A stretch of DNA of 64,000 nt from contig NW_018406089.1 in the NCBI RefSeq assembly GCF_002113885.1, positions 198,351 to 262,350 on the forward strand, written 5' to 3'. The stretch is from Mizuhopecten yessoensis (taxonomy: Eukaryota). The position numbers and the translations under genes were made by a program. Every line of letters begins with the position of its first letter. Position 1 is the first letter of the stretch. Positions 1 through 64,000 of this stretch are shown here, piece by piece. Below the pieces are notes generated by a model, which worked only from the letters and a program-made list of their open reading frames with translations, did no database searches and had not been told where the DNA came from.

Positions 1-390
1 TGTAAGTGTATACGTGTAGTGTATGTCTATATGTGTAGTGTATGTCTATACGTGTAGTGTATGTATAAACGTGTAGTGTAAGTCTATACGTGTAGTGTAT
101 ATCTATATGTGTATTGTAAGTGTATACGTGTAGTGTATGTCTATATGTGTAGTGTATGTCTATACGTGTAGTGTATGTATAAACGTGTATTGTAAGTGTA
201 TACGTGTAGTGTATGTCTATATGTGTAGTGTATGTCTATACGTGTAGTGTATGTATAAACGTGTAGTGTATGTCTATACGTGTAGTGTATGCATATATGT
301 GTAGAGTATGTCTTTATGTGTAGTGTATGTCTATATGTGTAGTGTAAGTCTATACGTGTAGTGTAAGTCTATACGTGTAGTTTATCTATA
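1..390. repeat. 19-bp minisatellite (tacgtgtagtgtatgtcta)n, about 20 copies, running off the window start
   Basis: 19-nt periodicity read directly; lies in the intron downstream of the KCTD exon. Confidence 0.9.
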
Positions 391-526
391 CACTACATGT
401 ATAAACGGATACTGTTCATCAATATATTAGTATAGTATTATTACACTCTCGACTCATTGGATAAACCTGCTATATGAGTTAGTTAACATGTTTAGGGTTA
501 TGGTATCATAGAAGAAATTAATATAA

Positions 527-763
527 ACTTTATTTATTTTACAACAGTTACGAAGCATTTTATTTAAACTTATATTGATCACTAATCACTCGTATTGGTC
601 CGGTTGCGCGGGGTACTTTCTGTTGGAGGAAAATGGAGCACCCGGAGTAAACCCCAGTGTGTAGGCAGATGACCCCATACCTTTTCACGTCCGATCGGGG
701 AATCGGACCTCGACCGCCTTGGTTAAAGGCAAGTGCGCTATCGAATGCGACACCCGACCACCC
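527..763 (-). mobile_element. tRNA-derived SINE, V-SINE-like
   Basis: Minus strand has a tRNA-like head with degenerate A/B boxes (GGTCCGATTCC), then GGGTTTACTCCGGGTGCTCC..TTTCCTCC resembling the V-SINE central domain, then an AAAT-rich tail. A homologous copy lies at 54690-54900. Confidence 0.75.
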
Positions 764-1213
764 AATCCATTAGTTGGTATCACCATGGGCGTGATTTCAT
801 TGATCAATCTTTCAATTATAACGTCAGTAAACAATGCTTTGCATAGTCATCTTTCATTGTGACGTCATGTATCATGGTAATTGTTTCCAAGATAGGGAAC
901 TTCTGGACATTAAATGGGTGTTGTGACAGAAAAAAAGACTATCAAATCGTGATGGTTAATTATTGTATTCACCGAATTGTCATTAGTAAGTTATCAAATT
1001 TGAATTGAAAGACATTCGGCAAACCACGAGTCTTATGCACACTGTTAAAATTAACTAATGATAAACATGATAGCTAACCATTATCCATTGAGGAACCTCT
1101 ATGTCTCAACTGTTCAAATTTCTTTATAGTATAAAGTCGAAGATTTTGTTACAATTATGGTTTGGAGTTTAGAGAAAAAGAAATAAAGAAAAAGAAAGGC
1201 ATTGTATACTTAC

Positions 1214-1383
1214 TTAGTAAGCGTCTCCAACGATGACGTATATATGACTCCGCCTACGTCGATATGGACAGGTGCCGTGTAGCGGGTTGGTGTCGCTGGG
1301 CAGGGCACTCCGGAGATTTTGGAAAACGAGTGACCATTCTGTGATATTGGTGGGGAGGCGACCGGTGTGTGAGGAGAGGACAT
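1214..1383 (-). CDS. KCTD1/KCTD15: KCTD1/KCTD15-like BTB/POZ protein, first coding exon (rest lies left of the window)
   Basis: [12 protein letters not shown]...[33 protein letters not shown] matches the KCTD1/15 motif [20 protein letters not shown]. Ends at a GTAAGT donor (1213). An in-frame stop upstream supports the ATG at 1383. Confidence 0.9.
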
Positions 1384-2487
1384 TGTCCAATCGTTAATAG
1401 TTTCCAATGTCCAGAGTTGATGTTCTTAAAGGTCTTCCAGTCTTCCAGAAAGTACAGTACCTCCTTTCCCGGTTCAATAATCGTCAGTACTGTCTCGTTA
1501 CATGGAGATGTTTGTTAAAAATGGTCTACAAGTTGAGCTTTGACCTTCAGATTAACTGTCGCTGTCCTACAATGGAACAAATTAACACCTATTGACGTGA
1601 AATGACACCTGAGTGACGACTACATATGTTTACATCGTACAATATCCACACAAAACTCTACTACAACAATGCATCGGGACACCTAAACGAACCAAACGTA
1701 CAAGCCGAGTCCTTTGTGTTGTTGTACTTGATGAAAGCTACACAGCCCCGTATCTACCCCCGCGGGTAATTACAAGGTTCAACACTAAAGAGAATTAAGC
1801 CTGCCGCCAGTTATATCGAAGTTCCGGTCATGCCCAAAGGCAATGTAATATGGCGACATTTCAGAACCACCTGCGGGTTGCCGGAGGGGGTTATTTATTG
1901 TTAATGAGAAACAGTGTTCCGCTAGAGGCAGACTAAGCCAGTACACGGTCATACCCTTTGGTTATATACAATTAATAACTACCAAACGATACACACGATT
2001 CATACATTTAAAAAAAACTTACTTATTTAATGGTATACAACAGCTTGATAAAACTCTCAAGGTAATTAAAAAAGCTGCTTGCACAGCAGTAGTGCACAAG
2101 GGGACTCGGCCGGTTACCATACACTGGCGATTTACTGATGTAATAACTAATATAGCTTCCAAAAAACTCTGCCCCAGTTTCTTCTAAGAGGGACAAATTA
2201 ATCGGTCGAAGAAATAACAATTATTTGAAGACCAGACCTGCGGCGAAAATTGGTGACTTATTGCATTCATTGTTTAATATTAATATAAATATATTCAGCA
2301 ATTATTTTTAAATGGGATAGGTTAATTAAAACATGGCCCATAAACGTTCATTATGTTGATATCATTAAGAAAACGTGTTTTTTTGTTTATAACTAAAAAA
2401 ACACCAATTTAAACAATTTGTAAGAAATTGTGAAAACCAGATTTTTGAAAATATATTGATGACGACAGGTAAAAGATATCAGTAAAC

Positions 2488-2516
2488 CACGGACTTAGAT
2501 CCAATCTAATTCCGTG
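2488..2516. mobile_element. 29-bp palindromic TIR-only element or excision footprint, 7-bp TSD AGTAAAC
   Basis: agtaaac|cacggacttagat cca atctaattccgtg|agtaaac; related copies at 14628 and 49070. Confidence 0.85.
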
Positions 2517-3185
2517 AGTAAACTAAATAACCCAAAATTTCCCCTTCTTAACATAAAATAAAACATCCAAATAATTTAAGCCGTTCTTTTTCCAAATAAC
2601 TAAAACAACATAGGGGAGCCACAACTGAATCCTTACTCAGGCACTGATAGTGCTGTGTAAACCTGGTTTTCATTTAGAATTGATTTTTTATCTGCATCCG
2701 GCTATTTCTTGCTGGTACCACGACACTATGAAATAGTATGCATGAATTCAGTTGCAAACATGATTGTCTTGTAAGAAATAGTACCATTAAGGAAAAGATC
2801 AGTTAACAAAAACCTGCAACGAAGACGTCTTATTCTCATTTTGGTTGACATTTGACAAATATTACGGTCGCGACATTCGTTACTATCGACATGACCGAGG
2901 GATAATCCATGGTCATATCGTTCCCCCTGTATTTGTATTTACGACTTAGTGCTGGGGATTTTGAGTGGAGATACAAGTGTATAGTTTTCGAACATGATAA
3001 TATTTGAAACATGTGTCCCATGCCTACCAATCGAGTATCTCGTGTCCCAATAATATACGTGCATACTCTTTTGTTATATACATTTCGGAACCAGACCTAG
3101 ACATTTGGTCTATATTGTAGTCCTACAAGTTTCTTTTCAGTCGGAATTAAGCGTCAATTTTACATTTATAGTTGTCGGAGAATAA

Positions 3186-3737
3186 AACAAGAGGCCCATG
3201 GGCCGAACGGTCACCTGAGTTCTACAGTATTTATTTTTGTTGTTGAAATATGTACCAATTTGAGTACAAAATAGTTAAGCATACCATTAACTTAAGTTTG
3301 TCAGATCCATGGGCTGATCATTTCTAGACTGAGTTTCAGTTAAATCGGCCTATTAGAACTTGTTTTTAAGTTTGAAATAGTTTTTTTCAAAATGGCGGCC
3401 GTATCGGCCATATTGGATTTCTGATCGACCCGAAAAATAACAGCACTTTGTCAGGACCATTAGTCGATCATTCCTACAAAGTTTCAGTTCAATCGGCCCA
3501 GTAGAACTTGACTTTAAGTTTGAAATAGTTTTTCAAAATGGCGGCCGTGGCGGCCATATTGGATTTCTGATGGACCCGAAAAATAACGACACTTGGTCAA
3601 GGAGATGTCAGTAACCTTCCCATGAAATATTACTGAAATCCCTTTGCCAGTATTTCAGCTTAAGTTGAAAATGTAAAATGTCAACGGACGACGACGAATA
3701 GCAATAGGTCACTTGAGCTAAAGCTCAGGTGACCTAA
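3186..3737 (+). mobile_element. HINE (non-autonomous Helentron-type) element with two core repeats
   Basis: AACAAGAGGCCC..GGTCACCTG start, duplicated ~145-bp core, (gac)n tract, 3' hairpin GGTCACTTGAGC..GCTCAGGTGACC before an A-run. Confidence 0.75.
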
Positions 3738-6379
3738 AAAAAATGCACATAAGTAATCAAGCGCTATTTCAGCAGTAAGAGACTGCGTTTGTGGATATTC
3801 ATATTTGTTAGATAAGTATTATAAATCACAATAAAATAATCTGCACCCACCGAGCGTCGTAACCGTTTGCACAGTCAAAGACTTTACCGTAACCATGGAA
3901 ACCGAGATAATTATGCGCTTCCGCCTATGTTGGTTTATTTTAACGAATTAATTTTATCACTCTTTAAATGAGTGGCTAATGAAAATACGGAGATTACGGA
4001 TATGGCGTGGTTTTCAAAACACTTAAATAAAGCAAAATACAGGTTGGCCATTACTTGTAGTCTACATTCTAATCGTTTGATCAAATGATGGCTCAAGACA
4101 AGTTTGTTATTCAGAGTTTCATTTTGTTGCATTCTCCATTACCGTTAGTGTAAATATGTCAACTGTACAACTGCAACCACTACGCAATAGCGAGTATTTC
4201 TATGTGGACCTTTCATATATCAAAAAAGTATAATGACACCTCGGCGGATTTTTTTTCTTTCAAACATATATTTTTTTAAATTAAACAGTAGAATCTTGTT
4301 TAATTATGTCCATATTTTCATGAAATGGACATGCACTGATAAGACGGCGGAGTTACCTCGATCCCCTGTCAGCAACGAGGTCTAGAGTAATACTTTATAC
4401 CGATGTAACAATACCGGTTGTTAGCCGTAGAACGTTACATCCTAGGATATAGGATTGTATCCTGGCCAAAGCTAAATACGCCTATAGTGACTCAATGTCC
4501 ATTTGTAAAAATACGAATTTCGTCACTTACCGTATATCAGCGATTCGTGTTTTTAAGGTTGGTTGGTTCTTACTTTCAAAACGTGATATCCGCTTTTAAG
4601 CACGGACCGAGTTTGATTCTGAGCTTAATTTAACTTTTAAAACGACCTCCAAATACTTGCATATTATATTGCTTATACTTGGGTGCAGCCCTGGTAAAAT
4701 TCGTATGGTATTGCAAGTTGCAAAACATTATTGAACGATTTTAATACACAGAGTATTACCGGTAAATTCTTATACATCAGGAGTAAAAATATCTCCACAG
4801 TACACCAAACACGATAGACATATGTAAATAGTTAGAAATAACGAAGGTGATAGTTATTTCGGACTAAATGTGATTGAAATAATTTGTACTAAAATAGTCA
4901 ACACCTATATTGTATTGCTCGTTAGAATGGTTGCACGTGTAAATTGTACCACGTGATGTTGATGTAACCACGTGCATCAAACTTCAACACCAGTGGCTGT
5001 TCACTGTCGCGTCGAGGCTAGTAGTTCAGTACCGAAAGTAGCACAATGAAGGTGACAAATACCTAATGCAGTAATTAAGCTTCCCCGAGGGCACAGGTGT
5101 CCCGGGTAAGCTGAACATTCTATCCATTGTCGAACATAAAAAGGTTACTGGCCGTCCTTAATGTACAGCCTTATCCATATAGATTGTCACATAGCTACAG
5201 ATATCGAGTCATATATTAATCTGTTATAAAAGCCACAAACGAGCAAACATGCTACAGTTTTTGGCACTAATCGTGTAACAGGGTTACAAGTTTATACGGA
5301 ATATACCTGTACAGCCAATCACACACAAAGGTACTAAAAAATCAACCAACCATGACTTCAGCTAACGTATATATATGTACGACGGATTGACACAGAACGT
5401 GCCTTCCTCTTTTACAGACTAGAACAACAGTAGAATAGAACGTTATGTAAAAATGATGTCTATATATCGCCTATAAAGAGGTACATACCTGAATTAACAC
5501 GTATAATCTCCCGGCGACACAGGCTGTTTATTTGAGAACAAGGACAGTTTTACCACCTCTCACTGGCTTTCCCTACGTAAATGAGCTTAGACAGCCTTAC
5601 AGTGGGTTTTAACTCCCGGGTACGTACCCTGGGGCCATGTTTCTATTTAGCGCGAGATCGGAGCTCGCTGTCGGCCTCTACTCGGTAACAAACAGTGGCG
5701 TGGTAGGAAAATGATGCGCCCGAGGCGCTTCTCCATAGCAACGGAACAGATGCTGCGAGAGGCGCCGTCGTGCGCTAATATCAAACTCAATTTAGATAGA
5801 AAAAGTGGAAGTGGGGATAACGGAGAGGACTGGTATTTGACCTTTCAACTTCTCCGATATATTTTATCTACATACAATTTACACGTTGGAAACTATATCA
5901 TATATATATATATCAGTCAAAGTCTGATACACAATATTTAGAATATGTATGTCTTTGCATATAATAAATAATCTATATAACAAAATTCCTGCATAAATAT
6001 TTCATCTCATACACAGTGTTGGTGCACAATCAAACGCTTGTTTTCTAAATAACGTCGGGTTTAACAGAATGCAGGTCTGTCTCATCCCACAGCGAGAACT
6101 GCTTAAATCGAACACTGAATAAACCAATTGTGAAGACACTTGCCTAAACCAACCCCTCTGTAATATTTTTTTTTTATCAGACATTACATTGGCCCCATAG
6201 CATCTTCTTGTCCGCAATCCTGGCATTCCGAATCAGTTAATGTTTAGAAAGGTTTCACTGTACAAAACACTTTCCGGTTTGTTGTCTGTGTATTTACTTG
6301 AAAATTACCGGTTTTACCTTAAACCGATCCATGATGCTGTAGAAACGTGCTGCTATACAAACACACAAGAACTTATGAA

Positions 6380-7506
6380 TAGGGCTGTAACGATACACCG
6401 CGGTGCACCGAAAACCGGGCTAAATTGCTTCGGTTCGGTTCACGGTATTTTTTTTCCGTGTTTCGGTTCGGTTCGGTTTTTAGTATTACCTGACTTCCGG
6501 AATTTAACCATACAGGTGCAATGTAAATATTTATTCTCCAGCGTCACCTACGATGATAATAAAGGTTTTGAAGGGTTTGACATGGTTAATGTGGAAAAAC
6601 TTCGGTGTAACATAATATGTTACTTTCCAATGAACGGCTTTGTGCCCTACGCAAACAGGTTAATATCGGCGGACCGTGGCGCACATGTCGTCTGCAGGTG
6701 AGGCCGAATTGAACATTAACATTAACATTGATACGTTTTGAGCCGATTGCTTTCTTCAAACTATATATCGATGATTTAATCATAAACTAAACCGTAGCTA
6801 AAATATATCGACTGTGACAGTAAATATATCGAATGACGACTTGAAACCTGTAGCAAATCACATGCAATTCTTAATGAAATACCTGGCCTTTTTACCTGAT
6901 AATCTCCGTGTAAATGTACAGCGTCTTATGCCATAAATGAAGTTTATAATCTCTGATATCATTTGCCAATCACATTTGCTGACAAAAATAATTTTAAAAT
7001 TATCTTTTTGGTGCTTAAATCCCGATTAATTAAAAGTTTCACCCTTTTTTACCTTTATTAAAACCTGTACAGGTAAATACTGAAGCAATTTTAGAATTGA
7101 AAACGTTAATGTAAACTAGAGACAATAACGAACAATTTTCATATAACTTTTATTCACATATATTTGAAAAATCAAGTAAATTAATTTATATTTCAATAAT
7201 TAATTCAGCAGTGGTGCCCCTTTACATAGAAATCAATGTAGCAGCATTAAGGGTTAAAAAAAACTCCCGCTTCCTTTCGCTCGCCTGTTTGGCAGCATTT
7301 TGGATTCCTGCTAAATGTCCCCGATGGAAAATCACTCTCCACTTGCCGCATATGTTTCGTAGATTTAAGTCAGGGAACACATCAAACATGGCGACACATT
7401 TGAAGAGGAAGCATAACATTTCTGTATCGTATCAAAATGTATCGTATCGTGGGTAGATATCGTGATACGTATCGTATCGTGGCATAGGTGTATCGTTACA
7501 GCCCTA
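6380..7506 (+). mobile_element. Non-autonomous hAT derivative with a BED zinc-finger remnant
   Basis: 20-bp TIR TAGGGCTGTAACGATACACC, perfect 8-bp TSD CTTATGAA (6372-6379 / 7507-7514), subterminal (CGGTT)n and (TATCG)n repeats, and a frameshifted BED finger SPVWQHFGF..CRIC..SGNTSNMATHLKRKH at about 7278-7425. Confidence 0.92.
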
Positions 7507-9074
7507 CTTATGAACGCTCTCGAAGTAATGAGTGAATATTTTAAACGAGTTTAACACTACATTGTTTGAGTGATTTACTTTTGTAATTATTTCTTGTAAC
7601 TACCAGACACGTGGAATCTTTGTGATGAAGCCAAGTGTGGCAGTTGACAACATTTCCCCAACATCAATTTTTCACGTGCCCGCCCCGTGTTACAGACACA
7701 TCTATGCCCCGAGGCTGCACGAGAAGTCACAAGATATATTTGACCCGAAGGGGAAGTTTCTATATTCCAAGGGCGATTTTCCAGTCTATGCCCGAAAGCG
7801 TACGATCTGGAGCACAGGTAATTACATATTAGAATATAGGCATAGGGTATGTTGTGTCTATTACCTGTGATCTGGAGAGTTATCGACTCGACTTTGTCGG
7901 CAAGATCCTCCATATATTTATTGTAGTGTTAGACAATTTTATTTCCTCCGGGATTCGACTTGCATTTCGATACACTACCTTATTTTTCATCTTTTGAAGT
8001 GACAAATGAAACACGACACAAACATATCTTATCGATAAAGCTTTTGAAACCAAAAAATATTGCTACTTTCATTGACCACTCCTGCCCTGCATTCGAACTC
8101 GTAAAGGGGGCTAACTCTAACGTAAATATCAGGATAATATTTACAAATATCCTAACGAGGCTCCATCCTTTCACAATTTACCAACATATCACATAATGGC
8201 TTCGTAACTAAACACTGTGTGTAGAGATGATTTTAGGAAAATCTTAGCATTCCGATAGATTGGAAAAGGTGAGAATATAGGATTGCACTGAATAGTTATG
8301 AAAAATAGGAAATATCGAGCATCACATAGAAAGTATATTGTATTAAATTATTATTATTATTATTATTATTTATGAAGATAGATTATGTTATACATACACT
8401 ACTTGGGGTGCCGGTTTTGTCGGGTCATCTTAAAAGTGCAACCTCATTCATCTATCACACCACAAGATAGCATTCTCTATTACTTACCGCATTCAAACTT
8501 CAGTTTAAACTCGTTAAAGCTGGTAGCTCCAGTAGGTGGTTGCAGGTTGTACTAGGTTATCGACGGAAGGGGAGCAACTCTTGTACAGGTTACCATTTAA
8601 CTAAAATGTTGAGTAGACACCGATCGATTTCCACACATTAGGAAGTTCTATTGGTATGTCCTAAGTGATTCCGGAAAGGTGAATAAAAACAGTGCATCGG
8701 TCAAAGTTTTACAAGACCATCGTAACAAAATCTTCGATAACGTGTTTTGTATTACGACACCAATTTGCAGGCGTTTTTTTTTTGTAGCTTACAGTTCATG
8801 TTGAAAATATCTTAAGCATAGTTCACATGGACTTGCTTCTCATGTTCTATTCCAAGATGAACCTGCGTACCGAATCTCGTTATTTCCAGGTGAAATATAG
8901 AAGATAGGTATTGGACAAATTTTTTCAAATGTTAAGGTTCAAGCTAAAGCCTAGATCACAGCGACCTCTTTCTAGCATTTAATCAACAGTTGGGAAGGGG
9001 AGTCCTGCAAATGCAGTGCTTGTTCTTGATCGGTGTTAAAATTACTATGCAGCTTTTTATGTTTATTTCCAGCT

Positions 9075-9252
9075 TAGTGCTTATTGGACACTGTCATAGT
9101 GCTTATTGGACACTGCCATAGTGCTTATTGGACACTGCCTTAGTGCTTATTGGACACTGCCTTAGTGCTTATTGGACACTGCCTTAGTTCTTATTGGACA
9201 CTGCCTTAGTGCTTATTGGACACTGCCTTAGTGCTTATTGGACACTGCCATA
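9075..9252. repeat. 22-bp minisatellite (tagtgcttattggacactgcct) x8
   Basis: Direct periodicity. Confidence 0.9.
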
Positions 9253-10812
9253 ATGCTTTGCTTTTACATTATCCTTATTTATCGTAGTGCTTTCTTATGA
9301 ATTTCAGTTGTCTCTTATTTAGCATGTTGATTATAATTTATGTGTTCAGGCGCGTAACAACCTATGTAGCAAAAAAGCCCGGGTTTACACATCATTTTTG
9401 ACAAAATAAAATAAAAATATAAACGCAACATAGACTATATGATATGAAATATTAAAAAGCAATGACAGGTGTTTTGTATCTGCTGTAAAGACCGCCAACT
9501 AAAAGGCTTCGTTGCAATCAAAGTATCTAACAAATGAAGAACTGAGGGTAGCATATTCATTCGGCATGGTAATCGCGCCAGTGACACTCTAGCCTTGCTA
9601 ATTATCCCAAAACTAACTCTAGTTTCCCCCGTGAAATAAAGTGTTTCTAAGGTTTTGACCGCTTGTATACATATAAAGGGAACAATATGGTTGGTAGCCT
9701 GGCTTCTATCATTCGACATGGTTACCGTGTCAGTGCAACCCTAGCTATGCAAATTATTGATATACACATAGTACTCACTAGCCAGATATGCCAGACAATT
9801 TTTTTCAAAAGTTAAGATCAAAGGTCACCTCGGTGACCTTCTTACATCTCAAGATGTCCTTGTATACCGAATCTAGCTACTCCAGACAAAATATTATATA
9901 AGATATGTCCCAGACAAACGGACAGAGTGCAAACCTATAGTTCCCCCACCCCTGATCCTGGAATAAAACAACTACTATTTGATAAACTGTAACCTATAGG
10001 CCAATTATCACCCCTGCATCCTCTGTGGAAATCCAGTTAGTTGTTTTTAAGGATAGTAAGGGTTTCACTTCTGATCTAGGAACTTATGTAAATCATTAAT
10101 TATTTGCCTGTATTGAATCAAGTTGCTGGTCCTTAGAAACATTCAACATGGGTTGGACTTCAGTTTGTAAAATGAATGATTTATGATGGTGACTCGGTGA
10201 GAAACGAAATAATGTTGTAAATCAGGATTTTTCTACTACAATTTCTAACTTTTTTTTTCTTCACTTAGGTACAGAAACATTTCATCATTTCAGTACTTGA
10301 GTTTCAGATTTCATATGATGACATATACAGTAATAAAAAACAAATTCATTTAATTTCTTTCATTTATTCACTTGACCACAATTGATGAAACAGCAAACTT
10401 TCTCTCCATCTAAAAAAATGAAACCGACCACTGCATTGGTCAATGAAAAAGTGGTCAACATCTCTCTCGCACACAATCAGCTTTCATTCTCCAACACAAT
10501 TCCCCTCACTCTCTCACATGAAATGGTCACCTAGAATATCTTACAATACAAATGATAGATGTAAAAGGAAATAATCCTTTCAATGGATTGTGGATCACAT
10601 ATTGGATCCCAAAATGTGATAACACTCGTCAGTTGATCAAACTTCCTCGATGACCGTGTTCAGATAATGTCATTTGTCTCTGTTCACTATGATTCTGTTA
10701 GATCTTACATAACATCTAGATTTTTCACAAACTTTGTTCTTGCACAGTCTCTGTATGACAAACAATATTGAAAGACATGGATGTGTTATACGTCCCAATC
10801 TGCTTGTCTCTT

Positions 10813-13800
10813 CTACCTTCTCATTCCTGGGGGCGGTCCTGAAGAAAAAATAATTGCACATAAGGACCTTTTCTTCAACATTATTTTCTATAGAAGACTG
10901 CTATCCGTTATTCTTGATGAACCAAGTTAATGATGAGCAAATCCGAACAGTGATATTTTCCCAGCTGAATTTGGGACCTTATAAAGATAATTTCAGCTGT
11001 ATTTTCTCAAAATAATTGCAGAAATCACTTTATTTTCCTCAAGTCATGTTTTCTGTGATGTGTTCCCAAAGTGACAAGGCACAGGCCCCAGTAAAAAAAA
11101 AGACAGAAAAAATTACTGCCTAAATATTAGTTGTTTATTTGCAAGATTTGTTACAAACACAATCATTTATAATTAATTAATCAGAAAATGACTAATCTAA
11201 CCACTAGGTACTAAATATGTTATTATAACAAAAGCTAAAATACGGTCATCATGATTTACTTACCCCTCATCATACCAGGAGGTGGTCCTCTCATACCTGG
11301 CCCACCTCGTCCTCCCATCGGTGGTCCTCGCATACCCATCATGCCTGGTGGTGGACCCCCTCGCCCTGGGGGACCTGGGGACAGAATAATCAAATTATAT
11401 GCAATACTGGTTTTTGCAAACTGTTTTCAAACAGGTGGAGTACTTTTTATGTAAAAGGGTTGGATGGGTTGAATCAAGATGCTGATCCTCACCATCTAAG
11501 GATAGTTTTATGGGATGCTGGTGAAAACCCACCACTTAGCATAGGAGATGTCCTTTGACAGTTTTTTCACAAGGGTTTAGGATGGATTTTCAGCCTTTCC
11601 ATGATCAGGTATTACAGTTTATTAATTACAAACAATAAAATTATTAGCTAATGTTCTTTTGCTGTACATGAGCTACAGAAAGTTATGGTACTTTGGTGTC
11701 TTGTGTGCATTTCACAGGGACTTGATGGATGTGATTTTTTTCCTTTTTTCTTCTTACTTAGATATATTTTGACAATGTTTTAATCAAAAGTGGCAAATCT
11801 CTGAAAGAATAATAATGCTGCAGTTTCAATCCTGTGTAATACTTGCATGAACCTGATGTTTTGCTATCAATTTTAACGTTTATTCATAAACTGTTCAACT
11901 CTGAAATACATGATGCAGTGCTCCACCTGGATTTTTTCTCCCATGAATTTCATGAGAGGGGGATATTTTGAATTTTCAAGCGAAACGAAACAGTGAGCGC
12001 CAAAAATTTTGTTTGAACATGTACGTTTTGGATAAATTTATTCCTATATTTTCTTTGCATTTTAGTCTCCATTTTTTCTGCATATTATGTTTTAACCAAT
12101 CAGAAAATGCCTTAAGGATGTCTGGCTACACAACATTAAATGTTTTAAAACTCTAAAATCTGAAAGGATACAAAATATTAACAAAATCACAAACCACATT
12201 TGACTAGATTTTTTTAATTTTCCATGGCTACATCTATTTCTTAAAAATAACTCTCGATTTAGTATTGTGCCACCCCTTCAGGGCTTAGATTGCTGTTTCA
12301 TTCAAGAATTTGTAGGATATATTTAGCTTAAATTGTCAGAATACTGTCCTAAATCTATTTATTCTACGTTAGGCATATTGAAGTCTGGATCATCCTAACA
12401 CTTCACTTGACTTACTGTACTTCCACTTTGAATTCGCATGAGCAACGATATCATTAGTTTTAATGTTTAAATTGTGTAAACCCAGAAAATATGCAATTCA
12501 AAGACAGACATTCAATCCCATTTAGAGAAATTCAGTGCAATATTTTTTGAAAAAGCAGGGTAAATGTTGTGGCCCAGAGTGATCCCTGATAATGTTAAGT
12601 TTATTCAACCGACCTCTCATTTGTGGTGGTGCAGACATTGTGCTGCGGTTAGGGTTCATCATCTGTGAGCCAGGCCCGCCAACGCCTCTGACTGGACCCT
12701 GTAGACCCTGGTGAGGTCCTCCACCCATTCCACGTCCTGCTGCCCGACCAATACCAGCGCCTGGTCCAGCACCAGAGAGGGGCACTCGAGCAATACCTTC
12801 CTGTATAAGATATTCAATGGATTATTTTTACCATATCAATATCAATTCTATACAAATTTAACATAGCATACAAACAGTATATATTGTGTCTGATTTTTTT
12901 TTTTCAACAAATGCCTTTGCTACTTGATAAATTAATAGATGACATGATTATTTAATCACGATGTACTCGGAAATCCTGGACTCATTTACAATTTTGGAGA
13001 ACCATCCTGTAAGAATTAATTACAGGACAATGGGACTCATAAATATTTTTTAAATGATATGCACATGCAAAAAACTATCATTAAATAACTAAAGATAACA
13101 TGTCAAAAAGTGTTAAACAAAAAACAGTGTCATTCTTTCAAAATTGTGCCCAACCTGTCATTAAATAGAGACAGAAAATGTATAGGTCAAATATAAGAAA
13201 TTAAGAATATTGATTTTAGGGTGCAAGATACATAATCGTCTGAATGTTTTGTTGTTGCATACCCTTTTCCTTAATTTGTTTTTTACTTACTTACTGCCCA
13301 TTACGCCCAGTGGCATGTGGGGCAGCAACGAAATTTGTTTTTTACATACTGTTTATTATACTTTTTTATCTGAACAAACAAACTTCTGTACCTCAGCTGG
13401 AGGTGGTCCCTCTACAGTCATGGAGACCAGGTGTTCCCCTCGCAGTAACACCAGACCTAGAACCCTCTTCTCCTCCTTCTCACCACTTTTACTGCTCTTT
13501 GGCTTTACTTTCCTGAACTCGTCGCAATCTCCGAGGATGAGATTCATGTGTTTGTCAAATGCTTTGAATGTTCCAATAAATGTGCGGCTATCCTGCAGGG
13601 TGCATCGCATCCTGTAGTTGATGTGCTGCAGCATCTTCGAACTCCTACCCACCGTCTAGGAAAATGCAAATTACCATAATTTCTAACACTGTGTTACTTC
13701 GCAGAAATACATGATTTTCTTAATACAATATAAAGCGATACATATCAATTAATATCAATCCGTGTTTTAGTAGAATTGCTTTATTTGCAAACTCATCTTT

Positions 13801-14052
13801 AACTGTTCTATGTGGGAAAGAACCATGTGGAATAATGACAAGAAGACACAGAAAAACGAATCAAATATAAACTTTCATTCTCATTATGTCGCTAACTTGC
13901 AGAACGTATATGAAACGTCGCTTGCTTAGGTTTGTTTACAAACGCGACCCGGCATCCACTTTGTTTACATTCAGTGTATATTAATATACAAAAATGACAC
14001 ATGTATAACAAAGTTAAAATAAAAATGAATGCATGAAATTCAAACTTACCAT
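10813..14052 (-). CDS. SNRPB: snRNP core protein SmB/B' (196 aa)
   Basis: Exons 14050-14052 (ATG only), 13392-13655, 12614-12800, 11264-11374, 10813-10838; GT-AG introns with consistent phases. Sm1/Sm2 motifs ([35 protein letters not shown]) and a PPPGMR/RG-rich tail. AATAAA at about 10363. Confidence 0.97.
13287..13331 (-). mobile_element. 45-bp 5'-truncated retroelement 3' end (RTE-like) with 14-bp TSD
   Basis: Perfect TSD AATTTGTTTTTTAC (13273-13286 / 13332-13345). Minus strand ends GGGCAGTAAGTAAG. The RTE assignment comes from the (TAAG)n tail and is inference. Confidence 0.7.
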
Positions 14053-14627
14053 TTTGGCTGCTTTAAATGACGGCCGATGCAGTGGATTAAAAAATTGATG
14101 CAGGGGCACCTGCTATTAAACAATGGCGGAAACGCTAAAGTACGCGGTAAGAAGAGTCAGTGTAAGGGAGGTAATATAGTATATTGTTTGCGTCCCTTTG
14201 AATAGATGTATTAAGGAATTATTTTTTAAAAAAATCAATAAATATTTTTGTTTTATAAGAAAATGCACAAAAGGAATGTTTTATACAGGTGGCATTATCG
14301 TTTGTATATGATGCTATACTTTAGCAAACAAGAGATGTATATATTTCGTAATATATACGTCTCTGAGCAAACTGTTATTCCGTCACTAAAGTAGGGACCC
14401 CAGTTGAAATAAACCTTAGTTTAAACAGAGACGTATATATTACTGTTTTAATAGACATTTTTTGCTAGGATTACCGGGATTTTTGTCTAATCAATACTCT
14501 TATAAAGCAAAATGTGATATTTGATTAAATATGTGATAGTTTTGTTTTTTTGTTTTTTTTACTGAACTCATTTATTATGGATTTTTTTTATGTCATTATA
14601 CCTGATAACGATAATTATATATTGTGC

Positions 14628-14659
14628 CACGGAATAAGATTAGATTATCTAAGTGCGTG
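14628..14659. mobile_element. 32-bp palindromic TIR-only element or footprint, 7-bp TSD ATTGTGC
   Basis: attgtgc|cacggaataagat tagatt atctaagtgcgtg|attgtgc. Confidence 0.8.
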
Positions 14660-16793
14660 ATTGTGCATACTTGTCAACCTTTTTTACAATTTTCATGGGA
14701 GAGATTCTGCGTGCTCAAAATTAAAAACCGCATTTAAAATAAAATGGATAGATATAACCCCCAACCCCACTAACCCGCCCCCACTCCCACAATTTCTCCG
14801 AAAAGGCGAACTGAAAATATAACTATAATATCACTTTAGCCATTTTCATTTACATGATGACATCTAAACTTAGTATGGCTCAATAGATATGTTTCCGCTG
14901 ATTTGAAGAATCTGAAAGGTACACCGGCACAAACCACGAGGAAACGGGGCTATTAATGGTATTAATGGTATCGATAACACCATCAGAGTTACGCATGCCC
15001 GTGAACCGGCGTTACTGTACCGTGAACGGGACAATTTCGGTATTTTGGCGAATATTTGGGCTTAAACCAATATTGGCAGAAAATATGCTAGTTGAAATAT
15101 TTTAGAGTCAACGAGGGTTCTGATTAAATTTCTTCTTCAAACTAGCATTCGTTTCGATAAAATTATATAGACTTTTGAAAATGATATCCAAATCAGGAAA
15201 GTCTTGTTTTGGTAATTATTCTTACCACGGACCAGGGACGTATCGTCGGCCAAGAGTCAAGACCTCGTATCTCGTTTTTTGCAACTTTTCAGGAGAGACA
15301 AAAAATTATCTCTGTTTTTAACTAATTGAGACAGGAATGTAATTTTTTGCAAATTGCTAGCAATAAACATTGCAAGTAAATGGATAAAAAAACATTTGAA
15401 CTTTTTTGTTCACTTGACCTACTTTTACGAGTTACGAGTTTTTGCATCTAAAATGTCTACATTTTTCAAAAGATAAGAGGTTTCTGTTTTCTTTCAAAAT
15501 TCCAATAATGAATTAGGGAAGTTTTAATTGGTACCAGAAGTATTGGATATTATTATACATAATTAGTCAAAATGTTTTTGTCACTGAAATTGCTTTAAAA
15601 ATCACAAGACATTTGTTTTGAAATTAACTTTTAATAACAAAAAATATTAAAACATTTCATGAATGGTCAGACTAGATTCTTAACAGTCAACTGGAATGCG
15701 ATAAAACATTGCTGTACTTATCCGCAGATAATCCCCCCACTTCAATAATTGACTTTATCAATAAAATAAAATGATTATACTTGTACATGTATATTGCTTG
15801 CGTTTTGTTTTTATAATTTTGGGGTGTGGGCTTTGCACGAAACAACTAGAAAACTGACAATTACTATAGATAAGCAAAACGAAAAGGCCAAAATTTGGAG
15901 GGATTATTTGCAACTAAATACGAAAACATTAACTGTCATTGTAAATAAAAATGTGAACAAATACGAACTATAAGTGTAGACAATAATTACTTTTCGTAAT
16001 TTGCAAATCAAAAACTAAAAAACTACTTGCTGAAATTACTACTTCTGCAAGAAGATATTGAAATATCCAATAATACAATTATCATTATAATAAAACATTA
16101 ACAAATCATTATGAACCAAGTAGACAATAACAATTTTGTAATTTGCAAATCAAACACCCAAAAAATACCTGCAGAAGTTGCTACTGTACAATTGGCACGA
16201 CATGAATAAGGAAACTCAATTCAAAAATGATTTAAATACAGTAAATATAATGCATGGCTCTAATAAATGGTAATCGTAATGCACAGTACATTGTAAAAGA
16301 AATAGTTACTAGAAATCAATTCACAGTTTAAAAAGGTATTTAAAAAATATGACTAGAATAATCAATTACATTTGAGCTACTTGCATAATAAAAAATAAAA
16401 CCTATTTGTACACTACAACATGTACATGTATTCAAATTAGGATAAATAGGACGTCAAAAATCAAATTACAATATGCAATGGAACAAATATTTCGCTAATT
16501 ATATAGTCATTTTAAAATTTGGAACATGTTCACCTAGACCATGTAAGGCAACAACAAACATTAGAAACTAATGAAACTATCAACTCTGAAAGAATCGGTT
16601 AACTCATGAAAATATCAACTCTGAAAAAATCAGTTAATTTTAAACATAACACCTCAGATGTCCTCATTCAAAACACTTTAGATTTAGATAATCCCCATAA
16701 GTCTATCCCTTATGTTGTCATTGCGTACAAGCTGTTGCCTATTAGCAGTGTTTATCAATTTAATTCAGTTCAACTCAGCAGAATTGCGAAATA

Positions 16794-19463
16794 CTAATCT
16801 GAGTGAGGCAACGCATCATAGAATCCATGGTAGTCCTTGGGCATGACCTTTTTGAGTTCTTGTAGATGTTTATACTTGCTCTTTTTAATGTTGACTGGGC
16901 AACTGTACAGCTGTGATGTCACCACCCGTGGCTCCTGCCTTCGTGAACGTCGTGGTAGTTCCTGGAACTCTTCGTCATACATCAACTTGTATTCAATTTT
17001 CCCGTCCGGAGTGTACTTGAGTACTCGGATGTGGGTGACGCAGGGATCTCCAACTCTTACACCTGGACGGATTGACGAATAATACTGAACTTCTGAGTAG
17101 TTGACAAAAAACGAGTGATCCAGATATTTAACCTTGTAAGGATTCACTTGACGAGCAGACTCTATAGCTTCTACATAATTGGACGGAATGTAAATTGCCT
17201 TGTCACGGAGACTGCGTTCAATAGTGCTGTGTATGCTGTCACACTCCATCTGTGTGTGTCCTTTCTCCAGAATCTTTTGTAGTATGGTTTTATTGCTGGT
17301 CACCGACAAGTGAAGTAATGCATTGGCCAAGGTGACATTCCTATTTTGGTATGTACAACCGTCACTGTAGATTGTGACATGGTCAGTGTCACCCAATTCG
17401 TTTAGGATGTAGTCACACACACATGAAGCAAAACTGTTTGCTCCGAGTTCCCCTTCTCCCTCATGCCAGAAATAACACACAACATTGTGCGTTGTCAAGT
17501 CATACATAGTAAAGTTATGACATGCTAGTTTGGTCTTGTAGTACATGGCACTCGCTTTTAGACTCGGTGATAACAACACAGCCTGTAAATCTAACGTTAT
17601 GACCTTACCATGTCCGGCATTTGCAGACTCTTTATCCTTCTGTTTTTCGTTTCTCGCACTGGTTTTCTTCTCAATATGTTTATTATATTCCGACTCTTCC
17701 AAATTACCAGCTTCAAACGCACAGTATGTATCACACTGATCCTTTTTGGGATGAAACAAACATTTTTTTTTCACTGATGACACTAGTGAATACTGTGATT
17801 GATAACGACTCTTCGTTTTTTTCTTCACATTGTTCAGTGTATAAGTCATAAAGTTGTTTCACTGATCTGATGCAAGGCTCTAGATACAACTTTGATGTAC
17901 TGGCCCTACAATAATGTGATGGAAGTTTTGGTAAGGAGTCTAGAAATTCATGTGCAAACTCCCTTTTTCGGACGTTGTCAATCTTCTGTCGTCCAGGGGC
18001 ACTGTAGGTGGAGGGAGAGGCATGCATACCAGCCGCTCTGTCAGGGTTTTCATCTAGCGATTGATTAATCCAATTATGAACTGTCCACTCCCCAAGTCCA
18101 AGTGTTGACAGAAACATGTTTTTACAAACCCGATACCGACCCTCGCTCTTTTTGAGGTGATAAGAATAGCTCATATTCTTCCTAGATTTATGTGTTTCAT
18201 TCTGTTTTTCCTCACAATCCACCATTGTGGAAACGTAGATTTTCTTCTGGGACCAGTCCATTTCCCAGAATCCGGAAAAGATGGTCTGCCGGTCCTCGTC
18301 TGTAAAGATTCTACAATGGCGTAGCTTACTTTTGTTACAGAGTTTGGAACAGCAACGTGGTCCTATTTTCCTGGGCTCTTTTGTTAATTCAGTTCGTGTC
18401 CCATCGTTTGTTTTTTTAACACTTTTATAAGACTGGCCTTTCATTCTGGAATCCTTTTTAATATTGCGTTGCCATGTGTTGGGGTCGGCCATTCCTCTTT
18501 TGGCTTTTTATCTGTTAGACGGTCCGGGACTTGTGTTCTCTGAGTTTTCCTCGTTTGCTTCAGTTCGTGCATTATTGTTTACTGGCTGTTCCTCACTGGA
18601 ATCGGAATCATCAAGATCGGCTGAATTCTCGTGACAGTCTAAGTTTATGGGCGGGGTCCAGTCTGGGTCGACATCAGAATTATCTAGAAAATCTACAAGG
18701 TCAAAGTTGTTTTCCAAATTGTAAGTTTCGATGACTTCCTCGACTGTTGTTTCGACGACTTCTTCATTGACGTATGTTCCGACGACTTCCTGACTGACCG
18801 TTGTTCCGACGACTTCCTGACTGACCGTTGTTCCGACGACTTCCTGACNNNNNNNNNNNNNNNNNNNNNNNNNNNNNNNNNNNNNNNNNNNNNNNNNNNN
18901 NNNNNNNNNNNNNNNNNNNNNNNNNNNNNNNNNNNNNNNNNNNNNNNNNNNNNNNNNNNNNNNNNNNNNNNNNNNNNNNNNNNNNNNNNNNNNNNNNNNN
19001 NNNNNNNNNNNNNNNNNNNNNNNNNNNNNNNNNNNNNNNNNNNNNNNNNNNNNNNNNNNNNNNNNNNNNNNNNNNNNNNNNNNNNNNNNNNNNNNNNNNN
19101 NNNNNNNNNNNNNNNNNNNNNNNNNNNNNNNNNNNNNNNNNNNNNNNNNNNNNNNNNNNNNNNNNNNNNNNNNNNNNNNNNNNNNNNNNNNNNNNNNNNN
19201 NNNNNNNNNNNNNNNNNNNNNNNNNNNNNNNNNNNNNNNNNNNNNNNNNNNNNNNNNNNNNNNNNNNNNNNNNNNNNNNNNNNNNNNNNNNNNNNNNNNN
19301 NNNNNNNNNNNNNNNNNNNNNNNNNNNNNNNNNNNNNNNNNNNNNNNNNNNNNNNNNNNNNNNNNNNNNNNNNNNNNCTGTTGCGAAGTAATTGTGTCAC
19401 GTTGTGCGTATCTGATGCGAGCAGATTGTCCTGGCTGCTGCGGAGCCATTCATTGGATGTCAT
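16794..19463 (-). pseudogene. Sola1-type DDD transposase, disrupted
   Basis: Motifs SHYCR, PKKDQCD, DLQAVL, YYKTKL..HNFT.YDL, WHEGEG, YSDGCTYQNRN, GHTQMECDSIHSTIE. In-frame TAA at 18508-18510 and a frameshift at the A9 run (17763-17771). The N-terminus holds a 27-bp coding repeat (QEVVGTTVS)n broken by an assembly gap, so the start (19463 or 19449) is uncertain. Confidence 0.85.
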
Positions 19464-19765
19464 TATTTGGACGAAACTATACTCTTACTGCTCATAAACC
19501 AACCACAGTAAGAACATGTGTAGTGGTCATTTTCAATGTCATACAAATCAGCGTTTTCCGGTATATTGTCTACACAATCAAGATGAAAATGTCTGTCGCA
19601 AAAGTAGCACCTTAACCACTCTACACCATCAATGTCATACAGTACTGTTTGTTCGTTCAATATGGCCTGGTCCTCAAGTTTTCCACAATCTACTGCCGTT
19701 TTGCTACACTCGAAACATTGCCATACTTCATCTAAATCTACAGTCTCTGATCCGGAGTCAGACAT
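19463..19765 (-). CDS. Small acidic PHD-finger-like protein inside the transposon (100 aa)
   Basis: CFEC...WLRCYFCDRHFHLDC...YTCSYC (one ligand pair short of a canonical C4HC3 at the N-terminus is possible). Splice acceptor at 19769 three nt before the ATG; candidate GTAAGT donor at 20378. Confidence 0.7.
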   Translation of the reverse strand: MSDSGSETVDLDEVWQCFECSKTAVDCGKLEDQAILNEQTVLYDIDGVEWLRCYFCDRHFHLDCVDNIPENADLYDIENDHYTCSYCGWFMSSKSIVSSK

Positions 19766-20422
19766 GCCCTAGAACAAATAAAATAATGTTTCAGATATTG
19801 TTTCGTCTTTACTTAAATACATTGTAATAAAGCAGTGTTTTGTTTAAACTGTCAAGATGAATTAATATTAGTATTTTTAACAACACTAGAAACAGAAATA
19901 CTAAAATCACATCACAGTTAACAGCCAAGACTTTATAGAATTCAATAAACTTTGAATATCGATCATAATTGATAAGAAATTAATTCAATGTTGCCCACAG
20001 AATGCTTAAAAAAAATTGTACAATGTCAAAGCCTCGTATCTCCGAGGAAGGTGGAAAAATATTTAAGTGCAAAACCACGTATCTTGATTTAACATCAAAA
20101 TAAGGGTTTTATCCGAGACATAATCTGGTTTCAACTCATTATGCAATAATGTAAAGTACCATTCAAGGAGTAATCTATAGACATACAATCTGAAAGATGA
20201 TTTACAAACCCTAAAATGGCAACAAGGCGGGAAGGGGGTATTTTGGTTGATTTCACTGTGTGCCAAATTGGGGCTATTTACACAATAATAACAATTTGTA
20301 AACCGAAGTACCTTACAGTTGCTTGTAATACATTCTAAAGATATTAATTGTACACTAAATATTAAGTGTTTCACTTACATTAGTGGATTCTTCTTCTGTG
20401 CACCGTCCCAGTTTTTCAATCA

Positions 20423-20562
20423 CATGGATACTTGTAAAGACAAAACCTTGTAACTTAAGATACGAGGTTTTAGCTTTATAAATTATCATCCTCATGGCTA
20501 TTTGTAAAGACAAAATCTCGTAACTTAAGATGCGAGGTTTTAGCTTTATAAATTATCATCCT
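20423..20562. repeat. 70-bp subterminal tandem duplication carrying the TIR core AGATACGAGG
   Basis: Two units 70 nt apart, each containing the quasi-palindrome AAAAyCTyGTAACTTAAGATrCGAGGTTTT. Confidence 0.8.
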
Positions 20563-21362
20563 AGGTAATACGAGGAAAATGTCATGTGGTTTTTCAACAT
20601 GTTCTGATTGGACTAGAGATAAGTGTTTTATACACATTATGAAGCAAGGCGGGAAGAGTATATTGGTGCAAAAAAATCATTTTGGCCAAAAACCGAGATA
20701 CGAGGTCTTGACTCTTGGCCGACGGTATAATCTAATTCCATGTTTTTACCTTTAAATTGTCAATGTAACGAAAATCAGCAGCCATTCAGTAAAGCCTAAT
20801 ACAGTCATGACAAGTATTATCAAATGAAAACTCTATACATGACAGAACTTCTTTGCATTGAATGACATTTTCTTGTGCCATTTTCCCCACTAGTGTCCCG
20901 TTTTGGGTACTGACTACTGTCCCGATTTGGTAGTCAAGCCGGAAAAATGAGTTTTTGGCAGTACGGGGATCCTGACTCTCGGATATTTAACGGACCAAAA
21001 GCAACATAGCTAATTTTGTTCACTTTTTAACAAATCGTTTTAAAATATTGATACGATTGTTATCACTCGTGTAACGGATTGACTAAGTACCTTCCCCACG
21101 AATGTCTGTCCGTAACATATGCGGGCCATATGATGTCAATCACCGTGCTGTTTTTTTTAGCCCAGGTAAATTGTAACGAATTTTAATCGATTAAACGAAT
21201 GTAGGCTACCTGTTCTTCTACATTATTGATACAAGGGGGAACAAAATCGATATATTTACAGACAATACACAAAGCATATAAGTAGACCGCTCTACCTCTA
21301 GATATAGATGCCTGTTCTTATCGATTTCCTCGCCTGCCGTTTCTATAGCGACACGTACGCTA

Positions 21363-21377
21363 CCGCCAGGTGGCAGC
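21363..21377 (+). promoter_or_regulatory. CTCF-like motif just upstream of the Sel1-gene ATG
   Basis: CCGCCAGGTGGCAGC fits the CTCF core consensus; motif match only. Confidence 0.4.
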
Positions 21378-21417
21378 AGGTTATTTGGCTGTGGAAGCTG
21401 AGATAGATGTAAACAAC

Positions 21418-24400
21418 ATGGCGGCGTTTTCACGTTCTGGAGCAGAGCAAGAAGTAAGACAGCGCTTAATTCCAGAAAATGAGCCAGAATATGACCAGAG
21501 TTTACCATACGGCGGTAAAGTGTACCTGGCCCGCAAAAAGAAGGCCGATCCATGGCACATTCGGATTGCAGAGGTTTGTGTGTTTGCTGTTATGCTCGCG
21601 AGTGATGGAATAACTTGTTAAAGCTGTGACTCAGTTCTACTTCAAATTTCTAATCGTATATTACAGTGAATTATTTATTTATTATAATGTTAATAAGCAA
21701 AATACCAACAGACTAAAAGGCAATAGCATGACCCGCTTGTAGACATATTGTTAACGTTAAACTGTTATATGAACCAACCAGTGTCTTAATTATGATAATG
21801 ACCGCGCTAGGCGGCGACGTTTTTGACTACGTCATGTCAAGCGACCACCGGGTCATGAACTCTGGGGTATTTTCCTCATTTAAATGTGATTTACGAAGTA
21901 CTGTTGAGCTTATGGTATGGTACATGTTTCGTTCGTCGTCCATCTGTCAACTTTACCTTTGAATAACTTCTTAATGACAGCTAAATGGAGGATATTTGAC
22001 CAAATGGAGTGTTATAACATTTCGTCAAATACATGACCTTGACCTTCTCTCATGGTCACAGGGGTCAAATATGCAACTTTTAACGACATCAACCTAATGG
22101 CAATATTGCTTTTTCTTTATTAACTTTTTCTCTGAAACTTGGTGATGAATATCAACCTTATTTGGTTGGAATCATTCTCACAAGTTAGGGATTCAAAATT
22201 GCATCAGTTTTCTGGAAGGGCTAAAGGGTGGGACCAGGGTGACTCTAGGGTGTAGCTTCACTTTAAGAAACTTGGTTCATAACTTTAAAACGGTTTAAAT
22301 CCCCACCCCATTACTATATATATATATTACTGTGCATAAAGAGACAAATACAATCATGATATTTGAATTGACCATTGGGTCTGACCCCACCTGGAGGGAC
22401 TTAAATTCTGGGTCACAACTTGGAAACAGTTAAAATCTCCTTCCTATCACCATATAAACAATTGCAGAGTATAAAGAAACAAATACACATATGCTACCAG
22501 GATTGACACAAGGTCTGGCCCCACCCATGGAGACTTACTTAGTTCCTGGTTCACATCATAGAAACATTTGAGTTCCCACCACATAATCATATATACAACT
22601 GCAGCACATTAAGAGACAAAAACATTCAATTAACCCTGTGGTCAGGCCCCACCTGGAGGGACTTAGTTTCTGGGTCACAACTTGGAAATTGTTGACATGA
22701 TCACTGAAATATTGAGGCAAGCGATGCAGGCCTTCAGGGACTTGTGGTTTTGTTTTGTTTCTTTTATGTGATGAGTGCCAATATTAAGTCAGGTGACAGT
22801 AATTGGACGACACAAAAAGCAAGTGAAATTTACAGAAAGTACATTACATAGATTATACAGAGGGAAAAAAGTATTTTAAGAAAACATATGTCCCAAAAAA
22901 TGACATTAAAAGAACCTTATTCACATCCTTATAGAAAATTTATTCTGAAAGTATTCCTTTTCAGGCTTTGATCATCATTTTGACCCTTTCCTTTGCCATT
23001 TATGCATATTACTACTTTGACCACCTCCATTTCCATGTCACATATGCATATGGTTACCTTGGTTACCCCCAGGCCCAGCACCAGGTGGGACAGCGGTATC
23101 TACACGGTAAGATCATAACAATTAGTATACTTAAGAAGGATATATGCTGTGTAATGTGTGATACATTCATGCTTGTGATTGGTGTTGGGTTATCTCCCTT
23201 GAATAATGAGCATTACCAATTAATTCAGAATTGCTTAATTGCTTTTCATAGTGCCAATAACAATGTGCAAGATTCTTTGATGTGTGTAACATAATGGCTA
23301 ACAGGATATATAAATATGTTACCAAGGGTATGTCAAAATGTAGTTGCTCATGTGGTTTACAAATGCAATGTGTTTTAGTCAAAGGTCAACTTAGAGCAAT
23401 GGCCGAATCAAATGGTAACATGGGCTATAATGGGAAAAACAGTTTAAGAATCTTCTTCCTAAGTTTTATAGAATTTCAGATCCTGATATTAAGCAAATGA
23501 ATTACCTGGAATAGAGTACTCTAAAGTTTCTTCATATCAATGACCTTGACCAATTTTCAAGGTCACATGGATTAACACTGGTATGTTTCTAATGTATGGA
23601 GCTGGGGTACTTGGATATCTCATAAAGACCAGCATGTAAATCTTTTTCTTAAATATTGTTTTTATGTCAAAGGTCACAACACTGTCAAGGGTCAAATGTT
23701 AACGTAGGTTTTAATGGATAAAATGTTTTAAGAATCTTCTTCTTAAGTTTATAAGGCCTAGGGTCTTGATGTTAGCTTCCACTTTGTTGAAGGACTAGGA
23801 TTGTTTTAGTTGTTTCTAATTCTGTTGCATTTTGCTCAGGAATGACTTTGTATTTTTGTAGGTACAGTGTATAAATATAATTCTTTGGAATTTAAACAGT
23901 AAGGTCAGTAATATTTTGTTGTTCTTATTTTCCAGGAAAAGGAGTGGAAAAACACCATCAGAAAGCAGTGGAATGGTTCAGGTAGGATTACAACAGAGTA
24001 TCAGTAGTTGGTTCTGTAAAATGGGACTGAGATCTTAATTGACTTGCGCCACACTTAAAATAAAGGTCCAAACCTAAGTACTTAGAGAAAAATGTAAGGT
24101 GGTTGGGCAGGTGACCTAAGACCACCAAAGTCTTCTCTAAAAACAACTCATGTTAATTTTGTCTTTCAAGAAATGCCATAAACACATAAAACAAACTGCA
24201 TTATACCAAACATTAGACAGTTATCTTTAAACTTTAAACATGGATTTTTTTTTATGAAATTTAAAGGGATATGAATTTAATTTTGCTATTTTTTATTCTT
24301 CAAAGAATGGATAATGAAACTTTTGAAATTTATGTACAATTTTTTTTAAAAACTTTTCCTTCTTCAAAATGAAGTAGAGATGGTTAATTAACCTGTATTC

Positions 24401-27400
24401 ACACAATGAAACAGTTTGTTGTAAATGTTTCAGAAAAGCGTCAGACCAGGGACATCCTCATGCAGCGTACAATCTTGCTGTGGCACATCTCAAGGGATAC
24501 AAAACTGACCTGAAACCAGGGTAAGCTCAATACAGCTGTACCATGGAAAGTTTACAAACAAATATTGTTTATAGAAAAATGGTTTGAATATTTAAACTTA
24601 TTTCCACTATTAAGTTATTATCCATGAAGTTTTAGCCCACCATCATCAGATGGTTGGCTATTCAAATTGCCCACCATCTGTCTTTAAACAATTCTCGTTA
24701 TTGCTATTTCTCAAGAAGTACTGAACATGTTTCATTTTGTGACTGATTGGGGAAAAAACAAGATGGCCACCAGTTAGCCATTTTGGATTTTGACAGTTCA
24801 AATTTGTTATCGCTATTTCTCAAGAAGTAAGCAATGACCTCACTTTGAAAAGACTCTCAAACCCAGCTGTATGAATTTTAAATAAAAACAAGAGGCTCAA
24901 TGGGCCTGCATCGCTCACCTGGTACAAATCTCACACTTGTAACCTTAAAAGTGATCTAAAATAAAGCTACAGGCAAAATATCAGTATTTATGATAAAAAT
25001 TCATTCAAAAGACCCTGTTAATTTTTTTTAAAACATTTCACCCTTGTGATTGAAAGTCGAACAAAGTCATTATGTTGGACACATTGTATAGCCTTTCATC
25101 TCAGGATGCAACTTGCAAAGTATAAACATCCTGGGACCCATGGTTATTCATAAGAGGTTGTTTAAAGATTTTAAACAAATTTGACCCCTGTGACCTTGAA
25201 TATAAGTCAAAGTCATTCACTTTAACAAACATAGTAGTCCTTGATCCCAGCATATGCTACTNNNNNNNNNNNNNNNNNNNNNNNNNNNNNNNNNNNNNNN
25301 NNNNNNNNNNNNNNNNNNNNNNNNNNNNNNNNNNNNNNNNNNNNNNNNNNNNNNNNNNNNNNNNNNNNNNNNNNNNNNNNNNNNNNNNNNNNNNNNNNNN
25401 NNNNNNNNNNNNNNNNNNNNNNNNNNNNNNNNNNNNNNNNNNNNNNNNNNNNNNNNNNNNNNNNNNNNACCCCTGTGACCTTGAATATAATTGAAGGTCA
25501 TTCATTTGAACAAACTTGGTAGCCCTTCACCCAAGCATGCTACTGGCCAAATATCATCTCCCTGGGCAGTTGTGTTATTGAGAAGAAGATGTTTAAAGTT
25601 TTTAACATATTTGACCCCTGTGACCTTGAAAATTAATGAAGGTCAATAATTTTAACAAACTTTGTAGCCCTTCATCCAAGTTTGCTTCTGGCCAAATATC
25701 GACACCCTAGGCCTTTCGGTTATTAAGAAGAAGTCGTTTAAAGTAAAATATTGACGCCAGACGCCGGCCGGCCGACGAACGCCGCGGCATAAGCTCACTT
25801 GGCACTTTGAGCTAGGTGAGCTAAAAATCCCACAAGACACATTGAGATAAAGAGCTAAAAAGGGAAATAAAGAGAAAAAATTAAACTTACATAGAACTAC
25901 TGAAGTTTCACCAATGGTAGGTACCTAATTCCCTCTGGGATCTCTTGTTTTTAATCTTAAGGTTTTTCCATGAACAATTTTCAGATTTTCTGTTAATGAT
26001 CTTGCTCAGGGCTTATACCTGAGGTTTACTTAAAAAGTAATTCCTGTTCAGAATCGTCCTAGTCTTATTCAAATTAAGTTTGCTTAACATCGGCGTGGTG
26101 GAAGTTAATAATGTTTAAAGTCCTAACTCTCTACTTCAAAAGAGAGCCACATTATTCATTTATAGCATTGTTTCCCCTTCATCTAGTGATCTGTGTCAAA
26201 TTGTGTCTTTTAAACTTTTATTTTTCATTTGTTTACATTGCCCTTCATAGAAACTATCTCTGAGAAAACATTGCCTTGATTAGATATGATTTTATGTATA
26301 AATGCAAATTGTGTTTTGATTTTTTTTTAAATGTGTTAAATTACTAAATTGTTCATAAACCATATTTGTATATAATTTTAGTACATGTATCATAATTAGC
26401 TGTTCAATGAACACCAGACATCTGAAGCATGTTTTCAGTCAACTTTATATCTTATTTGAAATGTTTTTAGCTCACCTGCCCGAAGGGCAAGTGAGCTTAT
26501 GTTATGGTGCAGCGTCCGTCGTCTGTCTGTCCAGCGTCAACATTTTGCTTTAAACAACTTCTTTTCGGTCACCAAAAGGCCTAGAAAGGTGATATTTGGC
26601 CAGTAGCATGCTGGGATCAAGGGCTACCAAGTTTGTTCAAATGAATCGCCTTGACCCACTTTCAAGGTCACAGTGGTCATATATGTTAAAATCTTCAAAC
26701 AACTTCTTCTCAATAACCAAAAGGCCAAGGGTACTGATATTGGGCCTGTAGCAGGCTGGGATAAAGGGCCACTAAGTTTGTTCAAATGAATGACCTTGAC
26801 CCACTTTCAAGGTCACTGGTGTCAGATGTCTTAAATCTTCAAACAACTTCTTCTCAATAATCAAAAGGCCAAGGGTACTGATATTGGGCCTGTAGCATGC
26901 TGGGATGAAGGGCTACCAAGTTTGTTCAAATGAATGACCTTGACCAACTTTCAAGGTCACATGGGTCAAATGTCGAAAAATCTTCGAGCAACTTCTTTTC
27001 AATGAGCAAAAGGGCCAGGGTACTGAAATTGGGCCTGTAGCATGCTGGGATGAAGGGCTACCAAGTTTGTTCAAATGAATGACCTTGACCAACTTTCAAG
27101 GTCACATGGGTCAAATGTCGAAAAATCTTCAAGCAACTTCTTTTCAATGAGCAAAAGGGCCAGGGTACTGAAATTGGGCCTGTAGTATGCTGGGATGAAG
27201 GACTACCATGTTAGTTCAAATGAATGACCTTGATCCACTTTCAACCTAATGTCCTTGTTCGACAATCAAGGTCAGAGGCGTCATGTTTAAATCTTTTAAT
27301 AGGTTCTTATGAAATCTTAACATTACAAGTGTTAGATTAATAACAGGTGAGCGATGCAGGCCCATTGGGCCTCTTGTTTAGCTCACCTGGTCCGAAGGAC

Positions 27401-28146
27401 TGAGGTGAGCTTATGCCCTACTGCGGCGGTGTCCATCGTCAATCCGTTGGTGTCTGTCAACTTTTCCTTTAAAACGCCACTAGACCTGAACAGCTCTAAT
27501 GATTGGAGCATCCTTGGGCAAAGGGGACTCAATTTTGTATAAATGGAGGGTGTGGCCCCTCTGAGTGCTGAGGGGCAGGGCCCAATAGGGTAACTTGAGA
27601 TTTAAACCTTTAAATTCTTTTTTCTTCTGTACCATTGGAGGGATTTTATCCAAATTTGGCCTGGAGCATCCTTGGGCAAAGATGACTCAAATTTGTATAA
27701 AAGGAGGATGTAGCCTGCCTTTGGGAAGGAGGACAGGGTCCATTAGGGGAACTTGTGTAAAATCTTCAAAAATATTTTTATAATGCAAGATTCAGTTTAA
27801 TAACATTCTGAAGACAATTTTCTTTTAAATTCCAAAATTGAGCACCCTTTTTCTATGACAATATACATTGTATCAGGAAATTGGATCCAGGATACTTTTT
27901 ATATATCGTGATACACTCCAGGCTTATTGTGACACCCTTAGTTATATTTATACCTGTTTTACCTCTAGAGAGTCTTTGATATGCATCAGGGACTTCAGTA
28001 GTTTAGAATTCTACAGTTATCATGGATTTGATATTTTTGCATTCTTCAGGGAGGCCCACCAGTTGATATCCCATGCTGCATCCAAAGGTGTTAAGGAGGC
28101 CCACCAAGTACTGCATGAAGTTTGCAGCCGCGGGGGCTGCCAGTAG
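21418..28146 (+). CDS. Single-pass membrane protein with Sel1-like repeats (175 aa)
   Basis: Exons 21418-21573, 22965-23106, 23936-23981, 24434-24520, 28050-28146, phase-consistent GT-AG. TM segment ALIIILTLSFAIYAYYYF, then AQHQVGQRYLHGKGVEKHHQKAVEWFRKASDQGHPHAAYNLA (Sel1 consensus). Confidence 0.9.
21900..22745 (-). mobile_element. Degenerate HINE-family element
   Basis: (gtcc)-like tract, core repeats resembling 50008-52340, and a GCGATGCAGGCC..CTTGT terminus; boundaries approximate. Confidence 0.5.
24887..25824 (+). mobile_element. HINE element with core tandem repeats (contains a gap)
   Basis: AACAAGAGGC..CGCTCACCTG start, TTTGACCCCTGTGACCTTGAA core repeats, 3' hairpin AGCTCACTTGGC..GCTAGGTGAGCT. 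Confidence 0.8.
26467..27378 (-). mobile_element. HINE element, same family as 24887-25824, opposite orientation
   Basis: TTAGCTCACCTG..AAGTGAGCT hairpin, about five ~145-bp core repeats, CAGGTGAGCGATGCAGGCCCATTGGGCCTCTTGTT end. Confidence 0.85.
27378..27790 (-). mobile_element. Truncated HINE of the 50008-52340 family, abutting the previous element
   Basis: Hairpin terminus TTAGCTCACCTGGTCCGAAGGACTGAGGTGAGCT is nearly identical to the reverse complement of 52307-52340. Confidence 0.7.
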
Positions 28147-30801
28147 TCAAACAGGATCTGTTCCCATGACAACAAGGTCATCACTGCAGTAACACATGCA
28201 CTTGTCCAGTATTTAATAGATGAAGATTTTTTGATTAATCTTATATTTTTACATATCTGCTGAAATAATTTATGTAATATAAAAACCATTTATGCTGAAA
28301 AATTTATGTTAAAAACGAATTATGTTCAAAATTGAATTGAAGTACTATGTGAGCTGTTCATATTCGCCATAAAGAAATTTATTAGATTTTTTTTTCTCAA
28401 AAAAAGTATTGATGTTGAAAATTTCAAAAATTGTGCAGAAATGAAAATGGGAAAAAAGTGTGATTGTAACTTTTGGTTCTAACATTGCTACTTTTCGAAA
28501 ATTTGTTCATTAGGATATGAGTGATTTATACAATTTTGTAAAGGAAAATTATCTTTTTCCTGATATAAGTATATTACCCTTTTTATAATGGCTCTAAGAA
28601 TTATTTTAAAACTATGCATATTGCACCGACGAAGGATTATTTGATTATTCCTAAGCTGAATCCGTCCTCACCTACAGAATATTGAATGTTACGAGTAGCT
28701 GTAGATTATTTGTTGTTGAGGTATAAACATGTAATATAGAAATGACTAATTTTGATGTTCTTGATAATATTTATTTTCTTATGCTACCTATTCCATTTGG
28801 TTTTTTGCTAAGTTTTATGTTTTAATTAGATTTTTTGTTTTGTTTTGGAAATATTGGGATATTTGCCCTGTTAATATACTATATACAGAATATATTATAC
28901 ATTTCAATGCATTCCTTTCCACTGCACAGATGACAATGAATAAAATGTTAAATAACCACACTTCAGACATTTTATAATCCATAAAGTTTGAAGTACAAAT
29001 GTCATTGTGTATTACAAACCAACTGCTCTAAATATTTAAAAGAAGTGGAGATCTTTTTGTTTAAAAACATTAGCACTTAAGATTAAGAAATATTTTTCTG
29101 GTATAATATCTAAAATCTCCAATTGAAGATCTTGCTAGTGTTCTTATTCCCTGTGCAAAAAAATAAGGTATGGTCAGGATGTTTCTGATGAATATTCATA
29201 TGAATAGACCATGATATTATACATGTGACTTTGTTAGACACATAGTGTGGACGAGTCAAACAAAAAAGATCTTGTAAATCTTGAAACGATACTGTATTTC
29301 TGATATGCATCGGATTTCTATAGCTTTATTTTAATATGGTTCACTTATAACACTGTTTTCATGTTTCAGTTGTTAATTAAATATGATTAAACAAAAATGA
29401 TGCATTCAGTTGTATTTTAAGATTAACATTCAAGTACTTATTGGATTTGTTGAAAGGAAGATGCCCTTTTTTTCACTTTCTAATAAAATTGTAACCTATT
29501 GTAAATTGTAACTTTTACCTATATGTTCCATTGTGTCCAACCTGCTATTCACTTCAATGATCAAGGGGAGATAATCTCAAATTCTGGATTCAAACAGCTG
29601 GATAATTTAACTTCAGTAAGAAAGAAATTTAAAATGCATCTGTAAACTTGTACATAGTTTGTTCAATGAATTGCACTTCACAGTAAAGAACAAATACCAA
29701 TAATAAACTCTCTCAGTATAGTAATTTTGTTTATTTTTATGTTTGTTATTGAGTACAGTGAAAACAGAGGCAATGCTTAAAATATGTAAAAATCATGATG
29801 CTATTGTTTTAGGTACAAGTGAAATACCTAACAAAACAGATCAATAAATAATATATAATTTACAAGGTATGGAATATTTACCATTTGATCCAGCATTGAC
29901 CGACACCAGAAATGGTTAAATGTTACTTGTAAGCTACATGGAGAACGTACAGAATAAGCACAATATAAAAGACAGATCACTACTATGAATAAGCAGATCT
30001 AAATCCATACATGTTTTGGCTACAACCAACCACTATGACGAAAAGCACTGTGGCTTGAATCAGATTCTGAAGTAAGAGAACTCTTCCATGGTGATACTTT
30101 TACAACAGGATATTGATATTACAACGGGATATTGATATTACAAAGCACAACTAGTTTTTATCAAGTTTAAGAATTCTTTTTCACAGAGAGTTGCTAATCA
30201 ATTCAAGCTCCCGTGGATGTATAATACAAATATCAAAATTTAACTGTCTACTGTGTTCGTTGAAGGAATGTTTGAACATTTTAAAACATTATACAAATTT
30301 CAAACATACAAATGTAAGCTTCATATAACTGACATTTGTTGGCAATACTAGAAATGGCCTCTGAGGCCTTATACTATTATAAGTAGGCAGTCAACAGTCA
30401 ACTTTTACTGGTCCTTTTATCCAAAACCATTTCAAAAACAGACTTATAACAAGTAATTGTTCAATTCAAATTCAAATAATTCCAAAATTGAAATTTTAAT
30501 TGTTTATTTTTAGCTAAAAGCTATTAAAGTGTATCATAGTCCATGAAAATAATCTTTTAAGCTACATGAAAGTAACAAAAAATTTGTATTTACATCTTTG
30601 TCAAGAAATCCATTGAAAATATCAAATATTTAATTTCTGGATGGACTATGATTACACCCATTATGAAACAAAAAACCAATTACCGGTAGTGAAATATAAT
30701 TATATGTATACAGTATGTATAATCTGAATGCCTTGGCGTGTCGTTTAAGCTGAAGTCCTATATTGTCCAATTCCTGTAAGGGTCCATGGGGGACTGAATA
30801 T

Positions 30802-33800
30802 TCACGTCTCCTGAGGGTTCTGTATGGTTATTAATAGGAACTCTTTTTCTACAAGATAAAAGATTAGTCAAGTATAACATTATATTAGTAAAAATAATCA
30901 GAAATTATCCATAATCATAAATGTTAACTATCACCACCTTCAAATTTATTTAAGAAAAATATGATAGAATAGACTCATTATTTGTTTATGTACATTTTGA
31001 AACCTTAAAAAGTTCAAATGTTCATGCACCAAGGTATTATTTAGAGACAATTTCTGTTTCAATTTTCAGAAACCCTTTTTATGTCCTACTGAAAAGAAAC
31101 CAAAGCATCTGAAGTCAAATGTATGTGTACTTAAAAGGTTTGGATAAATTGTTTTGACAAGCTTAGTTTATGAAATATGCTTTCTAATAGAGCATGCATA
31201 GCAGCATGGTACAAGGTGATCCAACTGATTTAAAAAAAACAAAAACTTTTATAAATGTGAATTATTCATTTAGATGTAAATACCAGGCATCTAACTTCAA
31301 TACTTCACACACAATGTATTCAGATTTCATAGATTACGAAGTCAAAATATTTTTTACAGTACATTAGCATCAAGTATAGAGTTAACAACTTAATAAGAAA
31401 TAAAAAGGCATGCACAACAGTTCTTTTAAACAACATCTTTTATTGTCAATTAAAATTATGTAAAACAAGCAACATATGGCTAAACAGCACATGTTGTCAT
31501 ACAGTCACAAGTTGTTATATATATCTCAGCTTTTCTGGCAATGACTCAACATAGTTTACACAAATACTTGAACTGCTCTGAGTAAAATAGGCAGCAAAAT
31601 GACACAAAAAACTATTTAGAAAGATCTTCACAGCGAGTTTTTCCATTCATAATGGATTAGGGTTTAATGCCAGAACTTTGCTCCTGACTTGTTAATGGTG
31701 GTCTTGTGCCGTTTTCTGAGAAAGTCATCAGTATTCCTTTACAGTGTTATAGCTCCCTGCTCTCCCTGCACGACCACAAATAAGTAGTCTTTGTCTGTTG
31801 TAAAGATAAAACAAACGGTAAACATTCTATTACACTAAACAAATACTGAAATAGTATTAATGTTTTGGGATTACTAGAAACAAATTCACTTGAATTCAAA
31901 TATGAACAACCTGGTCTATTGTTTGAGAGTTTTCAGTGCTGTACTCTACATGTGTCTGCATATATGTAAACACTTTAAATACTAAATCTGTACTTAATTT
32001 GGATTGTTTTCTTGGAGAAATATCAATTGTAAAGACAGTCAGATTTAAGCTAGAGTTCAATTTAAGATTTTTTAATGATAAAAAATAAAATAAAAAAATG
32101 TTTGATTAAATCTGCTAGTTAAGGAAAGAACTGACTGTAGTGTACATACAGTATTTCTATTATACTTTTATTTTTACACACAGTATAAGTTATGAAAATG
32201 TATACAACAAAACAAAACTTTATCACTTCAATGTTTACAGCTTTTTTCTGTCTATAAAGTTAAACATGTATATAAAAATGAAAATCTGAGATACATATTG
32301 TCAGTTTATATATATATAAAAAAATCAAAAATCAAAAAGTCATTATGTTAAAATTGCACTATTTTAAACAGGAGGCCCACTGAGCATATGTCACTAACAT
32401 GTTTTTTTTGCTATTTGACCTAGACAAGAAGTTAAAACATCTCTGCTAGCTTGAAACCATGGTGGCCATTTCCGATTTTTTATTGACCCAAATAATTAAG
32501 ACTTGATAAGGGCAATGAGCAGAACATTTGATTGACATTTGGTTAAAACTGATCTGGTAAAATTGGGACTTGTCAAAAGTGTCTTTTAAATCAAAGGACA
32601 TGGTAGCCAATTTCAATTTTGAATTGACCTAAAAAATAAGAGCACTTGTCCAGGATATCTGAGCATAGTTGAGATAAAATTCAGTTACAATTTGTCTGTG
32701 GAACTTGAGATGATTTTGAATATGATTCAGCCAATCAAATCAAAATATAACCATCTTTGACTGTGAACTGGTATGAATAACATCACTTGGCAAGGCCATG
32801 GGAGGGAGGTTTATATAAAATTTTGTCAAAATAGGCCTGATGGAAATGGGGATAAGGTATAAATAAACTTTAATTCCCCTGACCCAGGGATACTCCATAC
32901 CGAAATACATCAAATACATTCAACTGTGCTTAGGGAATAGTCTTATAAAATAGAACTCTTGTTTTCCTATATGGACCCAGACCCCATGTCCCTCACACCC
33001 TTTTTAAAAAAAATACAACATAGAATTCCCTTGACCCAGGAAAGTTTGATGTCAAATCTAGTCAATCTTTTGCTGTTCTGGAATATCAGTCTTTAAAAAT
33101 GAAAAGTTGATGATGGATGCCTGACTAAGGTATGCATGCTCACTTGGGCCTTCAGGCCAGGTAAGCTGAAAACATGACACACAATCACAATCAGAAATTT
33201 AAAAGTGAAATGTTATTTTACTTCAATTTCATGATTTTTAAAATAAAAACAAAAAACGAGTACAAATAAAAAATAAGCACATATTATATTATAGGTTAAA
33301 AGTAAGTTTGAACACCGAGGCATTCCATTTACATGCCAAGAAAACAATAAAGTATGGTTATTTCACAGCAAAAAAAAAAATTAGACCAAAAAAGGATGAA
33401 TTCTATGAAATGAATGAAAGTTAGATCATAAATGTGGTTGATAATAAAATGACCAAAAAGCTTATTGATAGTCTAATATGTAGGTGTTGGGATATTTTTT
33501 ATTTCCATATCTACATACCAGGGTAATAACAGATTCTTTTTGCTATATATCTTAATCCTCTGAATATTGCAGTGTTGAAAAGGCAAAGGTACCTTTAAAA
33601 ACAGGAAGGAAAATTTCACTGTAGATCACATCTTCTCCGCTGGAATCAATCTCTGGACTTCAGGAATTTCCATCTTAGCTTTTAAATCTTCCACGCTGAA
33701 TCCTTGTTCTCTCAGAAATCAGTGTTGTAACCACTGTATTGCCACTTGACTTCACATGAAAATGTTTCCATATCTCACAACGACAAGTGCAGATCAACTG

Positions 33801-36800
33801 AATTCTCCAAGAGCAACAAAATACCGAAGCTTGACAGATTTATATTTGTTGAAAATATCAAATTCACAAAATTTTGTGTTTAAAGTTTGATGGAAATGAA
33901 CACAATTTGTATATTACAAAGATTCATTCAACTTTTTAGTTTCAACAGTGGGAGATTTACAGTCTTCATTTCATCTCAAACCATTTGAAATTTCACACAT
34001 ATAGCAATTAAATGTAAGAGCTACTTTAGCCACTAGCCTTGGTATGCCAAGGCCAGTAATTCTACCTGTGGGCAAGTTCATTTTGTAAGAAACAAGCCCT
34101 TATAGATGGGCTAATAAACTTGCGCCTAACATGAATATCCGTATGACACAGTTAAATTGTTTCAAAAAGGAATAAAATATATGCTAATGTTTTTGAAAAC
34201 ATTTTGATAAGGGGCTGGTTGGTGTCAAATTCATGTGGTTCAGTGAGTCAATTTATCATCAAATATCTTAAAGTTGACACCTGTATTGTTGGCATCAACA
34301 ATCAAATAAGACAATCAATGTGATAAAATTGAACCTGTAAAAGACTACAATCCTGTAGTGTAAGTGATGTATTTGTTACATAATTTGGTTATATGATCTT
34401 ACAGAAATGGTCACAATGTAAGTGGATGGCAATGTCGCATTTAATTGCATGAATAGCATAGGAGTTTTCTTTGTTGTTTGATAATTATGACCAAACTTTC
34501 ACTTGGTGTCTTTTTAGCAATGACTAGCAACACATGTGCCAAGGCATCAGTTATGGTAGGACTAGTTCCAAAGGTTTTATATTTAAGATTTGAAGTTAAT
34601 TTCAAAGGTAAGGATATTATGAATTATCCACAATATTATTTCTCTACCAGGATAAAAGACAGCTTAATTTTGTTACAATCTAGCTATTCCATGTTTGAAT
34701 ATTAAGTTGAGTTAAACTAAAGTTGACTAACTACCCAATAAATGGAACTAATCTCATAGCAAGACACACACTGACTTCAATGAATTACAAAGTTAACTTT
34801 CTTCTGAGAATTTATTTTAGAAACACAGTGCATTATTTACCATGTAAACTTCGAAAGTATAATAAAGTATACATATTACCACATGTTACCTATTGCTATG
34901 AAATTTTACAATACATATATATGTATACATTAGCACAGTCATAATGACATGCAGCACCATGTGTTGCTGCAATATGGATTTATTGAATACACTAAGGCAG
35001 ATATGAGTAATATACTTATATAAGTCAGTGTAAGCCTTTGGATAGTTACACAAATCAATCGTTATCGTGAACGTAATATAACATGTATATTTACCTGGTG
35101 CAACCATGATTTCATTCTTTTTTGACCGGACACGTAGAAATGTGAGGTCATTTTGGGGATCAATATCTCGCACTGCACCACGTGCCTTCTGCGTCAGTAG
35201 GGTCAGTGAGTTACAATATTGCACCGTTGTGGAATTATCAAGAGTTGTTCTTATTGGAATTCCTGGGGGGAAAACATTATATATGAATCTTTATGAAAAT
35301 AATTCATGTAAACTGAATAACAAAATAAACCAGAAGACCTGTTTATTATTATCATGTAATCAATATGATAAGATTTTTTTCCGATTTAAATTTCGTGAAA
35401 TGGCAGCAGATTGCCATAACCTGTCAAACATAACATGTGTATCAGTTGTAACCTTTTTTTTCTTAATTAAGCAGACAAGTCAATAAAATATATTTTCAAG
35501 CAACTTTGGCTTTGCTTTAAACTTTATACTTAAAAGTTTTATCATAATCTCATACAATACAAATATATAATTAACTGACTTCAACTTTAATAAGTGGTGT
35601 AGAATGTACAATAAGCCTGCAGCTGAACCTTTTCAGTTTTAAATACTACTCCATCTGTTTTTAAGCTACAGGTTTAGCTGTTCACAATCAAATTGACAAA
35701 GCCATTATCACTACTAATATCAATGCTCATCTAATCTGTCATTATTTTCAGGTAATATCAATGCTCATCTAATCTGTGGAGTGTCCTTACTTTCAGGTAA
35801 TATCAATGTTCGTCTAATCTGTCCTTACTTTCAGGTAATATCAATGTTCGTCTAATCTGTCCTTACTTTCAGGTAAACTGTCACATTGTGGATCACCCAA
35901 TGTAATGGCATTCAGAACACAAATTGTATTTATCACAAGACTGCATGAACTCATTTGTTTGCAGTACATGCTATACTTGTATGTACCTCTAACATGTGAT
36001 ATCAGTATCATCATACCACGTACCAGTTCGATTCTAACTTCAGTGTTTTCTTTAGGCAATATCTATATATTATATATACAAAAAACATCCCAAGTTCTCT
36101 TGTGATGTTAAGTTAAATACAAGAGAAATGACATAAAGAGTTTTTTATTAATTCCCTCATGAACCTCTAAAGAGGTGGAAGTATTGTGTACATGAAGTCA
36201 TGGCATTCTGAATCATATAAAACTATTTGCATGAATCAAGATGATGACAAAGTAATGTGTTAAAAAAGATCTTTACCTAAAACATCATTACTTGTTTCCC
36301 AAAACTTAAATGAAATAGAAAGTTATTATAAAGTATTAAATAAAAAAATATATCCAAATCATCAATTGATCGTAACAGTTAAGTACTGTGCTATAGACTT
36401 CTTACCTTCAGAATTAACGACAATTGTGCCGATCACACCCTTGTGGGCCTGTATCCTTTTTAGGGTTTCTTCTACCGATGTCGCCTAGCAACAAAAAAAA
36501 TTAGCTGAATTAATGCCACGTGAAAGAAGATGTACCAATTGTTATATTGATACTTAATTGTTTTGGTACAGTGTGTTCTTTTGACTACGGCTACATTGCT
36601 GGAAATGATGACTGTTGACACATTTGAAGATTAAAATTTATTAATAAAAAGCATTTTTGAGAAGAGTTGTTATAACTTATTCATTTTAGAAACTGTTAAA
36701 TTTGGGTCCTGTCCTTATTGTTAAAATTGGGTAAAGCGCATTGGGTATTGGATCATATTTGTCTTTTTAGTGTACTAATTTTTAATATTGTAGCCAGATA

Positions 36801-37332
36801 ATTTTTCTCATTCTTCACTTTTTCGGAGCTTTGGTTATGAATTATTCCGAATTATTCTGACGTTTAATCGACTTTTTTCATACCGGTCTGTCGTCGATTA
36901 ACGTTAATCGACGACAGACCGGTATGAAAAAAGTCGATAAAACGTCAGAATAATTCGGACTAGTTATGAATAAGCATAGAGGAAGGATATATGTCCAGCT
37001 TTTCAGAGCAGATTAACTCATTGCCGGTCTACTATTAACTACAAATATGAATACACATATGAAAGAAAAAGATATGATAAGAAGGAAACTGTGTTATCAT
37101 GACAGAATATCAATTGCTAACACAATAAACACAAAACATGCTTTACTCTAGATATGTTGACAACCATTCATGAGATGTCAACACGACAGGACATGAACGG
37201 AACTGTTCGTGAAATCTGCAAAATAGATAACGGGTACTGTATGCAGGTAAAGTCATTTCCATAAATTTTCGCAGTGAATCAACAGACGTATATGTAATCT
37301 TTGTGAATATTATAAAATCCATACTTTACCAT
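30802..37332 (-). CDS. DYNLRB: Dynein light chain roadblock-type, isoform with the distal last exon
   Basis: Exons 37330-37332 (ATG), 36406-36484, 35095-35262, 30802-30848 give [40 protein letters not shown]...[37 protein letters not shown]. Confidence 0.95.
31739..31794 (-). CDS. DYNLRB: Alternative proximal last exon of roadblock ([18 protein letters not shown])
   Basis: Phase-compatible acceptor at 31795, DKDY start typical of roadblock C-termini, own AATAAA at 31439-31444. Confidence 0.85.
32367..33170 (+). mobile_element. Degenerate HINE-family element
   Basis: AACAGGAGGCCC start, cores like 3186-3737, 3' hairpin GCTCACTTGGGCC..GGCCAGGTAAGC. Confidence 0.55.
35717..35876. repeat. ~38-bp tandem repeat x4
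   Basis: aatatcaatgytcrtctaatctgt..ttttcaggt repeated. Confidence 0.8.
36843..36962. mobile_element. 120-bp spacer-less palindromic MITE with 9-bp TSD
   Basis: Near-perfect 60-bp arms centred on 36902/36903; TSD GTTATGAAT at 36834-36842 and 36963-36971. Confidence 0.88.
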
Positions 37333-38249
37333 TCTAAATATAACGCGTGTTGTCGACTGCTAAATTCCTCACGTCTGTTGCCAATGACAGTTCTCGAGTG
37401 GATTCCGCATGCGTGACACGAAATGTAATATCCGGTTTAAACTAAATTTGAAAACGGCAATCGGACCACGCTCGTCCATTTCCGTGAAATGACATCATTT
37501 GGTGGAAACAATCTAATTAGATCTACGAATCGCTTCCTGTTTATGCGATAGGAAGGTCCTCTTTTAATTAATTTGAGGAAGAGAAAACACATGAATATGT
37601 TGGTCGATATTTTGTTGAAGCTACTGAAATTTTCAAGATTTTTTCCGCGGCGGCATTTTCCTACTAACTTAGCCGTGGCCATAAGGCCTGTATGTTGTTC
37701 TGAATTAATCTATTGAAGCAAAATTTATACATGTTTCAGTGTCACTAAAATATTGAAAAAACACCCCATTGATTATGATAGTCGATCTGTACGTACCTTA
37801 GCTAGTTATACTATTCTGTGACCAGTGGCGGATTTTTAGCCTGAATCTGGGAAACCCCATCACTTTAATAGATTTAATGAATATGGCTATATTTACAGTA
37901 TTATATTAACAATACCTAATATCTCAGCAGTTCAAAAATTCATATTCAATTGGTTTGATATCTATTCCGTGCATTATCGCTGCTAGAAATTATTTAATCG
38001 TTAATTAATATTGTTTCCTGTATTCATAAATGCCGTTTTGGGGAAATTTGGACTGTTTTCTGCCATAGCTCTTTAAGTATATATTTTAGCTTGTCTTGTA
38101 TTTTGTAAAAAGTATAACGTAAATGTAATGTATACGTATTGATATATTTGACTGTAAACTCTTACTATTTAGTTATTGTTATAGTTTAGTTTAAACATAT
38201 TTTATTGCCATGCAAATGGATTGGGCATAAGTTATTAAACTTATATTAN

Positions 38250-38659
38250 TAAGAATATTTATTTGTTGGATATATATTTTTTAAGTTTTAATATTTTTTA
38301 GGGGTATGAAATTGATAAAACTAAATAATAAATACTTATTCCCTCAAAAGGGCTACTGCATATTGTTTATCATTTAAACAATAACTGGTTGTCTGGATGT
38401 AATTATTGTTGATATAATTACAAGTGGCCTCTGGCAAATCTACCATAAAACCGCTAGGTTTTATGGTAGATTTGCCAGAGGCCACTTGTAATTATATCAA
38501 CAATAATTACATCCAGACAACCAGTTATTGTTTAAATGATAAACAATATGCAGTAGCCCTTTTGAGGGAATAAGTATTTATTATTTAGTTTTATCAATTT
38601 CATACCCCTAAAAAATATTAAAACTTAAAAAATATATATCCAACAAATAAATATTCTTA
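38250..38659. repeat. Perfect inverted repeat, 203-bp arms with a 4-nt loop (possible assembly artefact)
   Basis: 38250-38452 is the reverse complement of 38457-38659; it begins immediately after the single N at 38249. Confidence 0.8.
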
Positions 38660-40462
38660 AGCTAACATATCACATGCACAGAAAAGCTCCAGGTCAGACA
38701 CGTAACTTTAACACAGGTAAGTTACCTGTGGAGTAAGTATGAAACAGATTATAATTGGTTTGCCATTGTCTTCCTATATCAACACTTTTCTTTGTTCTAT
38801 AAAAAGTGGGGGAACTGTGAAAAACCCTGGCAGTTGAGAGAGGACTATACCATCTGTTGGAATTAGGTATATTGTTATAGCTATAGGTAAAGTGTTATTT
38901 CAAAGGTAGAGTCAATTTCATGATAGATATACCTGTATTTTCACCTGTGGTTTCATGTACACATGATCACCAGGAGCGATTTATTAGACCAATTAAAAAA
39001 TATAGATTTCAAAAATTTCAAAGACAATATAGCACCCTCCTTAGCATCACTTTATCAGGTGTATAATAACCAATGTTAGCAGAAAAGCCTTGCATGTTTA
39101 ACCTTTTCATTAGGTGTGCCCGTGTACATAGGTATACGTACAAATTCACAATAAAAGACAAACAGTTAATTCCTATTTATGACAAAATAAATCAATATTT
39201 AATAGCCAAAATGCTCGCCTAAACTTCATGAACATGAAGGGCATGACACAAACGTCAACATTTTAACCAAAAACCTACATTTTTACCATTGTTTTTGAGA
39301 ATTTGTTAACACTCGCCCCGCTCGGCCATCACAAAATATAAATACTCCATGTTATAAAATATAACCTGGAAAAATACCGCAAACTCAGAAAATTATTCTA
39401 TGCATCACTCGACCTGTTTGACAATGAAAATAATGTCCGATACATTCTTGCTTCCTACGCTTGGCAGTGCTTGAAATAGTTTAATATTACATCTTCAGGA
39501 AAAATAATCGCCTCGCTCCGTTCGGCAGGGAAATAATACTTGTCACAATCTCAGATTTAATGATGTTCTTTATATCATTTTGGGCCCAGAAAGTAGTATA
39601 CACGTACAACCGACATGACAATTCTGATTTATTAGTTTTAGATAAGTGCCAAAAATTGTCTTTTTCTGAATTTAAAATTTTTGGCAACACCCAAAATTAA
39701 TTCCTGGCCCCCAACCCCCCTGGTGACGACTTCACGTATATTGTAAAATGGTGTAAGCATTGAAAGATATTTCTTTTAAGAATTCTTTCCCAAATCTCTC
39801 AAGAATCCAATCAATGTTGAGAAAGGGTGAAGGGGAGGGAGATGAAACTTCCTAACTCACACATGAATGTATATCCTCTCCTTTTGAGCTATGACCCCGG
39901 GACCCCATTCTCAGATTACCCTTGTCGAACGGCCGTTCAACTTTCATGTTGGCCAGATTTTATCACGGCACTAGGGCACACCTCTGTATGAAACAGGAGG
40001 TCATTATACAGTGTGACTTATATGACAGTATAATTTGTGAACATTTAACATTCGAGGGTTGTGATAATAAAATGATCACAGTACGATATGTATTCATATC
40101 CAGTATATCATAAACCAACAGGAACAAGCCTAATGAAGACCAACCCCTTACGCTACGAGACTGCCCTTTTACTGAAGCCGGGTGGGTACACACTTCTTGA
40201 GCATGAAATTTCGCAAAATATTGCTGTTTAGATTGGAACCATGTCTGGCGCAATTTTTGACAAGGTCCTTGGTTAGAAAGATCATCGCCTTCGTTTTAAA
40301 AACAAGGTTTCGTGCTGTAAAAGGTTTCAGATGTTCCGGTTAAAATATAGAGATATATTGTACTTGGTTGCCAGTTGGATCTTGCACTTGTCCTGGTGTT
40401 CTGGTGGAAGGTCTCTGCTGATGAGGATAACCCCTTTGGTGGAGTATGTTGGTAAACTCTCC

Positions 40463-40608
40463 TGTAATAGGAGCGGGTAAATGCGCTATCACTGAGGAGA
40501 CCGGGATTCGAACCCGGGACCCTCCGAACTCTAGACGGACGCGCTACTAATTGAGTTACCTGGTCGCCGGCACACGATCAAGTCCAGTGTGCTTTATTCT
40601 TCTTCACA
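40463..40608 (-). mobile_element. tRNA-like sequence inside a TGT...ACA-bounded unit (Helenus-like solo LTR, or SINE head / pseudo-tRNA)
   Basis: Minus strand GACCAGGTAACTCAATTAGTAGCGCGTCCGTCTAGAGTTCGGAGGGTCCCGGGTTCGAATCCCGG has a perfect T-arm/B box but a broken acceptor stem. Termini TGTGA..TTACA; no clear TSD. Confidence 0.55.
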
Positions 40609-41327
40609 TCTGGTGTGATGACTCTTTGTAAAAATCACTATTAACGGGGAAAAAATCCTCTTCCAATAGAGAAGTAGGTCTACAGTACCTACCGTAGAAC
40701 TTCAGTATCATTTCCCGCTGGTATAGAAGAAGTAACAGAATGATTACGTCATAGTCATGCCACGTCATTAAGCTAGCCACGTGTCTCTTCATGACAACAA
40801 ACTCACTACACAGCGGCAGTCGCACAAAGTTTTATGAGCGCCAAATTAAAAGTTTGGGCCTGATTTATTCACAGAAGCAACTTGACTGCTGTAACCGTAT
40901 ATCAAAATAAGGTAAGGCCTGTTTTGTGTACTGTTTTTGCAATGTTAAATTTTTGAATATTGTACAATGTAAGTTTATGATGAAAACATGTCAATAAGAA
41001 TTAACCTGCAATACAATGTGAGAATATAGTAGTCGTAGACTAATGGTATGACGTCGACAACGGTGAGTTAACAACGGTGAGAAGACAATGCCCTCCTTTT
41101 TGTTTACAAAAATACTGGATATGTAATAGACAGTGATTGATAGTCAACGATGTAATTATACAGCACCAGTTATATTGTAAAACATGGACGAATATATATT
41201 TTTTCTACGCGTTCGAATTATCTGCACATTATCTTTGCATTGCAGTGGATGACATGTTCAAATGAGAAACATTTCGATTTTGTTAACATCAACACAAATT
41301 CGTTTACAGTATATTTCACACAAAGAT

Positions 41328-44300
41328 ATGCCCAGAAACACAGGCCACGGAAATGATTCCAGGCCGGCGACTGTTGTCAAGTATATCACACAGGGGAATT
41401 TCTTCCATAACAACCAGAGCTTGGATGTTGAAGGTCAGCAACCTTCAAAGGAACCCAAGGTCAAGCATAAACAAGTGATAAAGCAATGCAGAAAAAGACA
41501 GATGGAAACAAATGAGACAACACAACAACACCGTAAGATTGCAGGAAATCCTTTCATTGAAATGAACAGTCAACAGAAGGCCAGAAATATATGTTACACA
41601 CAAAAGTACCCAAGAACCAAGAAGACAGACTTCAACGTATCAAGTAAAGCTAACGACGAGGAGAAATCCTTACCAGAACGGAAAAGTTATTTTGATGATA
41701 ACCGCACTTCCCCTGACTTTATCGAAAGTTTCCGTGAGTTTTTCCAAATCTGTTTTACAAGGTTTCGCATTATATTTAGATTTAAAAATTTAAATCCTAA
41801 ACAGGAATACATTATGTATTAGTCTTCCTGATATTGTTTCCATTTATGACATTTTCTGGGTAATCCTCAATAACGTAGATTATGTCTTCCTCATTAACAG
41901 TGATTCTACCTTTGTGACAATCTTGATAATGTCGAAAAAATAGAAATTGCATATGAAGAATTTGTTTCTAAAGAAAAAATAAAATAAAAATATTCTGAAG
42001 AATTCAATTATAAACAACAACAAAACAACTCGTTCCGCATTATTGCCACAACTATCAATCGAAATATCTTTTTCTGTATTATATTGATACCGTCTTCTCT
42101 CTACCATCATACAGGAAAGAACAGAACTCGTCTCAGACCTGACCCGGATGTATACGATTGGCCCAAGGAATGGCTCCCTAAACCCGACACCCCACTAGTG
42201 CCCGCCAATACGTCAGCATTGAGGGTAAGACCACGTGTAATCTAGAACTACCGTTACGACTTCACTGTGATGTAATGTGCAGTGTCCCCCCGTTATATAC
42301 TTCACTATCCCACTTTTTATATGTTACATAAATGTTGGCTCGTGACATACGAAACAAATGTGTTTCCAGTAACCCAACCTTCCCGTCTTAACCATTAGTG
42401 AAGTTTCCACATATAGCTGTCAACCCCAGCGGTAGTTAGCTCTATTATCTATGTGACACTATGTGACGTATTATCATTCGGTACCACATGGACCAATTTA
42501 CGTTTCTATAGTAAACTTGACCTATTTCTGCCTAAACTGTTTCAATTTAAACATTTCTCTCTGATCTATGCGTCACCATTCCTTTTTTTCAACATTTCTC
42601 CTTCTTAATTCTTTCCTGACTTCTTTTCGCCTCTTCGCCTCTGCATCTATAAGATTGACCCTCCGAAATCAAAACCACCTTGTCATGTCTTTGAGAATAC
42701 GTTCTACCTGCAATCTCCACCCAAAATGAGGTCCGAAATGGAACCTTGGAAACTAGACTTCGACTACAACCCGGATGTTGAAATGGCTCGGTAAGGAACA
42801 GAACAGAAATACACATAGATTAGCAGTACTGCTCGCTTGTATAAGTTGTGTAACTTGCAATTGAATATCTTGTACATGTATGTAGCCGTTATGTTCCACA
42901 CAAATAGAGAACACGGGTGTTGTTAAAGAAATAATGAGTTCTTTATTCTTCAATGCTTGGTACAGTACAATTCACAGAGGCAGGGCAGGTGGCATAGATA
43001 GCATGTATTTACATACCATATATTTAATGTATTCTGTAGACACTCTGTGTATGGCACAGAGCCATCCTACATGCTTCTGTTCCTGCCACCTCTGTACAAG
43101 TTTCGAATAATTTTTGTAACTGCCTGGAATACTTTAAAGACAAGTAGATAGAGCTTGTGATCAGCTTGGCAGGCAGGAGTCTAACTGACCTAACAATGAT
43201 ATTCCCGCCAAGACTGACCAACAAGGGATTATAAAAATAGCGACCAATAAAAAGCAAGACAAGAACATGGACCCTGGACTTAAATCACTGGGCGTAAACT
43301 GTTACACTGAAAATAGCAACACATTACACAAAATACATAGAACACCACACCCTGTAACATGTAACGCCAACAAATGGACAAACAAATACACAAAACACCC
43401 TGGGCACATAAAAATGGATATTTATACACAATTATAACATTTACTATATATGACAATAAAATTGACCCTGTTACATGTATTTGATCCTAAGTGATGCATT
43501 AGGAACCGCAGATCAGTGTTAGATATCCCCTCAACAGAGGACACAGGGGAAAACATTTTGTTGAGGAATCCAAATTAACTTCTCATGAAAGTTCATTGAG
43601 GTACAGCGGGTCCGTATTTCCCCTAAATCTGTTTGAGTATTTATGAACAAAAGTTTATAATTTCCATGATATATTCAATACAGAATAAAAAAGATCAAGA
43701 AAGCAGAAAAACAACTGCTACACACAGTGTCCGGACGTCGTAGAACACACAGGGAGAAGTTGGATATAAAAAACGAGGCCGAGAGTATTGTCGACATTGA
43801 GGAAAACCTGGAAAAGACGGCAAAATACAACGAAAGGAAGAAAACGAACATGGAGGTTAGTGTAAATAACTCGACATTATTTCTAGTGACACTGTAAAGT
43901 TAACGAGAATCGCCTACTTTAACATAGGAGGAAGATGACTTTTGGACGATAGAAGCTCATCAATAGAAGAGGTTTTCATGTTACACTAGAATGATAGTTT
44001 TGTTGAACTTATCAAGGTTGATTCGAATATTTGCATCAAAATGTCAGAAAATAGGAAAATCGGTACGATATCTTGTATATATATGATATCAGAATTCCGG
44101 AAACCAAATTAACCGGTGCAGATTTAATGGGATCCGATATTATATTTTTGTTGATTATAATGTTCAAGATTAACTATATTTCCAGATAATGAGGCGAGTG
44201 TACAGAGAGAGGGACTTGGGTAAACCTCCAGATACAAATGACATAAGAGAAATGGCAATGGACATCAAATGCAAAGTTTACCTCAAAACCATGAAGGTTT

Positions 44301-45283
44301 CACATCCAGGGTATAACCACACCAAGAAAAGTGAAACAGATCACGGAAACATGGATTTTGATTTCACGATCCCCAACGAAGATACCATCACCAACGAGGC
44401 TAGAAAAATCACAAATCAAATTTTCCAGAAGACAGAATCTGCTTTAGAGAGGGACTTGGGTGTTGTCATCCACGAGCCCAAGCCTCGACCCAGTGCTGGT
44501 GTCAACTATGTATACGATGCTTACAAAAAAGAGAGAGAAAGTGTTCTAGCTCATAATTCCTACAGCAATCATGGATGGGGGACAAATCGTATAGGAACAG
44601 ACCTAGACACGACAAAGGCAAATGAAGGCCAACGAATGACACTGTGGTATGGACACGAGAACTACAGGAAGCTACAACAGTATGAAAAAGGAAAACATCA
44701 CGGAATTATAGCTGGCTGTAGTAGTAGCAACTCAAACAGTACAAACCGTAAAGATGAAGAAATGGACGGCCCTATAGATGGATATGACAATGAAGAAAGT
44801 GACGATGGCGAGGAATTGGAAGAGGATATCCCCTCGCCGCCTCGTATGACATTGTGGTATGGACACAGTCAGAGCATTGGGGATGACGAAGACGTGGCGA
44901 TTGATTTGATGCACGGTGCTATTCGAAAGAGGAAACTCGATTTTGACGTCGATGGCGAGGAGGAGTTTCACAGCGTCAAGCACAGGCCTACACTTTTGTA
45001 TGGAGAACACGAACTGATGGTGATAGAGGAGGACGTAGTGGGGAACGACGTCAAGCTAAATCATAATGGATTAGGAGGAGAGAAAGATGGTGCGACGGTG
45101 AATGACGGAAAAAAGGACGACGCTGAGGTAAGCTTCACCAGAACAGTGCCTTTCCTGTATCTGTCCACAGAGGATCTCCCGCATAGGATTCGAATTGAGA
45201 CCTTCACGTTCGAAAGGACACCACAGCAGAGCACCAACACCAACGATCGGTTTCTCTACAGCCCTCGATGTGTCATCCTGTAG
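41328..45283 (+). CDS. Uncharacterised ~640-aa hydrophilic protein with C-terminal CaaX (CVIL)
   Basis: Exons 41328-41733, 42115-42224, 42654-42790, 43684-43855, 44186-45283. All four introns are GT-AG and phases chain (1,0,2,0) with no stops. No domain recognised. Confidence 0.75.
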
Positions 45284-46326
45284 AATTGTCACTTTAAATA
45301 ATTTCGCAAACTCTCGATAGAGACATTCGAATCTTAACATATGACCATCTAGTCGTACCATCTTTCAATATTAATTGAACATTTGGCCTTACCAATGCTT
45401 CTGATGAGTGGTATGGTAGCAATTACTAGGCATAATATAAAGTGTATGGGAGTATGCAGTAGTTTGAATAATGTTTGAAAACTACATTCGTGGTAATCCG
45501 AAGCTTGCATTTGTTTGATGAAGATCAATATTTATGTGAGAAGCCACAAGTCTGACGTACATTTAAAACTATCAATTAATTTTACCAACATTAAAATGAT
45601 CATAATTGGTATTATGTGTTTAAATAATATTTCTATTAAATGTCCAAAAATGTCATACATCACAAAAGCAGAGAATTGAATGAAAATAATGAAATCTATT
45701 TTGTCAACTTAACAGGTGTTTTATCTGTTGCCAGATAGGATGATCTACTTAATATCTGTGATTCTTTCACGTTACATTATTTTACCTACACACTTCAGAA
45801 TTAAACTGTTATATTTGTTATATTAAAGCCTTTAATTTTTGTAGACATGTTTTTTTTAATTGTTTACAATTAGTTCAATACAAAATGATTTACACCATTG
45901 ATAACCTCTTCATTTATTAATGTTTCAGTAGACAACAGATATGTATACCACATACCTTGTCTTTGAACAAAAAATATTGCTAAGACTGTATAATTTTCGT
46001 GGGCTTGCAGACGTATCTCGCGTTGTGCATTGAATTAGCGATTTTGGTTTAAGATAGTTCATACTCAAAACTTTTCACGAGTTTTAAACTATCAGATTGA
46101 AGTCTTTCCATAATATCGCTAAAATTGCAGGGCAGCAAACATTACAATATATATCCTAGAAATATTCTAGGTTTTATATTTAATTGTTTGACTCCTGCTC
46201 TTACGAAAGATCACAATGGACAATGGGGTCTGTTTCGCTTACCTTTAGAAAATGGCATGCATGAATTTAAAAAATAAAATAATGGCCAAAGCTCTGACGT
46301 TATAAACCAAGTTACTGATGTATTTC

Positions 46327-46391
46327 CGTCCTTAAATGACCATAGCTGTTGATAGGCCATTAAAAAATACTAAACCAAACCAAACCAAACC
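46327..46391 (+). mobile_element. 5'-truncated SINE/LINE 3' end with (CAAAC)n tail
   Basis: 14-bp TSD TACTGrTGTATTTC (46313-46326 / 46392-46405, 1 mismatch). Confidence 0.7.
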
Positions 46392-48639
46392 TACTGGTGT
46401 ATTTCTACGCATGGTATATCTACACCATAGTTTCAATATCTTGGTGCGATATAAACCATCATATGTCTACAAGGATTACAGGAAATTCGGATCAAACTAG
46501 GTGACCAGCAATGACTCGAAAACTACGTACAATCACATCAGTATTCGGATTTCCTAACGCACGTGTACAACTACATCCGATGGGTTTGAATGTCCGAGTA
46601 ACAGCGAAAGAAGAGTAAAGCTGAGAGACTACAGACTGAAAGATAGACACACGTATTCAAGTACAAAGTTGGTTAATTTCGAAAATCAACTAGAACGTTT
46701 CTAGCTACAATGACCACAAATCTTGCTGTTATCTTAGTTGGCGTAGAATCTGACTTCTCTGATTAGTACTGTTCTGGGGAAGTTCAAACGAACCATTTAC
46801 GACCCTTGGTATCATATTAACCCATTTCAAGTATTCTCCTTTTCCTATCTTAACTGTGAAACATCAAAGTACATATCCGCTGATATTACTGCTTCCTAAA
46901 CATGATTCTCTGTTAATTCTTTGTAATACAAACTAGCTAGACATTGATTTTACTAATAAAATCCAGGGTCATGAACTTTTGAATGGTAGTTTTGAAAAAA
47001 GACAGCATACGACAAGATCAATTATTCTGCATTAGTAAAAATTGCGTCTGATAAGCCAAGACCTTAACAGGGACCGCTTTCCATAAGCACTACATCCCTG
47101 CAGGTGGGGGATCGGGAAACAATACACCTGCTGTTACACATGGCATATACCGTAAGAGGCGACTAATGTGGGAACCGCCTGTAGAATTGGGGATTTGCTT
47201 TTGCGCCTTCTACTTGGGGATCAAAAGCGACCAAAATAAATCTGCTGCACCCATTGCAACATTTGAGATATTTATCTTTCTTTCTACTTCTAACTACCTT
47301 TTATTTCCTAGCGCCTAGCTTGCCATATTGATCGAATATTGTTGACGTGTTGCTAATCTTTCTATTTTTAAAAGTCAACGAAGCAGAAATTACTTGAAGA
47401 TGTAAAATAGAGATGATAACTATACTTCAAACTAGAGAGTGCTGTATATAAAAAAATATGTATTTAAATTATTGACAGCTGTTGAGGAAAGTATTAAGCG
47501 GTCTAAATGCGGTGTTTTCGATCTTTGAGTAATGCTACTAGCGGTGTTCTAAGTAGTATGTTCGGTTCCATTTAAAGGGATAATAGTTCTATTAACATCT
47601 TATTAGTGAAAACAATACCTTACTTATCTCAATGTCAGGCAACACCAAACACATGCAGTTAGGAAACTTAATCAGTAGTTGTCTGTCGTGTATGAATTCT
47701 GACACAGTGGATCCTGTAGCGCGAATTCTGCAATATGAAAACGCAAAACGTTGACACAGCGAAATTAGATCACTTTACTATAACAAGTGTACATAACTGG
47801 ATAGACATTAATCTCTGCAAATGCTGGAGATGGAATCAGATATACTGTTGGGTTAAGCATGCTCTGCTCCTCGTATTGTATACCCGTTATGGGAATGATA
47901 AATTCGGAGAATATGACGTTTTGGGAAACACTTACTGGGCTATGTTCGATGAAAAACATATCATCCATATTCATTTTCAGGCGATACATGACTGAACTAA
48001 GACAGTTCTGGTGTTATCACTGCATAGGGAAGTTTGGTGCATTAACGGAAGTTAATGATGAGGCAACCACACATCATCCGGACATTGCTGTTCAATATTG
48101 GACGAAACAACAGGGAAGTTACAGTACCAATCAAAACTTCTTCCGTCCTGGCGTAAATAATTTGTATTTGACGCAGAGAGTAATACATGTTGGAACTTCA
48201 AACATTATTGTATTCCACTCTTTACAACACAATGTATTGATTCTGCAGATTTTATTGTTATATAACTGGAACTGTCAATTTATGACTAATAGAATCTTCC
48301 CCTACCTTGAGGGTGTGCCAGAGAAATCTCCAACCCGAGGGGTGATGCTTTTTGGTTGTCTAACCCGAGGCTCTCCCTCGGCTACAACTTTGTGACAATA
48401 GACGAAGAAACTGACAAAATCAGGACACATTACACGAAACTGAACCGAGGTGTAAACAAATACACGTGTTTACAATGTATATGCAAACGTATAGAGTAGT
48501 ATTAAACTTATGCAACTTTGTAAGAAAGTATCGAGATATGTAAGAAGAAAAATACGATTATGTATCACTTCTCAATCGTCCCGCTCAACAACTTTAAGCC
48601 GCAAAATATATTGCCATATTACACGTATAACCAGCGTGA

Positions 48640-48835
48640 CACATGGACCTGAGAATTTGTTACAGCTATATTTGGACCTAAACTAAGGTTTTAGGGGTTA
48701 AGATCGACTTTCGGTAAAATCATTGGGGTGTCATTTTTACCAAAAGTCGATCTAAACCCCTAAAACGTGTAAAATTACTCTGAACACCTTAGTTAAGGTC
48801 CAAATATAGCTGTAACAAATTCTCAGGTCCCTGTG
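48640..48835. mobile_element. 196-bp MITE with ~49-bp TIRs and 8-bp TSD
   Basis: TIR CACAkGGACCTGAGAATTTGTTACAGCTATATTTGGACCT; TSD CAGCGTGA/CAGCGCGA; second internal inverted repeat. Confidence 0.8.
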
Positions 48836-49069
48836 CAGCGCGAGGGTGGCGGTGTCACAGATGATGCCACATGTCCCACAATTCAGCAAGTCATCAAAGG
48901 TACAAGTGTTGGATTGTGTACAGCAGATCAGAGGTCACTTGGATATCTCCAAAAGAAAAGCTCAAATTCTACAAGGAATCCCACTTTCTTATCACGATGA
49001 TGAAGGGGGATACTAACTAATACTCCTTAAACAAGCACGGGATGTATCACCTTAAGCACTCTGTGTGGA

Positions 49070-49099
49070 CACGGAATTAGATTGTTATCTAAGTCCGTG
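49070..49099. mobile_element. 30-bp palindromic TIR-only element or footprint, 7-bp TSD GTGTGGA
   Basis: gtgtgga|cacggaattagat tgtt atctaagtccgtg|gtgtgga. Confidence 0.85.
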
Positions 49100-50007
49100 G
49101 TGTGGATAAGGCTATCAGATCAGTATTGAATTCACAGAACTTCGACCACAGGAGGATTCAGACCCATAGTTCCCTGCCCAACAAATAATATCAGTAGCTT
49201 ATCCTATTTCCATGTTTTATTTGAAAACTCACTCAATTAACAACATCCCTGTTGCCCCTCTTTGTGCAATGTCTGCTAAAATGTCGTTCAGCTCTGATCT
49301 CCATAGGATCATATTTTTGGACATGTTTAACCACAAGAGCATTGCTATAGGATGAAATTCAATGCTAAAAGGTATACAACAGGGGTAAGGAAGCTACTAC
49401 AATAACACAAAGGAAATCATGTGATAATCCGTTTATTGCGAACTTTTCAGTAACAATTGCACTTATATGACATACAGGTGTAGACTCTGTATCCCCATAC
49501 ATACTTAGCACTTCTATGATACATAATTTACATAATTACTAAAACAACTTCCATACACTGACACAAATTCACACAATTAATACAACTAATTAATCATGGA
49601 AACATCATCATAAAGATACAACTGAACAATTCCCTCCTGATTCACCAGATAATTAACATAAATATTATATTGAGTATAGTGTTATTAAATATTCTCCCAT
49701 TCCGTGAGCAATGAACCAATTACAGAGATAATTTCTACGGTATGATGGATGTGGTAAAAATGAAACAGCTGTCAAACTCTTGGTTCACAGACAACTGTTC
49801 CCATTACTAGTTATCCCTGAGGACTATTGAAATTAACGGGCAATTCAACAATGAATTAAAAGAATGTTTGAAAAGTAAGTGGTACATGATAAGATATGTA
49901 TAAGTAATATAATGTGATATAATCTATGAATGTGTAAATAATGTATATAATATAGATTGTGACATGTTGTATTGTTGCAAAATTTAGAAATTTAATTCAA
50001 TATAAAA

Positions 50008-52340
50008 AACAAGAGGCCCAGAGGGCCTGTATCGCTCACCTGGATACCTAAGCAATCATGGCAAACTATTCTCCAAATGAGATCAAGGGAATATGCCAGA
50101 CGACCCCAAGGCCAATCCTTGTAGCATAGCTATATTAGATTTTTCATGCCCAGCAATTTTATGTATGGTTATGGGGTGGGGATCTCAACTGTTTCCAAGC
50201 TTTGACTCAGAAACTAGGTCCCTAGAGTTGTGGCCAGACCCCAGGATCGATTCTAATATCGTGACTGCATTTGTCTCTTTTTGCCAAGCATTTGTATATA
50301 TAGTTTTGGGGTGGGGATCTCAACCGTTTCAAAGTTATGACCCAGGGGCCAAGTCTGCAAGGGTGGGGCAGACCCTGGGATCAATTCTAATGTCATGACT
50401 GCATTCGTCTCTTTATGCCCAACAATTGTATATATAGTTTTGGGGTGGGGATATTAACCATTTCAAAGTTATGACCCAGGGGTTAAGTCTCCAAGGGTGG
50501 GGCAGTCCCCAAGGCCAACCTGGAAGCATATGTGCAATCATCTCTTTATACTCAGCAATTGTATATATACGGTTATAGGGTGGGGCTCTCAACTGTTTCC
50601 AAGCTGTGACTAAGAAACTAGGTCCCTAGGGGTTCGGTCAGACCCCAGGGTCTATTCTGATATCATGATTGCATTCGTCTCTTTATGCCCAGCATTTGTA
50701 TATATAGTTTTGGGGTGGGGATCTCAACCGTTTTAAAGTTATGGCCCAGGGACTATGTCTCCAAGGGTGGGGCCAGACCCTAGGGACATCCTGGAAGCAA
50801 ATGTGCATTCTTCTCTTTATACTCAGCAATTGTATATATGGTTATATGGTGGGGATCTCAACCATTTCCAAGTAATACATTTTATTGGCCCCACCCCTTA
50901 GCCCGGGGGGTCAGCCCCACCATTTGTACAATTTTGAATCCCTGCCTCCCATGAATACTTCCGACCAAATATGATCAATATCCATGGCATAGTTCTGCAG
51001 AAGAAGTCATTTATAGCAATATAACCAAATTGCCCCCTTTTGGCCCCGCCCCTCAGCCCCCTGGGGGGTCAGCCCAACCGTTTGTACAATTTTGAATCTC
51101 CACCACCTAGAGATGCTTCCAGTCAAATAAGGTTGATATCCATCACTTAGTTCCAGAGAAGAAGTCACTTAAAGCAGTATAGCCAAATACCCTTTTTGGC
51201 CCTGCCCCTCAGCCCCCTGGGGGGTCAGCCACACCATTTGTACAATTTTAAATCCCTGCCTCCCAGGAATGCTTTTGATCAAATATGATTGATATCCAGT
51301 GCACAGTTCTACAGAAGAAGTCGTTTGTAGCAATATAGCCAAATGGCCCCCTTTTGGCCCAGCCCCTTAGCCCCCTGGGGAGTCAGCCCCTTCGTTTGTA
51401 CAATTTTTAATCACCATCACCTAGGGATGCTTCCAGTCAAATATGGTTGATATCCACTTCTTAGTTCCAGAGAAGAAGTCACTTAAAGCAGTATAGCCAA
51501 ATCCCCTTTTTGGCCCCGCCCCTAAGCCCCCTGGGGAGTCAGCCCCATAATTTGTACAATTTTTAATCACCATCACCTAGGGATGCTTGCAGTCAAATAT
51601 GGTTGATATCCACTTCTTAGTTCCAGAGAAGAAGTCGCTTAAAGCAATATAGCCAAATTGCCCCATTTTGGCACGCCCTCAGCCCCACCATTTGTACAAT
51701 TTTTAATCACCATCTCCTAGGGATGCTTGCAGTTAAATATGGTTGATATCCTCTTCTTAGTTCCAGAGAAGAAGTCACTTTAAGCAGTATAGCCAAATCC
51801 CCTTTGCGGCCCCGCCCCTAAGCCCCCTGGGGGGTCAGCCCCATCATTTGTACAATTTTGAATCCCTGACACCTAGGGATGCTTGCAGTTAAATATGGTT
51901 GATATCCACTTCTTAGTTCCAGAGAAGAAGTCACTTTAAGCAGTATAGCCAAATACGCTTTTTGGCCCCGCCCCTACTCCCCCTGGGGGGTCAGCCCCAT
52001 CATTTGTACAATTTTGAATCTCCACCACCTAGAGATGCTTCCAGTCAAATATGGTTGATATACCATTCTTAGTTCCAGAGAAGTCACTTAAAGCAGTATA
52101 CCAAAATCCCCTTTTTGGCCCCGCCCCTACTCCCCCTGGGGGGTCAGCCCCATCATTTGTACAATTTTGAATCTCCACCACCTAGAGATGCTTCCAGTCA
52201 AATTTAGTTTAATTCCAACCAGTGGTTAAGGAGAAGAAGTCGTTTAAAGAAATTGTTGACGTACAGACGGATGACCGACGGACGACGGACGCCACGGTAT
52301 GGCATAAGCTCACCTTGGTCCTTCAGACCAGGTGAGATAA
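50008..52340 (+). mobile_element. 2.3-kb HINE carrying two different internal tandem arrays
   Basis: AACAAGAGGCCC..CGCTCACCTG start; ~120-bp-type units at about 50090-50870; about nine ~155-bp units at about 50880-52250; (gacg)n tract; 3' hairpin. Confidence 0.85.
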
Positions 52341-53704
52341 TTAGAGGGGCTCTTACAAACAAAATGAAAACAAAGTGGAAATCAGGAAGGGCTAATTCCA
52401 GTTTTAAGGGTCCAAAGCCCCCAGGGTCCCTCCTCCAGTATTATGAGTAAAGCACCATCCTGGATTTTTTTCTCTGTTTTTCTTTACTTTTTGTAAAGAT
52501 AATGTGAAGCCCGCTTTTGTTTCATAGTATTTATAATAGAATTAAGAAAATGGAATGTGCTTTCTTGGAAACATTTGAAAATAAATTCATGAAATTGAAG
52601 AAAAATGTCTAAATCTCCTTTTGAATGCATCCCAAATATAATTATGCAAGGCAAAAGACAAAAATTGAGCATAAGTAACTTTATGTAACAACATACATGC
52701 TGAATAGTGTAATAGCTTAAGAATAAGAGGGAGTGCCTAATTGGCAATCTAACTATTCCATCTATGCAGAATAACCCAGGGATGAATTCTATAGTTAAGC
52801 AACGTTGAGCGTTGTCAGTGGCTGGGTGCATGCCAACACACTACATTTGGTGGCAGCGGTGGGAATACTTAACACCGGTGGAATAAAATGTGTTTAGACC
52901 GATTTCCTGGTAGCCAACACAGTAAAGAAGCACCAATAATGTCATTTCATTTGTATACAACACAATAGACTGACTAAAGGTGCTCTTTATAATATTTTCT
53001 TTCAAATACAACATTATATAAATTGCATTCGACCAATGCAGCATATGATGATACATGATACTTGTACATTAATGTGCAGCCCACAAAAATAACACCATTA
53101 AATATAATTACAAATATAACAAATTTTCTTACAATTGGACATTACTTCACCGAATCATTCTCAAGTATAAAAGATTGTTTAAATAGATCCTCTTGACATG
53201 TCCATTAAAATGGTGTCCTACTTATTAAATTTGACACAGTACGGTATGGCAATCAACATGGATTAAGTTTAATCGGATCATAAATGTAAAAATGGATACA
53301 TGCATATATACAGAACTAGATGTTGTATTGTGTGGCATTTACAGATGCATGTCCCATAGGACAAGGTCACAACATGAGGTCAAAGGTCAACCATTCTAAT
53401 GCTGGTCTAGATTTTAACTTTTGAGTATATTTCCATCAAAATGGATGGATGTGTAAATTCTGACTAGAAACGAGTGTAAAGTGCTGTTTAAAGGTCTGTG
53501 TCCCTATGTCAAGGTTATTGTAAGGGGTCAAAGGTTAAATAAGCGTTGTATCTGTCCAGACTGATGAATATTTACTCATTAACTTGTATTAGAGTGTTTA
53601 TCAGAACAGTGTATTTGACAAACAGAGTATAGAGCATTCCTGTATACATGTTGATGATGTAAGGTGTGTGTAAATTCTAAAAATTACTAACACAAGTAAA
53701 CTAC

Positions 53705-53920
53705 ACCAAATGTAAATTACCATTACTGGTAAATAAACCTTAACAGGTAAAATTACCAATGCAGGTAATCACCATCACATGTAAATTCTCATTACAGGTA
53801 AATTACCTGCACAGGTAAAATTACCAATACAGGTAAATTACCAACACAGGTAAAATTACTTTACAGGTCAATTACCATTACAGAGGTAAATTACAAACAC
53901 AGGTAAATTACCATCACATG
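53705..53920. repeat. Degenerate ~20-bp tandem repeat (acaggtaaattacc...)
   Basis: Repeated caggtaaa(a)ttacc motif. Confidence 0.65.
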
Positions 53921-54402
53921 TATATGTCTTTGGTAACAGTTCACAATTTCTGCTTCTGAATGATAATGAGGCATGTTTTATGCAAAACACAAGGATCTGG
54001 CAATATGCTGCAAAACTGACATTTCTGAACACTGACTTTATCATGACTTAGTACCCTACTGTTGTGGTCAGTGTTATTTACTGGCTCACATGAGTAATTA
54101 TCATAAAACATATTTATCTCCTTACGTGTTTGTATGACTATTTGTGTTAATTGCTTTTGATCACAGTAAAGTTTTTAAGTATCCAGATATTTTGACTTTC
54201 AATTTCTATTATGACTAACTGGCCATTTGTTTTGGTCAGTGTGATTAAAATATTGACCAGTGATTGGTTTGTTTTATATTCTCCTTCAATCAGCATGACT
54301 TACTGGGGATTCCGAATGGATCACTGTGTCACTGTATATTGAAAATATTAGCCCTTCATTTTCTATTGGTCAGCATGGCTTATGTACTGACCACCGTGTT
54401 GG

Positions 54403-57400
54403 TCAGTGTGATTTATTGACCCATCCTGAATCTGTCACTGGGCTAGTAGGTCTGTGAGGAAAAAGCAGAAGCAGCAAAGCTATGAGTCCCCCGGTTATAT
54501 AAATAGTAATCACAGTTGTTTCTCTGGGAAGGTAGCACTGCTCCACAGCAAACTCATCTGGGGACAGCACCACCTGCAAGTGTACAACGTATATGGATAA
54601 ACAAACTGTTTTCATAAGAATAAGATACTCGGCCTAACTTATTTCTAAAGCATCCAGTGAGTCAGTGATTTACACTCCAGTATATATATCTGGGTGGCCT
54701 TTCACCAAGGCAGACAGGGTTTGTTTCCCTGATTGGATGTGACAAGGTATGGGGTCACCTACCCGACCACGGGGGGTTTTCTCCAGGTAATCTGGTTTCC
54801 TCCCACACTTAGATCCCCCGCGCTTACATCCAAGCCAATAGGAGTGGTTAATATAAGTTGAAATAAGTTGTTTCATAATTGGAGTAAAAATAAATAAATT
54901 TATATTTATATATATTTAAGTATTTCTCATAAATTTAGAAAAATCGTTTGATACGTAAGTGTTATATTAGCTGTTTTAGGTAGCAATACAGTACAAGGAA
55001 CATCCGAACATCAGAATTAATGCTGATCACCAATGTTAGGATTATAATATCACATTTACACTAACTCTATGACCAACTGTCAGAGTAATTGTCTTATATA
55101 TGTAAACAGGATCTGTGATGTTCACAAATTGGGAACTGTAATAAAAAATAGAAAAAAGAAATAAGACCTGCAAGCATTTGAGCCTTGAAAGAAGTCATCA
55201 TAGAAACTGGAATAGCACAATATGCAGTGGATTAAGGTTTCTTTGGTAACTAACCTGTAAAAATGTAGGATTGTTTTTGTTGCGCCAACTAAAGGAGGCA
55301 ACTGTCCACTCTGGAACAGCGTTGTCATGGAGATGATAGCATCCATGGTGTGTGTGAGCACTTAAGATAAGGCGAGGTCTGATCCAATCAAAAACCTTTG
55401 TTAAACAGAAAGATTATTATTATTATAAACATTCATTGTAGTAATCTGATATTCACCAAGTTTGATAATTAAATTCTGGCAGTTGAAAAAACCCATAATA
55501 GAGGTTTATATTTTTTTCAATGCCTTTGCTAGGGTTCAAATTTGGGACCTCTGGTATGCTCAACTCATTAAAATCAGAAAAACTTAAGTGACATTTGTTT
55601 TAAAATGTGACAATTGTATTTTGAAGTAAAAGAAAAGATGATTTAAGTAATGTGTGGCTAGAAAAATATCTGTGATATTAATATACAGTATTATGACAAC
55701 TGCTTAATTCAAACCAAATATACATACTGTAAATATAACAGTGCATCAGGCTTTATAACACTGAGGACAGTATATCAAATACCTGATGGCTAGATTCTTC
55801 AGACAGGCAGTCCCATTTCTCCTTGAAAGGAATATCCTTTTCATCAGGGGGTGCAGAATCTGGTAAACTACAGTTTGCATCTGAAGGCCGGTACATAGGA
55901 AAATGCTAAAAAAGAAACAAAATTAAAAATAAACACTTCTCTATTATTATAGATTTTAGCAGAAATTCCTAAGAAATTCAATGTTTACAAATCATTTCAT
56001 TTTCAAAGTATAATTTTTAACTATTTAAGGTAATATGCTACCTTGAACATTTTAACTGATTTGTTAAAGGTTTTTCTCTCTTAAAACTACTTAATTGACA
56101 TTAGTTACACATACTTATAACTAACAAATACTTAGACACTGTAAAGAATGCTATCTGTCACATTCCTATTTACTTTTCATATGAGTCATTAGTTTTGAAA
56201 TTTATAATAATTTACAATTTTTATCTCGTGTGGAGCGGCTTGGCCGAGAACATGCATGTCAAAGTAAATAAACAGGTTAACATACATGAGGACAGGGACA
56301 GTCCTGTGTCCAATTCACACTTGTAATAACTAATATCACAAATGTTTTTTTACTTACCTGTAGTAATATTGGTGGAGAGTACGATAGTTTATCCATGGCA
56401 TCACATATGGGTGGTGAGCTTTTTTGGGAAGTTTGTCCCTAGGAAAGAGAAGAAGCTATCAATATCAGTATCTACCTGTGGTATATGTTTTGGGAAGTTT
56501 GTCCCTAGGAGAGAGAAGAAGCTATCAATATCAGTATCTATCTGTGGTATATGTTTTGGGAAGTTTGTCCCTAGGAGAGAGAAAAAGCTATCAATATCAG
56601 TATCTACATGTGGTATATGTTTTGGGAAGTTTGTCCCTAGGAGAGAGAAGCTATCAATATCAGTATCTACCTGTGGTACATGTTTTGGGAAGTTTGTCCC
56701 TAGGAGAGAGAAAAAGCTATCAACATCAGTATCTACATGTGGTATATGTTTTGGGAAGTTTGTCCCTAGAAGAGAGATGAAGCTATCAATATCAGTATGT
56801 ACCTGTGGTATGTGTTTTGGGAAGTTTGTCCCTAGGAGAGAGAAAAAGCTATCAACATCAGTATCTACATGTGGTATATGTTTTGGGAAGTTTGTCCCTA
56901 GAAGAGAGATGAAGCTATCAATATCAGTATGTACCTGTGGTATGTGTTTTGGGAAGTTTGTCCCTAGGAGAGAGAAGCTATCAATATCAGTATCTACCTG
57001 TGGTGTATGTTTTGGGAAGTTTGTCCCTAGGAGAGAGAAAAAGCTATCAACATCAGTATCTACATGTGGTATATGTTTTGGGAAGTTTGTCCCTAGAAGA
57101 GAGATGAAGCTATCAATATCAGTATGTACCTGTGGTATGTGTTTTGGGAAGTTTGTCCCTAGGAGAGAGAAGCTATCAATATCAGTATCTACCTGTGGTA
57201 CATGTTTTGGGAAGTTTGTCCCTAGGAAAGAGAAGAAGCTATCAATATCAGTATCTACCTGTGGTATGTTTAGGGAAGTTTGTCTCTAGGAGAGAGATGA
57301 AGCTATCAATATCAGTATGTACCTGTGGTATATGTTTTGGGAAGTTTGTCTCTAGTAGAGAGAAGAACCTATCAATATCAGTATCTACCTGTGGTATATT

Positions 57401-60400
57401 TTTTGGGAAGTTTGTCTCTAGTAGAGAGAAGAACCTATCAATATCAGTATCTACCTGTGGTATATTTTTTGGGAAGTTTGTCTCTAGTAGAGAGAAGAAC
57501 CTATCAATATCAGTATCTACCTGTGGTATATTTTTTGGGAAGTTTGTCTCTAGTAGAGAGAAGAAGCTATCAATATCAGTATCTACCTGTGGTGTATGTT
57601 TTGGGAAGTTTGTCCCTAGGAGAGAGAAAAAGCTATCAATATCAGTATCTACATGTGGAATATGTTTTGGGAAGTTTGTCCCTAGGAGAGAGAAAAAGCT
57701 ATCAACATCAGTATCTACATGTGGTATATGTTTTGGGAAGTTTGTCCCTAGAAGAGAGATGAAGCTATCAATATCAGTATGTACCTGTGGTATGTGTTTT
57801 GGGAAGTTTGTCCCTAGGAGAGAGATGAAGCTATCAATATCAGTATGTACCTGTGGTATGTGTTTTGGGAAGTTTGTCCCTAGGAGAGAGAAGCTATCAA
57901 TATCAGTATCTACATGTGGTATATGTTTTGGGAAGTTTGTCCCTAGAAGAGAGATGAAGCTATCAATATCAGTATGTACCTGTGGTATGTGTTTTGGGAA
58001 GTTTGTCCCTAGGAGAGAGAAAAAGCTATCAACATCAGTATCTACATGTGGTATATGTTTTGGGAAGTTTGTCCCTAGAAGAGAGATGAAGCTATCAATA
58101 TCAGTATGTACCTGTGGTATGTGTTTTGGGAAGTTTGTCCCTAGGAGAGAGAAAAAGCTATCAACATCAGTATCTACATGTGGTATATGTTTTGGGAAGT
58201 TTGTCCCTAGAAGAGAGATGAAGCTATCAATATCAGTATGTACCTGTGGTATATGTTTTGGGAAGTTTGTCTCTAGTAGAGAGAAGAACCTATCAATATC
58301 AGTATCTACCTGTGGTATATTTTGTGGAAAGTTTGTCTCTAGTAGAGAGAAGAAGCTATCAATATCAGTATCTACCTGTGGTACATGTTTTGGGAAGTTT
58401 GTCCCTAGGAGAGAGAAGCTATCAATATCAGTATCTACCTGTGGTATATTTTGTGGAAAGTTTGTCTCTAGTAGAGAGAAGAAGCTATCAATATCAGTAT
58501 CTGCCTGTGGTATATGTTTTGGGAAGTTTGTCCCTAGAAGAGAGATGAAGCTATCAATATCAGTATGTACCTGTGGTATGTGTTTTGGGAAGTTTGTCCC
58601 TAGGAGAGAGATGAAGCTATCAATATCAGTATCTACCTGTGGTATATTTTTTGGGAAGTTTGTCTCTAGGAGAGAGAAGAAGCTATCAATGTCAGTATCT
58701 ACCTGTGGTATATGTTTTGGGAAGTTTGTCTCTAGTAGAGAGAAGAAGCTATCAATATCAGTATCTACCTGTGGTATATGTTTTGGGAAGTTTGTCCCTA
58801 GGAGAGAGAAGAAGCTATCAATATCAGTATCTACCTGTGGTATATGTTTTGGGAAGTTTGTCCCTAGGAGAGAGAAGAAGCTATCAATATCAGTATCTAC
58901 CTGTGGTATATGTTTTGGGAAGTTTGTCCCTAGGAGAGAGAAGAAGCTATCAATATCAGTATCTACCTGTGGTATATGTTTTGGGAAGTTTGTCCCTAGG
59001 AGAGAGAAGAAGCTATCAATATCAGTATCTACCTGTGGTATATGTTTTGGGAAGTTTGTCCCTAGGAGAGAGAAGAAGCTATCAATATCAGTATCTACCT
59101 GTGGTATATGTTTTGGGAAGTTTGTCCCTAGGAGAGAGAAGAAGCTATCAATATCAGTATCTACCTGTGGTATATGTTTTGGGAAGTTTGTCCCTAGGAG
59201 AGAGAAGAAGCTATCAATATCAGTATCTACCTGTGGTATATGTTTTGGGAAGTTTGTCCCTAGGAGAGAGAAGAAGCTATCAATATCAGTATCTACCTGT
59301 GGTATATGTTTTGGGAAGTTTGTCCCTAGGAGAGAGAAGAAGCTATCAATATCAGTATCTACCTGTGGTATATGTTTTGGGAAGTTTGTCCCTAGGAGAG
59401 AGAAGAAGCTATCAATATCAGTATCTACCTGTGGTATATGTTTTGGGAAGTTTGTCCCTAGGAGAGAGAAGCTATCAATATCAGTATCTACCTGTGGTAT
59501 ATGTTTCGGGAAGTTTGTCCCTAGGAGAGAGAAGAAGCAATCAATATCAGTATCTACATGTGGTACATGTTTTGGGAAGTTTGTCCCTAGGAGAGAGAAG
59601 AAGCTATCAATATCAGTATCTACCTGTGGTATATGTTTTGGGAAGTTTGTCCCTAGGAGAGAGAAGAAGCTATTAATATCAGTTTTTATATGTGGTACAT
59701 GTTTTGGGAAGTTCGTCCCTAGGAGAGAGAAGAAGCTATCAATATCAGTATCTACCTGTGGTGTATGTTTTGGGAAGTTTATCCCTAGGAGAGAGACGTC
59801 TACAACTCACTGATATTTATTTCACAAGTGTTACAACATCACCAGTGTCAAAGTTATGGCCGGGGAATCAAGTCACTAGGGGTGGGGCCAGAACCCAGAG
59901 TCAATTCTAATATCATGACTCTGTTTATCTCTTTATGCCCATCAATTATATATATGGTTATAGGGTGGGGATTTTCACAGTTTCAAAGTTATGACCTAGG
60001 GACCAAGTCTTCAAGGGGAGGGGGCCCAGACCGGGGAGCCATCCTGTAGTAATGTGTATTAATTGTCTCTTTATGCTCAAGCATTGTATATAAGATTGCC
60101 AGGTGGGGATCTCGATAATGTCAAAGCTAGAAATTCCTTTTGAAATAACCCACTCCTGCCACTCAGACTGAGGGGTCAACCCGTCACTGGTTAAAATTAC
60201 ATGAAGGAATCCCCACCAAACTAAGAATGCTCCCAACAAAATATATGTTGATACCCATCATTTCGTTCTAGAGAAGAAATTGATTAAAACAATATTGCCA
60301 AATTACCCTTTTTTGGCCCCACTCCTCAGCCCCACAGGGGACAGCCCTTCAATTTGTACAATTCTGAATCCACACTATCTGAGATTGCTTCCAACCAAAT

Positions 60401-63400
60401 TCCAGAGAAGAAGTTGCTGTAAAGCAATATGGCCAATTGTTCAAATAAAGGGACTGGGCTTAGGGCTGGCAGGGAGAGAAAGGGTAATTTATATGTGGGT
60501 ATTATTTATTCACCTCTAACCAATCAAGCAGTGGGTTATATGTGGGTAGTATTTATTCACCTCTAACCAATCAAGCAGTGGGTTATATGCGGGTATTATT
60601 TATTCACCGCTTACCAATAAAGCAGTGGGTTATATGTGGGTAGTATTTATTCACCTCTAAACAATTAAGCAGTGGGTTATATGCGGGTATTATTTATTCA
60701 CCGCTTACCAATAAAGCAGTGGGTTATATGTGGGTATTATTTATTCACCGCTTACCAATTAAGCAGTGGGTCATATGTGGGTATTATTTATTCACCTCTA
60801 AACAATTAAGCAGTGACTTATATGTGGGTATTATTTATTCACCACTTACCAATAAAGCAGTGGGTTATATGTGGGTAGTATTTATTCACCTCTAACCAAT
60901 TAAGCAGTGGGTTATATGTGGGTAGTATTTATTCATCTTTACACAATTGAGCAGTGGGTTATATGTAGGTTTTATTTATTCACCTCTACACAATTAAGCA
61001 GTGGGTTATAGGTGGATTTTATTTATTCACCTCTAAACAATTAAGCAGTGGGTTATATGTGGGTAGTATTCATTCACCACTTACCAATAAAGCAGTGGGT
61101 CATATGTGAATTTTATTTATTCACCTCTAAACAATTAAGCAGTGGGTTATATGTGGGTAGTATTTAATCACCACTTACCAATAAAGCAGTGGGTTATATG
61201 TGGGTAGTATTTGTTCACCTCTAACCAATTAAGCAGTGGGTTATATGCGGGTACTATTTATTCATCTTTACACAATTAAGCAGTGGGTTATATGCGGTTA
61301 TTATTTATTCAACTCTAACTAATCAAGCAGTGGGTTTTAGGTGGGTATTATTTATTCACCGCTTAACAATTAAGCAGTGGGTTATATGTGGGTAGTATTT
61401 ATTCACCTCTAACCAATGAAGCAGTGGGTTATATGTGGGTATCACTTATTCACCTCTACACAATTAAGCAGTGGGTTATATGTGGGTATCACTTATTCAC
61501 CTCTACACAATTAAGCAGTGGGTTATATGTGGGTATTACTTCTTCACCTGTAACTAATTAAGCAGTGGGTTATATGTTGGTATTACCTTTTTTTTTTATA
61601 TATATTTGTTTTATTTTCAAAAGAATTTTTTCAATACAGTGACAATAATAATGGATCAGTAATTCATTCAGATCATATAATAACCTATTTGTCACCAATC
61701 ATCTTTCATATCACCATTCATACCATACAGATCATGCCAAAAGAAATTTGTATCACTAAAGACTGCATATGGATAGGTATTATTTCATTTAATATCACAC
61801 TGTATTGCTATAAGGAAAAAGGAAGGATAAAAGGAAAGAAAGAGAAGCTGGTAAGAAACAAAAAAGAGAAAGAAGAAAAGATAAAGACAGATATCAGAAC
61901 AAGCATGTCATGGAAGGAAGTCAAACCAGAGCTAGATACTAATTAAAGTTAAGTACAGTATGTAACAGAATTGTTACTGAATAATTAAGATATCAGCCTA
62001 AATCATGTCAGGTTTTAGGCAAAATCCACTAATTTCATCCATTTCTTCCATTCATTTAAAACAAAAGGAGACAAGGATCACTTTTACTATATGAAATACA
62101 TTTTTGAACCACATGGTTTTCTTTTATTACATTAGCTAGAGCCATAACAGAGAGAGTACCATGTATAGTTCTGGTTCTGTAGATATAAGATTTGATTAGA
62201 AGAAGAACTTCATTATCAATGCGATTGTAAATGCCTGTGTTATTTACCAAACCAAATAACAATGTTTCTTTATTAATATGTAATGTAATTGTTAGTGCAT
62301 TTAACAACCTTTCAAAACTTGCCAGAAAATCCTGAACCTCACCACATTCCCATAACATATGCACTATTGTCTCCCTTCCTCTATTACAGAAATTACAATT
62401 AGGATTGTTTGATAAGCCTATTGTGGGTATTACCTTTTCACCTCTAACCAATTAAGCAGTGGGTTATATGCGGGTTATATGTGCGTGTTATTCACCTCTG
62501 CACACTTGAGCTGCCATGAGATTTCTTCCAATGAGGTGACTGCCTTGGCACACAACTTACATCCATCCCCCTCCATCGCCATGCTATTCATCAACACAAA
62601 CAGGTTTCCATTGAACTCAAACAGCTGGACGAGAGGCGAGGAAAACGCTTTCTCAAAACGTCTATGTTTATGTTCATCCATCCTGTAAAAAGAAAAAAGT
62701 TGCACCAATACCATCCTTACCTTAATTTAATTATGTCTGACAGACCAATGTTGTACTAAAATAAATGTTCCCCTCTGTCATCATTCTAATGAAAACTTAA
62801 ATTATTTCTTAACCCTATATTTGCAGACAAAGAGGTGTAGTATTAATGTGTATATGATGTGGTTCAAATGTTGTCAGGATTGTATTTTGCACTGCTGAAA
62901 ATCAGTTACTTCTGCAGAGGAGAAATTAGGAGTTCTATGTCCCAAGATGAAACTGGTTTTGAGACAGTGCACCTTTAACCTACTAGAAACTCTGTGAAAA
63001 TTCATAATTCTCAACAGGGACTCAATAAAACATTCTGTTTTGTTAAACTGCAAAAATCTCAACAATGAAATGACTATCATTGTCAAAATGCAGGTCAAAA
63101 TCAGTAGTACTGCATTTAAACAATTAAACTATTTGCCTTTTAATAATTACTAGTACATTGCATTAACATGTCTTAAAAGTATTAACCATAAAGAAAACAG
63201 TGATACAAATTATACTAGTTAAAATCTTGCGTATGATACTGGTATTTATCTGACTTTGACAGACTTTGGCATGATGATAATTTGTATGCTGGCATTTTAA
63301 AAACTGTTTATTTTGGGAAAAAATCTGTGACAATGCCGATTCTACACTAAATATGTCTGTAACGGAACCCGAGACTAAACAATTTCCGTAGTAGATCAGA

Positions 63401-63722
63401 AACAGTCTGAGATTAAGTATCACATGCGTACGTAACCTCCTCCACATGAAAGCCATTCTGGTCTCAGTGGAGTATAACATATAGATAGACAGATAGAACA
63501 ATGTCTGTAGCAGAATAGGAGAGACTTAAAGACAACTCCTGAGAACAAAACATGCCAGTGCCTTTCGTTGTTGTACTTACATATAGTGAAATCCAATGTC
63601 ATGATTGCCTACCAGAACTTTGGTAGCTGTACCTTTTGGTGTTGCAAACATTTTTTGGAATCTGGCAACATCCTTTTTGAACTCTGCATCATTGGCCCAC
63701 TTGCCCTCATCTAGCAAATCAC
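54403..63722 (-). CDS. MPPE1: Metallophosphoesterase 1 (PGAP5), 3' six coding exons; 5' part lies right of the window
   Basis: Exons 63581-63722, 62496-62682, 56358-56438, 55783-55905, 55255-55395, 54403-54573, phase-consistent. Motifs GDLLDEG, GNHDIGFHY, NSMAMEGDGC, PILLQHFPMYRPSDANC, PRLILSAHTH, SFSWRNKNNP, CYLPRE plus a C-terminal TM. The next donor (GTAAGT) is at 63995-64000. Confidence 0.96.
54690..54900 (+). mobile_element. V-SINE-like element, same family as 527-763
   Basis: Shares GCCTTTCACCAAGG, AAGGTATGGGGTCA, TTTCCTCCCACA and the AAAT tail. Confidence 0.72.
56422..59796. repeat. 66-bp (63-bp variant) minisatellite, about 51 copies, each containing the MPPE1 3' splice site
   Basis: Minus-strand unit: gtagatactgatattgatagcttcttctctctcctag|GGACAAACTTCCCAAAACATATACCACAG. 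The terminal unit runs directly into the real exon 56358-56438. Confidence 0.95.
59835..60435 (+). mobile_element. Internal fragment of the 50008-52340 HINE family
   Basis: Shares both core unit types; no termini seen. Confidence 0.6.
60490..62498. repeat. 47-bp minisatellite (about 23 copies at 60490-61587 plus 1-2 at 62422-62498) containing the MPPE1 5' splice site; split by a LINE
   Basis: Minus-strand unit AGAG|GTGAATAAATAATACCCACATATAACCCACTGCTTAATTGGTT; the real donor is GCAGAG|GTGAATAAC at 62495. Confidence 0.92.
61592..62421 (-). mobile_element. 5'-truncated L1/Tx1-like LINE (ORF2 C-terminal CCHC region, 3' UTR, polyA)
   Basis: CNFCNRGRETIVHMLWEC zinc knuckle and a frameshifted EWKKW end, T-run at 61588-61597, ~17-bp TSD TGTkGGTATTACCTTTT (61575-61591 / 62422-62438). 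Confidence 0.85.
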
Positions 63723-64000
63723 CTGTGTGTGGAATGCTTGTGTTGTTTAGTTTTAAGATATTAGCTCAGAATGGTAGCACAAGAGTTCCGTACATATATA
63801 AAATTTTAAGAAGATTTCTTTTACAATTGTACCTTACACAACTAGTGATTTACTGTGGTTAATTTATATTTTAAGTGTATTTTTAGAAAGGAATAATAAA
63901 ATATCTCTTTGACTCAATTACAAATAAACTAGAAAAATGTATCTATAATTTCATCTCAGCATATAAACCATTTCTTTTCATGTTTGTGCTTCAGACTTAC

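Follow-up and report, generated by a model that had tools for sequence, protein, structure and literature searches.

How did three short near-palindromes, each lying between two copies of a different 7-bp sequence, arise within 64,000 nucleotides of the scallop Mizuhopecten yessoensis (contig NW_018406089.1, positions 198,351 to 262,350; this whole stretch is referred to below as the window)? We consider, with a probability of about 85%, that each palindrome is a donor-site scar, left after a cut-and-paste transposon of the P superfamily had inserted once and been excised once. A preliminary description of the window had proposed excision scars, and this reading is now supported by the junctions, by a step in retained length at 17 nt, by the recovery of full elements and by an end architecture linked to P-type transposases.

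Sites in the window and in the genome

All three palindromes are present as described, and each is flanked by a perfect 7-bp target site duplication (TSD, given here without strand) that differs in sequence from the other two. Scar 1 (29 bp, 2488..2516, minus strand) lies between copies of AGTAAAC at 2481..2487 and 2517..2523; read on the minus strand, it comprises 14 nt of one transposon end (the A end), a GG filler and 13 nt of the other (the C end). Scar 2 (32 bp, 14628..14659, plus strand), between copies of ATTGTGC at 14621..14627 and 14660..14666, is a direct join of 17 nt of the A end to 15 nt of the C end, and, with a point mutation in each of its arms, it probably predates the other two. 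Scar 3 (30 bp, 49070..49099, plus strand), between copies of GTGTGGA at 49063..49069 and 49100..49106, keeps 14 nt of the A end and 16 nt of the C end, or 13 and 17 with a shared T, and its junction recurs elsewhere in the genome (C41:31753 and C111:234942, among others). Of the retained lengths given previously, 17 + 15 at site 2 stands, and those at sites 1 and 3 (16 + 13 and 15 + 15) are replaced by the values above.

A blind scan of the window for palindromes of 22-45 bp with perfect 7-bp repeats on either side recovered two of the three sites and no others, and found no match in five shuffled windows. The 13-mer end, allowing at most 2 mismatches, occurs 9 times in the window against 2.3 expected, a count reached by none of 100 shuffles. 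The assembly is interrupted by gaps at 18849-19377 and at 25262-25468 and by a single N at 38249; these interruptions lie between the sites and come no closer than 4 kb to any of them. The three sites are independent features, and the claims made here therefore need no continuity across the gaps. A Pfam scan of the reading frames of the window gave only a weak, sub-threshold match to DUF7869.

Across the 987.6 Mb genome, 1019 exact scar sites were found, against none for the reversed-pattern control. Three sites in 64 kb overstates the abundance: exact sites occur about once per Mb genome-wide, and the window with its three is therefore a cluster. Clustering is also seen among the first 50 listed sites, with 7 pairs at most 10 kb apart where about 0.5 would be expected. 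Some scars are secondary copies riding inside other repeats (L003/L004; L016/L020/L035; L038/L042), so that 1019 is an upper bound on the number of independent events. Among 55 distinct scars, 34 have a perfect 7-bp TSD and 13 a TSD with a single mismatch; position 2 is T in 81% and position 6 is A in 66%. The scars at L037 are present in contigs from four individuals and four studies. Population contigs revealed neither an empty nor a full allele at any scar site; the history of insertion and then excision is therefore inferred and was not itself observed. Scars of two families accumulate in the same short regions.

Parent elements, retained lengths and junctions

Longer elements with the same ends had been predicted, and such elements exist in the genome. 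Their full-length copies give the A end as CACGGAATTAGATTAGA followed by GGG and the C end as CACGGACTTAGATAACA followed by GGG, which replace the sequences GATTGG(A) and GATAA that had been put forward as the ends. Both have the tip CACGG and, over about 29 nt, are imperfect inverted repeats of one another, each with 17 terminal bases and then GGGA(AA/TT)GGCAAC. In all, 71 full-type ends were counted, and paired ends define elements of 1.9-6.3 kb, the youngest copies of which are 99% identical; copies at this level of identity lie at C5166:1607805-1611221, C5434:176856-180253 and C5442:275020-278397. The predicted elements exist with their 7-bp TSD, but the P-like frame expected of them does not appear in the paired full-length copies, in which no P-like match was found at E <= 1; these copies are therefore non-autonomous. 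No long reading frames were found in the 1.4 kb adjoining the C end. The motif GGGATTGGCAAC is present in all full ends and absent from the scars. At L058 a deletion derivative lies between copies of the 7-bp TSD GTTTTAC; of one end it keeps 12-14 nt, which abut 1.4 kb from the other side.

Measured against these ends, the scars (26-40 bp) show the ceiling near 17 nt that had been foreseen: 50 of 55 keep at most 17 nt per end, and 17 is the mode. Exactly 17 nt are kept at the A end in 25 scars and more in 3, and at the C end in 24 and more in 2. The five exceptional scars keep 19-22 nt that match the next bases of the parent, the extensions being GG, GGG, CC or CCC. A complete end has the other end within the next 30 nt at nearly every occurrence; a 74-bp form occurs at L059.

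The junctions, formed by microhomology or short filler, are as heterogeneous as had been expected, with 25 types among the first 50 listed sites, and they vary centrally while the tips stay intact. The 27-bp form accounts for 18 of these 50 sites (36%) because of a 3-nt TTA microhomology at the join; forms of 35, 29 and 31 bp also recur. The commonest long scar, of 35 bp, consists of 17 nt, one extra T and 17 nt, and the extra T is absent from the parent. A reading of this T as base 18 of the A end was rejected: full ends have G there, and the T is therefore an addition made at repair. A further candidate, an A end running on into a third TTAGA repeat, was also discarded, as all 7 matches were scars with slipped duplications.

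The proposed sequence of events would run as follows. On insertion, 7 bp of the target, roughly G-T-N-N-N-A-C by preference, would be duplicated. On excision, the transposase would cut, at both ends, the 3' strand at the very tip of the element and the 5' strand 17 nt further in, leaving the flanking DNA with two 17-nt 3' overhangs, one from A and one from C. End-joining would then trim and unite the overhangs through 0-3 nt of microhomology or a few filler bases, and the product would be a near-palindrome of 26-40 bp between two copies of the TSD. This is the cleavage chemistry that we infer for the CACGGA family. The conserved motif GGGA(AA/TT)GGCAAC, which directly follows base 17, probably contributes to recognition by the transposase. 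The frequent addition of a single T is not explained by the excision model.

Link to P-type transposases

Transposases of the P superfamily have a TNP-like RNase H fold that is interrupted by a GTP-binding insertion domain (PF21787, PF21788, PF21789), and GTP is their cofactor for pairing, cleavage and strand transfer. The elements have inverted termini starting with CA, and internal sites at which the transposase binds. The CACGGA family has CA-initial inverted termini and a 7-bp TSD, a 17-nt donor stagger as read from its repair products, and the motif GGGA(AA/TT)GGCAAC that it shares with P-like elements. TSDs in the superfamily measure 7-8 bp, rarely 9 (PMC3698922).

The assignment to P-like elements, already suggested in the preliminary description, is strengthened by transposase genes flanked by the same end architecture. 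At L076, in the same genome, the end CAGAGACGTATAAAGCCA with GAGATTGGAAAC lies about 330 nt upstream of, and is directed into, a frame carrying PF21787, PF21788 and PF21789. This end belongs to a sister scar family, CAGAGACGT, and not to the CACGGA family, with which it shares its architecture. Only positions 4711-7008 were used at L076; a 1059-aa frame was rejected as intact since it crosses an N gap at 7009-7878. In marine metagenome contigs, 12 of 13 ends composed of CA, 15-19 nt and GGGATTGG(A/C)AAC border P-like genes and are directed into them, and 11 contigs combine the same end architecture with a frame for a transposase of the domain composition given above. For the metagenome loci only long repeats and motif-anchored ends were used, a loose inverted-repeat finder having proved uninformative there (52 matches in reversed controls against 51 in real sequence). 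The 13-mer at L126 is identical to the scallop C end at 13 of 13 bases, and a complete P-like element, with a terminal inverted repeat of 35 nt and a 7-bp TSD, is present at L085.

For the CACGGA family itself, an end of this type at C2226:8506 is directed, as judged by coordinates only, at a P-like frame of 629 + 249 aa that lies at a distance of 2.8 kb, at about 11290-13913; chance alone would give about 0.014 such cases. The element on C2226 is thus a candidate autonomous copy, and its P-like frame would be the transposase of the family. In P-like proteins of the scallop genome, the GTP-binding insertion domain is present at the level of sequence.

Rival readings, known systems and wider meaning

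Three other origins were weighed. The palindromes might themselves be mobile, as micro-MITEs of 27-35 bp that are moved by a transposase and gain a new 7-bp TSD at each landing. They resemble MITEs in being short, numerous and TSD-flanked, with inverted termini, and the 27-, 35-, 29- and 31-bp junction forms do recur amid unrelated flanks; a different TSD at each site is predicted by both models. MITE families, however, spread as units with a homogeneous interior and scattered point mutations between copies, whereas the palindromes, all of 26-40 bp, differ centrally from site to site with unchanged tips and lack the subterminal motif of full ends. Every form can be written as the two parental ends cut to at most 17 nt plus microhomology or filler, and the recurrent ones are those that simple joining predicts (27 bp with the TTA overlap, 34 and 35 bp with the full 17 + 17). 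Identical copies with identical flanks are accounted for by carrier repeats. We regard independent mobility of the palindromes as very improbable. Interrupted gap repair from the sister chromatid would create internal deletions of any size with no defined 17-nt stagger. Derivatives of this kind do occur, at L058 and L059, and the five scars with 19-22 templated nucleotides are in line with it. It predicts a broad and smooth range of lengths, but the counts peak at exactly 17 and then collapse, and a complete end is almost always closely followed by its partner; as a general origin of the scars it is hardly credible.

A transposon outside the P superfamily, whose transposase also cuts far inside its ends, would leave similar scars, and the paired full-length CACGGA copies indeed contain no detectable P-like frame. 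We also know of no established cleavage chemistry for several eukaryotic superfamilies. Against this stand the CA tip, about 17 nt and GGGATTGG(A/C)AAC found beside P-type transposase genes in both scallop and metagenome, the CACGGA end directed at a P-like frame on C2226, and a 7-bp TSD like that of 1360 and Galileo (PMC3698922). We therefore judge a non-P source unlikely and retain excision of a P-type element as the origin of the scars.

One of the closest known parallels is the P element of Drosophila melanogaster, a cut-and-paste element that hops locally. Its transposase staggers the donor cut by 17 nt, an unusually long distance, and leaves 3' overhangs (PMC7776569, PMC10983969). After end-joining, the donor sites of the P element retain up to about 17 nt of each inverted repeat, and the Pfam families of its transposase, which has an RNase H fold with a GTP-binding domain inserted in it, also occur in the scallop genome. 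The scallop family differs in its 7-bp TSD (8 in the P element), in its distinguishable ends with an imperfect repeat of about 29 nt (perfect, 31 bp), in a conserved motif starting at base 18, and in the single extra T very often gained by full-length joins. Its scars are fixed germline relics, hundreds to thousands of them, whereas those of the P element come from laboratory revertants. The Drosophila elements 1360 (Hoppel/ProtoP) and Galileo share the superfamily and the 7-bp TSD but are insect elements, and the literature searched describes no genome-wide scar record for them. Zebrafish Pdre2 and THAP9 offer a P-like system outside insects, with short terminal and subterminal repeats and a transposase that excises elements (PMC10983969); Pdre2 differs in its 8-bp TSD, its other ends, its few copies and a stagger that was not read from natural scars. 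The kind of phenomenon reported here is already known, while the host is new and the scale notable; in the literature, as partially covered, no report was found of genome-wide P-type scars or of such scars in bivalves.

Taken jointly, the scars may form an extensive natural archive of P-type transposition beyond the insects, comprising an ancestral stagger, a cut at the edge of a motif, repair data and landing zones, a reading to which we give slightly less than even odds. Within it, the 17-nt staggered cut may be an ancestral trait of the superfamily; the scars suggest a cut placed exactly at the edge of GGGATTGG(A/C)AAC, a conserved subterminal motif common to P elements of marine invertebrates, and this motif could be the site that positions the cut. 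Thousands of end-joining outcomes from the mollusc germline, with their preferred addition of a single T, may likewise be preserved. The regions in which two families pile up could be favoured for landing, for instance as open chromatin or replication origins.

As the scars bear the signature of a 17-nt stagger, sequence alone suffices to read the mechanism in an animal that lacks assays, and a stagger readable in a scallop argues for its old age within the P superfamily. The junctions are a ready source of data on how double-strand breaks are repaired in the germline of a bivalve, and the motif next to the cut is a concrete target for biochemists and structural biologists who study P and THAP9 transposases. 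Repeat annotation undercounts cut-and-paste activity because such elements leave no copy behind; the few dozen full copies, set against about a thousand scars, indicate how much of the activity of this family is hidden. In annotation, palindromes of 26-40 bp between 7-bp repeats should be recorded as scars and not as new mobile elements.

Scar sites in the window and in the assembly

P-element footprints and their 17-nt stagger are textbook matter for Drosophila; in the partial library searched, we found no account of such scars fixed across a genome, nor of the stagger in molluscs. The present analysis adds the parent family with its sizes, a correction of the end sequences, the motif where the cut falls and a sequence-level link to P-type transposase genes.

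The three palindromes of the preliminary description, each said to be flanked by a perfect 7-bp direct repeat not shared with the others, were borne out at all three positions: 2488-2516 (target-site duplication, TSD, AGTAAAC; composition 14 + GG + 13), 14628-14659 (ATTGTGC; 17 + 15) and 49070-49099 (GTGTGGA; 14 + 16). A blind scan of the window for short palindromes between 7-bp repeats recovered two of the three and no others, and the same scan on shuffled windows returned no sites. The 13-nt end motif has nine matches (at most two mismatches) in the window against 2.3 expected, a count reached in 0 of 100 shuffles. Assembly gaps at 18849-19377 and 25262-25468 and a single N at 38249 separate the sites and come no closer than 4 kb to any of them; because the sites are independent features, continuity across the gaps is irrelevant. 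An unpaired end-like 13-mer, CATGGAATTAGAT, at 20730-20742 (minus strand), with no partner and no TSD, is probably a chance match or a one-sided remnant.

The window also holds two satellites, at 56422-59796 (66-bp unit, 51 copies, 93% matches) and 60489-61585 (47-bp unit, 23 copies); long ORFs at 56342-59813 were rejected as artefacts of the 66-bp array. A run of reading frames at 16794-19449 (minus strand), adjoining an assembly gap and giving one weak, sub-threshold DUF7869 match (E 0.0015), may be the remnant of another mobile element.

In the whole assembly (987.6 Mb, 82,659 contigs), of which the window is C2762:198351-262350, the pattern formed by one end, 0-12 bases and an inverted end occurs at 1019 exact sites, and its reversed control at none. 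Independent events can number no more than this, since some scars were copied inside other repeats or duplications (loci L003/L004, 786 bp at 95.5% identity; L016/L020/L035, 3 kb at 100%; L038/L042). Among the matches listed, nearly all long-form A or C ends are followed, no more than about 30 nt further on, by the opposite end, so that most genomic copies of the ends are scars and not elements.

Parent elements, retained ends and junctions

In the parent family, whose members have these CACGGA tips, the C end recurrently continues as CACGGACTTAGATAACA, then GGGATTGGCAAC, then a common interior. The full-type-end pattern yielded 71 ends genome-wide, the A end being CACGGAATTAGATTAGA followed by GGGAAAGGCAAC, with AATAGA occurring as a variant. 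From these readings of full copies, both ends consist of 17 nt plus a conserved motif. A 1434-bp deletion derivative (L058, C189:107396-108829; TSD GTTTTAC) has related copies at 84 to 99% identity, most of which continue past its A-end fusion point. The longer elements expected to share these ends do exist: distances between paired ends gave eleven sizes, namely 1912 bp (contig C5410), 2356 bp (C5461), 3378 bp (C5442), 3398 bp (C5434), 3417 bp (C5166), 3561 bp (C3117), 4391 bp (C370), 4692 bp (C5425), 5042 bp (C5376), 5628 bp (C4099) and 6288 bp (C1444). None of the eleven contains a P-like match at E <= 1, and no long reading frame was found in the 1.4 kb adjoining the C end; the sized copies are non-autonomous.

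Retained lengths were scored on the true parent ends in 55 distinct scars, drawn from the window and from loci whose sequence was retrieved. Of these, 34 have a perfect TSD and another 13 a TSD with a single mismatch; the target approximates G-T-N-N-N-A-C, position 2 being T in 81%. The anticipated ceiling near 17 nt was confirmed, 50 of the 55 scars keeping at most 17 nt of each end; exactly 17 nt are kept of the A end in 25 and of the C end in 24, although part of the sample was chosen for one complete end, so that in that part only the other end's length distribution is unbiased. The five exceptions keep 19, 19, 20, 19 and 22 nt, and their extra bases (GG, GG, GGG, CC and CCC(AT)) are the parent's own, as they would be if the end had been extended briefly on a template before it was joined. 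At the junctions, 31 scars have an overlap of 0-3 nt, 21 a filler of 1-5 nt and three a longer filler. The 27-bp form, the most frequent at 18 of the first 50 sites listed, joins 15 + 15 nt that overlap by TTA, and at 34 bp the two ends meet at exactly 17 + 17; a 35-bp form, also frequent, reads 17 + T + 17, with a preferred T that is absent from the parent and that a cut-and-join model does not account for. A 74-bp form at L059:1501-1574 joins 15 nt of the A end, 42 nt of partly palindromic filler and 17 nt of the C end.

This pattern of lengths and junctions is as predicted if a transposase were to make a 17-nt staggered cut and end-joining then repaired the donor site. Such a cut is a known peculiarity of P transposase (PMC7776569, PMC10983969), and the scallop scars, here read from repair products, match the retention pattern of the Drosophila enzyme. 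The step at 17 nt speaks against deletions made by gap repair alone. The palindromes could instead be a mobile micro-MITE, a reading disfavoured by their exact fit to trimmed parent ends, the lack of the subterminal motif and the heterogeneous junctions that had been foreseen (25 different ones among the first 50 sites listed, 26-38 bp). Excision by a non-P transposase is likewise disfavoured, the end architecture being common to the CACGGA family and P-like elements.

Relation to P-type transposase genes

Bivalve genomes are generally rich in P-like proteins, and the scallop genome has about 25-38 P-like loci, of which the sequence was read at one (L076, C5526:65000-74999). Its frame carries PF21787, PF21788 and PF21789 and is broken by an N gap at 7009-7878. 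About 330 nt upstream, oriented into the frame, lies an end reading CAGAGACGTATAAAGCCA then GAGATTGGAAAC (L076:8189-8218, minus strand; C5526 near 73200); a second end was not found within this 10-kb locus. The tip CAGAGACGTATAAAGCCA is the parent end of a sister scar family, the CAGAGACGT family, and has the same architecture as the CACGGA family.

When metagenome contigs were searched with aligned P-like proteins, 80 loci came up. Thirteen ends with the structure CA + 15-19 nt + GGGATTGG(A/C)AAC occur on 11 of these contigs, and 12 of them flank a P-like gene and face inward. The P-like element on one contig (L085) is complete, its inverted repeat measuring 35 nt and its TSD 7 bp; another contig (L126, JGIcombinedJ30088_10016440) has a 13-mer, AGGGATTGGCAAC, that matches the scallop C end at every base. 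At L126:121-150, about 100 bp from the P-like element's end, a 30-bp palindrome (CATAGACACACG...) between 7-bp repeats CAGCGAC appears from its sequence to be a scar of this type left in a different organism.

A P transposase had been expected in longer CACGGA-ended elements; those sized lack a P-like match, and the candidate comes from contig C2226. There, a plus-strand end of the CACGGA type (C2226:8506) is oriented toward a P-like frame of 629 + 249 aa that begins some 2.8 kb downstream, a configuration with a chance expectation of about 0.014. This element, placed by coordinates alone, is likely an autonomous CACGGA copy.

Clustering, copied scars and alleles

Seven pairs of scars lie less than 10 kb apart among the first 50 sites listed, against about 0.5 expected; the clusters are three sites in 2.3 kb (C101), three in 7.3 kb (C107) and two 118 bp apart (C262). 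Among about 60 distinct 3-kb loci, a second CACGGA scar is present in eight and a CAGAGACGT-family scar in five, the latter with 7-bp TSDs and less than 1.5 kb from CACGGA scars (L023:1188-1223, L038:1240-1280, L048:1386-1413, L062:458-485 and L064:1347-1389). At L072:1528-1601, two CACGGA scars in opposite orientation have the middle copy of the TSD GTCGAAC in common, and the same target was therefore hit twice. P elements are known to hop locally (PMC7776569); the co-clustering of the two scar families points to preferred landing regions as well, the two being inseparable here.

At C1616:893353-893497, at least three tandem 41-bp units each hold an identical 34-bp scar and its 7-bp TSD, a small array produced by amplification of a scar. 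Loci L046, L047, L055 and L075 each contain, at about 725-2240, a member of a 1.5-kb repeat family with 92-95% identity. Midway along the repeat stand a C end and then a degraded partner, which look like an old scar duplicated together with the repeat around it.

At locus L037, scar 1 is spanned by contigs of four individuals from four studies and scar 3 by one, and no empty or full allele was seen at these scars in those contigs; L037 contains highly repeated stretches, and most other rows of the allele comparison are therefore uninformative. The reference TACGG at L037:293 is CACGG in the contigs of all four other individuals, the T in the scar tip being a private or polymorphic mutation.

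Follow-up and report, generated by a model that had tools for sequence, protein, structure and literature searches.

Cut-and-paste transposons encode few accessory proteins, among them the Myb-like proteins of PIF/Harbinger elements and the RAG2-like proteins. PIF/Harbinger elements encode both a transposase and a Myb/SANT-like DNA-binding protein, an accessory factor that is needed together with the transposase, and the PHD finger of RAG2-like proteins ties V(D)J recombination to H3K4me3. The RAG-like (RAGL/ProtoRAG) transposons, which are Transib-derived, have a RAG2-like partner protein with a PHD finger, and the RAG2 PHD finger reads H3K4me3 and tunes the recombinase (PMC4411706, PMC10629977). 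In the Sola superfamily, a preference for AWWT or AWDT target sites has been called the hallmark of Sola1 (PMC3845634), and curated bivalve Sola1 elements have a mean length of 5445 bp (PMC10294476). We found no description in the literature of a separate PHD open reading frame (ORF) in Sola elements.

Here we analyze a minus-strand element of 5.48 kb (positions 15244-20724) in a 64,000-nt stretch of the Mizuhopecten yessoensis genome, hereafter called the window. A previous interpretation of the same DNA (the sequence-only reading) had proposed a Sola1 transposon in which a PHD-finger ORF is translationally coupled to the transposase by a TAATG stop-start overlap. With a probability of about 0.6, we favor a two-gene Sola1-type transposon with a PHD gene and a DUF7869-type transposase, in which TAATG does not couple the two and the window copy is defective, the element being recent, low-copy, and now defective in the Yesso scallop. 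The two genes would lie in tandem on one strand, the first encoding a stand-alone PHD-finger protein of ~100 aa from a conserved small-protein family and the second a DUF7869-type DDE transposase.

Extent and classification of the element

The inverted repeats at 15241-15281 and 20687-20727 (repeat pair I1) are 41 nt long and 95% identical, so that the terminal inverted repeats (TIRs) of the sequence-only reading were recovered but at a length other than the 31 nt given there. The GTAT at either side (Table 1) is not counted in the TIR because it is a direct rather than an inverted repeat. Sister copies of the element in the scallop genome are flanked by ATAT, on both sides in copies C5532 and C4995 and at the single visible end of C5376. 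The ATAT of three of the four copies fits the AWWT/AWDT preference, and the GTAT of the window deviates from it at the first base (n = 4 insertions). This 4-bp AWWT-type duplication agrees with the proposed Sola1 identity, and on the basis of TIRs, duplication, and length, we assign the element as a Sola1-like cut-and-paste transposon. We do not take an apparent empty-site joint, from 15232 to 20727 with an intervening TTAA, as proof of a polymorphic insertion, since its left flank is repetitive and has 440 or more candidate copies.

Copies C5532 and C4995 match the 3′ noncoding part of the element at 98-99% identity. Across the middle, none of the copies in this assembly is intact: C4995 contains 1366 N, C5532 (locus L008) contains 2225 N with 292 and 296 non-N letters beside the gap, and C5376 has internal deletions and a frameshift. 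An 818-aa open frame in C4995 was discarded as an intact transposase, being an artefact of the 1366 N.

Table 1. Features of the Sola1-like element and its flanks, in window coordinates
Feature	Position	Strand	Remarks
Target-site duplication GTAT (left)	15240..15243	.	Same GTAT at 20725-20728
3′ terminal inverted repeat	15244..15281	-	Element end CGTCGGCCAAGAG...; pair I1; termini common to four copies
3′ noncoding part	15282..16793	-	28.6% GC; no ORF >63 aa
Transposase C-terminal piece (catalytic core)	16794..17849	-	True frame from ~17726 downwards; weak Pfam DUF7869; end-to-end alignment with 580-615-aa relatives
Transposase N-terminal piece	17731..18492	-	W..N.K..RM.G..Y motif and Cys-rich region; aligns with residues ~60-330 of full-length relatives
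Frameshift	17759..17763	-	2-nt deletion vs. other copies; contigs of runs X1 and X5 carry 2 extra letters behind 17761
In-frame TAA	18508..18510	-	Within basic R-K-K-A-K-R-like stretch between acidic N terminus and core; same frame as both neighboring ORFs
Acidic N-terminal extension of transposase	18511..18848	-	Repeat family D1; 27-nt (9-aa) tandem units at 18742-18848
Assembly gap	18849..19377	.	529 N, length estimated
ORF from second ATG	19378..19449	-	Opens MAPQQPGQ...; 24 codons visible; 33 in C5376; in-frame TGA directly upstream
ORF from ATG of TAATG	19378..19463	-	Opens MTSNEWLRSSQDNLLASDTHNVTQLLRN; 28 codons visible, into N gap; 85 codons in C5376
TAATG stop-start overlap	19461..19465	-	Read in sequence
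Stand-alone PHD-finger ORF, 100 aa	19463..19765	-	ATG at 19765, TAA 19465-19463; C17-x2-C20-x32-C53-x2-C56-x4-H61-x2-C64-x20-C85-x2-C88
Donor-like GTAAGA, phase 1	19487..19488	-	In last PHD ORF codons; coincides with tail departure from relatives
Putative 5′ intron	19769..20378	-	30% GC, GT..AG; splice consensus only
70-nt tandem duplication in 5′ leader	20413..20552	-	Repeat family D4; copy number variable; a contig of run X5 skips one unit
5′ terminal inverted repeat	20687..20724	-	Pair I1 and comparison with sister copies
Target-site duplication GTAT (right)	20725..20728	.	Direct repeat of 15240..15243

The small ORF and its protein family

The intact 100-aa PHD-like ORF of the sequence-only reading is preceded by an in-frame TAG (19771-19769) just 5′ of its start, and in each of the three copies with this region it is located between the TIRs; no copy of it was detected outside the element in the scallop genome. 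The window protein matched the Pfam PHD profile (PF00628) with an E value of 9.4e-5 and 22.8 bits, below the 24-bit gathering cutoff, and 14 of the 19 family members matched the same profile (best E 2.7e-6, others up to 0.01). In an alignment of the window protein with 18 relatives, the C4HC3 ligands are invariant or nearly so and have canonical spacing, with an unusually long first loop of 32 residues that contains a predicted helix. An AlphaFold model of the protein had a pLDDT of 82. Its top matches in the Protein Data Bank were all PHD fingers, aligned over whole domains, with Foldseek probabilities of up to 0.96 (E 0.1-0.7), and structural comparison with VIA gave Z scores of 5.0-5.4 to PHD fingers over 50-63 residues. 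Modest structural scores are usual for small zinc fingers. The resemblance of the predicted protein to a PHD finger is more than chance. Going by the fold alone, the protein could conceivably read histone H3 tails, and it is a matter of speculation that it might act in transposon targeting or in countering silencing.

A word-index protein search with the PHD ORF alone gave no match, and an exhaustive HMMER scan of 1.84 billion representative proteins was therefore used. It returned 33 matches, 32 of which are 78-148 aa long and align end to end; the single longer one, P0151 (908 aa), was set aside as an unrelated TPR/DnaJ protein. The PHD ORF thus belongs with ~32 clusters of small unnamed proteins in a family that is new here. 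Between clusters less than 50% identical, the proteins keep an MS start and an end in ...CGWFMSGAYDSD-stop just past the last Cys pair, and the start, the end, and every metal ligand persist at 30-47% identity. The tail of the window protein, SSKSIVSSK, departs from the conserved tail of the relatives (...FMSGAYDSD/SGAYDSD). At the level of sequence conservation, these features support the protein being kept as a stand-alone protein in other organisms. Relatives are multicopy within samples; one identical protein can be encoded on as many as 11 contigs.

The small PHD family occurs in many metagenome and Logan contigs. Profile searches with the PHD alignments or with family member P0157 found no relative in metagenome or prokaryote genome contigs. 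A single PHD-like match, 27% identical, was present in viral contigs (L001).

The transposase gene

Homologs of the transposase numbered 543 (best E 2e-165) and come from molluscs, fishes, and insects. The Pfam DUF7869 match has an E value of 0.0015 in the window protein and is above the cutoff in relatives P0003 and P0023. Atlas clusters of the transposase are labeled DUF7869, and in one cluster, 11% are DDE_Tnp_ISAZ013. Full-length relatives (580-615 aa) begin with Met and a variable, acidic, often repetitive N terminus, and none of them contains a PHD finger; nor was a PHD ORF detected in the other DUF7869 families detectable in the scallop genome.

The repeat that had been noted at the N terminus of the transposase is present directly after the gap as three 27-nt units (QEVVGTTVS), followed by an acidic stretch, all in the transposase frame. 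At the same place, relatives P0023, P0031, and P0065 have acidic tandem repeats of unrelated sequence. The N terminus of the transposase would be read as fast-evolving acidic tandem repeats followed by a basic, nuclear-localization-like motif. Within that motif, position 18510 of the coding strand is A in contigs of runs X1 and X5 vs. T in the window, and relatives have KRxK there. The offset between the two transposase pieces equals the phase of the 2-nt deletion. Judged from its reading frame, which is interrupted by the TAA at 18510-18508 and shifted by the deletion near 17761, the window copy cannot make a transposase.

Putative introns and RNA reads

A 5′ intron had been proposed between 20378 and 19769. 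Splice consensus is present at both ends, with the donor AAT/GTAAGT (GT at 20378-77) and the acceptor TTGTTCTAG/G (AG at 19770-69), and this part of the proposal stands; read support for it was not found, since the spliced joint occurs in none of the runs, and public contigs cross both sites unspliced. In two raw RNA runs, just 2 and 6 reads fell anywhere on the element. Contigs from RNA-labeled runs resemble DNA in that their depth is even across the introns and flanks.

Reading phase across the gap

The assembly gap separates the PHD ORF from the transposase, and for the corresponding region of other copies only coordinates and open-frame lengths were used. For a gap region of length L, the ATG of TAATG is in frame with the transposase if L = 2 mod 3, the ATG at 19449 if L = 1, and the PHD frame if L = 0. 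In C5376, L is 294, and a single phase (1 mod 3) is shared by the PHD ORF, which runs from 74632, by the repeat region at 75316/75343, and by the start of the transposase at 75442, with the ATG of TAATG at 0 and the other ATG at 2. Another copy, an RNA-labeled public contig, has an L of apparently ~273, also 0 mod 3, the middle being inferred (681 = 334 + ~293 + 54). The phase argument rests on these two sequences, of which C5376 is degenerate.

The coincidence of the PHD and transposase frames in C5376 favors the best surviving alternative, that the transposase has the PHD finger as its N-terminal domain, with the GTAAGA at 19488 spliced to an acceptor in the gap region so that the TAA and the short ORFs are removed; no other reading needs this donor-like site. 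The site lies exactly where the window tail leaves the SGAYDSD of the relatives, and in a gene model from Batillaria (P0194), half of a PHD finger of this kind is joined to an acidic tail ending in a KKRQ-like sequence. However, phases agree by chance one time in three, and the similarity of the P0194 tail to the acidic region of the window is not significant (E 2.5), nor is that of P0194 to the transposase profile. Among the 1.84 billion representatives, this type of PHD finger never occurs in a protein longer than 148 aa, the spurious match aside; residues beyond the would-be donor are kept in relatives and followed by a stop, so that the ORF ends as a small protein, and transposase relatives start with Met and an acidic region. 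No spliced read was seen. We consider a fused protein unlikely.

Slightly less probable, in our estimation, is a bicistronic mRNA on which reinitiation at the UAAUG AUG provides the true transposase start, the phase mismatch having arisen through frameshifts or an intron in the gap region. The overlap and the ORF running from it into the gap are present as the sequence-only reading had claimed, and UAAUG reinitiation is documented in SART1, CHV1, caliciviruses, and influenza B (PMC10275272, PMC2699510). Nine other ATGs lie between the PHD start and TAATG. Leaky scanning beyond the PHD start was rejected on that account, and a shared mRNA would require some special route to the transposase. Read-through out of the PHD ORF was also rejected, since the TAA is followed at once by TGA, and another TGA ends the frame before the gap. 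If either downstream ATG is used, that of TAATG is the likelier: its frame is open for 85 codons in C5376 vs. 33 for the ATG at 19449. Given the base composition, the 57 codons of the TAATG frame that are not visible in the window would stay open by chance with a probability of ~0.02. Because 85 open codons exceed chance expectation, the TAATG frame of C5376 may be coding now or may formerly have been so.

Against coupling, the TAATG ORF ends within the region of C5376 equivalent to the gap, and its ATG is out of the transposase frame there and apparently also in the public contig, the two sequences available. The ATG at 19449, which had been thought to fit the repeat equally well, is present with its in-frame TGA directly before it, but its frame in C5376 ends 9 codons past the gap edge and is in another phase than the transposase, and we reject it as the transposase start. 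Known coupled systems require RNA structure or a motif complementary to 18S rRNA (PMC10275272); here, the 88 readable nt after and the 95 nt before TAATG fold no better than shuffled sequences (z +1.4 and +0.6, respectively, within an overall range of +0.6 to +1.6), and the 18S-complementary TGGGA does not occur within 135 nt upstream. A TG is expected after TAA about once in 16 cases, so that TAATG alone is not beyond chance, and its conservation is uninformative because the three genomic copies are 99-100% identical around it. Coupling through TAATG is not supported by the sequence data, and an intron within the gap region could rescue it.

A third explanation, that the PHD ORF is a passenger, a captured small host gene or a fragment of one with no role in transposition, is quite improbable. 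In its favor, the ORF occurs in a single one of the DUF7869 families that could be detected in the genome, the transposase relatives of other species are whole proteins that do without it, and any link of the PHD family to transposons elsewhere is hypothetical. Against it, two of the three copies retain an intact ORF though the transposase is broken in all three, relatives of the ORF are multicopy in a way typical of mobile elements and keep start, end, and metal ligands at 30-47% identity, and the scallop genome has no copy of the ORF outside the element.

Discussion

In the favored two-gene reading, the ATG of TAATG begins a short ORF in another phase and not the transposase, whose start would be inside the gap region or reached through an intron there. 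Like other two-gene DNA transposons, the element would express its two proteins from mRNAs that are separate or alternatively spliced, and the PHD protein may serve as a chromatin-binding accessory factor. It is conceivable, though improbable, that a Sola1 lineage of molluscs, and perhaps of other hosts, encodes a minimal stand-alone PHD reader that works with its transposase as the RAG2 PHD finger works with RAG1, steering or licensing transposition at particular chromatin; the junction of PHD stop and AUG might be part of an unusual mode of multi-ORF expression. If this were true, it would be a second, independent DNA transposon with its own chromatin reader, small enough for direct testing, and the small PHD family would mark a transposon rather than a host gene in genome annotation. 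With the coupling idea weakened, the finding is of moderate interest.

Comparison with described systems places the scallop element as follows. It shares with the UAAUG systems (SART1, hypovirus CHV1, caliciviruses, and influenza B) an upstream ORF of ~100 or more codons whose stop has bases in common with an AUG (PMC10275272, PMC2699510). In those systems, the downstream cistron is proven, and an RNA structure or 18S-complementary motif is required; in the scallop element, the frame downstream of the overlap differs from that of the transposase in the copies that allow the comparison, and neither structure nor motif was seen. The element resembles Sola1 in its TIRs, 4-bp AWWT-type duplication, length of ~5.4 kb, low copy number, and one large DDE-type transposase gene (Bao et al. 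2009, cited in PMC3845634 and PMC4455052), and differs in adding a separate PHD ORF upstream of the transposase and in its own GTAT duplication. With PIF/Harbinger it shares two separate ORFs within one pair of TIRs, the small one encoding an accessory factor (putative in the scallop), but it belongs to another superfamily, and its accessory domain is a PHD finger rather than Myb-like. In RAGL transposons, the RAG2-like protein is large, consists of Kelch repeats with a PHD finger at the C terminus, and is transcribed divergently from RAG1-like, whereas the predicted scallop partner is a bare 100-aa PHD finger encoded on the same strand just upstream of an unrelated transposase; what the two have in common is a DNA transposon that combines a DDE transposase with a separate PHD-bearing protein.

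Ends and Copies of the Element

The sequence-only reading had called the element a Sola1 transposon, a label that fits its inverted repeats, 4-bp duplication, and length. The bounding inverted repeat is 41 nt long at 95% identity, and alignment of the window copy's termini with those of three sister copies shows that both termini of the element proper read CGTCGGCCAAGAG.... A direct 4-bp duplication flanks the element, GTAT/GTAT in the window and ATAT/ATAT around the copies on contigs C5532 and C4995 of the same genome assembly; ATAT stands at the single visible end of the copy on contig C5376. Because a duplication of AWWT type has been called the Sola1 hallmark (PMC3845634), and the window element (5481 bp, estimated gap counted in) is close to the 5445 bp mean of curated bivalve Sola1 elements (PMC10294476), the Sola1 label fits, judged by the ends of the element.

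The tandem duplication in the 5′ leader (87% identity) is a single unit in one contig of sequencing run X5, so the copy number of this 70-nt unit differs between copies or individuals. One contig of run X1 and two RNA reads of run X22 bridge from 15232 to 20727 through an intervening TTAA. Such a form has no element, but the adjoining CAGGGACGT is missing from it too. A paralogue, rather than an empty allele, may explain the joint, because the left flank belongs to a high-copy repeat (at least 440 candidates at 78-89% identity).

The genome searched is an assembly of 988 Mb in 82,659 contigs. The N runs of C4995 (1366 N, running from ~19820, ahead of the PHD ORF, to ~17724 in the transposase frameshift region) and C5532 (2225 N) cover the same central part, comprising the PHD ORF, the repeats, and the transposase N-terminus. 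Every other long copy is N-interrupted there, and fragments of this part lie on two small unplaced contigs, C60247 and C22790; evidently, near-identical copies were not resolved by the assembler. C5376 has lost 411 nt in frame and is also frameshifted and truncated. The copies are 97-99% identical, yet the assembly shows none that is intact. The scallop genome also holds DUF7869-type transposase genes that are less closely related (24-44% identity), some with open frames of 558-798 codons, lengths that N content may inflate.

Coordinates of the element, its features, and related loci (window positions unless a contig is named)
Feature	Coordinates	Strand	Basis
Element proper	15244-20724	minus	alignment of termini
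Inverted repeat	15241-15281 / 20687-20727
Left flank, high-copy repeat	15040-15239
5′-leader tandem duplication, 70 nt	20413-20552
Putative 5′ intron	20378-19769		sequence-only reading
PHD ORF, 100 aa	19765-19463	minus	seen as described in the sequence-only reading
TAATG	19465-19461
Acidic N-terminal tandem repeat	18742-18848
TAA interrupting the transposase	18510-18508
Transposase ORF pieces	18492-17731 and 17849-16794	minus	end-to-end alignment with 580-615-aa relatives
N run, C4995	1672882-1674247
N run, C5532	544276-546500
Distant DUF7869-type genes	C2474:256633-258198, C3886:3046-4636, C5185:51955-53083, C76734:429613-430761, C5522:153995-155643		genome search

The PHD ORF: A Genuine Gene

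The small ORF is PHD-like, as had been proposed: it matches Pfam PHD at E 9.4e-5 (22.8 bits, slightly below the 24-bit cut-off), its ligands are conserved, and its best structural matches in the PDB are all PHD fingers. A word-index protein search gave no match, so all 1.84 billion representatives were scanned with HMMER. The scan returned 33 matches, eight at E below 1e-10; 32 are 78-148 aa long and aligned almost end to end, and the sole long match was rejected as an unrelated TPR/DnaJ protein. In the family alignment, C17, C20, C53, C56, H61, and C64 show little or no variation, and Y83, C85, C88, G89, and W90 are kept in most sequences. Most members start with MS, many end in ...CGW(F/S)M(S/Q/V)GAYDSD with the stop 0-3 residues later, and 14 of 19 match PF00628. 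The AlphaFold model built from this alignment (pLDDT 82) has ARID5, Alfin-like, Pygo, MLL, MOZ, UHRF1, and BAZ2 PHD fingers as best matches. These take in whole domains, although the scores are modest: Foldseek gives E 0.1-0.7 with a probability of up to 0.96, and VIA gives Z 5.0-5.4 over 50-63 residues. The first loop is predicted to be longer than usual, 32 residues with a helix.

In the scallop genome the ORF matches only three copies of the element, being intact in the window and C5376 and frameshifted in C5532. Among the relatives, names are attached only to those of the gastropod Batillaria attramentaria; all others come from unnamed ENA, JGI, and Logan contigs, and in many cases several contigs encode an identical protein. 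One Batillaria gene model (P0194, BaRGS_00024261) joins the first half of a related PHD finger to a tail that is acidic, rich in Ser, and has a KKRQ-like motif at its end. The tail could be the start of an adjoining transposase; it has no significant similarity to the acidic region of the window. A 174,673-bp IMG/VR viral contig encodes a stretch (L001:6001-6243) that shares 27% identity with the small PHD family, at E 3e-5 among candidates, and is probably simply another PHD finger.

The Transposase Is Broken Twice in the Window

The best protein match of the transposase is a Mizuhopecten yessoensis protein, 98% identical. Its relatives, from molluscs, fishes, insects, and springtails, carry Pfam DUF7869 without PHD and run from Met through a variable acidic stretch, often a tandem repeat, to KRxK and then W..N.K..RM.G..Y. 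The window has, in a single frame, 27-nt repeats (QEVVGTTVS), an acidic stretch, R-stop-K-A-K-R-G, and MADPNTWQRN. By this shared plan, the repeat and acidic ORF is the N-terminal part of the transposase, interrupted by a TAA. Contigs of two public runs, which have indels of their own, carry A instead of T at 18510 on the coding strand and two extra letters behind 17761, the exact phase offset between the two transposase pieces. The window copy is thus doubly broken, by the TAA and by a deletion near 17761.

DUF7869 transposases of unrelated species (the one in the window, P0023, P0031, P0065) each have a different acidic N-terminal tandem repeat ahead of the basic motif, which looks like a recurrent, fast-evolving trait of the family.

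Reading Frame across the Gap

The TAATG, the two ATG-opened frames entering the gap, and the repeat behind it are all present as first described. The PHD frame is closed by TAA and then TGA, with a further TGA ahead of the gap; the ATG at 19449 has an in-frame TGA directly upstream. Frames were compared using only coordinates and open-frame lengths from the genome search. To share the frame of the repeat ORF, the TAATG ATG (19463) needs a gap length of 2 modulo 3, the 19449 ATG 1, and the PHD frame 0; the arbitrary 529 N happens to give 1.

In C5376, the gap edges 19378 and 18848 correspond to 75019 and 75314, a length of 294. The PHD ORF (74632), repeat match (75343; DNA 75316), and first transposase match (75442) are all at 1 modulo 3, with the TAATG ATG (74934) at 0 and the second ATG (74948) at 2; the repeat period, 27, is a multiple of 3, so repeat register is irrelevant. 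In run X1, one 681-nt contig matches the window on both sides of the gap: over 19711-19378 (334 nt) and over a 54-nt piece that ends at 18828. The ~293 nt between these matches would, with less certainty, imply a gap of ~273, again 0 modulo 3. Similarity to the repeats of the window is at least 95% for this contig and 87% for C5376, so the contig comes from another copy.

The transposase frame is open for 138 codons in C5376 and thus begins inside the equivalent of the gap. The 19449 ATG was set aside as transposase start, its frame being open for 33 codons there. The TAATG frame stays open over 92 codons, 85 of them from the ATG onwards. This ORF is longer than chance gives (~0.02 for 57 unseen codons), but, contrary to what the sequence-only reading had tentatively supposed, it is not continuous with the transposase. 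The lengths in C5532, 36 codons (TAATG frame) and 53 (19449 frame), are consistent with a shift of one base immediately ahead of the gap edge; the DNA match of this copy ends 6 nt early at that point. The transposase start is either an ATG inside the gap stretch or reached by splicing.

Expression and Translational Coupling

When 1.87 billion letters were read from each of two raw scallop RNA-seq runs, 2 and 6 reads fell on the 5.6-kb stretch. Coverage by contigs from RNA-labelled runs is even over introns, ORFs, and noncoding parts; these contigs also extend into the flanks of other copies and behave like DNA. The runs contain no joint supporting the proposed 5′ intron and none leaving a donor-like site at 19488. 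GC content (30% in the putative intron, 39% in the PHD ORF, 42% in the transposase, 29% in the 3′ part) agrees with coding ORFs in noncoding surroundings.

Leaky scanning to the TAATG is excluded, because nine ATGs lie between the PHD start and the TAATG. Stop-start coupling of the two ORFs had been proposed from the UAAUG overlap. Such reinitiation after long ORFs is documented in SART1, CHV1, caliciviruses, and influenza B, and requires an RNA structure close by or a motif complementary to 18S rRNA (PMC10275272, PMC2699510). The flanks of the scallop TAATG do not fold more stably than shuffled controls (z +0.6 to +1.6), and no TGGGA lies in the 135 nt upstream. By analogy with other multi-gene DNA transposons, the PHD protein and transposase would most likely be made from separate or alternatively spliced mRNAs. 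We found no description of a PHD ORF in Sola elements and no mention of DUF7869 in the literature searched. The nearest functional parallels to the scallop PHD ORF are, in RAGL transposons, the RAG2-like gene with its PHD (PMC4411706, PMC10629977) and, in PIF/Harbinger elements, the second gene, which is Myb-like.

What the first reader, a model, noticed from the sequence alone, without database searches (positions are those of the whole stretch)
56422..62498. One MPPE1 intron with both its donor and its acceptor amplified into separate minisatellites
Seen: intron 56439-62495 begins with a 47-bp array whose unit contains the true donor context AGAG|GTGAAT (about 25 units, roughly half intact). 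It ends with an unrelated 66-bp array whose unit contains a CTGAT branch-like motif, the pyrimidine tract, TAG and the first ~16 nt of the next exon (about 51 units). Only the outermost pair gives the conserved MPPE1 frame. Read-through from a decoy acceptor gives GQTSQNIYHR* in most units, and use of a decoy donor gives EVNNTHI*. Inference: the spliceosome must choose among about 75 look-alike sites, so the arrays may act as copy-number-dependent NMD rheostats, splicing-factor sinks or recursive-splicing ladders. Two independent splice-site-centred expansions on one intron suggest a splicing-linked mutational mechanism or selection.
Basis: partly seen in the sequence, partly recalled or inferred. 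Interest (0 to 1): 0.8.

Follow-up and report, generated by a model that had tools for sequence, protein, structure and literature searches.

The report
Splice-site minisatellites flanking one MPPE1 intron
One intron of a scallop-like MPPE1 gene starts and ends with tandem arrays that copy its own splice sites (24 spare donor positions, 51 spare acceptors); this is real, but it is a new example of the already described "mirage" minisatellites and is most likely a tolerated by-product of a very repeat-rich genome.

Summary
On the minus strand, intron 56439-62495 of a single-copy MPPE1-like gene begins with a 47-bp array and ends with a 66-bp array. The 47-bp array has 24 decoy donor positions: 21 keep GT and 11 are exact AGAG|GTGAAT. 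The 66-bp array has 51 decoy acceptors, each with a branch-like motif, a pyrimidine tract, TAG and 17 nt of exon. Both units occur nowhere else in the 988-Mb assembly. Every decoy leads to a premature stop.

The functional reading is not supported. Decoy signals vary no less than other unit columns. A distant orthologue has the same intron (408 nt) without arrays. In a 200-kb sample, tandem arrays cover about 13-15% of the sequence, so random seeding predicts thousands of junction-spanning arrays and about 12-15 doubly hit introns genome-wide. Donor-like motifs are not enriched in array units.

The kind is known: amphioxus "mirages" and human F7, IFI6, CBS and ABCA7. The most likely mechanism is neutral expansion. 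The exon-proximal donor and the only properly exon-defined acceptor are used, and NMD clears errors. No RNA data were available.

The scan has unverified notes of similar arrays elsewhere in this genome. Verdict: new member of a known kind, modest interest.

The parts
63583..63723 (-). MPPE1-like exon (GDLLDEGKW...GNHDIGFHY), two exons upstream of the acceptor array
   Evidence: tblastn against named metallophosphoesterase 1 proteins gave 53-60% identity. Weak Pfam Metallophos hit, E=0.002. 180 library hits.
62496..62682 (-). Upstream exon of the intron. It ends ...AAG TGT GCA GAG in phase 0. The true donor GT is at 62495-62494.
   Evidence: Sequence read directly. Colinear with residues 164-227 of the Pelodiscus MPPE1 protein P0033. 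Single copy in the genome.
62423..62499 (-). First ~1.6 units of the 47-bp array: the true AGAG|GTGAAT junction, a 12-nt internal duplication, and decoy donor AGAG|GTGAAA at 62441
61588..62422 (-). 3' fragment of a non-LTR retroelement inserted into unit 2 of the donor array. It has a poly(A) run at 61588-61597 and a ~16-nt target-site duplication (AAAAGGTAATACC[C/A]AC).
   Evidence: At least 142 candidate copies in the genome, up to 95% identical. Weak zf-RVT hit. Boundaries read.
60489..61587 (-). Main 47-bp array with 23 decoy donor positions. Three units also carry G|GTAAGT and four carry G|GTAAGC 8 nt upstream.
   Evidence: TRF, unit table, column variability. Locus-specific.
59797..60488 (.). 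Intron middle: short unique flanks around an old dispersed, satellite-like repeat
   Evidence: 2446 first-look candidates at ~70% identity. Same family as 50143-52204 and 22277-22536 in the window.
56422..59796 (-). 66-bp array with 51 decoy acceptor modules (branch-like CTGAT, pyrimidine tract, TAG, 17 exon-like nt). 38 of 51 also have CAG|GTA[GC]AT 29 nt downstream. The last unit is the true acceptor.
   Evidence: TRF. Unit tables. 27 unit types, with a run of 10 identical units and repeated 'IO' dimers. Locus-specific.
56358..56438 (-). 81-nt exon in phase 0-0 (GQTSQKSSPPICDAMDKLSYSPPILLQ), followed by the consensus donor CAG|GTAAGT
   Evidence: Sequence. Colinear with P0033 residues 228-253, directly after residue 227 of the upstream exon. 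The same exon and phase occur in the orthologous contig L019.
55780..55905 (-). Next MPPE1-like exon (HFPMYRPSDANC...)
55258..55398 (-). MPPE1-like exon with the SAHTHH motif
   Evidence: Single copy in the genome.
54406..54579 (-). Last coding exon (CYLPRE... and a hydrophobic tail)

Best explanation
These are two independent, lineage-specific 'mirage'-type minisatellites. Each began as a tandem duplication of a short segment spanning one exon-intron junction of a formerly short MPPE1 intron.
- The acceptor seed was 49 intron nt plus 17 exon nt.
- The donor seed was 4 exon nt plus 43 intron nt.

Each then grew inward by unequal exchange or slippage. The genome makes minisatellites at very high density, so the arrays are most likely neutral or slightly deleterious passengers, not regulators.

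Productive splicing would survive in three ways:
1. The donor next to the exon, the most 5' copy, is taken first, as shown experimentally for the human F7 IVS7 array.
2. Only the last acceptor copy is followed by a normal-sized 81-nt exon with a consensus donor (CAG|GTAAGT). Each decoy is followed by a donor-like site only 29 nt away, too close for exon definition.
3. Any slip to a decoy brings an in-frame stop upstream of several junctions, so nonsense-mediated decay should remove it.

Shown here: the anatomy, locus specificity, frame consequences, lack of extra constraint on decoys, absence from a distant orthologue, and array density. Inferred: which sites are used, exon definition, and NMD.
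For: - Arrays and registers.
- Both units occur only at this locus in 988 Mb.
- The array interior has turned over: 27 unit types, a run of 10 identical units, repeated dimers, and a unique boundary unit. A retroelement with a target-site duplication sits inside the donor array.
- All 51 decoy acceptors and every decoy donor give stops.
- There is no extra conservation of decoy signals.
- Orthologous contig L019 has the same intron position and phase, is 408 nt long and has no array.
- The gene is single copy with intact exons, so the arrays are tolerated.
- Arrays number 36 per 200 kb and cover ~13-15% of bases. The chance expectation is ~2,600-3,500 junction-spanning arrays and ~12-15 doubly hit introns.
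- Scallop genomes are reported to be rich in tandem repeats (PMC10225492).
- Precedents with silent pseudo-sites: F7, IFI6, CBS, LMNB2 and PDGF (PMC1557585), and the amphioxus mirages of both donor and acceptor type (PMC3087553, PMC3902484).
Against: - No RNA evidence was available, so use of the outermost sites is inferred from homology and frame only.
- For two arrays each of at least 1 kb on one intron, the chance expectation is only ~1 per genome. The double hit is therefore mildly improbable.
- The density estimate rests on one contig and on an assumed 1.5-2 x 10^5 introns.
- The decoy acceptors are 65/66 identical to the true one. Three donor-array units carry a better donor (G|GTAAGT) than the true site, so silence of the decoys is not guaranteed.
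- In human ABCA7, a donor-seeded array does alter splicing with its length (PMC5954066).
Confidence: 0.7

Rival explanations
1. Regulatory decoy arrays. The reiterated sites divert a copy-number-dependent fraction of transcripts into stop-containing isoforms, or soak up U1/U2AF. Array length would then tune MPPE1 output, as a rheostat or sink.
For: - All decoys are complete and lead to stops.
- Decoy core signals are identical to the true sites.
- In human ABCA7, a VNTR beginning at a donor changes isoform ratios with length, and one retained unit gives a premature stop (PMC5954066).
- Two proximal pseudo-sites are used in IFI6 and CBS (PMC1557585).
Against: - Decoy signals are not better conserved than other columns.
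- The arrays are absent from orthologue L019.
- MPPE1 is a housekeeping-type GPI-remodelling gene with no known need for such tuning (general knowledge).
- Array density makes a chance origin sufficient.
- F7, LMNB2, PDGF and the amphioxus mirages splice normally (PMC1557585, PMC3087553).
Confidence: 0.12
2. A junction-targeted mutational process. Something linked to splice junctions or to the AG|GT sequence seeds tandem duplications preferentially at exon-intron boundaries in this genome. The double hit and the many similar first-reader notes would then reflect mechanism rather than chance.
For: - Both ends of one intron are hit by arrays of at least 1 kb, against a chance expectation of ~1 per genome.
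- Other first-stage notes report many junction-seeded arrays in this genome (unverified).
- Two more small arrays in this window carry CAG|GTAA.
- Mirages were thought possibly general in amphioxus (PMC3087553).
Against: - In 42 arrays from the 200-kb systematic sample plus this window, AGGTRA is at background frequency: 3 observed, 2.2 expected, rank 64 of 180. None of the 35 arrays from the sample alone has it.
- Random seeding already predicts thousands of junction-spanning arrays.
- First readers are drawn to exactly this pattern, which is an ascertainment bias.
Confidence: 0.1
3. Assembly artefact. The arrays, or most of their copies, are over-expanded or mis-joined by the assembler.
For: - There is a run of 10 identical 66-bp units.
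- Repeat mis-assembly is reported for a scallop draft (PMC12121003) and for an amphioxus mirage (PMC3087553).
Against: - There are 27 distinct unit types in a structured order and 63/64-nt variants.
- A retroelement with a target-site duplication lies inside the donor array.
- There are no N gaps.
- Both boundary units join cleanly to unique exon sequence.
- Collapse is the usual error, not expansion. Copy number may be wrong, but the existence of the arrays is not in doubt.
Confidence: 0.05

Closest known systems
Amphioxus 'mirage' minisatellites (Adh3, TnC, globins BflGb6/BflGb9, PGBD5)
   Same: - Tandem duplications whose unit spans an exon-intron boundary.
- Both 5' and 3' boundary types exist, and many units keep AG/GT.
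- Boundary units escape homogenisation.
- Normal splicing is reported (PMC3087553, PMC3902484).
   Different: - Those are in a cephalochordate; this genome is probably a bivalve mollusc.
- The copy number here is far higher: 51 and 24 against 2-6 in the globins.
- Both junctions of one intron are hit.
- Splicing was not tested here.
Human F7 IVS7 37-bp VNTR, and IFI6 6-16, CBS IVS13, LMNB2 and PDGF donor arrays
   Same: - The first monomer spans the exon-intron boundary. In F7 it is the last 4 bp of the exon plus 33 bp of intron; here it is 4 plus 43.
- Identical pseudo-donors follow the true one, and the most upstream site is used (PMC1557585).
   Different: - Those are donor arrays only and lie in vertebrates.
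- F7 has 5-9 repeats.
- Site choice was shown experimentally there and is only inferred here.
Human ABCA7 intron 18 25-bp VNTR
   Same: - The array begins at the GT of a donor.
- A retained unit gives a premature stop.
- This is the precedent for length-dependent effects (PMC5954066).
   Different: There is no evidence here for any effect on isoforms or expression, and no acceptor array in ABCA7.
Recursive splice sites (ratchet points)
   Same: Donor-array units contain AG|GT. Splicing to that AG would regenerate the exact exon-end/GTGAAT junction.
   Different: - The pyrimidine tract before that AG is weak.
- Acceptor-array units read TAG|GGAC and regenerate no donor.
- This is not a member of that class.

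Membership tests
Mirage-type (junction-spanning) minisatellite | Head-to-tail array with a minisatellite-size unit | tested here: met
   A 66-bp unit in 51.4 copies and a 47-bp unit in 23.3 copies.
Mirage-type (junction-spanning) minisatellite | The terminal unit spans an authentic exon-intron junction, holding both exon and intron bases | tested here: met
   The acceptor array shares 17 exon nt plus 49 intron nt. The donor array shares only 4 exon nt (AGAG) plus 43 intron nt. The junctions are fixed by colinearity with MPPE1 proteins and with the L019 orthologue.
Mirage-type (junction-spanning) minisatellite | Units reiterate the splice signal | tested here: met
   51 of 51 decoys keep AG with a branch-like motif and pyrimidine tract. 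21 of 24 keep GT.
Mirage-type (junction-spanning) minisatellite | Made in place from the gene's own sequence, not from a dispersed repeat | tested here: met
   BLAST and pattern searches (up to 3 mismatches) of the whole assembly hit only this locus.
Mirage-type (junction-spanning) minisatellite | Pseudo-sites are silent and the mRNA is normal | not testable with these tools
   No RNA data could be reached. Records of this genome or of near ones are withheld from the contig look-up.
Mirage-type (junction-spanning) minisatellite | Length polymorphism or instability | not testable with these tools
   Only one assembly was available.
Recursive splice site | A 3' splice site (pyrimidine tract plus AG) directly followed by GT, so that a donor is regenerated | tested here: not met
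   Acceptor units read TAG|GGAC. Donor units do have AG|GT, but behind a purine-interrupted tract, TTAATTGGTTAGAG, which is inconclusive for that array.
Regulated unproductive splicing (poison or decoy element) | Decoy signals are conserved above the surrounding sequence, and the element is conserved between species | tested here: not met
   Column variability is at or above the array average. The arrays are absent from orthologue L019. Close relatives could not be examined.
MPPE1 / PGAP5 (metallophosphoesterase 1) | Colinear similarity across exons to proteins named metallophosphoesterase 1, including the GDxxDEG, GNHD and HTH motifs | tested here: met
   Five to six exon pieces align in order with the Tubulanus, Pelodiscus, Salmo and Neodiprion proteins. 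The exons were searched one by one. The joined protein was not built or searched.

The most novel reading that the evidence does not exclude
Scallop genomes carry a junction-linked process, or a tolerance regime, that places minisatellites on exon-intron boundaries well above chance. This would be a molluscan counterpart of the amphioxus 'mirages'. The MPPE1 intron would be a double hit whose about 75 decoy sites measurably lower or tune mRNA output through NMD.
Probability: 0.1. Interest if true: 0.6.

Novelty: new member of a known kind. Interest (0 to 1): 0.3.

Why it matters
The locus is a natural experiment in splice-site choice. There are 52 near-identical complete acceptors and 25 donor positions, 22 of which keep GT, and only one pair gives a working mRNA of a single-copy conserved gene. 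It would extend the donor-side 'most upstream site wins' rule from human F7 to a mollusc. It would also give a rare large acceptor-side test of exon definition.

As biology of the gene itself it is probably neutral. The wider point is that in a genome with about 15% tandem arrays, junction-spanning arrays are expected in the thousands and appear to be tolerated.

Tried and rejected
- Pfam on single exon pieces gave only a weak Metallophos hit.
- The protein Atlas gave nothing usable.
- The word-indexed protein search with the 83-aa exon ORF found nothing, because its length filter excludes full-length kin. Identity therefore came from the exhaustive representative search and the names of cluster members.
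- No close (pectinid) orthologue could be reached. The best fragments were about 60-69% identical. Records of this or near genomes are withheld from the contig look-up.
The density and motif tests therefore rest on 200 kb of one contig plus the window.
- The Cañestro 2002 'mirage' paper (PMC117041) is not held. It is cited only through PMC3087553 and PMC3902484.
- Rfam found no RNA family in 53-64 kb.
- A paralogue that could have relieved constraint was sought and not found.
- Rejected: a recursive ladder at the acceptor array, because no GT is regenerated.
- Rejected: origin of either array from a dispersed repeat.
- Considered but unsupported: a shared ancestral segment for the two units. 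They share only ACATATA(A)CC(C)AC, which could be chance.
- No N stretch was filled.
Full report
**What is there.** Tandem Repeats Finder reports two arrays in the stated region.
- A 66-bp unit in 51.4 copies at 56422-59796, with 93% matches.
- A 47-bp unit in 23.3 copies at 60489-61585, with 87% matches.

The gene runs on the minus strand. The upstream exon ends ...TGT GCA GAG at 62496, and the intron opens GTGAAT at 62495. The downstream exon opens GGACAAACTTCCCAAAAAAGCTC at 56438 after ...CTCTTTCCTAG. It ends CTACAG|GTAAGT at 56358. It is 81 nt long, in phase 0-0.

**The gene.** Single exon pieces give only a weak Pfam Metallophos hit. An exhaustive search with the GDLLDEGKW...GNHDIGFHY exon found 180 relatives. 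The full-length ones are named metallophosphoesterase 1 in Pelodiscus, Tubulanus, Salmo and Neodiprion.

Five to six exon pieces of the window align with these proteins in order. Residue 227 of the turtle protein ends at 62496 and residue 228 starts at the 56438 exon. The 62496|56438 junction is therefore the homology-supported one.

Exons were searched one at a time, by reference. I did not build or search the joined protein. The two exons tested occur once in the 988-Mb assembly, so this is a single-copy gene with intact exons.

Genome size (987.6 Mb) and contig number (82,659) fit my memory of the Yesso scallop draft. PMC12121003 gives 988 Mb as the upper size for Pectinidae. The species was not tested.

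**Acceptor array.** There are 52 TAG| sites in register, 51 decoys plus the true one. The units are 44 of 66 nt, 6 of 63 nt and 1 of 64 nt. Every decoy keeps three signals:
- AG;
- a CTRAY branch-like motif 23-26 nt upstream;
- a pyrimidine tract of 75-94%.

The unit carries 17 exon nucleotides. The true acceptor differs from the consensus unit by one base in the tract. In phase 0 every decoy runs into a stop: after 10 codons in 38, 21 codons in 11, 1 codon in 1, and 294 codons in 1 (that last stop falls in the true exon, out of frame).

Because the period is a multiple of three, the TAG of each acceptor is itself in frame. In 38 of 51 units a donor-like CAG|GTAGAT or CAG|GTACAT lies 29 nt after the decoy acceptor. 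The next acceptor is then only 37 nt further on.

**Donor array.** There are 24 decoy positions. 21 keep GT and 11 are exact AGAG|GTGAAT, identical to the true site from -4 to +8. Three units also hold G|GTAAGT and four hold G|GTAAGC. Only four exon bases (AGAG) are shared with the unit, the same geometry as human F7 (PMC1557585). The retained intron start reads VNNTHI*, so any decoy donor gives a premature stop.

**Intron anatomy.**
- The first ~1.6 donor units (62499-62423) are cut off from the rest by an 0.83-kb retroelement tail at 62422-61588. It has a poly(A) run and a ~16-nt target-site duplication. It has at least 142 relatives, up to 95% identical, and a weak zf-RVT hit. The array therefore predates that insertion and truly abuts the exon.
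- The middle of the intron (59797-60488) is an old dispersed, satellite-like repeat. It has 2446 first-look candidates at about 70% identity. It belongs to the same family as 50143-52204 in this window.
- Without the arrays and insertions, the ancestral intron was short.
- A metagenome contig (L019) carries a 48-62% identical orthologue. It has the intron at the same codon boundary and phase, is 408 nt long, and has no tandem array.

**Origin in place.** BLAST and pattern searches (up to 3 mismatches) of the whole assembly find both units only at this locus. The 66-bp array has 27 unit types, a run of ten identical units, repeated two-unit blocks and a unique boundary unit. This is the usual signature of unequal exchange, and it argues against a pure assembly artefact. 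Copy number could still be wrong.

**Is it more than chance, or selected?**
- Within the arrays the decoy signals are not specially conserved. AG is invariant, but so are 33 of 66 columns. The pyrimidine tract is the most variable stretch. The donor 9-mer has the same mean variability as the whole 47-bp unit.
- A systematic 200-kb sample of another contig holds 36 arrays with period of at least 12. They cover 13-15% of the bases. This agrees with reports that tandem repeats are the largest repeat class in scallop genomes (PMC10225492).
- If seed units fall at random, a given point lies inside one with probability 0.88%. With an assumed 1.5-2 x 10^5 introns, that gives about 2,600-3,500 junction-spanning arrays and 12-15 introns hit at both ends. 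For both arrays being at least 1 kb, the expectation is about one per genome.
- Donor-like AGGTRA is not enriched in array units: 3 of 42 against 2.2 expected, rank 64 of 180 permuted motifs. None of the 35 arrays of the unbiased sample has it.
- Other first-stage notes list many 'junction-seeded' arrays in this genome. I could not check those loci. Their number is in the range chance predicts.

**Mechanism (inferred).**
- The exon-proximal donor is used, as shown by mutagenesis for the F7 array. There, identical or even stronger downstream pseudo-sites do not compete (PMC1557585).
- The last acceptor is the only one followed by a normal 81-nt exon and a consensus donor. Each decoy is paired with a donor-like site only 29 nt away. 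That is below the size at which internal exons are usually definable (general knowledge).
- Slips yield stops upstream of at least three junctions, and so are NMD substrates.
- A zero-length recursive step is impossible at the acceptor units (TAG|GGAC). It is only formally possible at the donor units (AG|GT behind a weak tract).
- Three consecutive 29-nt pseudo-exons would keep the frame without a stop (hand translation). Nothing suggests this happens.

**Comparison with the known.** Minisatellites whose end unit spans a junction are described in several places:
- Human F7, IFI6, CBS, LMNB2 and PDGF (PMC1557585).
- Human ABCA7, with length-dependent isoform changes (PMC5954066).
- Amphioxus 'mirages' at both 5' and 3' boundaries, with normal splicing (PMC3087553, PMC3902484).

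This locus meets the structural criteria. Silence of the decoys and length polymorphism could not be tested. It is a new member of a known kind. It is notable for its size, for the acceptor-side array, and for hitting both ends of one intron in a mollusc.

Noticed in passing
window 53680-53922: A 17-bp array of about 12 copies whose unit reads ACAG|GTAAAT on the plus strand. It lies about 0.5 kb beyond the last MPPE1 coding exon. No exon was identified next to it.
   Followed up: partly
window 35715-35876: A 38-bp array of 4 copies whose unit starts GTAATA and ends CTAAT...CCTTACTTTCAG. Each unit looks like a miniature intron joined CAG|GT. No flanking exon was identified.
   Followed up: no
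window 9073-9258: A 22-bp array of 8.5 copies, immediately preceded by an acceptor-like TTATTTCCAG. Its gene context is unknown.
   Followed up: no
L023-L042 (contig C3070, 20 stretches of 10 kb): Minisatellites are extremely dense: 36 arrays per 200 kb, 13-15% of bases, eight of them at least 1 kb, with a median unit of 37.5 bp.
   Followed up: yes
window 59784-59830: The 5' end of the 66-bp array is a partial unit (TCTCTCTCCTAG|GGATAAAC...) that abuts unrelated sequence. The array is therefore n x 66 plus about 30 nt. A later deletion or a filler-type first duplication could explain this. It is unresolved.
   Followed up: no
window 60489-61585 vs 56422-59796: The two otherwise unrelated units share ACATATA(A)CC(C)AC. 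This could be chance or a trace of an older duplication in a very short ancestral intron.
   Followed up: no
window 13359-13655 (-): An exon-like ORF resembling an Sm-B/SNRPB core protein (judged by eye).
   Followed up: no
window 50143-52204 and 22277-22536: Satellite-like arrays of 134/156-bp units, belonging to the same abundant family as the repeat in the middle of the MPPE1 intron.
   Followed up: partly
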